Below are positions 1 through 64,000 of a stretch of DNA of 64,000 bases, piece by piece (position 1 is the first letter of the stretch; the number at the start of each line of letters is the position of its first letter). Location: the NCBI GenBank assembly GCA_030390025.1, contig CM059441.1:62558001-62622000 (forward strand), in the 5' to 3' direction. Made by a program: the position numbers and the translations under genes. This DNA is from Squalus acanthias (Eukaryota). The notes beneath the pieces were generated by a model, which did not search any database, had not been told where the DNA came from, and was given only the letters and a program-made list of their open reading frames with translations.

Positions 1-296
1 CTTTACAAGGCAGGAACAATGGATTAGGAGCACTCATAACTCACACCATTATCTCCATCATGAATCACTGAATAGTGTAAACGATTATTTTGCTCTACAA
101 CCCATCTGATCCGCTAAGGTGATTGTCTACTTGCTGTACTTTGGATCTTCATTGTCTAGGGAATCACTTTGGATCTTCCTTGTCTAAGGGATTATTTTAG
201 ATACAAAACCAGTGTTGTCGTAGTTTGATTCCAAAACAGCATTGTAGACTGACTTGTCCCCAAGTACAGTACTGACCCCACTGCAGCAGACACTTT

Positions 297-670
297 GGGC
301 TGGATTTTGTCTTGGGGTCGGGTTGGGGTCGTGTCATCCGCATTTCGTGTCCCCCCCCCCCGACTCCAGATTAATGTGGCTGAATGATGCAATTTTGACT
401 TAATTGGGCAATTGAGTTCCAGCATGTGGGAACCCATGAACTAATTAGTGGTTTCAGTCTGAAAGTCGCCTCTGATGATGTCATCATTGCTGCTGCCTGG
501 TTTCAGAGACTGACTGGATGTTGGTGAGAGAGGACCTGCCTGGCTTTTTGCTGTGAGTGGACGAGAGAGAGAGATAGAGATAGAGAGAGTGAGTCCAAGT
601 CCTCTCACACCAAATGCCATGCAGTCTCTGAAGACATTCAATGCAGCAGCATCACAGGCGACTTTCACAC
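297..670 (+). mobile_element. Fragment of a MITE-like element, left arm only
   Basis: Begins GGGCTGGATTTT, an end motif like GGCCAGAATTTT (13769) and GGCCGCGATTTT (62173-62184, minus). Takes the place of 29690-30359 of the right arm. Confidence 0.45.
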
Positions 671-789
671 CTTAGGGAAGGATATACTTGTTCCCTGCTC
701 CTGTACAATATTCTTCATTTCATAGGAAAGAAAGAGGAACTTAATTCATAGAATCATACAGCACAGAAGGAGTCCATTTGGCCCATCGT

Positions 790-1425
790 ACATTGGCTCC
801 CGGTCCGGCAACGCCTCAAATTTAAAATCCTCATCCTCGTTCTCCGCCACAAACTCCGTTCTCTAGCCACCGACTTCAGCCCTCTCCCAACATCTGTCTG
901 AGGCTGAACCAGACCGTTCGCAACCTTGGTGTCATATTTCACCCTGAAATGAGCTTCTGACCACATATCCGTGCCATAACTAAGACCTCCTATTTCCACC
1001 TCCATAACATCACCCGTCTCCGCCCCTGCCTCAGCTCATCCACTGCTGAAACCCTCATCCATGCCTTTGTTACCTCTAGACTTGACTATTCCAAGGCACT
1101 CCTGGCTGGCCTCCCACGTTCTACCCTACGTAAACTTGAGGTCATCCAAAGCTTGGCTGCCCGTGACCTAACTCGCAACAAATCCAATTCACCCATCAAA
1201 CCTGTGCTCGCTGACCTACATTGGCTGCTGGTTAAGCAATGCCGCGATTTTAAAATTCTCATCCTTGTTTTCAAATCCCTCCATGGCCTCGCCCCTCACT
1301 ATCTCTGTAATCTCCTCCAGCCCAACAACCTACCTCTGTGACCAAGCTTTTGGTCATCTGACCTAATTTCTCCTTATGTGGCTCAGGGTCAAATTTTGTT
1401 TTATAACACCCCTGTGAAGCGCCTT
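790..1425 (+). mobile_element. L2-clade LINE 3' fragments (tail continues at 6024-6080; mirror 28931-29567)
   Basis: ORF with PVLADLHWL..FKILILVFKSLHGLAP.YL, typical of the L2 ORF2 C-terminus. The tail CCTGTGAAGCGCCTTGGGACG is split by a CR1 insertion. Confidence 0.85.
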
Positions 1426-4363
1426 AAAAACATAAGAACATAAGAAATAGGAGCAGGAATTGGCCCCTCGAGCCTGCTCCACCATTCAATAAGATTATGG
1501 CTGATCTAGGGCTCAAAGCCACTTCAAAGCCCGCTCCCCATAACCCTTCACTCCCTTATCTTGCAAAAATTTGTCTATCTCCACTTTAAATGTATTTAAT
1601 GACCCAGCCTCCACAGCTCTCTGGTGCAGAGAATTCCACAAATTTACGACCCTCTGAGAGAAGAAGTTCCTCCTTATCTCAGTTCTAAAAGGGCGACCCT
1701 TTATTCTGAGACTGTGCCCCCGAGTTCTAGATTACCCCATGAGGGAAAACATCCTCTCTGCATCTACCCTGTCGAACCCCCTCAGTATTTTATATGTTTC
1801 GTTAAGATCACCTCTCATTCTTCTAAATTCCAATGAGTATAGGCCCAGCCGGCTCAACCTTTCCTCATAAGTCAAACCCCTCATCTCTGGAATTAACCTA
1901 GTGAATCGTCTCTGAACTGCCTCCAATGCAAGTATATCCTTCCTTATATAAGGAGACCAAAACTGTACGCAGTACTAAAGGTGTGGTCTCACCAATACCT
2001 TGTACAGTTGTAGCAGGACTTCCCTGCTTTTATACTCCAACCCCTTTGGAATAAAGGCCAACATTCCATTTGCCTTTTTGATTACTTGCTGTACCTGCAT
2101 GCTAACGTTTTGTGTTTCATGCACAAGGACCCCCAGGTCCCTCTGGACTGTAGCATTTTGTAATCTCTCTCCATTTAAATAATAGTTTGCTTTTTTATTT
2201 TTCCTGCCAAAGTGGATAACCTCGCACTTTCCCACATTATACTCCATCTGCCAAATGTTTGCCCACTCACCTAGCCTGTCTATATCCCTTTGCAGATTCT
2301 TTGAATCCTCGGCACAACTTGCTTTCCCGCCCATCTTTGTATGATCCGCAAACTTGGCTACAGTACACTCGATCCCTTCATCCAAGTCATTAATGTAGGT
2401 TGTAAATAGTTGGGGCCCCAGCACCGATCCTTGTGGCACCCCACTAGTTACCGTTTGCCAATCCTTGGGTCTCCCACCAATCTTGGCAACATTGTATGCC
2501 TTCGTTTTCCATTTGATACCATCCTTTACTTCCTGAGTTAGCTACGGATGGTGCTCCCTTCTCTTAAAATCTTTCATTTTCACTGGAATATATTTTTGTT
2601 GAGAGTTATGAAATATCTCCTTAAATGTCCGCCACTGCATTTCAACTTCCTTACCCTTGAATTTGTTTTTCCAGTCCACTTTAGTCAGTTCTGCCCTCAT
2701 GCCATTATAATTGCCTTTGTTTAAGATCTGGACACTGGTTTGGGATACAACTTTCTCACCCTCCAACTGAATTTGAAATTCAACCATGCTATGATCAGTC
2801 TTTCCTGGAGGATCCTTTACTAAGAGATAATTTATTAATTCTGTCTCATTACATAGTACCAGATCCAAGATAGCCTGCTCCCTGGTTGGTTCCATTACAT
2901 ACTGTTCTCGGAAAACATCCCGGATGCACTCTATGAACTCCTCCTCCAGGCTACCATGGCCAATTTGATTTGTCTAATCAATATGGAGATTAAAATCATC
3001 CATGATTATTACCGTACCTTTTTACAGGCCTCCATTATTTGTTGATTTACACTCTGTCCAACAGCATTGCTACTGTTCAGGGGCCTGTCGACTACGCCCA
3101 CAAGAGACTTTTTCCCCTTCTTATTTTTTATCTCCACCCAAACCAATTCTACATCTTGATCTTCTGAGTCAATATCACTTCTCGCCACTGCACTGATCCC
3201 ATCTTTTACCAACAAAGCCACCCCACCTCCCTTTGCTTTCTTTCTATCCTTCCGAATGATCATATACCCTGGATTATCCAGTTCCAGCCCTGGTCTCCTT
3301 GCAACCACGTCTCTGTAATGGCGATCAGATCATACCCATTTTATATCTATTTGTGCAGTCAACTCATTTATGTTGTTACGAATGCTGCGTGCATTCAAAT
3401 ATAGAGCTTTTAACTTTGTCTTTTTACCATTTCTCCTTGTTTTGGCCTTTTTTTCCTGTTACACTCTTATTTTTAAACATTCTGTCCCTTCCTGTCACAC
3501 TCTGGTTATTATTTCCCCCATCTCTACCCTGCTCTATTGCTTTCTCATTGACTTTTTATTTGCCCGCTCACCTGGATCCTCCCCCCCACTATTTAGTTTA
3601 AAGCCCTCTCTACAGCTCTAGTTATTCGATATGCCAGGACTCTAGCCCCAGCATGGTTCAAGTGAAGCCCATCCAAACGAAACAGCTCCCTCTTATCCCA
3701 GTACTGGTGCCAGAGCCCCACAAATCGAAACCTTTTCTCCCACACCAGTCTTTGAGCCACTCGTTCATTTCTCTGATCTTATTTACCCTATGCAAATTCG
3801 CTCGTGGCTAAGGTAGTAATCCAGGGATCATTACCTTTGTGGTTCTGCTTTTTAATTTATCCCTTAGCTACTCATACTCTCTCAGCAGAACCTCTTTCTT
3901 TGTCCTACCAATGTCATTGGTACCGACGTGGACCATGACAACTGGATCTTCCCCCTCCCACTCGAAGTTTCTCTCCAGCCCAAAGGAGATGTCCTTAACC
4001 CTAGCACCAGGCAGGTAACACAGCCTTCGGGACTCACGCTCTCGGCTGCAGAGAAGAGTATCTATCCCCCTCACTATACTGTCCCCAATCACTACAACAT
4101 TTCGTTTTGCTCCCCCCACTTGAATGGCTCCCTGTACCACGGTGCTGTGGTCAGTTTGCTCATCCTCCCTGCAGTCCCTGGCCTCGTCCACACAGGGAGC
4201 AAGAATCTCGTACCTGTTGGACAAGGCCAAGGGCTGAGGCTCCTCCACTACTACCTCCTGGATCCCAATACCTGCCTCGCTTGTAGTCACACCCTCCTGT
4301 CCCTGACCATGGGCCATATTGGAAGTAATTATTCTAGTGGGTGTGACCGCTTCCTGGAACATA

Positions 4364-5238
4364 GGGGGAGAAATTCAGTATCGCCCCATTTGTGGCGCAA
4401 TTATCGGCCGGGCGCAAAGATTAGCGCCTGGCGCTAATTATTGACTCCGACTGCAAACTTGACTTTTATCGCCCCTGGAGGTGATTGGAGTGCTAAATCA
4501 GGTGCTACACATCTGTCTTAAGGCCGAGGAGCGAGGCGCTAACTCAGAGCGCTGGCGAAGCTCATGTGATGTCAGTCAGCAATGGAACACAGACACAATG
4601 GCGCCGGCCAGTTCTTAAAGGGGAGGATTGATCTTGTTTTCCATCCACATCCTGCTCATTGCAGCCTTGAATCTCGACCTGAAGAGACCTGTACATCAAA
4701 TCTGCTGGAAAGAACAGTGGAGAGCACCAGGGAAAGAGCTCAGAGTGCAGCCCCCATAGTCTCTTCTAAATCGATACAAGGAAGGGCAAATCAAAATGAA
4801 CCTGCAAAGTGCTGCTCAGTACCCAAAACTCCTTCACACAGCATTGAATCTCTCCAGAAGTCTCTCTCAGAATGCGTGGCTCAAAAATGACACCAACAAA
4901 AAAAGGGAGGAAGCAGTCGCCTTTAAATAGCGCTCCCCCAGTCCCTTCCTGACTGCAAAATGCTCCCCTCAACCTGTCGTTGTTAGCGGCAGGCGGTAAG
5001 GCAGGGGGCGCCACTCAATATCCGCTCCGGGGCGCTACCGGGGCTTTGCGCACTTGACTGACGTCACGATCTGCCGGCGCAGGAGATCGTGGCGGTAGTG
5101 TTTAGTGCCGCCGCAAAATGTCTAGTTAATTTCGTGAGCGACGCAAACATCGCCGCGCCCGGGCCCCAGTTGCTTTGCGCCCCATTAGCGCCCTCTTAAG
5201 GCACTAACGGGATGCGCAACCAACCAAATTTTTCCCCC
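4364..5238 (+). mobile_element. PIF/Harbinger-type MITE family A (mirror 24220-25099)
   Basis: TIRs GGGGGAGAAATT...AATTTTTCCCCC, 3-bp TSD ATA/TAT; interrupts CR1 ORF1. Confidence 0.85.
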
Positions 5239-5626
5239 ATAGTGTCCAGGTAGCGCTCCCACTCCGTAATGTGTCGCAGTGTTTGAAGCTCGGACTCCAG
5301 CTCATAAACTCTGAGCCGAAGTTCCTCGAGCAGCCAATATTTGCTGCAGATGTGGTCGCCCTGGACCTCAATGGTGTCCACGAGCTCCCACATGCAACAA
5401 CAACAACACATTGCCTGGTCTCCCATCTCAATTAATTAATTAGGTTTAAAATTTGGAACACTTATATCTTTTAATCTACATCAAGACACTTAAATTTAGA
5501 CTCTCAAGTTTGGAAAAAAAAGCGAGAAAGAGAGAAATACTCACCAACCAATCACTTACCTATTTCTGGTGACGTCACACTTCGATTACTTTTTACTTCT
5601 TTACACTCACCGGTCTTTGTATCTCA

Positions 5627-6023
5627 GCTGCTCCCGCTGCTTTTGAACTCTCCCGGGTTTTGGCGCTCTCGCTCTGCTCCCGCTGCTTTTGAACTCTCCT
5701 GGGTTTTGGCGCTCTCGCTCTGCTCCCGCTGCTTTTGAACTCTCCTGGGTTTTGGCGCTCTCGCTCTGCTCCCGCTGCTTTTGAACTCTCCCGGGTTTTG
5801 GCGCACTCGCTCTGCTCCCGCTGCTTTTGAACACTCCCGGGTTTTGGCGCTCTCGCTCTGCTCCCGCTGCTTTTGAACTCTCCCGGGTTTTGGCGCTCTC
5901 GCTCTGCTCCCGCTGCTTTTGAAGTCTCCTGGGTTTTGGCGCTCTTGCTCTGCTCCCGCTGCTTTTGTGATTGCCGGGTTTTGGCGCTCTCGCTCTGCTC
6001 CCGCTGCTTTTGAACTCTCCTGG
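5627..6023 (-). repeat. 46-bp tandem monomers forming the CR1 5' end (~8.5 units; ~3.5 units at 23672-23840)
   Basis: Unit CTCTGCTCCCGCTGCTTTTGAACTCTCCCGGGTTTTGGCGCTCTCG; lies inside the CR1 target duplication. Confidence 0.93.
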
Positions 6024-6084
6024 GCCTTGGGACGTTTTACTACATTAAAAGCGCTATATACAAGTTGTTGTTTTTGTTGTTCGT

Positions 6085-6400
6085 CTGCAACAGGCTCGAG
6101 GGGCTGAATGGGCCTCCTCCTGTTCATATGCAACAGGCTTGAGGGGCTGAAAGGCCTCACCCTATTCGTAGGTAACAGTCTCAAGGGGCTGAAAGCCCTT
6201 ATCCTGTTCCTGTGCAACAGGCTCGAGTGTCTGAATGGCCGCCTCCTGTTCCTATGTAACAGGCTCGAGCGGCTTAATGGCCTTACCCTGTTCCTATGTA
6301 ACAGACTCAAATGGGCTGAATGGGCCTCCTCCTATTCCTATGTAACATGATCCAGGGGCAGATTGGGCCTCCTCCAGTTCCTGTGAGGTAACTGAAGTTC
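6085..6400 (+). repeat. ~41-42-bp minisatellite derived from the CR1 3' terminus (copies at 23330-23610 and 52705-52880)
   Basis: Unit AACAGGCTCGAGGGGCTGAATGGGCCTCCTCCTGTTCCTATGT matches CR1 3' ends such as 19665-19705. Confidence 0.85.
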
Positions 6401-6444
6401 AACGAAATGCCAGAAATATGTGAGGAACTCAAAAGTTTTATTCA

Positions 6445-7530
6445 TTCATGGGATGTGGGCTTTGCTGGCAAAGCCAGAATTTATTGCGCATCCCTAATTG
6501 CGCTTGAGAAGGTGGTGGTGTACTGCCTTCTTGAACCGCTACAGTCTGTGTGGTGAAGGTACTCCCAAAGTGCTGTTAGGGAGGGAGTTCCAGGATTTTG
6601 ACCCAGCGATGATGAAGGAATGGCGATATATTTCCAAGTCATGATGGCATGTGACTTGGAGGGGAAGTTGGGGGTGATGGTGTTCCCATTCACCTGCTGC
6701 CCTTGTCCTTCTAGGTCGTAGAGGTTGAGGGTTTGGAGATGCTGTAGAAGAAGTCTTGACAAGTTGCTGCAGGGCATTTTATAGATGGTACACACCGCAG
6801 ACACTGTGCGCCGGTGTTGGAGGGAGTGAATGTTTAAGGTGGTGGATTGGGTGCTTATCAAGCAGACTGCTTTGTCCTGGATGGTGTAAAATCTTTTGAG
6901 TATTGTTGGAGTTGCACTCATACAGGAAAGTGGCGAGTATTCCATCACACTCCTGACTTGTGCCTTGTCGATGATGGAAAGGCTTTGGGGAGTCAGGAGG
7001 TGAGATACTCGCTGCAGAATTCCCAGCCTCTGACCTATTCTTGCAGCCAAAGTATTTATGTGGCTGGTCCAGTTCAGTTTCTGGTCAATGGTGACCCCCA
7101 GGATGTTGATGCTGGGGGATTCGGTGATGGTAATGCCATTGAATGTTAAGGGGCAGTGGTTAGACACTCTCTTGTTGGAGATAGTCATTGACTGGCACTT
7201 CTGTGGCACAAATATTATTTGCCACATATAAGCCTGAATGTCGTCCAAATCTTGCTGCATGCGGGCACAGACTGCTTCATTATCTGAGGAGTTGCGAATG
7301 GCGCTGAACACAGTGCAATCCGAAGTAAACATCCCCACTTCTGACCTTATGCTGGAGAGAAGATCATTAATGAAGCAGCTGAAGATGGTTGGGCCTAGGA
7401 TACTGGCCTGACGAACACCTGCAGCAATGACCTGGGGCTGAGATGATTGGCCTCTAACAACCACACCCATCTTTCTTTGTGCTCGGTATAACTTCAGCCA
7501 GTGAAGAGTTCTCCCCCTGATTCGCATTGA
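6445..7530 (-). mobile_element. 5'-truncated CR1-superfamily LINE, second family (mirror ~22170-23255; extra 3' pieces 7845-8135 and 21530-21815)
   Basis: RT motifs ILGPTIFSCFINDL, GMFTSDCT, PQKCQ, LGVTIDQKLNW, QVRSVMEYS. Confidence 0.85.
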
Positions 7531-9718
7531 CATCAATTCTACTAGGGCTCCACACTCAGTCAAATGCTGCCTTAATGTTTGCAGGATGTTCAATGTAGAA
7601 GTAGACAACATAAACCCCCAGATCTCAACAACAGCTGAAACAACAACTGTGCTCATTTAACACATTGCAAAATCCCTCGCTCATCCACTTTTACACCCTT
7701 GCCTCCAACCAGTGAGGCTCCATGTCTCTGGTGGAATGTCCAAACATCTGGCTCACAGTGAACTTCCAAATCACTTAAAGGCAAGCGGCCAAATTGGGAG
7801 TAAAGCTCTTACAATTCTGCTTCAGAAATGTTCCTTAACCTCACACAACCTAGAAGGAAAAGGGCAACTGGCGCATGGGAACACCATCACCTCCAAGTTT
7901 CCCTCCAAGTAACACACACACCATCCCAAATTGATGATATATCAGCCATTCCCTCATCGTTGCTGGGTCAAAATCCGGGAACTCACTACCTAATGGCACT
8001 GTGGGCGCACCTTCACCACACGGACTGCAGTAGTTCAAGAAGGCGGCCCATCGCCAACTTCTCAAGGGGCGACTAGGGATGGGCAATAAATGCCAGCCTT
8101 GCCAGCAATGCCCACAACCTGAGAATGAATTTAATGAAAACACAAGAAGAACAATCTTGTCTTGTGCCAAGCCAATTGGCGTCACAGCCAATCTTTGTGA
8201 CCTCTCGGAACCAAGCCATAAATTGGTGCCACTCAATGCCCAAATGGGGGCTGTTGTGTATAGATTCAGTGCCAGCAGTAGCTTCGTTGATAGAAATTCT
8301 GCTGCACCACTCCTGGTGCACTCCAGGAGTGCGCCGTTTCCAATGTCACGCACACGTAGCAAATGGAGAATGTTCTCCCTGAACCTTATTCTCAACGTGA
8401 TTGGACATGTATCCATTCCGTGATTTTCTGCTACAATAGCCACCTGAGTTCTTTGTAGATCTTAGTTACGTTAGTATTCTCCAGCTCTTAAGGCAGTGAC
8501 TGATACTTGGGTCCAGTTCCACAGTTGCAGCAGGGCACGGTGCCTAAACCAGGTAGCCATTCTGCAAGTGTTCGCAGACAAATGGGCTGTTTGATCATGA
8601 AGGGCAGCACCCTTGAAACCAAATCTGTCCACACTCAACCCGAGCTTAACAGAGGGAATTAGCGGTTACAGATTCAGAGCAGGAGCGTTACTTATTTTCC
8701 CACTGCTTGACTCATGGACCTGGTTGCGATTTTTAACCGAACACAGACCAGTACAAGGATCGAGGATCTTGGCCTCTATTCTGTGTTATACAGCATGGTT
8801 CCTCCCATCCACTGGGCCACCTCGGCGGACAATAATTGTACTTTCAAAGATTGAAAGACTAAAATAGTTGTTTATTGTAGCTGTAGTTCATTCTGTAATC
8901 AAAGCTGTTTCATCCATCTAGGATATTATAAAAAATCTTACATCTGCAAGCAACCTTCCACGTCAGAATTTCCTCCATCCACATTTACAATGGGAACTGC
9001 CTATGTAAACATGTCACATTGTAATTACACCCTTCCATCAGTGGTGGCGCTGTAGAGCCTGTTTCATGTCTCCCCGTTCCTCAGTCTGTACTGCAGAGAA
9101 TCTCCCAATTCTCCAACTCTGGGTCCCTGCTTCCCACATTGCTGTTAGTTTTGCTGTTTCACTATGAATGATAATATAAAATCAAAGTATTACATGAAAA
9201 TAAGCGGAAGAATGCATGACTGTAAAATAGCGAGTAAATTATACTGATCCGCCCTGGTCCAATTATCCTCTAACCCTGCTTCCCCTGGAGTCCACACTTG
9301 GTTAGGACCATGCTGTAAACATTCACAGACAGGAGAGTTAATCACAAAATTAAAATTGCCTCAAGCACACACACACGGGATTGAATCCACGACTATCCTG
9401 GTGGATTGTCTATCAATACCTAAAGACATTTATAATCACAATGGAGAGAAGGATGACTCCAACAGTGAGGGGCAATCCTGAAGGAGGACGTACGCAACTA
9501 AACCCATTGAGAATGATCTGGGCTGTATCATCATTCAACTTTGTGAGATAACATCAGCTCTACAAAACTGCATCAGATTATGTCAAGAAGTTTAGAACTA
9601 ATTTTTTGGGGGGTCGGGATCAAAGTCCTGTGGTTTCTAGGAAGATAAAGTGGAGTTTCCAATTGATTCTCTTCTTCTGTGCTGTTCCCAGAGTGTGTGT
9701 TTCTCATTCTTGCTCAGA

Positions 9719-9835
9719 TTATACATTTGCATACACAGGACTCTCGTCAAACTTGCAGTTTTCGTAAATATCATGATCTTGATATGAATTGATGCGGCGG
9801 TTAGATTTGATTTCCAGGTCCTCCTCCTCTTTCTT
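9719..9835 (-). CDS. Terminal cytoplasmic exon of Siglec-like receptor, unit A: KKEEEDLEIKSNRRINSYQDHDIYENCKFDESPVYANV*
   Basis: Polypyrimidine acceptor TTTCCTTTTCTATTACAG, phase-0 open frame to TAA, two Tyr motifs, AATAAA at 8871-8876 (minus). Assignment to the Siglec-like family is by context. Confidence 0.75.
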   Translation of the reverse strand, partial: KKEEEDLEIKSNRRINSYQDHDIYENCKFDESPVYANV

Positions 9836-9959
9836 CTGTAATAGAAAAGGAAATGAGCAGAGAGACAATCAGCATGATCTGCATTTGGTATCTTCGAATC
9901 CAATTAGAAAATTCCACCTGTATTTGCTGCCAATGATTCTTGATTCTGAACAGTGTTGG

Positions 9960-11410
9960 AATATAAGAACAGGAGGAGGCCTTTCAGCCCCTCGAGCCTG
10001 TTCCACTATTCAATTAGACCATGACTGATCTGTATCTTAACTCCATCATTCTGCCTCGGTTCCGTAACCCTTAATATCCTTGGCTAACAAAAAACTTATC
10101 CATCTCATTTTTAATATTTTCAATTGACTCCCAGCCTCAGCAGCATTTTGGGGGCAGAGAGTTCTAGATTACCACTACCCTATGTGTGAAGAAGTGCTTC
10201 CTGGCATCACCCCTGAATGGCCTCGCTCTAATTTTAAATTTATCTCCCCTTGTTCTGGACTCTCCCACCAAAGGAAATTATTTATATCTACCCTATTATA
10301 TCTTTTAGCAATCTTAAACACCTCTATTAGATCACCGCTTAATCTTCGATACTCGAGGAAATACAAGCCTAGTCTTTCTAACCTGTCCTCATAATTTAAC
10401 CCTTTTAGCACCGGTATCTTTCTGGTGAATCTGCGCTGCACCCCCTCCTTCCTGAGGTGCGGTGCCCAGAACTCAACACAATACTCCAGATGGGGTCTAA
10501 TCAGAGCTTTATATAACTGTAACATAACCTCTATCACTTTGTATTCCAGTCCCCTTGAGATAAAGGCCAACATTCCAGTAACCTTTTAAAATATTTTTTG
10601 TACCTGTCCACTCGATTTTAGTGATTTCTGTGCTTGGACCCCTAAATCTCTCTGTTCATCCACAGTTCCTAGCTTCTCACCATTTAGAAAATAATCTGAT
10701 TTCTCTTTCTTAGGTCCAAAGTGGATGTCCTCACACTTCCCCAAATTGAACTCCATCTGCCACAGTATTGCCCGCTCACTTAATCTATCAATGTCCCTTT
10801 GCAACTTTCTGCTCCCATCTACACTATTTACTGTGCCACTTAAGTTAGTGTCATCAGCAATCTTGGATATATGGCTCTCTATTCCTTTGACTAACCCATT
10901 TATAAATAATGTGAAAAGCTGAGTCCCCAGTACAGATCCATGGGAGACACCACTAGTCACATTCTGCCAATTTGAGTACATACCCATTATCCCATCTCTC
11001 TGTCTACTACCTCCTAACCAATTCCATACCCATGTCAATTGGTTGCATCCAATTCCATGCACTCACATTTTTGTTAAGAGTTTTTTATGTGGAACCTTAT
11101 CGAATGCCTTCTGGAAGTCCATATAAATAACATCCATAGACACTCCCTTATCTACTATGTAAGTGACCTCAATAAAATCAACCAGGTTCGTTAGACATGA
11201 CTTACCCTTTACCAACATGACTAATCCATGTTGGCTCTCTCTGATCAGCTCCTGTTTGTCCAAATGCTCAGTCACTCTGTCCCTAATAACAGATTGTAGT
11301 AACTTCCCCACACCAGACATTAGACGAATAGGCATATAATCGTCAAGTTTATCTCTCTTATCCTTCTTAAATAATGGAGCGACATTTCCAATCAAAGGGG
11401 ACAATTCCAG
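9960..11410 (-). mobile_element. Degraded CR1 RT fragment (mirror ~18255-19705; internally deleted paralog ~50790-51225)
   Basis: KGKSCLTNL, YMDFQKAFDKVPH, IADDT, WQMEFN, with frameshifts. Confidence 0.9.
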
Positions 11411-11889
11411 AATCCAGAGGGTAGGAAGGAAGAAAGATAGGAATGAGTGAGGGATAGAAGGGGGGAAGGAAGAAAGGAAAGAAGGGTGGAGTGAGTGATG
11501 GAGGGAAGTAAGGAGGTACAGAAGCAAGGTGGGAGAGAAGGAATGAAGGATGGTAGGAAGGAAGATAGGAATGAGAGAATGAGGTAAGGAGGGAGAGAAG
11601 GGGGGTATATAAATGCAGACGGGGACTCGGCTTAAGTTCTCATCTGAATGATGGCACTTCTGACAGTGCAGCATTCCCTCAGTACTGCCCCTCCGACAGT
11701 GCAGCGCTCCCTCAGTACTGACCCCCCGACAGTGCAGCGGAAGCTCCCTCAGTACTGTACTGGGAGTCTCGGCCTCGAATATGGAGCTCAAATCGCTAGA
11801 CTTCCTTCATCCCTTGAACCAGAAAGATGTCCAAAATGGCAGACTTGAGCCCTAAGCACAGATCTCAATAATAAGTAGCAATCTTTATC

Positions 11890-13075
11890 ATAGAGTCATA
11901 GAATGGTTACAGCACGGAAGAAGGTCATTCAGCCCGTCGAGCCCGTGCCGGCTCTCTGCAAGAGCACCTCAGCTAGTCCCACTCCCCCGCCCTTTCCCCG
12001 TAGTCCAGCAATTTTTTTTCTTTCAGGTACTTATCCAACTCTCTTTTGAAAGCCGTGATTGAGTCTGCCTCCACCTCCCTTTCAGGCAGTGCATTCCAGA
12101 TCATAACCACTCGCTGCGTAAAAATGTTTTTTCTTATGTCGCCTTTGATTCTTTTGCCAATCACCTTAAATCTGTGTTCTCTGGTTCTCGACCCCTCTGC
12201 CAATGAGAACAGTTTCTCTCTATCTACTTTGTCCAGACCCCTCAAGATTTTGAACACCTCTATCAAATCTCCTCTCAATCTTCTCTGCTCTAAGCAGAAC
12301 AACCCCAGCTTCTCCAGTCTATCCACATAACTGAAGTCGTCCCTCATCCCTGGAATCATTCTCGTAAATCTTTTCAGCACCCTCTCTAAGGCCTTCACAT
12401 CCTTCCTAAAGTGCGGTGCACAATACTCCAGTTGAGGCCGAACCAGGGTTTTATACAGGTTCATCATAATTTCCGCGCTTTTGTACTCTATACCTCTATT
12501 CATGAATCCCAGGATCCCGTAAGCTTTTTCAACTGCTTTCTCATTTTATATTTCCTCTCCTCCTTCTTTCTAACAAAATGTATCACTTCACACTTTTCTG
12601 CATTAAATTTCATCTGCCACATGTCCGCCCATTTCATCAGCCTGTCTAAGTCTTCTTGACATCTATAACTATCTTCCTCACTGTTCACTATATTTCCAAG
12701 TTTTGTGTCATCTGCAAATTTTGAAATTGTGCCCTGTACACCCACATCCAAGTCATTAATATATATCAAGAAAAGCAGTGGTCCTAAAACCGAAACCTGG
12801 GGAACAACACCGTATACCTTCCTCCAGTTCGAAAAACAACCGTTCACCACTACTCTCCGTTTCCTGTCACTTAGCTAATTTTCTATCTATGCAGCCACTG
12901 TCCCTTTTATTCCACGGGCTTCAACTTTGCTGGCAAGCCTACTATGTGGCACTTTGTCGAACGCCTTTTGGAAATCCATGTACACCACATCAACCGCATT
13001 GCCTTCGTCAATGCTGTCTGTTACCTCATCAAAAAACTCGATCAAGTTGGTTAAACACGATTTGCCTTTAACAAA
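11890..13075 (-). mobile_element. 5'-truncated CR1 in intron 1 (mirror ~16760-17945)
   Basis: RT C-terminal ORFs and TCTATGA tail; absent from paralogs at ~34610 and ~50395. Confidence 0.92.
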
Positions 13076-13169
13076 TAGAAGGCATCAATCATTGGAATCA
13101 GTCTTTATAAAGTCACAAAACCAACAAAAGATGACGTTGGTCGTGGAAGTGAATTACAATCATTGCGTT

Positions 13170-13325
13170 ACTTACCCAGCGCCTGTCCGACTGCTCGTCT
13201 CGGGAGTAACCGTTGACACACACTGCTTGGGCTGACTGGCCTCTTCCTGTGCTGCTCCCTCTGTGTATTTAATGAGAAAGTGTTGATGTGTCACTGTGAG
13301 TCAAATCAGGAAGAGGGGAACAAGT
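13170..13325 (-). promoter_or_regulatory. Promoter + non-coding exon 1, unit A
   Basis: ETS core CTTCCTG (13307-13313), AP-1 TGACTCA (13297-13303), AT-rich ATTAAATA, donor GG|GTAAGT. Confidence 0.65.
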
Positions 13326-14269
13326 GAGAAAACATCACTTTGTTGAAATGAAGAAACTTAGTCTTGTGTTGTAAGAAAACTCTTAACCCTTTGTGTCCTG
13401 ACACTGTGACAATGTTCCAGTGTACATCTGGGCAGCCGTTGACATGGAGTTTCGATTCAATGCTAACTCCAGGGGACGAAGGGTTTCTTCTGAAAGTACG
13501 GATGTTGCCCAGAACCCTTGGAAAATGTGAGAGAGAGTGGAGAATGTGAACGAGGGAGAGAGGGTGAGAGGGAGTACATAGGAGGAGAAAGGAAAGGGTG
13601 AACGAGAGGTGGAAAGAGGAAGGGGTCGAGTGAGACAGGTAGGAGAGCCTGCAATCCTAATTCCAAGACCACGGCTGGGAATAAAACACCTCAAAAGCCA
13701 CTTTGCGTGCTAGCTTCACAATGTCTTGCTTGGTTCTCTAGCAGTTGCTGTGTTAGCATTGAGAATGTGGCCAGAATTTTAAGTTGGAGGTGGGTAGAGA
13801 CCGGGGAGGGGGGCTGGAATGCATGCGGGATACCCAGGAGAACAGGTTTCCCTCAGGCCCAGCCAAATTTAATGGCAGGGCCTGATTAGCTTTTTGATCC
13901 TCTGTTTCCCGCCTGCGACCAGTCAGATTGGGAGGCTGGCAGTCGGGCAAGTCCCAGAGAGGAGGGAGGGAGGGATCGGTGGGGGGTAGCACTGTTCCCC
14001 CCAAGCTGCGCCACTGTGTGTCCGTGCAGTTAGCTCCAGGCTGCCGCGCGCCAGGCATTGCAGGCCGCGCTGTCCCGCACGAGCAGGCTCCAGTGCGCAG
14101 GCGCTCTTTTCAATCGCGTCCCACAGGCTCGTTCTTCAGGCCCTCAGGAGCGGTCTTCGGTGACTGCGCACTGGGCCCATCTCGGAGCCTGCGCACTGGA
14201 AGCTGCTACAGGCCTGAGCCCTGAGGAACTGAGAATGTGAACGGCTACCGAATGATGATACAGGGCTGA

Positions 14270-14469
14270 NNNNNNNNNNNNNNNNNNNNNNNNNNNNNNN
14301 NNNNNNNNNNNNNNNNNNNNNNNNNNNNNNNNNNNNNNNNNNNNNNNNNNNNNNNNNNNNNNNNNNNNNNNNNNNNNNNNNNNNNNNNNNNNNNNNNNNN
14401 NNNNNNNNNNNNNNNNNNNNNNNNNNNNNNNNNNNNNNNNNNNNNNNNNNNNNNNNNNNNNNNNNNNNN
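14270..14469. other. Assembly gap (200 N) at the palindrome axis
   Basis: Run of 200 n, probably a placeholder size. Confidence 1.
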
Positions 14470-14610
14470 CCACCCGGTCTCGCCCCACCCTCCCCCACCC
14501 GGTCTCGCCCCACCCTCCCCCAACCGGGTCTCGCCCCACCCAGTCTCTCCCCCACCCAGTCTCTCCCCACCATTCCCCTGCAGTCTCTCCCCATCCTCCT
14601 CCCTCCCTGA
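14470..14610. repeat. C-rich tandem repeat (CCGGTCTCGCCCCACCCTCCCCCA-like), G-quadruplex-prone on the minus strand
   Basis: Repeated C4-5 runs abutting the gap. Confidence 0.8.
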
Positions 14611-15581
14611 GGCTTAGACCCATAGCGGGTTCCAATGTGCAGGCGCTCTTTATATGCGCATCGCCAACCGCGACAACTCTCAGCCCTGTATCATCATTCG
14701 GCAGCCGTTCACATTCTCAGTACCTCAGTACCTCAGGCCTGTAGCGGCTTCCAGTGCGCAGGCTCGGAAATGGGCTCAGTGCGCAGTCACCGAAGACCGC
14801 TCCTGGGGGCCTGAAGAACGAGCCTGTGGGACGCGATTGAAAAGAGCGCCTGCGCACTGGAGCCTGCTCGTGCGGGACAGCATGGCCTGCAACGCCTGGC
14901 GCGCGGCAGCCTGGAGCTAACTGCACGGGCACACACTGGCGCAGCTTAGGGGGAACAGTGCTAGCCCCCACCGATCACCGATCCCTCCCTCCCTCCTCTC
15001 TGGGACTTGCCTGACTGCCAGCCTCCCAATCTGGCTTGTCGCAGGCGGGAAACAGAGGATCAAAAAGCTAATCAGGCCTTGCCATTAAATTTGGCTGGGC
15101 CTGAGGGAAACCTGTTCTCCTGGGTATCCCGCATGCATTCCAGCCCCCCTCCCCGGTCTCTACCCACCTCCAACTTAAAATTCTGGCCACATTCTCAATG
15201 CTAACACAGCAACTGCTAGAGAACCAAGCAAGACATTGTGAAGCTAACGCAAAGTGGCTTTTGAGGTGTTTTATTCCCAGCTGTGGTCTTGGAATTAGGA
15301 TTGCAGGCTCTCCTACCTGTCTCACTCGACCCCTTCATCTTTCCACCTCTTGTTCACCCTTTCCTTTCTCCTCCTATGCTCTCTCTCTCTCCCTCGTTCA
15401 CATTCTCCACTCTCTCTCACATTTTCCAAGGGTTCTGGGCAACACCTGCACTTTCAGAAGAGACCCTTCCTCCCCTGGAGTGAGCATTGAATCGAAACTC
15501 CATGTCAATGGCTGCCCAGATGTACACTGGAACAGTGCCAGGACACAAAGGGTTAACAGTTTTCTTACAACACAAGATGAA

Positions 15582-16066
15582 GGGGGAAAAATTCAGTATC
15601 GCCCCGTTTGGGGCGCAATTATCAGCCTGGCGCTAATTATCGCCTCCGACTGCAAACTTGACTTTTATCGCCCCTGGAGGTGATTGGAGCTCTAAATCAG
15701 GCGCTACACATCTGTCTTAAGGCGCAAAGGCCAAGGAGCGAGGCGCCAACTCAGAGCACTGGCGAAGCTCATGTGATGTGAGTCAGCAATGGAACACAGA
15801 CACAATGGCGCCGGCCAGTTCTTAAAGGGGAGGGTTGATCTTGCTTTCCATCCACATCCTGCTCATTGCAGCCTTGAATCTCGGCCTGGAGAGACCTGTA
15901 CATCAAATCTGCTGGAAAGAACAATGGAGAGTACCAGGGAAAGAGCTCAGAGTGCAACCCCCACAGTCTCTTCTAAATCGATACAAGGAAGGGCAAATCA
16001 AAATGAACCTGCAAAGTGCTGCTCAGTATCCAAAACTCCTTCACACAGCGTTGAATCTCTCCAGAA

Positions 16067-16107
<41 letters not shown>

Positions 16108-16474
16108 AATGCGTGGTTCAAAAATCTCACCAACAAAAAAAGGCAGGAAGCGGTCGCCTTTAAATAGCGCTTTTCCAGTCTCTTCCTGACTGCAAAATGC
16201 TCCCCTCAACCTGTCGTTGCTAGTGGCAGGCGGTAAGGTGGGGGCGCCACTCAATATCCGCTCCGGGGCGCTACCGAGGCGTTGCGCACTCGACTGACGT
16301 CAGGATCTGCCGGCACAGGAGATCATGGCGATAGTGTGTAGCGCCACCACAAAATGTCTAGTTAATTTCGCGAGCGGCGCAAACATCGCCACGCCCGGGC
16401 GCTAGTTGCTTTGTGCTCCATTAGCGCCCTCTTAAGGCGCTAACGGGAGACGCAACCAACTGAATTTTTCCCCC
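15582..16474 (+). mobile_element. MITE family A copy, right arm only, with internal (CT)n expansion
   Basis: TIRs GGGGGAAAAATTCAGT...ACTGAATTTTTCCCCC; absent at the mirror site ~13358 and at paralog ~50112; no clean TSD. Confidence 0.88.
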
Positions 16475-16509
16475 AACGTTTCTTCATTTCAACAAAGTGA
16501 TGTTTTCTC

Positions 16510-16666
16510 ACTAGTTCCCCTCTTCCTGATTTGACTCACAGTGACACATCAACACTTTCTCATTAAATACACAGAGGGAGCAGCACAGGAAGAGGCCAGT
16601 CAGCCCAAGCAGTGTGTGTCAACGGTTACTCCCGAGACGAGCAGTCGGACAGGTCGCTGGGTAAGT
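16510..16666 (+). promoter_or_regulatory. Promoter + non-coding exon 1, unit B
   Basis: CTTCCTG 16522, TGACTCA 16532, ATTAAATA ~16562, donor GTAAGT 16661. Confidence 0.65.
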
Positions 16667-19600
16667 AACGCAATGATTGTAATTCACTTCCACGACCAAC
16701 GTCATCTTTTGTTGGTTTTGTGACTTTATAAAGACTGATTCCAATGATTGATGCCTTCTATTTGTTAAAGGCAAATCGTGTTTAACCAACTTGATCGAGT
16801 TTTTTGATGAGGTAACAGAGAGGATTGACAAGGGCAATGCGGTCGATGTTGTGTACATAGATTTCCAAAATGCGTTCGACAAAGTGCCACATAATAGGCT
16901 TGCCAGCAAAGTTGAAACCCATGGAATAAAAGGGACAGTGGCTGCATAGATTAAAAATTGGCTAAGTGACAGGAAACAGAGAGTAGTGGTGAACGGTTGT
17001 TTTTCGAACTGGAGGAAGGTATACAGTGTTGTTCCCCAGGGGTCAGTTCTAGGACCACTGCTTTTCTTGATATATATTAATGTCTTGGATGTGTGTGTAC
17101 AGGGCACAATTTCAAAATTTGCAGATGACACAAAACTTGGAAATATAGTGAACCGTGAGGAAGATAGTTATAGATTTCAAGAAGACTTAGACAGGCTGAT
17201 GAAATGGGCGGACACGTGGCAGATGAAATTTAACGCAGAAAAGTGTGAAGTGATACATTTTGTTAGAAAGAAGGAGGAGAGGAAATATAAAATGAGAAAG
17301 CAGTTAAAAAAGCTTACGGGATCCTGGGATTCATGAATAGAGGTGTAGAGTACAAAAGCGCGGAAATTATGATGAACATGTATAAAACACTGGTTCGGCC
17401 TCAACTGGAGTATTGTGCACCGCACTTTAGGAAGGATGTGAAGGCCTTAGAGAGGGTGCTGAAAAGATTTACGAGAATGATTCCAGGGATGAGGGACTTC
17501 AGTTACGTGGATAGACTGGAGAAGCTGGAGTTGTTCTGCTTAGAGCAGAGAAGATTGAGAGGAGATTTGATAGAGGTGTTCAAAATCTTGAGGGGTCTGG
17601 ACAGAGTAGATAAAGAGAAACTGTTCCCATTGGCAGAGGGGTCGAGAACCAGAGAACACAGATTTAAGGTGATTGGCAAAAGAATCAAAGGCGACATAAG
17701 AAAAAACATTTTTACGCAGCGAGTGGTTATGATCTAGAAAGCACTGCCTGAAAGGGTGGTGGAGGCAGACTCAATCACAGCTTTCAAAAGGGAATTGGAT
17801 AAGTACCTGAAAGAGAAGAAATTGCTGGACTACGGGGAAAGGGCGGCGGAGTGGGACTAGCTGAGGTGCTCTTGCAGAGAGCCAGCACGGGCTCGATGGG
17901 CTGAATGACCTTCTTCCGTGCTGTAACCATTCTATGACTCTATGATAAAGATTGCTACTTATTATTGAGATCTGTGCTTAGGGCTCAAGTCTGCCATTTT
18001 GGACATCTTTCTGGTTCGAGGGATGATGGAAGTCCAGCGATTTGAGCTCCATATTCGAGGCCGAGACTCCCAGTACAGTACTGCGGGACCTTTCGCTGCA
18101 CTGTTGGGGGGGCAGTACTGAGGGAATGCTGCACTGTCAGAAGTGCCATCATTCAGATGAGAACTTAAACCGAGTCCCCGTCTGCATTTATATACCCCTT
18201 CTCTCCCTCCTTACCTCATTCACTCATTCCTATCTTTCTTCCTTCCTACCCTCTGGATTCTGGAATTGTCCCCTTGGATTGGAAATGTCGCTCCATTATT
18301 TAAGAAGGATAAGAGAGATAAACTTGACGATTATATGCCTATTCGTCTAATGTCTGGTGTGGGGAAGTTACTAGAATCTGTTATTAGGGACAGAGTGACT
18401 GAGCATTTGGACAAACAGGAGCTGATCAGAGAGAGCCAACATGGATTAGTCATGTTGGTAAAGGGTAAGTCATGTCTAACGAACCTGGTTGATTTTATTG
18501 AGGTCACTTACACAGTAGATAAGGGAGTGTCTATGGATGTTATTTATATGGACTTCCAGAAGACATTCGATAAGGTTCCATATAAGAAACTCTTAACAAA
18601 AATGTGTGCATGGAATTGGATGCAACCAGTTGACATGGGTATGGAATTGGTTACGCGGTAGTAGACAGAGAGATGGGATAATGGGTATGTACTCAAATTG
18701 GCAGAATGTGACTAGTGGTGTCTCCCATGGATCTGTACTGGGGACTCAGCTTTTCACATTATTTATAAATGGGTTAGTCAAAGGAATAGAGAGCCATATA
18801 TCCAAGATTGCTGATGACATAAACTTAAGTGGCACAGTAAATAGTGTAGATGGGAGCAGAAAGTTGCAAAGGGACATTGATAGATTAAGTGAGCGGGCAA
18901 TACTGTGGCAGATGGAGTTCAATTTGGGGAAGTGTGAGGACATCCACTTTAGACCTAAGAAAGAGAAATCAGATTATTTTCTAAACGGTGAGAAGCTAGG
19001 AACTGTGGATGAACAGAGAGATTTAGGGGTCCAAGCACAGAAATCACTAAAATCAAGTGGACAGGTACAAAAAATATTTTAAAAGGTTACTGGAATGTTG
19101 GCCTTTATCTCAAGGGGGCTGGAATACAAAGTGATAGAGGTTATGTTACAGTTATATAAAGCTCTGATTAGACCCCATCTGGAGCATTGTGTTGAGTTCT
19201 GGGCACCGCACCTCAGGAAGGAGGGGGTGCAGCGCAGATTCACCAGAATGATACCGGGGCTAAAAGGGTTAAATTATGAGGACAGGTTAGAAAGACTAGG
19301 CTTGTATTCCTCGAGTATCGAAGATGAAGGGATGATCTAATAGAGGTGTTTAAGATTGTTAAAAGATATAATAGGGTAGATATAAATCATTTCCTTTGGT
19401 GGGAGAGTCCAGAACAAGGGGAGATAAATTTAAAATTAGAGCGAGGTCATTCAGGGGTGATGCCAGGAAGCACTTCTTCACACATAGGGTAGTGGAAATC
19501 TGGAACTCTCTGCCGCCAAAATGCTGTTGAGGCTGGGGGTCAATTGAAAATATCAAAAATGAGATGGCATAAGTTTTTTGTTAGCCAAGGATATTAAGGG

Positions 19601-19832
19601 TTACGGAACCGAGGCAGAATGATGGAGTTAAGATACAGATCAGTCATGGTCTAATTGAATAGTGGAACAGGCTCGAGGGGCTGAATGGCCTCCTCCTGTT
19701 CTTATATTCCAACTCTGTTCAGAATCAAGAATCATTGGCAGCAAATACAGGTGGAATTTTCTAATTGGACTCAAAGATACCAAATACAGATCATGCTGAT
19801 TGTCTCTCTGCTCATTTCCTTTTCTATTACAG

Positions 19833-19940
19833 AAGAAAAAGGAGGAAATCAAATCTAACCGCCGCATCAATTCATATCAAGATCATGATATTTACGAAAA
19901 CTGCAAGTTTGACGAGAGTCCTGTGTATGCAAATGTATGA
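19833..19940 (+). CDS. Terminal cytoplasmic exon, unit B: KKKEEIKSNRRINSYQDHDIYENCKFDESPVYANV*
   Basis: Same acceptor, in-frame 9-bp deletion relative to unit A, TGA at the same codon. Confidence 0.75.
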   Translation, partial: KKKEEIKSNRRINSYQDHDIYENCKFDESPVYANV

Positions 19941-20785
19941 TCTGAGCAAGAATGAGAAACACGCACTCCAGGAACAGCACAGAAGAAGAGAATCAATTCG
20001 AAACTCCACTTTATCTTCCTAGAAACCACAGGACTTTGATCCCGACCCCCCAAAAATTAGTTCTAAACTTCTTGACATAATCTGATGCAGTTTTGTAGAG
20101 CTGATGTTATCTCACAAAGTTGAATGATGATACAGCCCAGATCATTCTCACTGGGTTTAGTTGCGTACGTCCTCCTTCAGGATTGCCCCTCACTGTTGGA
20201 GTCATCCTTCTCTCCATTGTGATTATAAATGTCTTTAGGTATTGATAGACAATCCACCAGGATAGTGGTGGATTCAATCCCGTGTGTGTGTGCTTGAGGC
20301 AATTTTAATTTTGTGATTAACTCTCCTGTCTGTGAATGTTTACAGCATAGTCCTAACCAAGTGTAGACTCCAGGGGAAGCAGGGTTAGAGGATAATTGGA
20401 CCAGGGCAGATCAGTATAATTTACTGTACTCGCTATTTTAAAGTCATGCATTCTTCCGCTTATTTTCTTGTAATACTTTGATTTTATATTAACATTCATA
20501 GTTAAACAGCAAAACTAACAGCAATGTGGGAAGCAGGGATGCAGAGTTGGAGAATTGGGAGATTCTCTGCAGTACAGACTGAGGAATGGGGAGACATGAA
20601 ACAGGCTCTACAGCGCCACCACTGATGGAAGGGTGTAATTACAACGTGACATGTTTACATAGGCAGTTCCCATTGTAAATGTGGATGGAGGAAATTCTGA
20701 CGTGAAAGGTTGCTTGCAGATGTAAGATTTTTATAATATCCTAGATGGATGAAACAGCTTTGATTACAGAATGAACTACAGCTAC

Positions 20786-20791
20786 AATAAA
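20786..20791 (+). terminator. Candidate polyadenylation signal (paralogs 8871-8876 minus, 52360-52365)
   Basis: AATAAA ~850 nt after the stop, conserved in all three copies near the end of the shared non-repeat block. Confidence 0.6.
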
Positions 20792-20837
20792 CAACTATTT
20801 TAGTCTTTCAATCTTTGAAAGTACAATTATTGTCCGC

Positions 20838-21185
20838 CAAGGTGGCTCAGTGGATGGGAGGAACCATGCTGTATAACACAGAATAGAGGCCAAGATCCTC
20901 GATCCTCGTACTGGTCTGTGTTCGGTTAAAAATCGCAACCAGGTCCATCAGTCAAGCGGTGGGAAAATAAGTAACGCTCCTGCTCTGAATCTGTAACCGC
21001 TAATTCCCTCTGTTAAGCTCGGGTTGAGTGTGGACAGATTTGGTTTCAAGGGTGCTGCCCTTCATGATCAAACAGCCCATTTGTCTGCGAACACTTGCAG
21101 AATGGCTACCTGGTTAGGCACCGTGCCCTGCTGCACCTGTGGAACTGGACCCAAGTATCAGTCACTGCCTTAAGAGCTGGAGAAT
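20838..21185 (+). mobile_element. Old tRNA-derived SINE-like element (mirror ~8480-8825; paralog ~52415-52675)
   Basis: A-box-like TGGCTCAGTGG, degenerate B-box, three paralogous copies; family not identified. Confidence 0.4.
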
Positions 21186-23671
21186 ACTAACGTAACTAAG
21201 ATCTACAAAGAACTAAGGTGGCTATTGTAGCAGAAAATCACGGAATGGATACATGTCCAATCACGTTGAGAATAAGGTTCAGGGAGAACATTCTCCATTT
21301 GCTACGTGTGCGTGACATTCGAAACGGAGCACTCCTGGAGTGCACCAGGAGTGGTGCAGCAGAATTTCTATCAACGAAGCTACTGCTGGCACTGAATCCA
21401 AACACAACAGCCCCCATTTGGGCATTGAGTGGCACCAATTTGTGGCTTGGTTCCGAGAGGTCACAAAGATTGGCTGTGACGCCAATTGGCTTGGCACAAG
21501 ACAAGTTTGCTCTTCTTGGGTTTTCTTTAAATTAATTCTCGGGTTGTGGGCATTGCTGGCAAGGCTGGCATTTATTGCCCATCCCTAGTCGCCCCTTGAG
21601 AAGTTGCTGGTGGGCCGCCTTCTTGAACTGCTGCAGTCTGTGTGGTGAAGGTGCTCCCACAGTGCCATTAGCTAGTGAGTTCCGGGATTTTGATCCAGCA
21701 ACGATGAGGGAATGGCTGATATATCATCAAGTTGGGATGGTGTGTGTGTGTTACTTGGAGGGAAACTTGGAGGTGATGGTGTTCCCATGCGCCAGTTGCC
21801 CTTGTCCTTCTAGGTTGTGTGAGGTTAAGGAACATTTCTGAAGCAGAATTGTAAGAGCTTTACTCCCAATCTGGCTACTTGCCTTTAAGTGATTTGGAAG
21901 TTCACTGTGAGCCAGATATTTGGACATTCCACCAGAGACAAGGAGCCTCACTGGTTGGAGGCAAGGGTGTAAAAGTGGATGAGCGAGGGATTTTGCAATG
22001 TGTTAAATGAGCACAGTGAGTTCATTCTGAAGAAAATATTACAGTAATGGCTGTTGTTGTTTCAGCTGTTGTTGAGATCTGGGGGTTTATGTTGTCTACT
22101 TCTGCATTGAACATCCTGCAAACATTAAGGCAGCATTTGACTGAGTGTGGAGCCCTAGTAGAATTGATGTCAATGCGAATCAGGGGGAGAACTCTTCACT
22201 GGCTGAAGTCATACCGAGCACAAAGAAAGATGGTTGTGGTTGTTAGAGGCCAATCATCTCAGCCCCAGGTCATTGCTGCAGAGTTCCTCAGGGCGGTGTC
22301 CTAGGCCCAACCATCTTCAGCTGCTTCATTCATGATCTTCTCTCCAGCATAAGGTCAGAAGTGGGGATGTTTACTTCGGATTGCACTGTGTTCAGTTCCA
22401 TTCGCAACTCCTCAGATAATGAAGCAGTCTATGCCCGCATGCAGCAAGATTTGGACGAGATTCAGGCTTATATGTGGCAAGTAATATTTGTGCCACAGAA
22501 GTGCCAGTCAATGACTATCTCCAACAAGAGAGAGTCTAACTACTGCCCCTTAACATTCAATGGCATTACCATCACCGAATCCCCCAGCATCAACATCCTG
22601 GGGGTCAACATTGACCAGAAACTTAACTGGACCAACCACATAACTACTTTGGATGCAAGAGCAGGTCAGAGGCTGGGAATTTTGAGGCGAGTATCTCACC
22701 TCCTGACTCCCCAAACCCTTTCCACCATCTACAAGGCACAAGTCAGGAGTGTGATGGAATACTCGCCACTTTCCTGAATGAGTGCAGCTCCAACAATACT
22801 CAAAAGATTTGACACCATCCAGGACAAAGCAGTCTGCTTGATACGCACCCAATCCACCACCTTAAACATTCACTCCCTCCAAGACCGGCGCACTGTGTCT
22901 GCAGTGTGTACCATCTACAAAATGCCCTGCAGCAACTTGTCAAGACTTCTTCTACAGCATCTCCAAACCCTCAACCTCTACGACCGAGAAGGACAAGGGC
23001 AGCAGGTGAATGGGAACACCATCACCTCCAACTTCCCCTCCAAGTCATACGCCATCATGACTGGGAAATATATCGCCATTCCTTCATTATCGCTGGGTCA
23101 AAATCCTGGAACTCCCTCCCTAACAGCACTTTGGGAGTACCTTCACCACACAGACTGTAGCGGTTCAAGAAGGCAGCACACCACCACCTTCTCAAGCGCA
23201 ATTAGGGATAGGCAATAAATTCTGGCTTTGCCAGCAAAGCCTACATCCCATGAACGAATAAAACTTTTGAGTTCCTCACATATTTCTGGCATTTCGTTGA
23301 ACTTTAGTTACCTCACAGGAACTGGAGAAGGCCCAATCTGCCCCTGGATCCTGTTGAATTGGAGGAGGCCCATTCAGCCCCTTGAGTCTGTTACATAGGA
23401 ACAAGATAAGGCCATTCAGCCCCTCGAGCCTGTTACATAGGAACAGGAGGAGGCAATTCAGCCACTCGAGCCTGTTGCATAGGAACAGGGTAAGGGCTTT
23501 CAGCCCCTTGAGACTGTTACATACGAATAGGGTGAGGCCATTCAGCCCCTGAAGCCTGTTGCATATGAACAGGAGGAGGCCCATTCAGCCCCTCGAGCCT
23601 GTTGCATACGAACAACAAAAACAACAACTTGTATTTATATTGCGTTTTAATGTAGTAAAACTTCCCAAGGC

Positions 23672-26600
23672 CCAGGAGAGTTCAAAAGCAGCGGGAGCAG
23701 AGCGAGATCGCCAAAACCCGGGAGAGTTCAAAAGCAGCGGGAGCAGAGCGAGAGTGCCAAAACCCGGGAGAGTTCAAAAGCAGCGGGAGCAGAGCGAGAG
23801 CGCTAAAACCAGGCAGAGTTCAAAAGCAGCGGGAGCAGCTGAGATACAAAGACCGGTGAGTGTAAAGCAGTAAAAAGTAATCGAAGTGTGACGTCACCAG
23901 AAAGCAGGTAAGTGGTGAGTATTTCTCTATTTCTTGCTTTTTTTCCAAACTTGAGAGTCTAAATTTAAGTGCCTTCGTGTAGATTAAAAGATATAAGTGT
24001 TCCAAATTTAAAACCAAATTAATTAATTGAGATGAGAGACCAGGCCATGTGTTGTTGTTGTTGCATGTGGGAGCTCGTGGACACCATTGAGGTCCATGGT
24101 GACCACATCTGCAGCAAATGTTGGCTGCTCGATGAACATCAGCTCAGAGTTGATGAGCTGGAGTCCGAGCTTCAAACACTGCGACACATTAGGGAGCGGG
24201 AGCGCTTCCTGGACAATATGGGGGAAAAATTCAGTTGGTTGCGCCTCCCGTTAGCACCTTAAGAGGGCGCTAATGGGGCGCAAAGCAACTTGCGCCCGGG
24301 CGCAGCGATGTTTGCGCCGCTCGCGAAATTACCTAGACATTTTGCGGCGGCGCTAAACACTACTGCCACGATCTCCTGCACCAGCATATCGTGACGTCAG
24401 TCGAGTGCGCAATGCCCCGGAAGTGCCCCAGAGCGGATATTCAGTGGCGCCCCCTGCCTTACCGCCTGCCGCTAGCAACGACAGGTTGAGGGGAGCATTT
24501 TGCAGTCAGGAAGGGACTGGGGGAGCGCTATTTAAAGGCGACCGCTTCCTGCCTTTTTTTGTTGGTGACATTTTTGAACCACGCATTCTGAGAGAGAGAG
24601 AGAGACTTCTGGAGAGATTCAACGCTGTGTGAAGGAGTTTTGGGTACTGAGCAGCACTTTGCAGGTTAATTTTGATTTGCCCTTCCTTGTATAGATTTAG
24701 AAGAGACTGTTGGGGCTGCACTCTGAGCTCTTTCCCTGGTTCTCTCCATTGTTCTTTCCAGCAGATTTGATGTACAGTTCTCTCCAGGCCGAGATTCAAG
24801 GCTGCAATGAGCAGGGTGTGGATGGAAAGCAAGAACAACCCTCCCCTTTAAGAACTGGCCGGCCATTGTGTCTGTGTTCCATTGCTGACTGACATCACAT
24901 GAGCTTCGCCAGTGCTCTGAGTTAGCGCTTCGCTCCTCGGCCTTAAGACAGATGTGTAGCGCCTGATTTTGCACTCCAATCACCTCCAGGGGCGATAAAA
25001 GTCAAGCTTGCAGTCGAGGCGATAATTAGCACCAGGCGCTAATCTTTACGCCAGGCTGATAATTGCGCCCCAAATGGGGTGATACTGAATTTCTCCCCGT
25101 ATGTTCCAGGAGGCAGTCACACCCACTAGAATAATTACTTCCAATTTGGCCCATGGTCAGGGACAGGAGGGTGTGACTACAAGCGATGCAGGTATTGGGA
25201 TCCAGGAGGTAGTGTTGGAGGAGCCTCAGCCCTTGGCCTTGTCCAACAGGTATGAGATTCTTGCTCCCTGTGTGGACGAGGCCAGGGACTGCAGGGAGGA
25301 TGAGCAAACTGACCACCGCACCATGGTACAGGGAACCATTTAAGTGGGGGGAGCAAAAAGAAATGTTGTAGTGATTGGGGACAGTATAGTGAGGGGGATA
25401 GATACTGTTCTCTGCAGCCGAGAGCATGAGTCCCGAAGGCTGTGTTGCCCGCCTGGTGCCATGGTTAAGGACATCTCCTTTGGGCTGGAGAGAAACTTGG
25501 AGTGGGAGGGGGAAGATCCAGTTGTCATAGTCCACGTAGGTACCAATGACATTGGTAGAACAAAGAAAGAGGTTCTGCTGAGGGAGTATGAGCAGCTAGG
25601 GACTAAATTAAAAAGCAGAACCACAAAGGTAATAATCTCTGGATTACTACCTGAGCCACGAGCGAATTTGCATAGGGTAAATAAGATCAGAGAAATGAAC
25701 GAGTGGCTCAAAGACTGCTGTGGGAGAAATGGGTTTCGATTTGTGGGGCTCTGGCACCAGTATTGGGATAAGAGGGGAGCTGTTCCGTTTCGACGGGCTT
25801 CACTTGAACCACGCTGGGGCTAGAGTCCTGGCAAATCGAATAACTAGGGCTGTAGAGAGGGCTTTAAACTAAATAGTGGGGGGGAGGATCCAGGTGAGCG
25901 GGCAAATAAAAAGTCAATGAGAAAGCAATAGAGCAGGCTAGAGATGGGGGAAATAATAACCAGAGTGTGACAGGAAGGGACAGAATGTTTAAAAATAAGA
26001 GTGTAACAGGAAAAAAAGGCCAAAACAAGGAGAAATGGTAAAAAGACAAAGTTAAAAGCTCTATATCTGAATGCACGCAGCATTCGTAACAACATAAATG
26101 AGTTGACTGCACAAATAGATACAAATGGGTATGAACTGATCGCCATTACAGAGACGTGGTTGCAAGGAGACCAGGGCTGGGAACTGAATATTCGGAAGGA
26201 TAGACAGAAAGGAATGGGAGGTGGGGTGGCTTTGTTGGTAAAAGATGGGATCAGTGCAGTGGTGAGAAGTGATATTGGCTCAGAAGATCAAGATGTAGAA
26301 TCGGTTTGGGTGGAGATAAAAAATAATAAGGGGAAAAAGTCTCTTGTGGGCGTAGTCTACAGGCCCCCGAACAGTAGCAATGCTGTTGGACAGAGTGTAA
26401 ATCAACAAATAATGGAGGCCTGTAAAAAGGTATGGTAATAATCATGGGTGATTTTAATCTCCATATTGATTGGACAAATCAAATTGGCCATGGTAGCCTG
26501 GAGGAGGAGTTCATAGAGTGCATCCGGGATGTTTTCCGAGAACAGTATGTAATGGAACCAACCAGGGAGCAGGCTATCTTGGATCTGGTATTATGTAATG

Positions 26601-28930
26601 AGACAGAATTAATAAATGATCTCATAGTAAAGGATCCTCTAGGAAAGAGTGATCATAGCATGGTTGAATTTCAAATTCAGTTGGAGGGTGAGAAAGTTGT
26701 ATCCCAAACCAGTGTCCAGATCTTAAACAAAGGCAATTATAATGGCATGAGGGCAGAACTGACTAAAGTGGACTGGAAAAACAAATTAAAGGGTAAGGAA
26801 TTTGAAATGCAGTGGCGGTCATTTAAGGAGATAATTCATAACTCTCAACAAAAATATATTCCAGTGAGAATGAAAGATTTTAAGAGAAGGGAGCACCATC
26901 CGTGGCTAACTAAGGAAGTAAAGGATGGTATCAAATTGAAAACGAAGGCATACAATGATGCCAAGATTGGTGGGAGTCCAGAGGATTGGGAAATTTTTTA
27001 AAACCAGCAAAGGATGACTAAAAAAATAATAAAGAGAGAGAAGATGAATTATGAGAGTCAGAGGGCAAGAAACATTAAAACAGATAGTAAGAGCTTCTAC
27101 AGGTATATAAAAAGGAAGAGGGTATCTAAAGTAAACGTTGGTCCCTTAGAGGATGAGACTGGGGAATTAATAATGGGGAACAGGGAAATGGCAGGGACTC
27201 TGAACAAATATTTTGCATCTGTCTTCACTGTAGAAGACACCAACAACATCCCAATAACGGATAATCAGGGGGCCACAGGGAGTGGGGAACTTAAGACAAT
27301 CACTATCACTAAGGAAATAGTACTCGGTAAAATAATGGGACTAAAAGACAACAAGTCCCCTGGACCAGATGGCCTACATCTCAGGGCCTAAAAGAAGTGG
27401 CTGCAGAGATAGTGGATGCATTGGTTGCAATATATCAAAATTCCCTGGACTCTGGAGAGGTCCCAGCAGATTGGAAAATCGCTAATGTAACACCCCTATT
27501 TAAGAAAGGAGGGAGACAGAAAGCAGGAAACTATAGACCAGTTAGCCTAACATCTGTCGTTGGGAAAATGCTGGAGTCCTTCATTAAGGAAGCAGTAGCA
27601 GGGCATTTAGAAAAACATACTTCAGTCAAACAGAGTCAGCATGGTTTTAGGAAAGGGAAATCATGTTTAACAAATTTGCTGAAGTTCTTTGAGGATGTAA
27701 CAAGCAGGGTGGACAAGGGCGAGCCAGTGGATGTGGTGTATTTGGATTTCCAGAAGGCATTCGATAAGGTGCCACATAAAAGGTTACTGCATAAGATAAG
27801 AGCTCACGGAGTTGGGGGTAAAATATCAGCATGGATAGAGAATTGGCTAACTCACAGAAAGCAGAGAGTCGGGATAAATGGGTCATTTTCTGGTTGGCAA
27901 ACGGTAATTAGTGGGGTGCCACAAGGATCGGTGCTGGGGCCCCAACTATTTACAATCTACATTAATGACTTGGATGAAGGGATCGAGTGTACTGTAGCCA
28001 AGTTTGCGGATCATACAAAGATGGGCGGGAAAGCAAGTTGTGCAGAGGACTCAAAGAATCTGCAAAGGGATATAGACAGGCTAGGTGAGTGGGCAAACAT
28101 TTGGCAGATGGAGTATAATGTGGGAAAGTGTGAGGTTATCCACTTTGGCAGGAAAAATAAAAAAGCAAACTATTATTTAAATGGAGAGAGATTACAAAAT
28201 GCTACAGTTCAGAGGGACCTGGGGGTCCTTGTGCATGAAACACAAAAAGTTAGCATGCAGGTACAGCAAGTAATCAAAAAGGCAAATAGAATGTTGGCCT
28301 TTATTTCAAGGGGGTTGGAATATAAAAGCATGGATGTCCTGCTACAACTGTACAAGGTATTGGTGAGACCACACCTTGAGTACTGCGTACAGTTTTGGTC
28401 TCCTTATTTAAGGAAGGATATACTTGCATTGGAGGCAGTTCAGAGACGATTCACTACGTTAATTCCAGAGATGAGGGGTTTGACTTATGAGGAAAGGTTG
28501 AGCCGGCTGGGCCTATACTCATTGGAATTTAGAAGAATGAGAGGTGATCTTAACGAAACATATAAAATACTGAGGGGGTTCGACAAGGTAGATGCAGAGA
28601 GGATGTTTTCCCCTCATGGGGTAATCTAGAACTCGGGGGCACAGTCTCAGAATAAAGGGTCGCCCTTTTAGAACTGAGATGAGGAGGAACTTCTTCTCTC
28701 AGAGGGTCGTAAATTTGTGGAATTCTCTGCACCAGAGAGCTGTGGAGGCTGGGTCATTAAATACATTTAAAATGGAGATAGACAAATTTTTGCAAGATAA
28801 GGGAGTGAAGGGTTATGGGGAGCGGGCTGGGAAGTGGCTTTGAGCCCTAGATCAGCCATAATCTTATTGAATGGTGGAGCAGGCTCCAGGGGCCAATTCC
28901 TGCTCCTATTTCTTATGTTCTTATGTTTTT
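23672..28930 (+). mobile_element. Near-full-length CR1 LINE, defective (mirror of 1426-6023)
   Basis: ORF pieces 24032-24262 and 25101-25823 (ORF1 zinc finger + esterase), 26103-27391 (APE endonuclease: IAITETWL, GGGVAL, MGDFN, SDH), 27397-28629 (RT). AAGGC flanks. Confidence 0.96.
24220..25099 (-). mobile_element. MITE family A copy in right-arm CR1 ORF1
   Basis: TAT-flanked, same TIRs and body as 4364-5238. Confidence 0.85.
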
Positions 28931-29689
28931 AAGGCGCTTCACAGGGGTGTTATTTAACAACATTTGACCCTGAGCCACATAAGGAGAAATTAGGTCAGAT
29001 GACCAAAAGCTTGGTCACAGAGGTAGGTTGTTGGGCTGAAGGAGATTACAGAGATAGTGAGGGGCGAGGCCATGGAGGGATTTGAAAACAAGGATTAGAA
29101 TTTTAAAATTGAGACATTGCTTAACCAGCAGCCAATGTCGGTCAGCGAGCACAGGTTTGATGGGTGAATTGGATTTGTTGCAAATTAGGTCATGGGCAGC
29201 CAAGCTTTGGATGACCTCAAGTTTACGTAGGGTAGAACGTGGTAGGCCAGCCAGGAGTGCCTTGGAATAGTCAAGTCTAGAGGTAACAAAGGCATGGATG
29301 AGGGTTTCAGCAGTGGATGAGCTGAGGCAGGGGCGGAGACGGGCGATGTTATGGAGGTGGAAATAGGAGGTCTTAGTTATGGCACGGATATGTGGTCAGA
29401 AGCTCATTTCAGGGTGAAATATGACACCAAGATTGCGAATGGTCTGGTTCAGCCTCAGACAGATGTTAGGAGAGGGATGGAGTCAGTGGCTAGAGAACGG
29501 AGTTTGTGGCGGAGAACGAGGATGAGGATTTTAAATTTGAGGCGTTGCCGGACCGGGAGCCAATGTACGATGGGCCAAATGGCCTCCTTCTGTGCTGTGT
29601 GATTCTATGATTCTCTGAATTAAGTTCCTCTTTCTTTCCTATGAAATCAAGAATATTGCAGAGGAGCAGTGAACAAGTATATCCTTCCT

Positions 29690-30210
29690 GAAGGATATAC
29701 TTGCCATAGAGGGAGTGCAATGAAGGTTCACCAGACTGATTCCTGGGATGGGGGGATTGTCCTAGGAGCAGAGATTGAGTAGACTAGGCCTATATTTGCT
29801 AGAGTTTAGAAGAATGAGAGGTGATCTCATTGAAACATACAAAAAATCTTGCAGGGCTTGACAGGGTAGATGCAGGGAGGATGTTTCCCCTGGCTGGGGA
29901 GGCTAGAACGAGGGTCACAGTCTCAGAATAAGGGGTTGGCCATTTAGGACTGAGATGAGGAAAAATTTCTTCACTCAGAGGGTGGTGAATCTTTGGAATT
30001 CTCTACCCCAGAGGTCTGTGGAATCTCAGTCGTTGAGTATATTCAAGACAGAGATCGATAGATTTTTGAATATTAAGGGAATCAAGGGAGTTGGGGATAC
30101 TGCAGGAAAGTGGAGATGAGGTAGAAGATCAGCCATGATCTTATTGAATGGCAGAGCAGGCTCGAGGGGCGAAATGGCGTACTCCTTCTCCTATTTCTTA
30201 TGTTCTTATG
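29690..30210 (+). mobile_element. CR1 3' fragment
   Basis: Matches the 3' end of the 28400-28930 CR1; TTCTTATG tail. Confidence 0.88.
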
Positions 30211-30933
30211 TGAGAGGTGTTTGCCATCACTGTTTAGTGTGAGGTCCAGTTCAGTTTAACAAACCCGCACTGAGACCGTCTGTAAAAGTTATAAACCCAA
30301 CACAGCTGCACCTCCGACACATTTAGTGCTCAGGTGAGAGGCGCTTTGCTACTCTGCTTCAAAGTGTCTGCTGCAGTGGGGTCAGTACTGTACTTGGGGA
30401 CAAGTCAGTCTACAATGCTGTTTTGGAATCAAACTACGACAACACTGGTTTTGTATCTAAAATAATCCCTTAGACAAGGAAGATCCAAAGTGATTCCCTA
30501 GACAATGAAGATCCAAAGTACAGCAAGTAGACAATCACCTTAGCGGATCAGATGGGTTGTAGAGCAAAATAATCGTTTACACTATTCAGTGATTCATGAT
30601 GGAGATAATGGCGTGAGTTATGAGTGCTCCTAATCCATTGTTCCTGCCTTGTAAAGTAGTGCAGAATACATCTCTATTGCAGGCATTGCGTTGGGTGGAA
30701 GACTTGCTTCACTAAATAGGGTCCTGAGGTCCGTGACCAAAATATAGAACAAACTTCTCCACTCCCGTGTCCAGGAATCCCTTCCATCCATTGAGTAACC
30801 TTGGTGAGTTTGTTCCTTGTCCTGTAGATGGTACACACTGCAGCCACTATACGCCAGTGTCGGAGGGAGTGGATAGGGAGTCTAGTTGAGTGAAAAGCCG
30901 TCCAGTGCTAAATATTGATATTTCTCTCCTCAG

Positions 30934-31302
30934 CTGTATTGTCGCAAGAGTGGAAAGGCGACACTCCACGAGATGTGATAGCACAGGTAGGTTAGTGTGC
31001 AGAGATTCCATGTCATTACACTTATCCATCGCACTTGGCAAATGATTTGCGAGTTGGAGTCTGGTTCAATACCAAGGAACAGAAACCATGGGCTCCCCTA
31101 GCCTTTCACTCCAAGGATCACAATCACGCGTCGCCACAGTTACGCCATCCGACCTGGCTGTCTGGAGACCTGAAAGATGGTGACTGTTCCCTGATTATAA
31201 ACAACATCACACAGCAAGATGCAGGGCCTTATTTTTTCAGAATAGAATTTAACAACAGTGATAAGTTTAACTGTTTCCCTGCAACACAGCTTCATGTTTC
31301 TG
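30934..31302 (+). pseudogene. Siglec-like V-set exon, unit B, premature TAG at 30993-30995
   Basis: AG/GT-bounded phase-1 exon: VLSQEWKGDTP..G*CAEIPC..W..GDLKDGDCSLIINNITQQDAGPYFFRIEF, with the Siglec Cys pattern and F-strand Arg. Confidence 0.9.
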
Positions 31303-32532
31303 GTAAGTGCTGTGTTATAATGACTCAACAATTCACGTTCAACATTCAATGGAAAGTGACATAAACTGTGGCGGTTACATAGTAACAATAAACACAGCTT
31401 ATTATAATGCAGCGTCTGCTTATCAATAACCTGGCGATACCTTCCAGTTCAGTCCTAAAGCAACCTCTAATACTCACTTTATTATCAATGATTAAATGTC
31501 TTGAATGTGTCCATCAATGTTATCAGGTTGTCGACTCCGATCAGTCTGTCTAATCATGTTGAAAAGTCTTACATATAGACAAAAGAATGAACTTGCATTT
31601 CTATAGCGCCTTTCACGACCTCAAGACATCTCAAAGTGCTTCACAGCCAATGAAGTACATTTGAAGTGTATTCACTATTGTAATGTAGGAATCGCGGCAG
31701 CCAATTTGGGAACAGCAAGCTCCCACAAACAGCAATGTGATAATGACCTGATCATCTGTTTTAGGTGTTGGTTGAGGGAAAAATGCAAATTGTTTCCGCC
31801 CTGCCATGGACAGTTTAATTTAAATTTGGCAGAGATCTCTGAGAGAGTGACGAGTCAGTGCTCCCCGATTGTGACCTGCTCTACAACCTCCCACCCATTA
31901 TTGTCAATTCAAGGGTCTCATAGAGAAAGTACATTAAGTGCAGTGACAGACAACCCGCCAAGCCTGAAAATAGGAAAGTAATTTCTCTTACATAGTTGCA
32001 CAGAATTACATTGAGTCTACAGCACAGAAGCAAGACATTTGGAAAAACAGGTCCATGCTCCACACGAGCCTCCTCGCACTCTTCTTCATGTAATCCTATC
32101 TGCTCTCTCCCTCAGGTACTTATCTAGCTACCCCTTAAATGCATCTATGCTATTGGCCACAACACTACTTGTGGTCGTGAGTTCCACATTCACACCACTT
32201 TCCTGGTAATGAAGTTTCTCCTGAATTCCCTATTGGATTTATTAGTGACTATCATGTATTGTTGGCCCCTAGTTTTGGACTCCCCCACAAGTGGAAATAT
32301 CTTCTCTACATCTATCCTATCAAATCCCTTCAAAATTTTGAAGACCTACATCAGGTCACTCCTCAGCCTCTCTTTTCTAGAGAAAAGAGCCCCAGCCTGT
32401 TCAGCCTTTCCTTATCATTGTAACCTCCCAGTTCTGGTATCATTCTTGTAAAAGTGCTTTCTCTGGTGGTTTCTATTTGAACTGATGCTTCACATTATAT
32501 TTATCTAAAAGGATATTTTTTCTGTGTGTTAG

Positions 32533-32874
32533 ATTTCACAGACAAACCCATGCTATTTCCTACTGAAATTATTATAGGAAAGTGTCTGGACATAAGCTGC
32601 ACCTTCAACACCGCGTGCAATGGAACAGCACCTGTCTTAACCTGGGTCAATCATGCTGGCGTACCTGGGTCAGTATCAAACAGTAAAATACAGATGATCT
32701 GGTCATCAGCACATTGCTATATGTGGGATGTTGCTGTGTGCAGTGTAGACTATTACGGGTAATGTAGAATAAAGGATGTCCATACGTACACTGCATAGTT
32801 AGTACTAAGGTCCGTCTGATGAAACAGATGGATAACTGACTCTGCAGGTGAGAGTTTGCCCGTGGTGTTTGAGT
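32533..32874 (+). pseudogene. Siglec-like C2-set exon, unit B, broken by deletion and inversion
   Basis: DFTDKP..ISCTFNTACNGTAPVLTW to ~32685; the remainder is present in reverse orientation at ~32685-32874. Confidence 0.88.
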
Positions 32875-33914
32875 CGCAGTCGCACGTGCATTAACACATA
32901 CATACACTCTCCGCCTCTCCACCTCTCTTTCCTTCTTTAAGACGCTCCTTAAAACCTCCCTCTTTGACCACGCTTTCGGTCACCTGTCCTCAATTTAATA
33001 GTGTAGATAGAGAGAAACTCTTTCCTCTGGTGGGGGGAGTCCAGAACAACAGGGCATAACCTTAAAATTAGAGCTCGGCCATTCAGGGGTGATGTCAGAA
33101 GCACTTCTTCACACAAAGGATAGTGGAAATCTGGAACTCCCCCCCCTCCCCCCCCCCCCCCCCCCGCCCCCGAAAAGATGTTGAGGCTGGGGGTTAAGTA
33201 AAAATGAAAAGAGGTTGCACAAACTAGGGTTATATTGGGGTACTGTATTAAGTTCTGGGCAACACACCTTAGGAAGGATATATTGCCTTGGAGGGAGCGC
33301 AGCGTAGATTTACCAGAATGATACTGGGACTCCAAGGGTTAAATTATGAGGAGAAATTACACAAACTAGGATTATATTCCCTGGAATTTAGAAGGTTAAG
33401 GGATAATTTGATTGAAGTTTTCTAGATTTTGAGGGGAACTGATAGGGTAGATGGAGAGAAACTATTTCCGCTGGCTGGTGAATCTAGGACTAGGGGGACA
33501 TAGCTAATGTTCCCCCTAATTTATTTTTGTACTGAGCGGGCCATGAACTCCTTTGAGCATGACCTTTTCGTCCGAGAGCAAATTTTAAAACAACAACAAC
33601 AACAAGAACAACTTTTACAAAAACGACAGCAACAGCAATCACTTAAAAGCATTTATACAGTAATGCCATATTGCCACCCCACCATCTCAAATCATGAGAC
33701 AATCAGACAAGGTTCCATACAAGTTTAACATAACTTTTCTGCTTTTGAATTCTATTCTTCTAGAAATAAGCCCAGCGCTTTACTTGCACTTTTATGGCTT
33801 TTTTAATCTGTGTTGCTACTTTTAATGATTTGTGAATCTATACCCCTAGATCCCTTTGCACCTCTACCCCATTTAGACTCCTTTTTTCCCCTCTGGACTG
33901 AGCATTCAATACAA

Positions 33915-34345
33915 ACCAACATCTATATTGCGCCTTTCACAGCCTCAGGATGTCCCGAAACACTTTACAGCCAATAAAGTACTGTCACTGTTGTAATGTA
34001 GGAAACGCGGCAGCCAATTTACATGCAGCAAGCTCCCACAAACAGCAATGTGATAACCACCAGATCATGATTTTCATGATATTGGTTGAGGGTAAATATT
34101 GGCCCAGGATACCGAGAAGAATTTTCTGCTCTTCTTCGTGTAGTGCCATGAGACCTTTTACATCCACCTCAGCAGGCAGATAGGGCCTCGATTTAACGTC
34201 TCACCCGAAAGACGGCGCCTCTGACAGTGCAGCACTCCCTCAGTACTGCACTGGGAGTGTAGGTTTGGATTATGGGGCTCAAGTCTCTGGAGCGTGGACT
34301 TGAACCCACAAACTTTTGACTCAGATGCGAGAAAGAGAGAGAGAG
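33915..34345 (-). mobile_element. SacSINE1-like Deu-domain SINE
   Basis: Reverse complement of the body seen at 44737-45165. Confidence 0.85.
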
Positions 34346-34373
34346 AGAGAGAGAGACTGATAAACCCACTGTA

Positions 34374-34516
34374 CCACTTCCTGCTTTGACTCATAGTGAC
34401 ACATCAACCCTTTCTAATTAAATACGCAGAGTAGCACAGGAAGAGGCCATTCGGACCAAGTAGTGCATGTTGGCAAATACTCCCCAGGCGAGCAGTCGGA
34501 CAGACCCTGGGTAAGT
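34374..34516 (+). promoter_or_regulatory. Promoter + non-coding exon 1, unit C
   Basis: ACTTCCTG 34376, TGACTCA 34387, TAATTAAATA 34415, donor GTAAGT 34511, followed by the leader exon acceptor at 35332. Confidence 0.72.
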
Positions 34517-34694
34517 AACGCAATGATCGTAATTCACTTCCATGACCAACGCCGTCCTTTGTTGGTGTTGTGACTTTATAAAGATAGATTCCAATGTTTG
34601 ATGCCTTCTCAAGATTTCTACATATTATTGAGATGTGGGCTTAGGGCTCAAGTCTGTCATACAGGACATATTTCTAGTTCAAGGGACAAGGGAA

Positions 34695-35175
34695 GTCCAG
34701 AGACTTGAGTCCATAATCCAGGCTGAATCGCCCAGTGCAGTACTGAGGGAGCTCTGCACTGTCGGAGGGTCAGTACTGAGGGAGCTCTGCACTGTCGGAG
34801 GGTCAGTACTGAGGGAGCTCTGCATTGTCGGAGGGGCAGTACTGAGGGAGCGCTGCACTGTCGGAGGTGCCGTCTTTTGGATGAGATGTTAAACTGAGAT
34901 GGATGTAAAAGATCCCTTAGCACTATTGCAAAGAAGAGCAGGGGCGTTTTCCCTGGTGTCCTGGCCAATATTTATCACTTAACCAACATAAAGAACAGAT
35001 TGTCTGACAATTTATCACACTGCTGTTTGTGGGACCTTGCTGTGTGAAAATTGGCTGCCGCGCTTCCTACATTACGACAATGACTACACTTCAAAAAGTA
35101 CTTCATTTTCTTCATGTAAAGCGCTTTGGGAAGTCCTGAGGTTGTGAAAGGAGCTATAGAACTGCAAGTATTTCT
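34695..35175 (+). mobile_element. SacSINE1-like SINE with internal 33-bp tandem expansion
   Basis: CAGTACTGAGGGAGCTCTGCACTGTCGGAGG x4, followed by the Deu domain and L2-like tail. Confidence 0.85.
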
Positions 35176-35374
35176 TTGTTTTTCTTTCTTAAGTCCTTGT
35201 GACTCACTGACGAGCACCTATCATCCCACAGATAATCAAATTATTCCGTGAAGACATTGTCTAAGAGCAGTTTTGATCTCTTGAGAGCTATTGGGCAAGA
35301 GGTGAGGTCTCATTAACTCCTTTCTCTTTCAGACCTAGAGAGTGAGAAGTTGCTGGAATATCTGGGAGCGGACA

Positions 35375-35414
35375 ATGGTCAGGAATTCTTACTTGCTCCT
35401 GTCCCTTCTCCAAG
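35375..35414 (+). CDS. Signal-peptide exon, unit C (MVRNSYLLLSLLQ-G|GT)
   Basis: Acceptor TTTCTCTTTCAG at 35332, ACAATGG Kozak context, hydrophobic core. The phase-1 donor joins the V exon to read ..LLQAVLSEEW. Confidence 0.85.
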
Positions 35415-37212
35415 GTAATATAATTGTCAGCTCGGACATATGAATTGATAATAGTCTTTGCAAAAGATCATTCTTATTGAGCTATGATTGGGGACCAAAT
35501 TCAGCAGTGACCGAGTGTACTAACTCAGACCAAGTCCCATTCACCCATCATCCCAGTGCTTGCTGACGTACATTGGCTCCCAGTCTGGTAACACCTCAAG
35601 TTTAAAATCCTCACCCTGGTGTTCAAATCCCTCCGTGGCCTTGCCCCCCACTTCCTATCTCTGTACCTCCTCCAGCCCTTCATCCCTCTGAGATCTCTGC
35701 ATTCCACCAATTCTGTCCTCTTTTTTCCGCCCTGATTTTCATCACTCCCCCAATGTCAGCCCGTGCCTTCAGCCGTCTAGACCCTAACTCTGGAATTCCC
35801 TCCCTAAACCTTGGGGATGGACAAGAGGCCAGAATTGGAGGAGCGCAGAGATCCTAATTTTAGTTAGAAGTTGTGATGACGACAACATATTAGCCCTTTC
35901 AAATAGACAGGAAATTCAGCCCACACACTTACTGCCCATTCTCACCATGATAGCAACCATGATAAGGGAGACAAATATGTTAAAGATTAACAGCAGACAA
36001 GCCAGGAAGTGTATAAAGTGTCATATACGCAGAATTGCTCTGTTTGCATTTGATTTGCTCTGCAGTTAACTTTCATAGAATCATAACATTACACAGTGCA
36101 GAAGGAGGCCATTCGGCCCATCGTTCCTGTGCTGACTCTTTGCTAGAGCTATCTAATTAGTCCCACTCCCCTGCTTTTTCCCCATAGTCCTGCAATTTTA
36201 TTTCCCTTCAAGAATTTATTGGAAATTCCCCTTTTGAAATTTACTGTTGAATCTTCTTCCAGGCAATGAATTTCAGATCACAACACACTGTAAAATAAAA
36301 TTTAGGTTGACTGCTCAGTGATGATTATGCTCCAAGACAAGGGGAGATGAGGAGTATTTTTTCATGCAGCGTGTTGTTAATGTCTGGAATACACTTCCTG
36401 AAAGGGTGGGGGAAGCTCATTCAATAGTAACATTCAAAAGGGAATTGGATATGTAAATGAAATAGAAAAGTTTGCAGAGCTATGGTGAAAGAGCGGGGGA
36501 TTGGGATTAATTGGATAGATCATTCAAAGAGCCGGCACAGGCATGATGGGCCAAATGGCCTCCTCCTGTGCTGTGTTATTCTATGATCTATGAAATAAGT
36601 TCCTTATCAGCAACTTGTTTTGTTCCTGCTGAAATCATGAATATTGCAGAAGAACAGGGAACAAGAGATGTTTGGCATCAGTGTTATGTGTGAGTCCCAG
36701 TTCAGTTTTAACAAACACGCAGTGAGACCGTCTGTAAAAGTCATGCAAACAACACAACTGCATCTCCGACACATACAGAGCTGAGGCTAGAGGTACTTTG
36801 CTATTGTGCTTCAAAGTGTCTGCTGGAGTAGGGCCAGTGCTGACCTTGGGGACAAGTCAGTCTACAATACTGTATTGGAATTAATCTACAACATTATTGG
36901 TTTTGTGTATAAAAGAATCCCTTAGAAAATGAGGATCCAAAGTGATTCCTTCGACAATGAAGATCCAAAATTCACCAAGTAGACTGAATCAGCTTAGCCA
37001 ATCAGATGGGTTGAAGAGCAAACAGGAAGTTTAGGCGAATTAGTGATTCATGATGGAGATAATGTCATGACTTCCAACGGATCCTAATCCATTGTCCCTT
37101 GTAAATCAGTGCAGAATATATCTCAATTGTTTGGTCTTTTAGGAATTGTGTTGGGTGGAAGACTTGCTTCACTAAATAGGGTCCTGTGGTCCTTGAGCCA
37201 ATATAGAATGAA

Positions 37213-37885
37213 CATAGGAACATAGGAACAGGAGTAGGCCATTGAGCCCCTCGAGCCTGTTCTGCCATTCATGAGATCATGGCTGATCTGCAACTTAACT
37301 CCATATACCCGCCTTTGGCCCATACCCCTTAATACCTTTGGTTAACAAAAATCTATCGATCTCAGATATAAATTAACAATTGATCAAACATCAATTGCCA
37401 TTTGTGGACGAGAGTTCCAAATTTTTACCACTCTTTGTGTGTAGAAATGTTTCCTAATTTCACTCCTGAAAGGTCTGGCTCTAATTTGGTCTTGGCCCTA
37501 GACTCCCCAACCAGCGGAAATAGTTTCTCTCCATCTACCCTCTCTTTTCCCACTTAATATCTTGAAAACTTTGATCAGATCACCCCATAACATTCTAAAT
37601 TCTAGTGATGTAATATACTTGGATATACTCGCCCATCCCTAGTTGCCCTAATTTGTGTAATCTCTCCTCGTGACTTAACCCTTGGAGTCAGGGTATCATT
37701 CTGGTAAATCTACACTGCACTCCCTCCAAGGCCGATATATCGTTCCTAAGGTGTGGTGCCCAGAACATCTCAAAATACTTCAGGTGTGGTCTAGCCAGGG
37801 TTTTGTATAGCTGCAGCATAACTTCTACCCACTTGTATTCTAGTCCTCTAGATACATAGGCCAGAGGACTCTAGATATAAAGGCC
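37213..37885 (-). mobile_element. 5'-truncated CR1 with 9-bp TSD AGAATGAAC
   Basis: (CATAGGAA)n tail; empty site in unit B at ~30745. Confidence 0.85.
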
Positions 37886-37987
37886 AGAATGAACTTGTCC
37901 ACTCCCGTGTCAAGGATTCCCTTCCATCCATTGGGTTGATGGTATCATCTGCTGCATCAAGAATTGTCTTCACATACAGAAACATTG

Positions 37988-38716
37988 GGGGGAAATTCGT
38001 TAGCGACCAGTTGTGTCGCTAACATCACTTGGGCACTAAATTTACCGCCCTGGCGAAAAATAGCGCCAGCGTTCACTAACTTCAGCTTTAGCATCCCAAA
38101 AGGGAGGTGGAGTGCTAATTCAAGTGCTCCACTTCCTTCTTAGAGCGCTAACCCCGAATATTGGGGCAGTGCGTTCTGCAGCACTATGCACTGGGCCACG
38201 TTCCGCTGCCGCATGACAGGGCTCTTCCCCTCATTAAAGGGGAGGGCCCAAGCCCACAACTCTGCGAGGCCCTACCTGGACCACCAGGGAGTGGGATGCC
38301 GTGCCAGCGGCCCGGCACTCAAGAGGTGTGCCAGGCTCCCAGATCGCGGCACGGACCCCACGTTCAAAGATGCAATAGGCCGCGACAAGATAGTCGGCCG
38401 ATTTTGTTTTCCCCCCTGCTTGCCACTCCCCTTTACTTAGCGCCCCGCACGTCTCCTGCCGCTCCATTCCCACTCCCTGAATCGGTTGCTGTCATTGTCC
38501 GCCGCTGATTCAGGGGGCATGGGCCAATTTTGCAGGCGGGACGAAAACGGGGTGCTGCGCACAGTGATGACATCATCATCGCCTGCACCGCCGAGCGGGG
38601 CGCTACCGGTTACCGCCGCTGCTAAACTACCGCTGAATTTAGCGGGAGTTGATGCCGGCACCTCGACCGGGTGAAAAGTGCCGCCGAGAGGTGCAAATGA
38701 ACCGAATTTCTAGCCC
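37988..38716. mobile_element. Related Harbinger-type MITE (family B)
   Basis: GGGGGGAAATTCG...CGAATTTCTAGCCC imperfect TIRs, ATT TSD, GC-rich body. Confidence 0.75.
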
Positions 38717-39970
38717 ATTGTGTGCTGAGGAAAAGGCATGAACATAGGTGGGCGTGTCATTCAAGGGCAACGTGACTATGAGTCTGTCCTACATGTGGGT
38801 TCACTATAATACTGATTGGCCCAAACCTTCCTCCCCAGTAATCCTCTCCAATCACAGAACATGAGCAGGAATGTGGGATTAGGTTGGATAGCCCTTTCGA
38901 CCGGCACAGACACGTTTGGCCGAATGGCCTCCTTCTGTGCCGTAAATTTCTATGATTCTATGATGTGCAGTGTTTTATATTCATTCTTGGATTACTTTGC
39001 CTCAGCATTTACCAGGGAGACGAACAGGACGGACAAGACAGTAGACGAAAAGATCAAAAAAGATATCAAGACATTTAAGATAGAATGCGGTGGGGTGGGG
39101 GGGGGAGGGGGTTGGGTGGTGGGCGGGCTGGTGGGGGAAGAGCTAATTGATAATGTAGTCAAACACACAGAGGATAAACCCTTGGTCTGGATGGAATGCA
39201 TCCTCCCATCCTCCCATAAAATCAGCTCGGAAGAGACAGCAGACACACTATTTTATATACATATATATATATAAAAATTGATTAGAAAAGGGATTAGCGC
39301 CAGAGAACTGGTGGATAGCTAATGTTATGCCTATATTTAAAAATGAATATAGAACAAGTCCAGGGAACTATGGAACAGTTAGCTTAACGTCGGTGGTAGG
39401 AAAGATAATGGAATCTTTACTCAAAGATGTAATAGAAATATATCTAGAAACTAAAAATATAATATAGAATGCATTTCAAAAGAGATCATGCTTGACCAAA
39501 CTTTTAAATTCTTTGAAGAAGTAACAGAAGGAGTAGATATGATCGCGTAGTAGATGTAATATACTTGGATATAATCGCCCATCCCTAGTTGCCCTAAGAA
39601 GATGGTGGTGGTGGACCTTCTCCTTGAACCGCTGCAGTCCTTGTGCTGAAGGTGCTCCCACAATGTTTTTAGGTTGAGAACTCCAGGATACTGATTCAGC
39701 GACGATGCAGCAATGGTGATAAATGACCAAGGCGGGATGTTGTGTGACCTGGAGGTAATGCGCAACCCATCACATTGCTGCTCGTGTCCTTCTGGGTGCT
39801 GGAGGTTACAGGGGAGGGATGTGTTGTCAATGTAACCTTGGTGAGTTCCTTGTTTGTCATGTAGATGGTACACACTGCAGCCACTGTGCACCAGTGATGG
39901 AGGGGGTGGATAGCGAGTCCAGTTGAGTGGCAAGCCATTCAGTTCTAAATATTGATATTTTTCTCCTCAG

Positions 39971-40335
39971 CTGTATTGTCAGAAGAGTGGAAAGTCGACA
40001 CTCCACGAGTTGTGACAGCACAGGAAGGTTTGTGTGCACAGATTCCATGTAATTACAGTTATCCATCGAATCTGGCAAACCAACCGCAAACTGGAATCTG
40101 GTATAATAACGAGCCAAAGATATCATCGTCTATAGCCTTTCACTCCAAGGATCACAATCACGAGTCACCACGGTTACGCCATCGTACATGGCTGACTGGA
40201 AAGCTCAAAGATGGCGACTGTTCGCTGTTTATAAACAACATCACACAGGAAGATGCAGGACCTTATTATTTCAGAATTGAATTTAACACAGTGATAAGTT
40301 TAGCTACTATCCTGTAACATGGCTTCATATTTTTG
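39971..40335 (+). pseudogene. Siglec-like V-set exon, unit C, 1-bp deletion near 40287
   Basis: EGLCAQIPCNYSYP..W..DGDCSL..DAGPYYFRIEF. The 365-nt exon is out of phase relative to its paralog, giving a stop at 40315-40317. Confidence 0.88.
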
Positions 40336-40970
40336 GTAAGTGCTGTGTTATAATTACTCAACAATTCACGTTCAGCAGTCAATGGGAAATAACATAAACT
40401 GTGACGGTTGCATTTTAACTATAAACACAGATTATTATAACGCAGTGTCTGATTATCAGTAACCTGGCGATACCTTCCAGCTCAGTCCTAAAGCAACCTC
40501 TAATACTCACTTTATTATCATTGATGAAATGTCTTGACTGTGTCCATCAATGTTACCAGGTTATGGACTTCCATCTATCTCTCTAAACATGTTTAAAAGT
40601 CTTACATGTAGACAAGAGAAATAACTTGAATTTATATAGTGCCTTTCACGACCTCAGAACTTCCCAAAGCGCTTTACAGCCAAAGACATAATTTTTGAAG
40701 TGTAGTCACTGTTGTAATGTAGGAAATGCAGCATCTAATTTGTGCACAGCAAGCTCCTACAAACAGCAATGAGATAACTGGCCAGGTAATCTGTTTTAGG
40801 TAATTCTAGAGAAAAGACCCCCAGCCTGTTCAGCCTTTCATAATCATTGTAACCTCTCAGTTCTGGTATCATCCTTGTAAAAGTACTTTTCTCTTGCGGG
40901 ACTGTGATTTCTATTTGAACTGATGCTTCACGTTACACATCTCTAAAAGAATCCTTTCTCTGTGTGTTAG

Positions 40971-41264
40971 ATTTCACAGATAAACCCACGATATTCCCTG
41001 CTGAAATTATTGCAGGAAAGCGTGTGGACTTAAGCTGCACCTTCAACACCACATGCAATGGAACAGCACCTGTCTTAACCTGGGTCAAACCCACTGACAT
41101 GCCCGGGTCAGTCTCAAACAGTGTAACTCAGCATGGCATCACTCTGACATATACTTCTGTTCTGACCCTGCTACCATCACTCAAACACCACGGACAGACT
41201 CTCACCTGCAGAGTCAGCTATCCATCTGTTTCATCAGAGCGGACCCTAGCACTAACTGTGCAAC
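40971..41264 (+). CDS. Siglec-like C2-set exon, unit C (intact)
   Basis: 294 nt, AG/GTAAGT bounded: LSCTFNTTCNGTAPVLTW..SVLTLLPSLKHHGQTLTCRVSYP. Confidence 0.9.
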
Positions 41265-41892
41265 GTAAGTATGGGCATCCTTTATTCTACATTACCAGTA
41301 ATAGTCTACACTGCACACATCAAGGTTCCACAAACTGCAATGTGGTGATGAGCAGCTAATCTGTTTTTTACTGATAAATACTGGCCAGAGCTCTTCTTTC
41401 AATAGTGTTATGGGATCCTTTATGTCCACCTGAGGGCAGACGGGGATTCGCTTTAAAATTTCATGTGAAAGACGGCACCGACGGTGCAGTGCTCCGTCAG
41501 TGCTGCCCCTCCGACAGTGCAGCATTCCTCAGTACTACACTAAAATGTTGGCCTGGATTACACGCTTTTTGATGAAGGAAGTTGCATTAATATCACACCT
41601 TTCACGTTGTCAGGATCTCTCGTAATGCTTTGTTAGACATTCTGGAGAGATGTATGTTGGGCATCTTGGGGAGGTAAGGGTTATCAGTGGAACTTCTTTG
41701 TATCTTAAAGCAACAGGCTTTCTGATATAAACAGGACGACTTTGATGTGCTTGTATAAGGGAATGAGTGTTAGTAATGACGTCACCAATGAGTGGTTTAG
41801 TTTTAGGGTAATAAAACAGGGATAGCGAGTCCATTTGCTACAGATAACAGTAGGTAAAGGAAGTCTTGTTTAAGGGAAGTGGTTCTGAGGTA

Positions 41893-43128
41893 AACAAAAA
41901 CAACAACTTGGATTTATATAGCGCCTTTAAGGGAGAAAAACATCCCAAGATGTTTCACAGGAGTATTATAAGACAAAAATTTGACACCGAGCCACATAAG
42001 GAGAAATTAGGGCAGGTGACCAAAAGTTTGGTCAAAGAGGTAGGTTTTAAGGACCCTCTTCAAGGAGAAAGGAGAGGTTTATGGTGTGAATTCCAGAGCT
42101 TAGGGCCTAGGCAGCTGAAGGCACGGCCGCCAATGTTTAAGCGATTAAAATCAGGGATGCTCAAGAGGGCAGAATTAGAGGAGCACAGATATCTCGGGGG
42201 GTGGGGGGTTGTGGGGCTGGAGGAGATTACGGAGGGGCGAGGCCATAGAGGGATTTGAAAACAAGGATGAGAATTTTGATATTGAGGCGTTGCTTAACCG
42301 GGAGCCAATGTAGGTCAGCGAGCACAGGGGTGATTAGTGAACGGACTTGGTGCGAGTTAGGACATGGGCAGCCGAGTTTTGGATGGCCTCAAGTTTACAT
42401 AGGGTAGAACGTGGGAGGCCAGCCAGGAGTACGTTGGAATAGTCAAGTCTAGTGGTAACAAAGGCATGGATGAGGGTTTCAGCAGCGGATGAGCTGAGGC
42501 AGGGACGGAGATGAGCGATGTTACGGAGGTGGAAATAGGCAGTCTTAGTTATGCTGCGGATATGTGATCAAAAGCTCATTTCAGGGTCAAATACAACACC
42601 AAGGTTGCGAACCGTGTGGTTCTGCCTCAGACAGATGTTAGGTAGAGGGATGGAGTCAGTGGCTACGGAATCGGGTATGTGGTGGGCACCGAAGACAATG
42701 GCTTCAGTCATCCCAATATTTAATTGAAGAAAATTCCTGCTCATCCAGTACTGGATGTCGGTCAAGCAGTCTGACAATTTAGAGACCGTGGAGGGGTCGA
42801 GAGAAGTGGTGGTGAGGTTGAGCTGGGTGTTGTCAGCGTACATGTGGAAACTGACAATGTGTTTTTGGATGATGTCGCCAAGGGGCAGCATGTAGATGGG
42901 AAATAGGAGGGGCCAAGGATAGATTGTTGGGGGACACCAGAGGTAACGATGCTGGAGTGGGAAGAGAGGCCATTGCAGGTGATTCTCTGGCGACAATTAG
43001 ATCGATAAGAATGGAACCAGGCGAGTGCAGTCACACCCAGCTGGACGACGGTGGAGAGGTGTTTGAGGAGGATGGAGTGGTCAACTGTGTCAAAGGCTGC
43101 AGACAAGTCGAGGAGGGATAGTTTACCT
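41893..43128 (-). mobile_element. L2-clade LINE inserted in the 5' LTR
   Basis: LLDLSAAFDTVDH, YMLPLGDII, HMYADNTQL, NFLQLN; tail AAAGGCGCTATATAAAT. Confidence 0.92.
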
Positions 43129-44736
43129 TCCAAACTGTTTGCATAGATAGTCTGTTTTCAAAGGATTTGGGAAATAGATACGTATATTTTGACATTTTCC
43201 TTTGGTGCATAAAGCAGCATGGTTTTCAACACTTTGTCAGAGTGTGCTCGAAAGATACAGAAACTGGGAAAGTCACTCTCTGTATACAGTTAAAGGCCGA
43301 TCACCTTTACTGTGTGTCAATAAAGTCTGTTCCGTATAGTCCACTGCAAGTCTCGTGCTTACTCGATACGTGTTGTTGTGAACCAGAGCAGAAAGGAGGT
43401 TGGTGACGTGAACTCGTCCAATGAATACGAGGGCAGTGAGTATGAATTAAATCGATAGTGGGTATAACTAGCTCCTGGGAATCACGATCTAGGGAATAGG
43501 ATGGAATCAGACAAAATAGACGGTTTCTCGACCAAGTTGATCATTTTGAAAATTTTTGACTGGCTTAAAAGTAAGGGGGACCTTACAGTTTTTCCAAGGA
43601 AATTTTAAACGGGTGCTGGGAGGAGGTTGAGCAGGCACTGGAGAATGTGTGTCTGGAGAGACAAAAAGACAGTAGACAGAAAATGTTCCTGTTTCAGCAG
43701 AAACAAAATGAAAGGAGACAGAAAACATACCTATTGCAAGGTCTTTGTCTGGGAATAGGGGCTTTGTGGAGAAAGCATGCTCAGACACAGGTTGAAAATA
43801 GGATCTTGAAGGCAGAAATAGAAAAACTTAAAGAAGAGTTTGATGCAGTCAGGGTCCAAGCTGCTAATTCCTTCCTGGCTGGTCATGATGCTGTGGTGCA
43901 AATGTGTGATGAGAGAGAGGAATTGGAAGATAAAGAGTGCAGCTTAGAAGTTGAGGTGGACAGACTACAGTTAGAAAAGGCGCTGGACAAAGTGTGTCTA
44001 CAGATACAGAAACAAATACAGCAACTGGAACAGAAGTAGAAACAAAAGGCCAGTGGTCTTGGGCTAATGAAAGAGCAGTCTGAGGTGTTGCTCATTAATT
44101 CAGTGAAGGAAGCCGTGGTGAGAAACTGATACAGAAACAGTTAGAGATAAACGGAATGGGCGAAGCTTGCTCAGAAGCACTTAAAGTTTATGTAGGAATG
44201 GGCTGTCTTAGAACTGATGAGATGTTCAGTGAAAAGATAAAATATGGGAGTTGTAAGCCTGGTCTAAAGGGATGTGGAATGGAAGTTGGAATGTTGAAAA
44301 TATTGAGAGAGGCAGCTATAGCAGTTTCAAAGTGTGAACTGAGAAAAGGATTGGGACTCTCGACATAATTTTCAGTTTTTTCCCTTCACCCTTTACTCTA
44401 TGTTGTACACTCCTCCCATATACCGGAGGAAAGTAGTAAGAACTGTGCAGGAGGTAACAGACATGGGGGAGGACACGGACTGTGAGCTTGAAATTTTGAA
44501 CCAGAACAGAATGGGATTCAACAGAAAACATCAGAAATTGAAAATTAGTTTAAGGGAAAAAGGATGAATAGTTTATGATGGAATAAAGGAGAAAAGGAAA
44601 TTTCATGTCTCTTTTCTACTGTTCTACATATTTTTGTTTACAGTGTGAAAGTTAACATTTTTACAAAGCATGTGTGAATGTTGCTGTGGCTGTGGCACCG
44701 CCCTCCTTTTCAAGCTAGAATATGTGTTGAGTTTCA

Positions 44737-45165
44737 GCCAGTGGCTCAGTTGGTAGCACCTTTGCCTTCTGAGTCATGAAGGTTGTTGGTTCTAAATCCC
44801 ACTCCAGACACTTGAGCACAAAAATCTGGGCTCCCACTCCAGTGCTGTGCTGCGGGTAGTACTGCACGATTGGAGGTGCCGTCTTTCGGATGATACGTTA
44901 AACCGAGGCCCTGCCTGCTCTTTCAGGTGGACGTAAAAGATCCCATGGCACTATTTCAAAGAAGTTATCCTTTTATTTATCCTCAACCAACATCACTAAA
45001 ACAGATTATCTGGTCATTATCACATTGCTGTTTGTGGGAGCTTGCTGTGTGCAAATTCGCTACTACATTACAACAGTGACTACACTTCAGAAGTACTTCA
45101 TTGGCTTTAAAGCGCTTTGGGACATCTGGTGGTCGTGAAAGGCGCTATATAAATGTAAGTCTTCC
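44737..45165 (+). mobile_element. Full-length SacSINE1-like SINE (other copies or fragments ~11615-11795, 18040-18185, 31585-31780, 40615-40800, 41310-41560, 49140-49570, 50487-50628)
   Basis: A box TGGCTCAGTTGG, B-box-like GGTTCTAAATCCC, Deu domain GGAGGTGCCGTCTTTCGGATGA..AAAAGATCCCATGGCACT, tail GAAAGGCGCTATATAAATG shared with L2. Confidence 0.88.
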
Positions 45166-47804
45166 TTTGAATTAAATTGGAGTTACTGAGGTTGACTTAC
45201 CTAATAAATTGGGAAAACCAGACTTTATTGTGGCCACTGTGAAATTCTAATTGGTGTAAATTGTGTGAAAGTCTCTAGTTCCTGGCATGAGACATTCACA
45301 CCAATAATTGTTTTTTTTAAATTTCTGACCAGTTTCAGTACTCAATGCTTTGAGGTGACTATTTATGCATCTTAATGGTACTGGAACATGTGACCAGAAG
45401 AGAGAAAAGGGAGAATGCTACTGTTATGTGTATGATAACGTCTGATGTTTTCCCTGCTGAATTGAATTGATTAAGATCTTTGCAAATTTTAAACATTTTA
45501 CTTGGCAAAAGTTTTAAAATTTATTTGAAAGCGGCAAGAAGTTGTGTGACACAAGCTGACATTGATTGATGATGTCTGGGTTTGTCTTCTTTTGAAATAA
45601 AAAAATAAGTTAACACTTTTCACAAGCAGCTGTGTTTTTTGTTACTTCAGATTAACTTTGTTTTAATTAACTAAGCAACAACTTTTGCATTACTGACTGT
45701 AAACATTTTGGACATTTTTAAATTTTAAGTTTTTTAATTTGTGTAGATGTTTCCCCACACTGACAGAAGTGAATCAGAAATTGACAAATGATGAATTAAC
45801 CCATTGGGCAGTCAGGAAAGCCACAATGGATTTCCTGTTTGTTTCTTGTAAGCAGCAGGCCAGGCCCTATGAGTGTTGATGAGCAAGATTACCAAAAGTG
45901 GTTCTTTGATATAAAATGACTTTAAGGTGTTACAGGGTTTGAACTTTGCTGAAAAAGTGCAGTGGGAGCTCCAGCAATGTTCAGAATTTAAGTTCTTATC
46001 TGCAGACATCGATAGATTTTGAATGTCGCAGCGTGGTGACAAAATTGGACTTAAGACTTTGCTTTTCCAATTGTTATCTTCCATATTGCTCGAGGGGGAG
46101 ATAAACGACTTGCATCCAAACAGAATTGTTACTTTTTTTTCTTTTGTTAAATCACGAAGCCTGTGCATAATTTTTTTGTGAAATTAAAATTGATTAGTTA
46201 CATTGATTTGTTGTTCAAGCGCTTGGGGAAGATAAATTTACCTGAAAATTAAGGGGAATCATCAAATTATATTTTTGAAAAGGTCCAGTCTACATAGTTC
46301 TGTCCAACCTGTGTGTTAAGGAAGAAGTTTTAGGGGGGAGACTGTTGTGTTAAAGGTAACTAACATCTCTCATCTTGCAGACTGAATTGCTCTCTGGAAT
46401 ATTTTGAGGAATGAAAAGTCCAATAAGAGTTTTAAGTAGAATGAACAAAAATGTGTTAATAACTTGGATTGATTTGGGAACTTTTGTTAAATGGTAATGA
46501 TTATATTGTATTGGACTTTAAAGTTTCTCCAGGGCTCATGAATGAGATGAAATCGTAATATAATGGGAATTTTTCTAAAATCATTTTGCTTGGTGAATTT
46601 AAGGAACTCAAACAGGGGTTAAGAAAAGATGTGTGAGTGCATCCCTGAGTAACATGATACCTGCATAGATTTAAATTTGGTATCAAGGTACATTCTATTG
46701 AACGTCAGGAAAGTGTAGGTGAGAATCATTATTTGAAAGGTTTATCTTTGAAATGTTTGTGTCTTTGCCTATGCAGAACAATGAGGAAAATGTACTTGAT
46801 AGCCTGGCCACTACCCAAGACATTGGGACCATGCAGGGAGAGATGAGAAAAGACCTCCGATCTTTTCATCAGATAATTAAAAGCCCAGGAATGGCTTGTA
46901 TTTGATGCCAATTTTGGCGTGATATTAAGATACCAGTGTGTGTGCAAAGGTGATATGTTGCATATGAGGCAACTAGCATGTGGAAATAAATGGTGAAGAT
47001 GCACTGAAGAACGGGTCTCAGACATGCTCAGTTATTTGAAAACAGCATGACATGAAATGGTTAATGTGGCTCAGGAGAGTGAGACAACTTTAAATCAAGG
47101 CACATGTACTCCATAGCGAAACTGCCTTTTAATGAAACAATATAGAGCTAAATGCACTGGTACCTATCAGAGAACTAAAATTAAAGTAAAGAGGGACATA
47201 GGATTTGGATTTCTAAATTTCAGGGTTGAATTCCTTTGAGTTAACGATGAAATTGGAATAACTAAAAGTTAGTGGGAAATGATACTTAGTAAGACTATCC
47301 ACAAGATGCATAATTATAAAAGGAGCACTGCAGAATTCTTTTAAGTCCATGATTACTTGATCATTTGATAAACTGTAGTGTTCTGTACAATGGATTATGA
47401 TATTCTTTTCTGTGTCATGATGTGTAATATTAGCCAAGTTAAGTTTAGACAGGACCTCTGTAGTTCAAAACCCTAACATTAAATGACTGACAGTGTATAT
47501 GATATGATGTAATGCTGACATTAAAAAGGGGACATCAACCTTTGGAAATCATGAATGGTGGGTGAAAGATTAAAACATAGTTCAGCAACCATGGACTAGA
47601 ATTATACTGTATAAACCGCCTAGCTCATTATATGATCATGCATTAGAAAAAGAAAAAAAAAGTGGTGGAAATGTTAGACATCCTGGCGAGAGGTATGTTG
47701 GAAATCTTGGGGAGTTAAGGGTTAACAGTCAAACTTCTTTGTAGCTTAAAGTAACAGGCTTTCTGATATAAACAGGATGACATTGAAGTGTCATAAAAGG
47801 AATG

Positions 47805-48592
47805 CATTTGTTAGGAAGAATAGGGAGGTAACTTATCACTTGGAGGGTGTGAGTCTAGGTGGGATAGAGGAACAGAGGGATCTTGGAGTGCAAATACACA
47901 AATCACTAAAAGTTGTGACACAGGTTAGCAAGGTCATAAAAAAGCAAACCAAGCACTAAGATTTATTTCTAGAGGTATAGATTTGAAAAGTAGGGAAGTT
48001 ATGCAAAACCTGTATGGAACCTTGGTTGGACCACACTTAGAGTACTGCGTACAGTTCTGGTTGCCATATTATAAAAAAGGATATAATCATTGGAGAGGGT
48101 GCAGAGAAGATTTACAAGGATGATACCAGAAATGCGAGGGTATACATATCAGGAAAGGATGAACAGGCTGGGTCTCTTTGCTCTTGAAAAAAGAAGGCTG
48201 TGGGGTGACCTAATAGAGATCTTTAAAATTATGAAAAATGATGATAGAGTGGATACAGAGAGAATGATCGACTTGTGGAGAAGAGCTTAACTAGAGGCCA
48301 TCCATATAAGATAGTCACCAAGAAATCCAGCAGGGAATTCAGAAGAAACTTCTTTACCCAAAGAGTTGTGAGAATGTGGAACTCGCTACCACAGGGAGTG
48401 GTTGAAGCGAATCGTTTAGATGCAGTTAGGGTGAGGCTAGACACGCATATAAGGGAGAAGGGAATAGAGGGTTTACTGATAGATTTAGATGAGGAAAGAT
48501 GGGAGGAGGCTCGAGTGGAGCATAAACGCCGGCATGGAGAGGTTGGGCCGAATGGCCTGTTTCTGTGCTGTATATCCTATGCAATCCTATGT
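47805..48592 (+). mobile_element. CR1 3' fragment
   Basis: ERVQRRFTRMIP, RNFFTQRVVRMWNSLP. Confidence 0.9.
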
Positions 48593-50147
48593 AATCCAGT
48601 TGCTCCCGAGCTTAAATCTGCTCAGTTACTCTTTGCTACAGATCAGAATTTGAGCGATGGAATGTCGATCATTTCCTCCCAGATCAGAGAGGACATGTGA
48701 CCACTCCTGGAATCCTCAGTGAGACAACCAATCTGCAAGCGACGTCTGGGCGTGACTGGGAATGTGGTTTACATTGAAAAATCTTACATATTTAGATATT
48801 ACTTATATAGATACGTATCACTTCTCAAGTTCAGAATAAGTATAAGTACATCGGAGCATGATTCTGAAATTGTACTGCAGTAATTAACGGCTGTTTTTAC
48901 AGGTCGAGACTCCAATGAGTGGAAAGTAGGATTGATTGCAACTGGAATCATTTTGAGTGTTGAACTGGCTGGGTTCTTAATCTTCAAGTGTGTGAGAAAG
49001 TAAGAGTAAAGATTTAATTTATTTTTTGAAAACCGTTACTTCAATCTTCTCTCCTTAAAGAAAGAACTTGCAGTTAGTTTCTGGTGCAGACAAGATGGGC
49101 CGAATGGCCCCCTTCTATGCTGTAAATTTCGATGATTATGATTTATACAATGCCTTTCATGGGCTTAGAACGTCCAAAAATGCTTTACAGGCAACGAAAT
49201 ACTTTTGAAGTGTAGTCACTGTTGTAAACTAGCAAAACTCGACAAGCAATAGGCGCACAAAAAGCTCCCACAAACGGCAAAGAGATAAATGATCAGTTCA
49301 TCTGTTTTTAGTGATGTTGGTTGAGGGATAAATATTGGCCCCAGGACACCGGGGGGAACTCCCCTCCTCTTCTTCCAAATAGTGGCCGTGGAATCTTTTA
49401 CGTACACCTGAGAGGGCAAACAGAGCCTAGGTTTAACATCTCATCCGAAAGACGGCACCTCTGACAGTGCAGCGCTCCCTCAGTACTGGCACTGGGAGTG
49501 TCGATCTGGATTATAAAGTGCTTTGGGATGTCCTGAGGTCGTGAAAGGCGCTGTAGAATTGCTACTCTTTCTTTTTATCTTTGTTTCATGGATTCAAGCC
49601 CCACCCTAATTCCTTAGTGCATAAAATGGGTCAGGAGGGGCCAACCTTTCAAAGGTTGAGAACCAGAACTAAATGATAAACTTATAAACGTACATTATAG
49701 TAACATACAGACACACAGTCTCACTGCTAACACAGCTACTGCTGGAGAACCAAGTAAGCCATTTGAAGCTAGCACGCAAAGTGGCTTTTGAAGTGTTTTA
49801 TTCCCAGCCGTGGTCTTGGAATTAGGATTGCACGCTCTCCTGCCAGTCTCTCTCGTTCCCTTCCTCTTTCTCTGCCTCATTCACCCTCTCCTTTCTCCTC
49901 TAATGCTCTCCCTCTCATCATCTCTCTCCTTTCACATTCTCCACTCTCTCCCATTTTCCAAGGGTTCTTGGCAGAATCCGCTCCTTCAGAAGAGCCCCTT
50001 CGTCCCCTGGAGTGAGCATTGAATCAAAACTCCACGCTGTCCAGCTTTACACTGGACTATTGTCAGAGTGTCAGGACACAAAGAGTTAACAGTTTCCTGT
50101 CAACACAAGGCTATGATGCTTCTTTTCAACAAAATGATGTTTTTTCA

Positions 50148-50302
50148 CTAGTTCCCCGCTTCCTGATTTGATTCACAGTGACACAACAACACTTTCTAAT
50201 TAAATCCACAGATGGAGCAGCACAGGAAGAGGCCATTCAGCACAAGCAGTGCGTGTCAGCAACTACTCCCCAGACAAGAAGTCGAACAGGCCCTCGGTAA
50301 GT
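50148..50302 (+). promoter_or_regulatory. Promoter + non-coding exon 1, unit D
   Basis: CTTCCTG 50159, degenerate AP-1 TGATTCA 50169, TAATTAAAT, donor GTAAGT 50297. The upstream block 49715-50110 is shared with units A and B. Confidence 0.65.
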
Positions 50303-51383
50303 AACGTAATGATTGTAATTCACTTCCATGACCAACGTCGTCCTTTGTTGGTGTTGAGAATTTATAAAGAAAGATTCCAATGATTGAAACCTTCTAAAGA
50401 TTTCTACTAATTATTGAGATGTGGGTTTAGGACTCAAGTCTGTCATGCAGGACTTCTTTCTAATTCAAGGGCCGAGGGAAGTCCAGCGACTTAAGCTCCA
50501 TATTCGAGGCCAACACTCCCAGCACAGTACTGAGGGGCGCTCCACTGTCAGGTGGCAGTACTGAAGGAGCGCTGCACTGTCGGAGGTGCCGTTTTTCAGA
50601 TGAGAGCTTAAACCAAATCCCCATCTGCATTACTATTCCACTTCTCTCCCTCCATCCCTCCTTCTCTCATTCCTATATTCCTTCATGTAATCCTTCCTTG
50701 CCTCCCTCCCACCTTGCTTCCTTCCTTCCATTCCGCTCTCCTTCACTCCTTCCTTCCATCCCTCCCTCATTCCTATCTTCCTTCCTACACTCTTGTCCCC
50801 TTGGATTGGAAAGGTCGGAGAAATAAATTTGGAGATTATAGGCCTATTAGTCTAACGTCTATTGTGGGGAAGTTACTAGAATCTGTTATCAGGGACAGAG
50901 TGACTGAGCACTTGGACAAATACGAACTGATCAGAGAGAGCCAGCATGGATTGTAAAGGGTAAATCATGTCTAACGAACCTAGTTGAATGTATTGAGGGG
51001 GTAACTAACTAAGGGTAGCGGAACTCTGTAACTCACTCCCCTAAAAAGCTGTTGAGCGTGGAGGTCAATTGAAAATGTCAAAACTGAGCAATAATATTTT
51101 TGTTAGGCAAGGATATTAAAGGTTATGGAACCAAAGCGGAAAGATGGAGTTAAGATGCAGCTCAGCCGTGATCTAATTGAATGGAGGAACAGGCTTGAGG
51201 GTTTGAATGGCCTCCTCCTGTTCTTATATTCCAAAACTGATCAGTATCAATAATCAAACGCAACATTCTTCAGTATCAATAATCAATGGCACCAGTTGTG
51301 GGTGGAATTTTCTACTTGGACTCAAAGATACCAAATACAGATCATGCTGATTGTCACTCGGCTCATTTCCTTTTCTATTACAG

Positions 51384-51515
51384 ATGAAAGAGGAGGAAGA
51401 CCTAGAAATCAAATCTAACCGCCGCATCAATTCCCTTAAAGATCATGATATTTACGGAAACTGCAAGTTTGATGAGAGTCCTGTGTATGGGAATGTAGAA
51501 TCTGAGCAAGAATGA
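51384..51515 (+). CDS. Terminal cytoplasmic exon, unit D: MKEEEDLEIKSNRRINSLKDHDIYGNCKFDESPVYGNVESEQE*
   Basis: Same acceptor followed immediately by ATG; the ancestral stop codon reads GAA, extending the frame by 5 aa. Confidence 0.72.
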   Translation: MKEEEDLEIKSNRRINSLKDHDIYGNCKFDESPVYGNVESEQE

Positions 51516-53104
51516 GAAACACGTACTCTGGGAACAGCACAGAAGAGAATCATTTGAAACTTCACTTTAACTTCCTAGAAACCACAGGACTTCAACGCCA
51601 ACGCCCCCACACCCCCCGGAAAAAATAAATTAGTTCTAAACTTCTTGGCATAATCTGATGCAGTTTCGTAGAGCTGATGTTATCTCTTAAATTTAAGTGA
51701 TGATACAGCCCAGATCATTCTCACTGGGTTTAATTGAGTGCATCCTCCTTCAGGAATGCCCCTCACTGTTGGAGTCATCCTTCTCTCCATTGTGATTATA
51801 AATGTCTTTAGGTATTGATCGATATTCCACCAGGACAGAACATATCAATTCAATCCTGTGTGTGCGTGTTTAAGGCAATTTTCATTTTGTTATTCTCTTT
51901 CCTGTCTGTAAATGTTTACAGAATGGTCGTTACCAAGTGCAGACTTCTGGGGAAGCAGGGTTAGAGGATAATTGGGCCAGGGCAGATCGGTATAATTTAC
52001 TCGCCATTTTAAAGTCATGCATTTTCTGCTTATTTTTATGTCATACTTTGATTTTATATTATCATTCATAGTTAAATAGCAAAGCGAGCAGCAATATAGG
52101 AAGCAGGGAAACAAATTTGGTTGGAGAATTGGGAGATTCTCTGCAGTACAGACTGAGGAACTGGGAGACACAAAACAAGTGCTCCAGCACCACCACTGGT
52201 GGAAGGGTGTAATTACAACGTGACATGTTTACATAGGCAGTTCTCATTGTAAATATGGATGGAGGAAATTATGATGGGGAAAGTTGCTTGCAGATGTAGG
52301 ATTTTTAATATATCATAGATGGATAAAACAGCTTTTATTACAGAATGAACTACAGCTACAATAAACAACTATTTTAATAATTCAATCTTTGTAAGGACAA
52401 TTAGCAACTGCTGTGATGGCTCAATGGAACGATGTGGTGTGACATAGAATACAGAGGCCAAGGTCCTAGATCCTGGTTCTGGTCTGTGTTCGATTAAAAG
52501 ATCTCGACCAGAAGCTTGGGTCAAGGAGTGGGAAAGTAGGTAACGCTCCTTCTTGTGACCTGTAACCGGTGACTTCCTCTGTTAAGCGTGGGTTGAGTGA
52601 AGACAGATTTGGTTTTGGTGTGCTGCACTCCATGGTCAAACAGCCCATTTGTCAACAGACGTGCAGAATGGCAACATATTTCTGGCTTTTGGTTGAACTT
52701 TAGTTGCCTCATAGGAACAGGAGGACGTCCATTCAGCCCCTCGAGCCTGTTACATAGGAACAGGAGGAGGCCCATTCAGCCCCTCGAAACTGTTACATAG
52801 GAACAGGAGGAGGCCCATTCAGCCCCTCGAGCCTGTTACATAGGAACAGGAGTAAGGCATTCAGCCCCTCGAGCCTGCGCCACCACTCAATTGGATCATG
52901 GCTCATTTGTACCTCAACTCCATTTACCTCCCTTTGCTCCTTATCCCGGTTTCCTGTTTCTAATCGAAACGTCAATCTGTGCTGCGGCAGTTGTGGTTCA
53001 GTGGATTTAGTACTCACTCTCTCGCCCTCTCACCTCCAGGTCAGAAATTTGTGGGTTCAAATCTTACTCTAGAGACTTGAACACATAATCCGACGCTCCA
53101 CAGT

Positions 53105-53495
53105 GCCAATACTGAGGGAGCACTGCACTGACGGAGTGGCAGTACTGAGGGAGTGCTGCACTGTCGGAGTGGCAGTACTGAGGGAATGCTGCACTGTCGG
53201 AGTGGCAGTACTGAGGGAGCACTGCACTGACGGAGTGGCAGTACTGAGGGAGTGCTGCACTGTCGGAGTGGCAGTACTGAGGGAATGCTGCACTGTCGGA
53301 GTGGCAGTACTGAGGGAGTGCTGCACTGTCGGAGTGGCAGTACTGAGGGAATGCTGCACTAGTGGAGTGGCAGTACTGAGGGAATGCTGCACTAGCGGAG
53401 GGGCAGTACTGAGGGAGCACTGCACTGACGGAGTGGCAGTACTGAGGGAGTGCTGCACTAGCGGAGGGGCAGTACTGAGGGAGTTGCTGCACTGT
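53105..53495 (+). repeat. 33-bp minisatellite (~12 units) expanded inside a SINE (52978-53735)
   Basis: Unit GGAGTGGCAGTACTGAGGGAGTGCTGCACTGTC. Confidence 0.92.
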
Positions 53496-53744
53496 TGGAG
53501 GTGCCTTCTTTCAGATGAGACATTAAACTGAGGCCCTGTCTGCTCTCAGGTAGACGTAAAGGTTCCCACGGCCACTATTGGAAGAAGAGCTGGAAAGTTC
53601 TCCCCAGTGTCCAGAGACCAATATTTATCCGTCAACCAACATCACTAAAAAGCAGGTGATCTGGTCATTATCACATTGCTGTTTATTTGGACTTTGCTGT
53701 GCGCAAATTGACTGCCGCGTTTCCAACATTACAACAGTTGGGAC

Positions 53745-56700
53745 CATTGTTTACTTTTGCTACTCTCTTCCTTTTTACATACTTGTAGAAGCTCTTATAG
53801 TCTGTTTTCATATTTCTTGCTATTTTACTTTCATATTCTATTTTTTCACTTTTTATCAATTTTATGGTTATCCTTTGCTGGTTTCTAAAACTCTCCCAAT
53901 CATCAGGCTTACTGCTATTCTTCACAATATTAAAATCCTCTTCTTTTAACCTAATACTGACCTTAACTTCTTTAGTTAGACATGGATGGATCACTTTTAC
54001 AGTGGAGTTTTTATATCTCAATGGAATGTATATTCGGTAATAATTTTGAAATATTTCTTTAAATGTTTGCCACTGCTTATCTAGCATAATACCTTTTAAT
54101 CTATTTTCCCAATCTACATTAACCAACTCGCTACTCAAACCTATGTAATTGGCTTTATTTAAGTTTAAGACTCTAGTTTTGGCTTAAGTCTGTCACTCTC
54201 AAACTTAGCGTGAAATTCTATCATATTATGATCACTCTGCACCATATGATCCTTTACTATGAGATTACTAATTAACCCTGTCTCAATACACAGTACAAGA
54301 TCTAAAATAGCCTTTTCCCTGGTTGGTTCCATGATGAATTATTCTGGGAAACTGTCTCAAATGCATTTCATGAATGCATCCTCCAGACTACCTTTTCCAA
54401 TTTGAATTGTCGAGTCTATATGAAGATTAAAGTCCCCACGATTATTGCATTACCTTTGTTACAAGCTCCTATTATTTGTTGATTAATACACTGTCCAATG
54501 GTATAGCTTCTGTTGGAGGCCTACAAACTACTCCCACGAGTGGTTTGTGCCCCTTGTTATTGTTTATCTCCACCCATACTGATTCTACTTCCTGATCTTC
54601 CGATCCAAGATCCCTTCTCACAACTGTCCTTATGTCATCCTTTATTATCAGAGCCACCCCCTTCTTTTCCATTCTGCCTATCTTTTTGAAACGTCGAGTA
54701 CCCTGGAATATTTAGTTCCCAACCTTGGTCACCTTGCAAGAATGTCTCTGTAATTGCTATTACATCAAGCCAGTTTATCTCTATTTGTGTCACTAGTTCA
54801 TCCATCTTGTTGTGAATGCTTCATGCATTCAGATAAAGAGCCTTTAATTAAAACATTTTACCATTATTCCCTGCTTTGACCTTATTCGCTGTTGCATTAT
54901 TACCGTTAAACTCTCTCGCTACACTGCTCTATTGCATTGACCTTTCTCTTAGGATTTCTAAATTTTCCCTCAGACTCTTTATAGTTTAAAGCCCTATCTA
55001 CAGCCCTTGTTATTTGATTCGCCAGGACACTGGTCCCAGCCCAGTTTAAGTAGAACCCATCTCAACAGAACAGCTCCCTCTTTCCCCATTACTGGTGCCA
55101 GTGCCCCATGAATCAAAACCCCTTTCTTCCACAAGAAACTTAGAGCCATTCTCTGATCTGAGTGACCCTAGTGACCACAATTCGGTGACTTTCACTATTG
55201 CAATGGAGAGAGATAGGGCCTTACGGCAGGGCAGGGTTTATAATTGGGGGAGGGGTAATTACGATGCGATTAGGCAAGAATTAGGCAGCATAAGATGGGA
55301 ACAGAAACTATCAGGGAAAGGCACAAACGGAAAGTGGAGCTTTTTCATGGAGCAATTACTGCGTGTCCTTGATAGGTATGTCCCTGTCAGGCAGGGAGGA
55401 AATGGCCGAGTGAGAGAACCATGGTTCACAAAAGAGGTTGAATGTCTAGTCAAGAGGAAAAAGGAAGCGTATGTAAGGATGAGAAAACAAGGTTCAGTTG
55501 GGTCGATTGAGGGGTACAAGGTAGCAAGGAATGAGCTAAAAAAAGAGCTTAGGAGAGCTAGGCGGGGGCATGAGAAGTCCTTGGCGGGTCGGATCAAGGA
55601 AAACCCCAAGGCTTTTTACTCTTATGTGAGAAATAAAAGAATGACCAGGGTGAGGGTAGGGCCGGTCAAGGACAGTAGTGGGAACTTGTGCATGGAGTCA
55701 GAAGAGATAGGAGAGGTGATGAATGAATACTTTTCGTCCGTGTTCACCGAGGAGAGGGGCCATGTTTTTGAGGATGAGAGTGTGATAAAGGTGGATAGGC
55801 TGGAGGAGGTAGATGTTCTGAGGGAAGATGTTTTAGCAATTTTGAAGAACCTGAGGGTTGATAAGCCCCCTGGGCCAGATGGGATATATCCTAGGATTCT
55901 TTGGGAGGCAAGGGAGGAGATTGCAGAGCCTTTGGCTTTGATCTTTGGGTCCTCACTGTCCACAGGGATGGTGCCAGAGGACTGGAGAGTGGCGAATGTT
56001 GTTCCTCTCTTCAAGAAAGGAAATAGGAATGACCCTGGTAATTATAGGCCGGTTAGTCTTACTTCGGTGGTTGGTAAGATAATGGAAAAGGTCCTGAGGG
56101 ATATGATTTATGACCATTTGGAAAGATGCAACTTAATCCGGGATAGTCAACACGGATTCATGAAGGGTAAGTCTTGCCTAACAAATTTGATTGAATTCTT
56201 TGAGGAGGTAACTAAGTGTGTAGATGAAGGTAGAGCAGTTGATGTCGTGTACATGGATTTTAGTAAGGCGTTTGATAAGGTTCCCCATGGTCGGCTCATG
56301 AAGAAAGTAAGGAGTTGTGGGATAGAGGGAAATTTGGCCGATTGGATAAGCAACTGGCTATCTCATAGAAGGCAGAGGGTGGTGGTGGATGGAAAATTTT
56401 CGGACTGGAGACCAGTTACCAGCGGTGTGCCACAGGGGTCGGTGCTGGGTCCTCTGCTGTTTGTGATTTTTATCAATGACTTGGAGGAGGGGACTGAAGG
56501 GTGGATCAGTAAATTTGCTGATGACACCAAGATTGGTGGAGTAGTGGATGAGGTGGAGGTCTGTTGTAGGCTGCAAAGAGACATTGATAGGATGCAGAGC
56601 TGGGCCGAAAAATGGCAGATGGAATTTAACCCTGATAAGTGCGAGGTGATTCATTTTGGTAGGGCAAATTTGAATAAGGATTACAGGGTCAACGGCAGGG

Positions 56701-58900
56701 TTCTGAGGAACGTGGAGGAACAGAGGGATCTGGGGGTTCATATCCACAGATCTCTGAAGGTTGCCACTCAAGTGGATAGAGCAGTAAAGAAGGCCTATAG
56801 TGTGTTAGCGTTTATTAACAGGGGGTTTGAGTTTAAGAACCGTGAGGTTATGCTGCAACTGTACAGGACCTTGGTGAGACCACTTTTGGGAATATTGTGT
56901 GCAGTTCTGGTCACCTCACTATAGGAAGGACGTGGAAGCATTGGGGAAGAGTGCAAAGGAGATTTACCAGGATGCTGCCTGGTTTGGGGGGGAGGTCTTA
57001 TGAGGAAAGATTGAGGGAGTTGGGGCTTTTCTCTTTAGAGCGGAGGAGGATGAGAGGCGACTTAATAGAGGTTTATAAGATGATGAGGGGGATAGATAGA
57101 GTGGATGTTCAGACACTATTTCCTCGGGTGGATGTAGCTGTTACAAGGGGGCATAACTATAAGGTGCATGGGGGGAGATATAGAAGGGATGTCCGAGGTC
57201 GATTCTTTACTCAGAGAGTGGTTGGGGTGTGGAATGGACTGCCTGCTGTGATAGTGGAGTCGGACACTTTAGGAACTTTCAAGCGGTTATTGGATAAGCA
57301 CATGGAGCACACCAGAGTGATAGGGAGTGGGATAGCTTGATCTTGGTTTCGGACAATGCTCGCACAACATCGAGGGCCGAAGAGCCTGTACTGTGCTGTA
57401 CTGTTCTATGTTCTGTGCCAATTTTCACATGGCGCAGGGAGTAATCCAGAGATTATTACCCTTGAGGTTCTGCTTATTAATTTAGACCCTAGCACCTCAA
57501 ACTCCCTCAGCAGGACCCCATTCTTAGTTCTACCTATGTTGTTGGCTCCTACATGGACCAAGACAATTGGATCCTCCCCCTCATGCTCCAAGTTCTTTTC
57601 CAGCCACGAGACCATATCCTTAACCCTGGCACCGGGTTGGCAACACAGCCTTCAGGAGTCTCTTTCGTGTCTGCAGAGAACACTATCTATCCCCCTGGCT
57701 ATTCTGTCCCCTAACACCACCACATTCCATTTTTCTCCCCCCACTTGGATAGCTCCCTGTACGACGGTGCTGTGGTCAGTTTGCCCACCCTCCCTGCAGT
57801 CCTTTTTCTCAACCATACTGGTAGAAATTACCTCATACCTGTTGGACAGGGCCAAGTGCCCAGGTTCCTCCATCACTACATCCTGGGTCCCCATACCTGC
57901 CTGGCTCGCAGTCACACCCTTCTGTCCCTGACCATTTAATAACTCTAAAGTACTACTTAACCTAAGGCCTGTGACTGCCTCCTGGAACAAAGGAAAATAG
58001 TAACTTAGGAACAGGAGCCCCTTGAACTTGTTCCGCCATTCAATGAGATCATGCCTGATCTGCGACCAAACTCCATATACCCGCCTTTGGCCCATATCCC
58101 TTAATACTTTTAGTTAACAAAAAGCGATCAATCTCCGAGTTAAAATTAACAATTGATCTAGCATCAATTGCCGTTTGTGAAAGAGAGATCCAAACTTCTA
58201 CCACCCTTTTATTGTAGAAGTGGTTCCTAGTTTCACTCCTGAAAGGTCTGGCTCTACTTTTTAGGCTATGCCCCTTGTCCTAGCCCAACTAGCAGAAGTA
58301 GTTTCTCTCTATCTACCCTATCTGTTTCCCTTAAGTGTCCAGGTAATTCTCCCCCATCCTGATGCATTGCAGTGTCTGCAGCTCGGACTCCAGCTCAACA
58401 ACTCTGAGCCGAAATTCCTCAAGTTGCAGACACTTACCGCAGATGTGGTTGCTTAGGATCTCGCTGGTCTCCACAAACTCCCACATGCTGCAGTTACGAC
58501 ACACCACCTGCCCTGCCATCGCTATCTAACCTTGTTTTATTTATTTAATTAGTTAAAGTTGTTATTCAATCGATTATTTTAGTTTTATTAATTAATTAGT
58601 TTATCTAGTTTAATTTATTAATTTAATAGAGTAACAGCAAGTTATTTCTCAGCTCTTAGTTTAACCAACTTGTCTAACTTAGAGAGCAAAACAAAATTGT
58701 AACAAACCGATCAACTACCCGCTGTCCTATGGCATCTGTCCTTGATTTTCCCGCTGTCCTATGGCATCTGTCCTTGATTTTTATTGTTTAAGAATTCGCC
58801 AAATAAATATACTGCTGTCGCTCAGGTTCACTCTGTCCTCGGCCTTTTCTCCCGCTTTATTTATGTCACTGCTCCTCCTCCTGCTGCCGCTCAGGTCCGC
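53745..58900 (-). mobile_element. Old CR1 (5'UTR, ORF1, endonuclease) split by nested insertions
   Basis: MAGQVVCRNCSMWEF..ICGKC (58331-58519), esterase remnants 57406-57990, endonuclease remnants 53745-54850. Confidence 0.85.
55160..57415 (+). mobile_element. Younger 5'-truncated CR1 with long RT ORF (609-aa track ORF)
   Basis: PGPDGIYP, GNYRPVSLTS, DFSKAFDKVPH, PQGSVLGP, KFADDTK; frameshift near 56885; TGTTCTA tail. Confidence 0.95.
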
Positions 58901-59576
58901 TCTTTCAAAGAGCCATCACAGACACATTGGTCTGATTGGCCGCCTTCTGTGCTGTGTGATTCTATGATTCTATGAATGTAGTTCCTTATCAGCAACTCTT
59001 TCTTTCCTGCTGAAATCATGAATATTGCAGAAGAACAGGGTACAAGAGGCGTTTGCCATCAGCATTTAGTATGAGTTCCAGTTCAGTTTTAAGAAACCCG
59101 AGTGAGACCATCAGTAAAAGTCATGAACCTAACACAGCTGCACTTGCAACACTGAGGCTAGAGGCGCTTGGCTACTGTGCTTCAAAGTATTTGCTGGAGT
59201 AGGGCCAGTGCTGAGTTTGGGGTCAAGTCAGTCTAAAATGCTGTATCGGAATCAACCTACGACAATATCGGTTTTGTATAAAAGAAAATGTTTTTTGTGT
59301 CTTCTGCTGTGAAGACAGATAGAAAGTATTTGATTAATGTCTCTTTCCATTTCCTTATTGCCCATTATAATTTCTCCTGTCTCTGCCTCTAATGGACACA
59401 CATTTATTTTCACTAATCTCTTCCTGTTTACATACCGATAGAAACGTTTACAATCTGTTTTTATATTTCTTGCTAATTTACTCATTCTTTTTTCTCTTTC
59501 CTTATCAATTTCTTGGTCCTTTGCTGAATTCTAAAATCCTCCCAATTTTTAGGCTTAATATTTTTGGCAACATTAT

Positions 59577-60433
59577 GGGGGAGAAATTCGGTATCGCCCC
59601 ATTTGGTGCGCAATTATCAGCTGGTCACAAAGTTTAGCGCCTGGCGTTAATTATCGCCTCTGACTGCAAACTTGGCTTCGATCGCCCCTGGCGGTGATTG
59701 GAGCGCTAAATCAGGCGCTGCACACCTCTCTTAAAGCGCTAACACCAAGTAGCGAGGCGCTAATTCAGAGCACTGGTGAAGCTCATGTGATGTCAGTCAG
59801 CAATGGAACACAGGCACAATGGCGCCAGCCAGTTCTTATATGTGAGGGTCGATCTTGCACACCATCCACACCCTGCTCATTGCAGCCTTGAATTTCGGCC
59901 TGGAGAGACCTGTACATCAATTCTGCTGGAAAGAACAATGGATAGTCCCAAGGAAAGAACTCAGAGTGCAACCCCCACAGTCTCTTCTAAATCGATGCAA
60001 GGAAGATCAAATCAAAATTAACTTGCAAAGTGCTGGTCAGTACCCAAAACTCCTTCACACAGCGTTGAATCTCGCCAGAAATCTCTCTCTCTCAGAATGC
60101 GTGGTGCAAAAATGTCGGGGACAAAAAAACTCAGGAAGCGGCCGCCTTTAAATAGCGCTCCCCCAGTCCCCGACTGCAAAACGTTCCCCTCAACCTGTCA
60201 TTGCAAGAGGCAGGCGGCAAGGCAGGGCATGCCGCTCAATATCTGGTCCGGGGCACTACCGGGGCGTTGCATGCTCGACTGATGTCACAATCTGTGGGTG
60301 CAGGAGATCGTCACGGTAGTGTTTAGCGCCGCCGGAAAATGTCTGGTCAATTTCGCGAGCTAGTTGCTTTGCGTCTAATTAGTGCTCTTTTAGGGCACTA
60401 ACGGAAGGCACAAAGCAACCGAATTTTTCCCCC
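59577..60433 (+). mobile_element. MITE family A copy in a CR1
   Basis: TAT TSD (59574-59576/60434-60436), same TIRs and body. Confidence 0.88.
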
Positions 60434-61046
60434 TATAAGCCTCTTCTTTTGAGCTAATACTATCTTTAACTTCTCTTGTTAGCAGCAGTTAGACTACTTT
60501 TCCTGCAGGATTTTTGTGCCTTAAAGGAATGTGTATTTGTCGTAAATTATGTATTAATTCTTTAAATGCTACCCATTGCTTGTCTACCGTCATACCTTTT
60601 AATATAGTTTCCCAATCTACCTCAGCCAACTTACCCTTCATACCTGAGTAGTTTGCTTTGCTTAAATTTAAGAACATAAGAACATAAGAAATAGGAGCAG
60701 GAGTAGGCCATTTGGTCCCTCGCGCCTGCTCCGCCATTCAATAAGATCATGGCTGATCTTCTACCTCATCTCCACTTTCCTGCCCTATTCCCAGATCCCT
60801 TGATTCCCTTACTATCCAAAAATCTATCGATCTCTGTCTTGAATATACTCAACGACTGAGCCTCCACAGCCCTCTGGGGTAGAGAATTCCAAAGATACAC
60901 CACCCTCTGTGTGAAGAAATTTCTCCTCATCGCAGTCCTAAATGGCTGACCCCTTATGCTGAGACTGTGAACTCTGTTTCTAGACTCCCCAGCCAGGGGA
61001 AATATCCTCCCTGCATGTACCCTGTCAAGCCCTGCAAGAATTTTCA

Positions 61047-62184
61047 GGGGGAAAAATTGGGTTGCGTTGCACCTCCCGTTTAACAGGGCGCAAAGCAACT
61101 AGCGCCCAGGCGCAGTGCCGCCCATGCCTCCCGCGAAGTTCAGCAGGAAGTTGGCGGCGGTGCTAACTGGTATCGCCCCGTGGTGCTGCGCCACTGCCGA
61201 TGACGTAATCGTTGTGCGCAGCGCCCTCGCCGCGATCTTCGGGAGCGCCCCCTGACTTACCGCCGGACGCTATGTTCGACGGGGTCAGGCGGGCCGACAT
61301 GCGGCCGGAGAGGTGCTGTTTAAAGGCGAGGTGCGGGGCGGCCATTTTTGTTGCTGGTCGCCTGCCAGCACCTGCCTGCGCTCCCGTCCACGGTCTGCTG
61401 TGCTCCAAGAGCCCAGCACTTCTCTTGAGTGCCGGGCTCTTTTGCCGGCACTCCCGATCCCCGGGGGCCCAGCTGGGCTCCACGTCGCACTGCGCAAGGC
61501 CCCACCCCTTTAAAGGTTGTTAACAGGCAGTTAACAGGCTCTTTCTCAATTTTGATACTTCTATTTCGGGTTTCGCGACATCCGGACACCACGCCAGGTA
61601 AGTGTGGCGTGCTGTGGGTCTGCTGTAATGATTTGCATTGATGACAGCTGCAGAAATGGTGTGAAGGATCCAATGGTGCACTGGTGAGCTTCAGAGGTAA
61701 GAAAATGTTGGGAAATTCATTTTTAATGCATTTAGACTTCTCTGCAGATAACAAGTTTTGAATTGTATGTCTAGTCCCACCTCATTGGGAGAACCTCTCT
61801 CACCAGTGACAGATCGCTTCTGCAACCTCACCTCCAGCTGCCATCTGTTCTAGCCGAAGGAGGGAGTCACTGGAGAGCCTGGGTGCAAGCACTCAACTGT
61901 GAACTGTCAGTGTTTGCAGCACCTCAATGCTGTCAAACACTGAGAAATGAGCTGTCAAATAAAATTGTTCGTGTTCCCTTTAACAAAACCGGCAGATAAC
62001 GCGTCATCAAATTACATCATCTGACCGGCTTCTTCTTGATTGGCTGGCAAGCCCACACAGCGGGCTTAACATGGCCAATCGAAGTAAAATCACGTCCGTG
62101 GGCCAGATGAAGTTGGGGGCGGGACTGGAACCTGGAAACCAGCTGATCCGCTCCCAAGCCGCATTGATCGAGAAAATCGCGGCC
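61047..62184. mobile_element. Composite of Harbinger-type MITE pieces
   Basis: Starts GGGGGAAAAATT and ends AAAATCGCGGCC. Shares GCGCAAAGCAACTAGCGCC with family A and CCCGGCACTCAAGAG with family B. Confidence 0.6.
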
Positions 62185-63234
62185 AATTAATTTCCCTGCC
62201 ATTTCCTTATTCCCCATTATTATTTCTCCTGTCTCAGCCTGTAAGGGACCTACATTTACTTCCGCTAATCTTTTCCTTTTTACATAACTATAGAATCTTT
62301 AACAGTTTGTTTTTATGTCTCTCACTAGTTTACTCTCATTCTATTTACCCTTTCTTTATCAAGTTCTTGGTCCTCCTTTGCTGAATTCTAAAATCCTCCC
62401 AATCCTCAGGCTGTTTGTCGCAAATTATGAATTAATTCTTTAAATGGTAGCCAATGCTTGTTTTCCGTCATATCTTTTAATATAGTTTCCCAATCTACTT
62501 TAGCCAACTCACCCCTCATACCTATGTTGTTTGCTTTGTTTAGATTTAGGACCCTAGTTTCAGATATAACTAAATCACTTTCAAACTCAATATAAAATTG
62601 TATCATATTATGGGCACGCTTCCCTAAAGTCACCTTGACGTCAAGGTTATTAATTAACCCTTTCTCATTGCATAATACTAGATCTAAAATAGCCGGCTCC
62701 CTAGTTGGTTCCTCAACATAGTTATGTAGAAAACTATCTTGTTCCATACATTCCATGAATTCATCTTCCACACTATTACTGAAAATTTGGTTTGCCCAGT
62801 CTGTATGTTGCTTAAAGTCCCCCAAGATTACTGTATTACCCTTGTTACTTGCGCTTCTAATTTCCTGATTTATACTCTGCCCTACATTACAACTACTGTT
62901 TGGAGGCCAATAAACAAATCCTACCAATGTTTTCTGCCCCTTGCTGTTTCTTAGCTCCACCCCAACTGATTCTACTTCTTGATTTCATTATTGATTATTG
63001 TATTATCATTGTTACAAGCTCCTATGATTTGTTGATTAATACTCTGCCCAATGGCATACCTACTGTTTGGGGAGCTTATAATCTACTCACAACAGTGTTT
63101 TTTGCCACTTGTTATTTTTTATCTCCTACCACACTGATGGCACTTCGAAGGAATACAGTCCAAATCACATCGATGGCACCGTGGGACAAATGACTGCACG
63201 GGGGGCACAGCGAAGTGTAGAAATCCAGTTGTCA

Positions 63235-63890
63235 TAGGTGGGGAACAGGTCAGGAGATCGTAGTGGGAGAGAAGTTGAGGAGTTCAGAGAAAGTGAGAAG
63301 GTCATGATCTCAGAGGGGGAAGAAGGTCAGGAGCTCCGGGTGGGATGGGGGGGGGGGGCGGGGGCGGGGAGAAGGTCAGGAGCAAGGGGGTTAGGTCAGG
63401 AGCTCAGGGGAAAGGTTAAGAGCTCGGGGTGAAGGTGAGGAGCTCGGGGGTGGGGGGGGGGAAAGGTGGGCGGGAGAAGGTCAGGAGCTTAGATATGGAG
63501 AAGATCAGGAGGTTGGAGGGGGAGAAGGTCAGGAGCTCTGGGGAAGTTCAGGAGCTTGGAGGGGAGGAAGTCAGCAGCTTAGATATGGAAAAGGTCAGGA
63601 TGTCGGAGGAAGCGTAGGTCAATCTCGGAGGAGGGGAGAGGTTCAGGAGCTCGGCAGAGAAGGTCAGGAGCTCGGAGGGGTGGAGAACATCAGGAGTTTG
63701 GATGGGGAGAAGATCAGCGAATTGGAGGGCGTGAGGGTCAGTTGCTCGGAGAGGGGGGAGGAGACGTCAGCGGCTTGGAGGGGGATGAAAGTCAGCATCT
63801 TAGAGGAGAGGAAAGGGCAGGAGCTCGGAGGGGAGAGAAGGTCAGGCAGTTGCAGGAGGGGTAATGTCAGGAGCTTGTGGGGAGCAGGTC
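63235..63890 (+). repeat. Degenerate purine-rich minisatellite (GGAGAAGGTCAGGAGCTCGG-like)
   Basis: Recurrent GTCAGGAGCT core with G/A-rich spacers. Confidence 0.85.
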
Positions 63891-64000
63891 CCGAATGACT
63901 TTTGAAGTCAGTTTTTATTGGCGATTAAATATCTTTATAATTATATATCCTTTATAATAATAAAAACACAAAATGCTGGAAATACTCAGCAGGTCAGGCA

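Follow-up and report, generated by a model that had tools for sequence, protein, structure and literature searches.

The assembly of Squalus acanthias contains, within the 64-kb stretch of DNA analysed here in full (the window), a long inverted repeat centered on a scaffold gap, and the question that it raises is whether the chromosome itself is palindromic at this position or whether the inversion arose when contigs were joined. In the assembly the repeat is present far above chance, with blastn HSPs that span 0.9-3.8 kb and are 94-97% identical (E=0). The left arm (1-14269, - strand) is a whole contig end reaching the gap (14270-14469), which is a round 200 N whose count does not give the real extent; 200-N gaps are reported in a YaHS-scaffolded assembly (PMC12134992). 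The right arm (14680-30656, + strand) mirrors it after 210 bases without mirror (14470-14679), which start within a C-rich 15-25-bp tandem repeat (14470-14578; C accounts for 86 of the 141 bases of 14470-14610). At the outer end a tip (1-297) matches 30360-30656 (+ strand), a fragment of the intron preceding a V exon, with one mismatch in 297 (99.7% identity), and tip and core are parted by a non-homologous block at ~298-675 on the left and ~29689-30359 on the right. Between the gap and 30656, 11,732 of 16,187 bases match other repeats in the window. The arms have the inverted orientation and high identity (96.6% over 13,126 columns) of a palindrome, but the contiguous spacer that a palindrome should have is replaced by the 200-N gap, a fact of the assembly that the chromosome need not share. 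The preliminary description, which reported a >30-kb palindrome with a spacer of the gap plus ~210 bp and cautioned that the gap leaves orientation and adjacency unproven, is in agreement with these observations.

When the core (left 676-14269) is aligned globally, 452 of 13,126 columns (3.44%) are mismatches, comprising 250 transitions, 85 of them lying at CpG, and 202 transversions; there are 41 indels, with both arms carrying extra sequence, and the 452 substitutions compare with 18 one-base indels. Polarization against a downstream paralogue (2,044 columns; see below) places 16 changes on the left arm and 23 on the right, with 6 unresolved. Sequencing error was rejected as the source, both from the substitution/indel spectrum and from the occurrence of changes on both arms relative to this paralogue, and as judged from the alignments the divergence is biological and old. 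It is ~17 times the diversity of the epaulette shark (0.002) and >40 times the whale shark's heterozygosity (0.08%), the comparator in each case being another shark species. Paralogy is therefore likely, and the arms most likely originated as paralogues; the earlier estimate of ~3-4% substitutions with indels on both arms, and the opinion that such divergence favours paralogy, both hold.

Near-identity between the arms is seen in two short patches, one at the tip and one at an exon designated Y. Near-allelic divergence of the kind expected of a false duplication is found in the 297-bp tip alone and not in the core, the yardstick being the 0.2% and 0.08% of the two other sharks; the tip matches the level expected of alleles, its similarity having a binomial P=3.5e-4 under the substitution rate of the core and being equalled in 48 of 12,830 core windows. 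The second patch, within the core, spans 305 mismatch-free columns, a length reached in 49 of 5,000 permutations. Selection behind the near-identity of exon Y is unsupported, as this exon is 16.5% from the downstream paralogue and its flanks 10.5-12%.

Each arm contains just the last two exons (Y and Z) of a short Siglec-like gene, facing outward. Profile and tblastn searches place no leader, V, C2 or TM exon inside either arm, nor any hidden leader, second C2 or TM exon, and real profile matches are limited to 35375 and 48905. The left exon Y (13176-13260, - strand; 85 nt) has intact AG/GT junctions and is in frame with the left terminal exon Z (9719-9835, - strand), which is open, encodes two tyrosine motifs, and is 76% identical to Pristiophorus P0025. 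The right exon Y (16575-16660, + strand; 86 nt) has one extra base, and the frame is therefore shifted and the tyrosine motifs lost; the right terminal exon Z (19833-19940, + strand) has a 9-nt deletion that remains in frame. The canonical ITIM consensus is [ILVS]xYxx[LV]. Of the two tyrosine motifs of exon Z, DIYENC and PVYANV, neither fits at position -2 and the distal one alone has Yxx[LV], such that the tail does not have the canonical ITIM plus distal tyrosine motif of CD33-related Siglecs. A search for a full-length protein carrying the left tail, a weak test with a 42-residue query, passed none of 11 candidates. A candidate exon of 49 nt, near 15430 and 49960, was discarded, as TM, Y and Z join in frame when it is left out.

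The two Y copies lie 3.3 kb apart, each followed by its exon Z, and had been interpreted as divergent promoters ~3.2 kb apart in a pair of head-to-head Siglec-like units. They are cytoplasmic-tail exons instead, corresponding to the exon after the TM exon in shark Siglec-like proteins, and the flanking sequence in the arms matches the TM-Y intron and continues to exon Z. Exon Y matches 14 of the 58 proteins, lying directly after the TM segment in 12 and ahead of a leader or V in 3, with both arrangements in one. The inverted layout of the two units is present in the assembly, but they are not complete, consisting of outward-facing tails with no ectodomain exons. A promoter role for exon Y is rejected as its primary one by context, although promoter activity may occur, given that a paralogous exon precedes leader exons. 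A third Y-type exon (34430-34510, + strand; 81 nt) has a leader exon 0.8 kb downstream. In several sharks exon Y also precedes leader exons.

The reference for exon assignment is a downstream Siglec-like gene (35333-51515) composed of leader (35333-35414), V (39971-40335), C2 (40971-41264), TM (48903-48999), Y (50212-50296) and Z (51384-51515) exons, all on the + strand and with AG/GT at every internal junction. All of its parts are present, but the V exon is one base short and the frame breaks there, with the first stop at codon 129; this shortfall may be a consensus error. A second C2 exon considered at 48584-48870 receives no support from the profile. Between the right arm and this gene are a Siglec-type V-set exon (30934-31302, + strand), beyond the visible mirror, and a C2 exon (32533-32874, + strand). 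The V exon has an in-frame TAG at 30993 and no leader exon upstream of it within the right arm, and its own mirror would be expected ~277-645 bases before the window start; a local inversion interrupts the C2 exon, with 32668-32874 matching 41386-41179 reversed. Within the 64 kb the cluster has four or more partial units, and no intact type I membrane frame (leader, V, C2, TM and tail) is present in the window.

As first proposed, and as indicated by the homologies of its V and C2 exons, the locus is a Siglec-like cluster, the exons behind the V-set match lying outside the arms. The best 18 PDB matches of the V domain are all Siglecs, and both Pfam V-set and Ig_CD22 exceed the cut-off for 39973-40287. 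Relative to the mammalian groups, V matches sialoadhesin (E=1.3e-12), Siglec-5 (5e-12), Siglec-8 (1.3e-11) and MAG (1.5e-11), and C2 matches CD33 (3.5e-6) and MAG (4.7e-6). An essential arginine and an A-strand tryptophan serve sialic-acid binding. When aligned with sialoadhesin 1url, the window has an Arg on Arg97 and a Trp on Trp2, both retained by both window V exons; cysteines align with Cys17, Cys22 and Cys79, and the C2 exon carries the extra cysteine, in keeping with a predicted Siglec-type pattern of a V intra-sheet pair and a V-C2 bond cysteine. The mammalian context against which the locus was initially set is not appropriate, as all 58 of the 58 protein matches to the V exon are elasmobranch, and mammalian origin is rejected from these matches together with the CR1-type LINE content. 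In a tree of 54 shark and ray rows these group mostly by lineage, as expected of a cluster with lineage-specific expansion, with weak deep support and no starred placement for the window rows. The 64-kb window yielded no non-Siglec gene flanking the cluster.

Both contigs stop in the same GC-rich element, at points of it no more than 210 bases apart, and with the right end inside the C-rich tandem repeat. The left half-copy (13770-14269, - strand) and the right half-copy (14470-15187, + strand; 94.5% over 508 bp) have the same outer end, which resembles, as judged by eye, the ends of inverted-repeat (MITE-like) elements in the window; the element appears transposon-like, its class being assigned from this end resemblance alone. 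The left copy interrupts the intron between the TM exon and exon Y, and homology to the intron of the downstream gene begins exactly at 13769/49714. A MITE with perfect 16-nt terminal inverted repeats (15582-16474) is present at its site in the right arm only. It is 6.2% and 6.8% from two shared MITE copies that are themselves 6.3% apart, and as it is as distant from these as they are mutually, this arm-specific difference is therefore old. Conversion between MITE copies was rejected, with no tract and with informative sites dividing 3/4/2. A 908-bp CR1-type LINE segment (26986-27893, + strand) is absent from the left arm. There are no Rfam matches.

With moderate confidence, we favour an old segmental duplication in a tandem elasmobranch Siglec-like cluster that was inverted through scaffolding, rather than a true 30-kb palindrome. 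The duplicated block extends from the GC-rich element in the post-TM intron through Y and Z and ~10 kb of LINE, SINE and MITE debris to the pre-V intron. The low-complexity repeat of the element probably interrupted sequencing in both copies, and the contig between the two breaks would then have been joined in reverse, setting two tail starts back to back. The chromosome itself would, in this model, carry the copies in head-to-tail order, with a separate leader-V-C2-TM half preceding each tail; a functional receptor bearing two tyrosine motifs in its cytoplasmic part could end in the left tail, the right tail being frameshifted, and occasional short gene-conversion tracts between the copies would account for the two near-identical patches. 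Segmental duplications and GA-rich DNA are known sites at which assembly gaps concentrate, and misorientations arise beside duplications (PMC10234299). The cluster parts listed in this analysis are on the + strand in 14 of 14 cases to the right of the gap and on the - strand in 4 of 4 to its left, and a single flip therefore renders the window collinear. Neither tail has a 5' gene half beside the gap, which a reversed contig would explain with no lost DNA required. The flip of the left contig is nevertheless something that we infer from the layout of the sequence, and there are points against it: the left contig has its far end beyond the window, an assembly would tend to break at the axis of a true palindrome too, the tip has the single mismatch in 297 expected of alleles, and human misoriented regions overlap real inversion polymorphisms in 81% of cases, and inverted states beside duplications are therefore often genuine (PMC10234299). 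A tandem duplicate with a flipped contig is the simplest rival to a palindrome and was overlooked in the preliminary description; the half coverage proposed there as a test could not expose it.

A false duplication, in which the arms are divergent haplotypes of one locus, broken at the same element, and an unpurged alternate contig was scaffolded in reverse beside the primary, is unlikely although it has several points in its favour. Duplicated pairs separated by a gap on one scaffold, as here, are a listed hallmark of false duplications, 61-92% of which are on the same scaffold in VGP assemblies (PMC9516828); the contigs both end at the same place, and identity rises at the tip to 99.7%, near shark allelic diversity. 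However, it demands 3.44% allelic divergence across 13 kb of mostly repeat DNA, as well as an old presence/absence difference of a MITE and a 908-bp deletion, and falsely duplicated regions have merely 1.5-1.8 times the background heterozygosity (PMC9516828). The 305-column identical patch in the core also indicates that the tip may be another conversion tract.

We are more doubtful of a real inverted duplication whose long spacer is unsequenced and in which both leader-V-C2-TM halves lie head to head in the gap. Each outward tail requires a 5' half toward the gap, the left tail is intact, and primate SIGLEC11 and SIGLEC16 are arranged head to head, ~9 kb apart, with gene conversion (PMC5701461). 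At least ~2 x 14 kb of absent DNA would be needed, as gauged from 35333-48999 of the downstream gene, and the remaining visible cluster is laid out on a single strand; moreover, the tract common to the primate pair consists of 5' exons, and that shared here of 3' tails and debris only.

Similarly doubtful is a real fold-back with a short spacer, centered on a DNA-transposon-like element through aberrant transposition or break repair, with both tails orphans. The axis is inside an element whose end resembles window MITE ends, and sister-chromatid Ac/Ds transposition yields flanking inverted duplications (PMC3744419). No missing DNA is required, and local rearrangements are seen elsewhere in the cluster, the C2 inversion among them; the element class, however, is based solely on end resemblance. 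Long-lived palindromes usually homogenise or delete near the axis. Here identity does not rise toward the axis, the innermost 500 columns differing at 20 (4.0%) with no homogenisation. The left tail also remains open, and the Y and Z exons differ little between arms (2 substitutions in 193 columns, P=0.037, a value that the conversion-like tract confounds).

Very unlikely is the more elaborate proposal that the inversion is real, arose at a DNA transposon in a Siglec intron and has lasted ~10^7 generations or more with patchy conversion, with exon Y in dual use, coding for part of the tail in one gene and serving the next as a first exon linked to a promoter, and the outward tails doubling as divergent starts spliced to leaderless V exons. 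Such an arrangement would restore the preliminary description in modified form.

If the tandem duplication with a reversed contig is correct, the window should be flagged for curation as the site of a probable misjoin within an immune cluster that evolves rapidly; one or two Siglec-like genes would be split by it, and gene counts would be distorted. Should the inversion be real, shark Siglec clusters would contain inverted paralogues with conversion, as in primates, and possibly an old and stable palindrome made by a transposon. A full-text search, with subscription journals mostly outside its scope, found no paper on the elasmobranch Siglec-like cluster, which looks thinly described, although RefSeq already names its genes.

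An inverse duplication of the mammalian Siglec cluster has reportedly been the subject of a paper. The window pair resembles primate SIGLEC11/SIGLEC16 in consisting of inverted Siglec paralogues with conversion-like patches of identity, but the primate genes are two whole genes with ~3 kb of 5' exons in common in finished sequence (PMC5701461), whereas the window pair shares a 14-16 kb 3' tail and repeats, its 5' exons are unseen, and its join is a gap. As in false duplications and misoriented contigs, there is a gap between copies on the same scaffold and the contigs end at a duplication and low-complexity DNA (PMC9516828, PMC10234299), although the divergence is much higher than in typical heterotype duplications. 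Products of Ac/Ds alternative transposition likewise have an inverted repeat with its axis in a transposon-like element (PMC3744419), but here the axis is unsequenced and the transposase gene, element family and junction are not in evidence. The closest relatives are the elasmobranch Siglec-like clusters, whose RefSeq and UniRef models are named Siglec-12/13-like, CD33-like, MAG-like and sialoadhesin-like. None of the matches is this species' own protein, and in contrast to these models the window copies are fragmentary or broken; an inverted pair of tails cannot be revealed by protein records. Identity to the window is 60-78% for V, with 78% the best, and up to 92% for C2; the same TM-Y-Z tail is present in Pristiophorus P0025 and Heptranchias P0035, and the same V-C2-TM-Y-Z order in Carcharodon P0049.

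Self-comparison of the window reveals a single dominant inverted repeat, in which positions 1-14269 (left arm) are mirrored by 14680-30656 (right arm), with a 200-N gap (14270-14469) and 210 unmirrored bases between them. In a global alignment of the arms, from which one non-homologous block was removed before counting, the core (the aligned arms apart from their outer ends) differs by 452 mismatches in 13,126 columns (3.44%) and by 41 indels, of which 18 are one base long; the outer 297 bases (the tip; 1-297 versus 30360-30656) show one difference. The large indels comprise a 0.9 kb MITE with perfect 16-nt ends present in the right arm only, a 908 bp CR1-type LINE segment absent from the left arm, and changes in tandem-repeat length. 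The copy number of a 46-bp tandem repeat also differs, at 8.7 on the left (5628-6024) and 3.7 on the right (23671-23838). The arms, gap and divergence measured in the preliminary description are therefore sound. Its palindrome of more than 30 kb stands as a real duplication with inverted arms in the assembly, viewed across a presumed join; it is not demonstrated as a palindrome, as its axis is a gap.

The key to reading the arms is the rightwards Siglec-like gene downstream of the repeat (35333-51515), the one place where tblastn and profile searches with the retrieved shark and ray proteins found the complete architecture: leader (35333-35414), V (39971-40335), C2 (40971-41264), transmembrane (48903-48999), first cytoplasmic tail exon Y (50212-50296) and terminal exon Z (51384-51515). 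Internal junctions are all AG/GT and phases fit, the exception being V, which lacks one base near 40287; the gene is otherwise complete and is either a young pseudogene or a working CD33-sized receptor with a consensus error. Of 99 candidate proteins, 58 match the V exon; every one of the 58 is a named record from a shark or ray, and the top match, from Pristiophorus, is 78% identical. A tree of V+C2 sequences puts the rows from the window close to Pristiophorus and Heterodontus and not in the large clade of catshark, carpet-shark and mackerel-shark rows; none of these placements is starred. The DNA is, judged by its sequence, elasmobranch. By a crude count, 21 of the 58 gene models have 2-7 tandem V-set domains ahead of the first C2, which could reflect receptors with several V domains, a choice of V exons served by a single leader, or fusions made in annotation. 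The C2-transmembrane intron houses (41600-47800) a decayed LTR-type element with terminal repeats at 41631-41749 and 47672-47790 (88% identical) and a 153-codon open stretch with no Pfam match. LINE fragments are abundant in the window (RVT_1, endonuclease and GDSL-like Pfam matches).

Both arms match the 3' end of this gene (49714-50396 and 51012-52675) at 81-88%, in the order end of the post-transmembrane intron, exon Y, intron, exon Z and 3' flank, followed by about 10 kb of repeats and a fragment of the intron preceding V exons. No leader, V, C2 or transmembrane exon was found in either arm by tblastn and profile searches. In 12 of the 58 proteins exon Y directly follows the transmembrane segment as the first cytoplasmic exon, in one fixed frame, and 11 of these run on into a Z-type end. 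What were taken as facing promoters are thus tail exons directed outwards from the gap, and the head-to-head Siglec units of the preliminary description give way to outward tails only. The left tail keeps an open frame as far as two tyrosine motifs. In the right tail, exon Y carries an extra base, and the frame ends early. Barely outside the visible mirror lies a V exon (30934-31302) with an in-frame stop and no leader, and the C2 exon behind it is interrupted by a 207-bp inversion (32668-32874) with loss of ~55 bp; short microhomology is seen by eye at the inversion junction. Beyond the tail of the downstream gene, at 58901-59286, comes another copy of the pre-V intron segment, giving the same succession of tail, debris and intron as in the arms; between this copy and the window end there is no V exon.

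One part of the promoter reading retains some support. A third Y-type exon (34430-34510, 81 nt) lies 0.8 kb ahead of the leader (35333-35414) and has fallen out of phase with the transmembrane exon, and Y-type exons precede the leader or V in 3 of the 58 models (P0001, P0043, P0050), in varying frames; a first-exon role is therefore possible. Y-type sequence may be a dual-use exon or reflect read-through in gene models, and its dual placement is a side lead. Ets-like and AP-1-like motifs are visible by eye just upstream of 34430-34510.

The arms cease to match the downstream gene's intron at 13769 (left) and 15188 (right); there each carries one end of a GC-rich element, the same end in both, which by eye is similar to MITE ends elsewhere in the window. 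The right contig begins within a C-rich tandem repeat, and the left contig ends 210 bases short of the right contig's start point in the element; the break thus fell within one and the same element in both contigs. A YaHS-scaffolded assembly is reported to have gaps of exactly 200 N (PMC12134992), and the gap here is presumably a scaffolding join of that kind. According to PMC10234299, assembly gaps are concentrated at duplications and GA-rich DNA.

The differences between the arms are evolutionary: in the core there are 25 substitutions for every one-base indel, CpG sites account for a third of the transitions, and derived changes occur on both arms. At 7e-10 per generation, an epaulette-shark rate taken from another species and with a tenfold interval, 3.44% corresponds to about 2.5e7 generations (1.2e7 to 1.2e8); it is about 17 times epaulette-shark diversity. 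The GC-rich MITE family of roughly 0.9 kb, which we take to be PIF/Harbinger-like, has four copies (4357-5239, 15582-16474, 24219-25099 and 59577-60433), most sites having 3-bp A/T-rich target duplications. Compared with flanking arm DNA, its copies diverge at about double the rate; the right-only copy has diverged as far as the shared copies have, and this difference between the arms is therefore old. Divergence and the old MITE difference favour paralogy; the tip, 99.7% identical as between alleles, counts against it. A second near-identical patch covers exon Y (305 columns without mismatch; 49 of 5,000 permutations, and 145 and 447 of 5,000 at two looser settings). Both patches adjoin a large heterology, which would fit conversion tracts.

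The layout is probably artefactual. At about even chances, the arms would be paralogues in tandem, shown inverted because the middle contig was flipped in assembly, a history that would account for the orphan tails, common break point, strand pattern and divergence without missing DNA. That one arm is a divergent haplotig seems unlikely: a gap between copies is a hallmark of false duplication (PMC9516828), but unusual allelic divergence is called for. Somewhat less probable still is a real head-to-head pair with its 5' halves inside the gap, like SIGLEC11 and SIGLEC16 (PMC5701461), which requires a large missing contig. Equally doubtful is a real fold-back at the GC-rich element, of a kind that Ac/Ds sister-chromatid transposition can yield (PMC3744419); homogenisation at the axis, which would have supported it, is absent. 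These weights are a matter of judgement. The repeat is an ordinary kind of feature, of modest interest as a curation target.

A literature search found no dedicated study of shark or elasmobranch Siglec clusters, which does not imply absence from print. The best 18 PDB matches of the downstream gene's V domain are Siglecs, and it retains the residues aligned with sialoadhesin Trp2, Cys17, Cys22, Cys79 and Arg97, while being roughly equidistant from sialoadhesin, Siglec-5, Siglec-8 and MAG, so that these matches do not single out the CD33-related group. DAP12-coupled Siglecs have a basic residue in the transmembrane segment, whereas the segment at 48903-48999 has instead a central glutamate, also present in Pristiophorus models.
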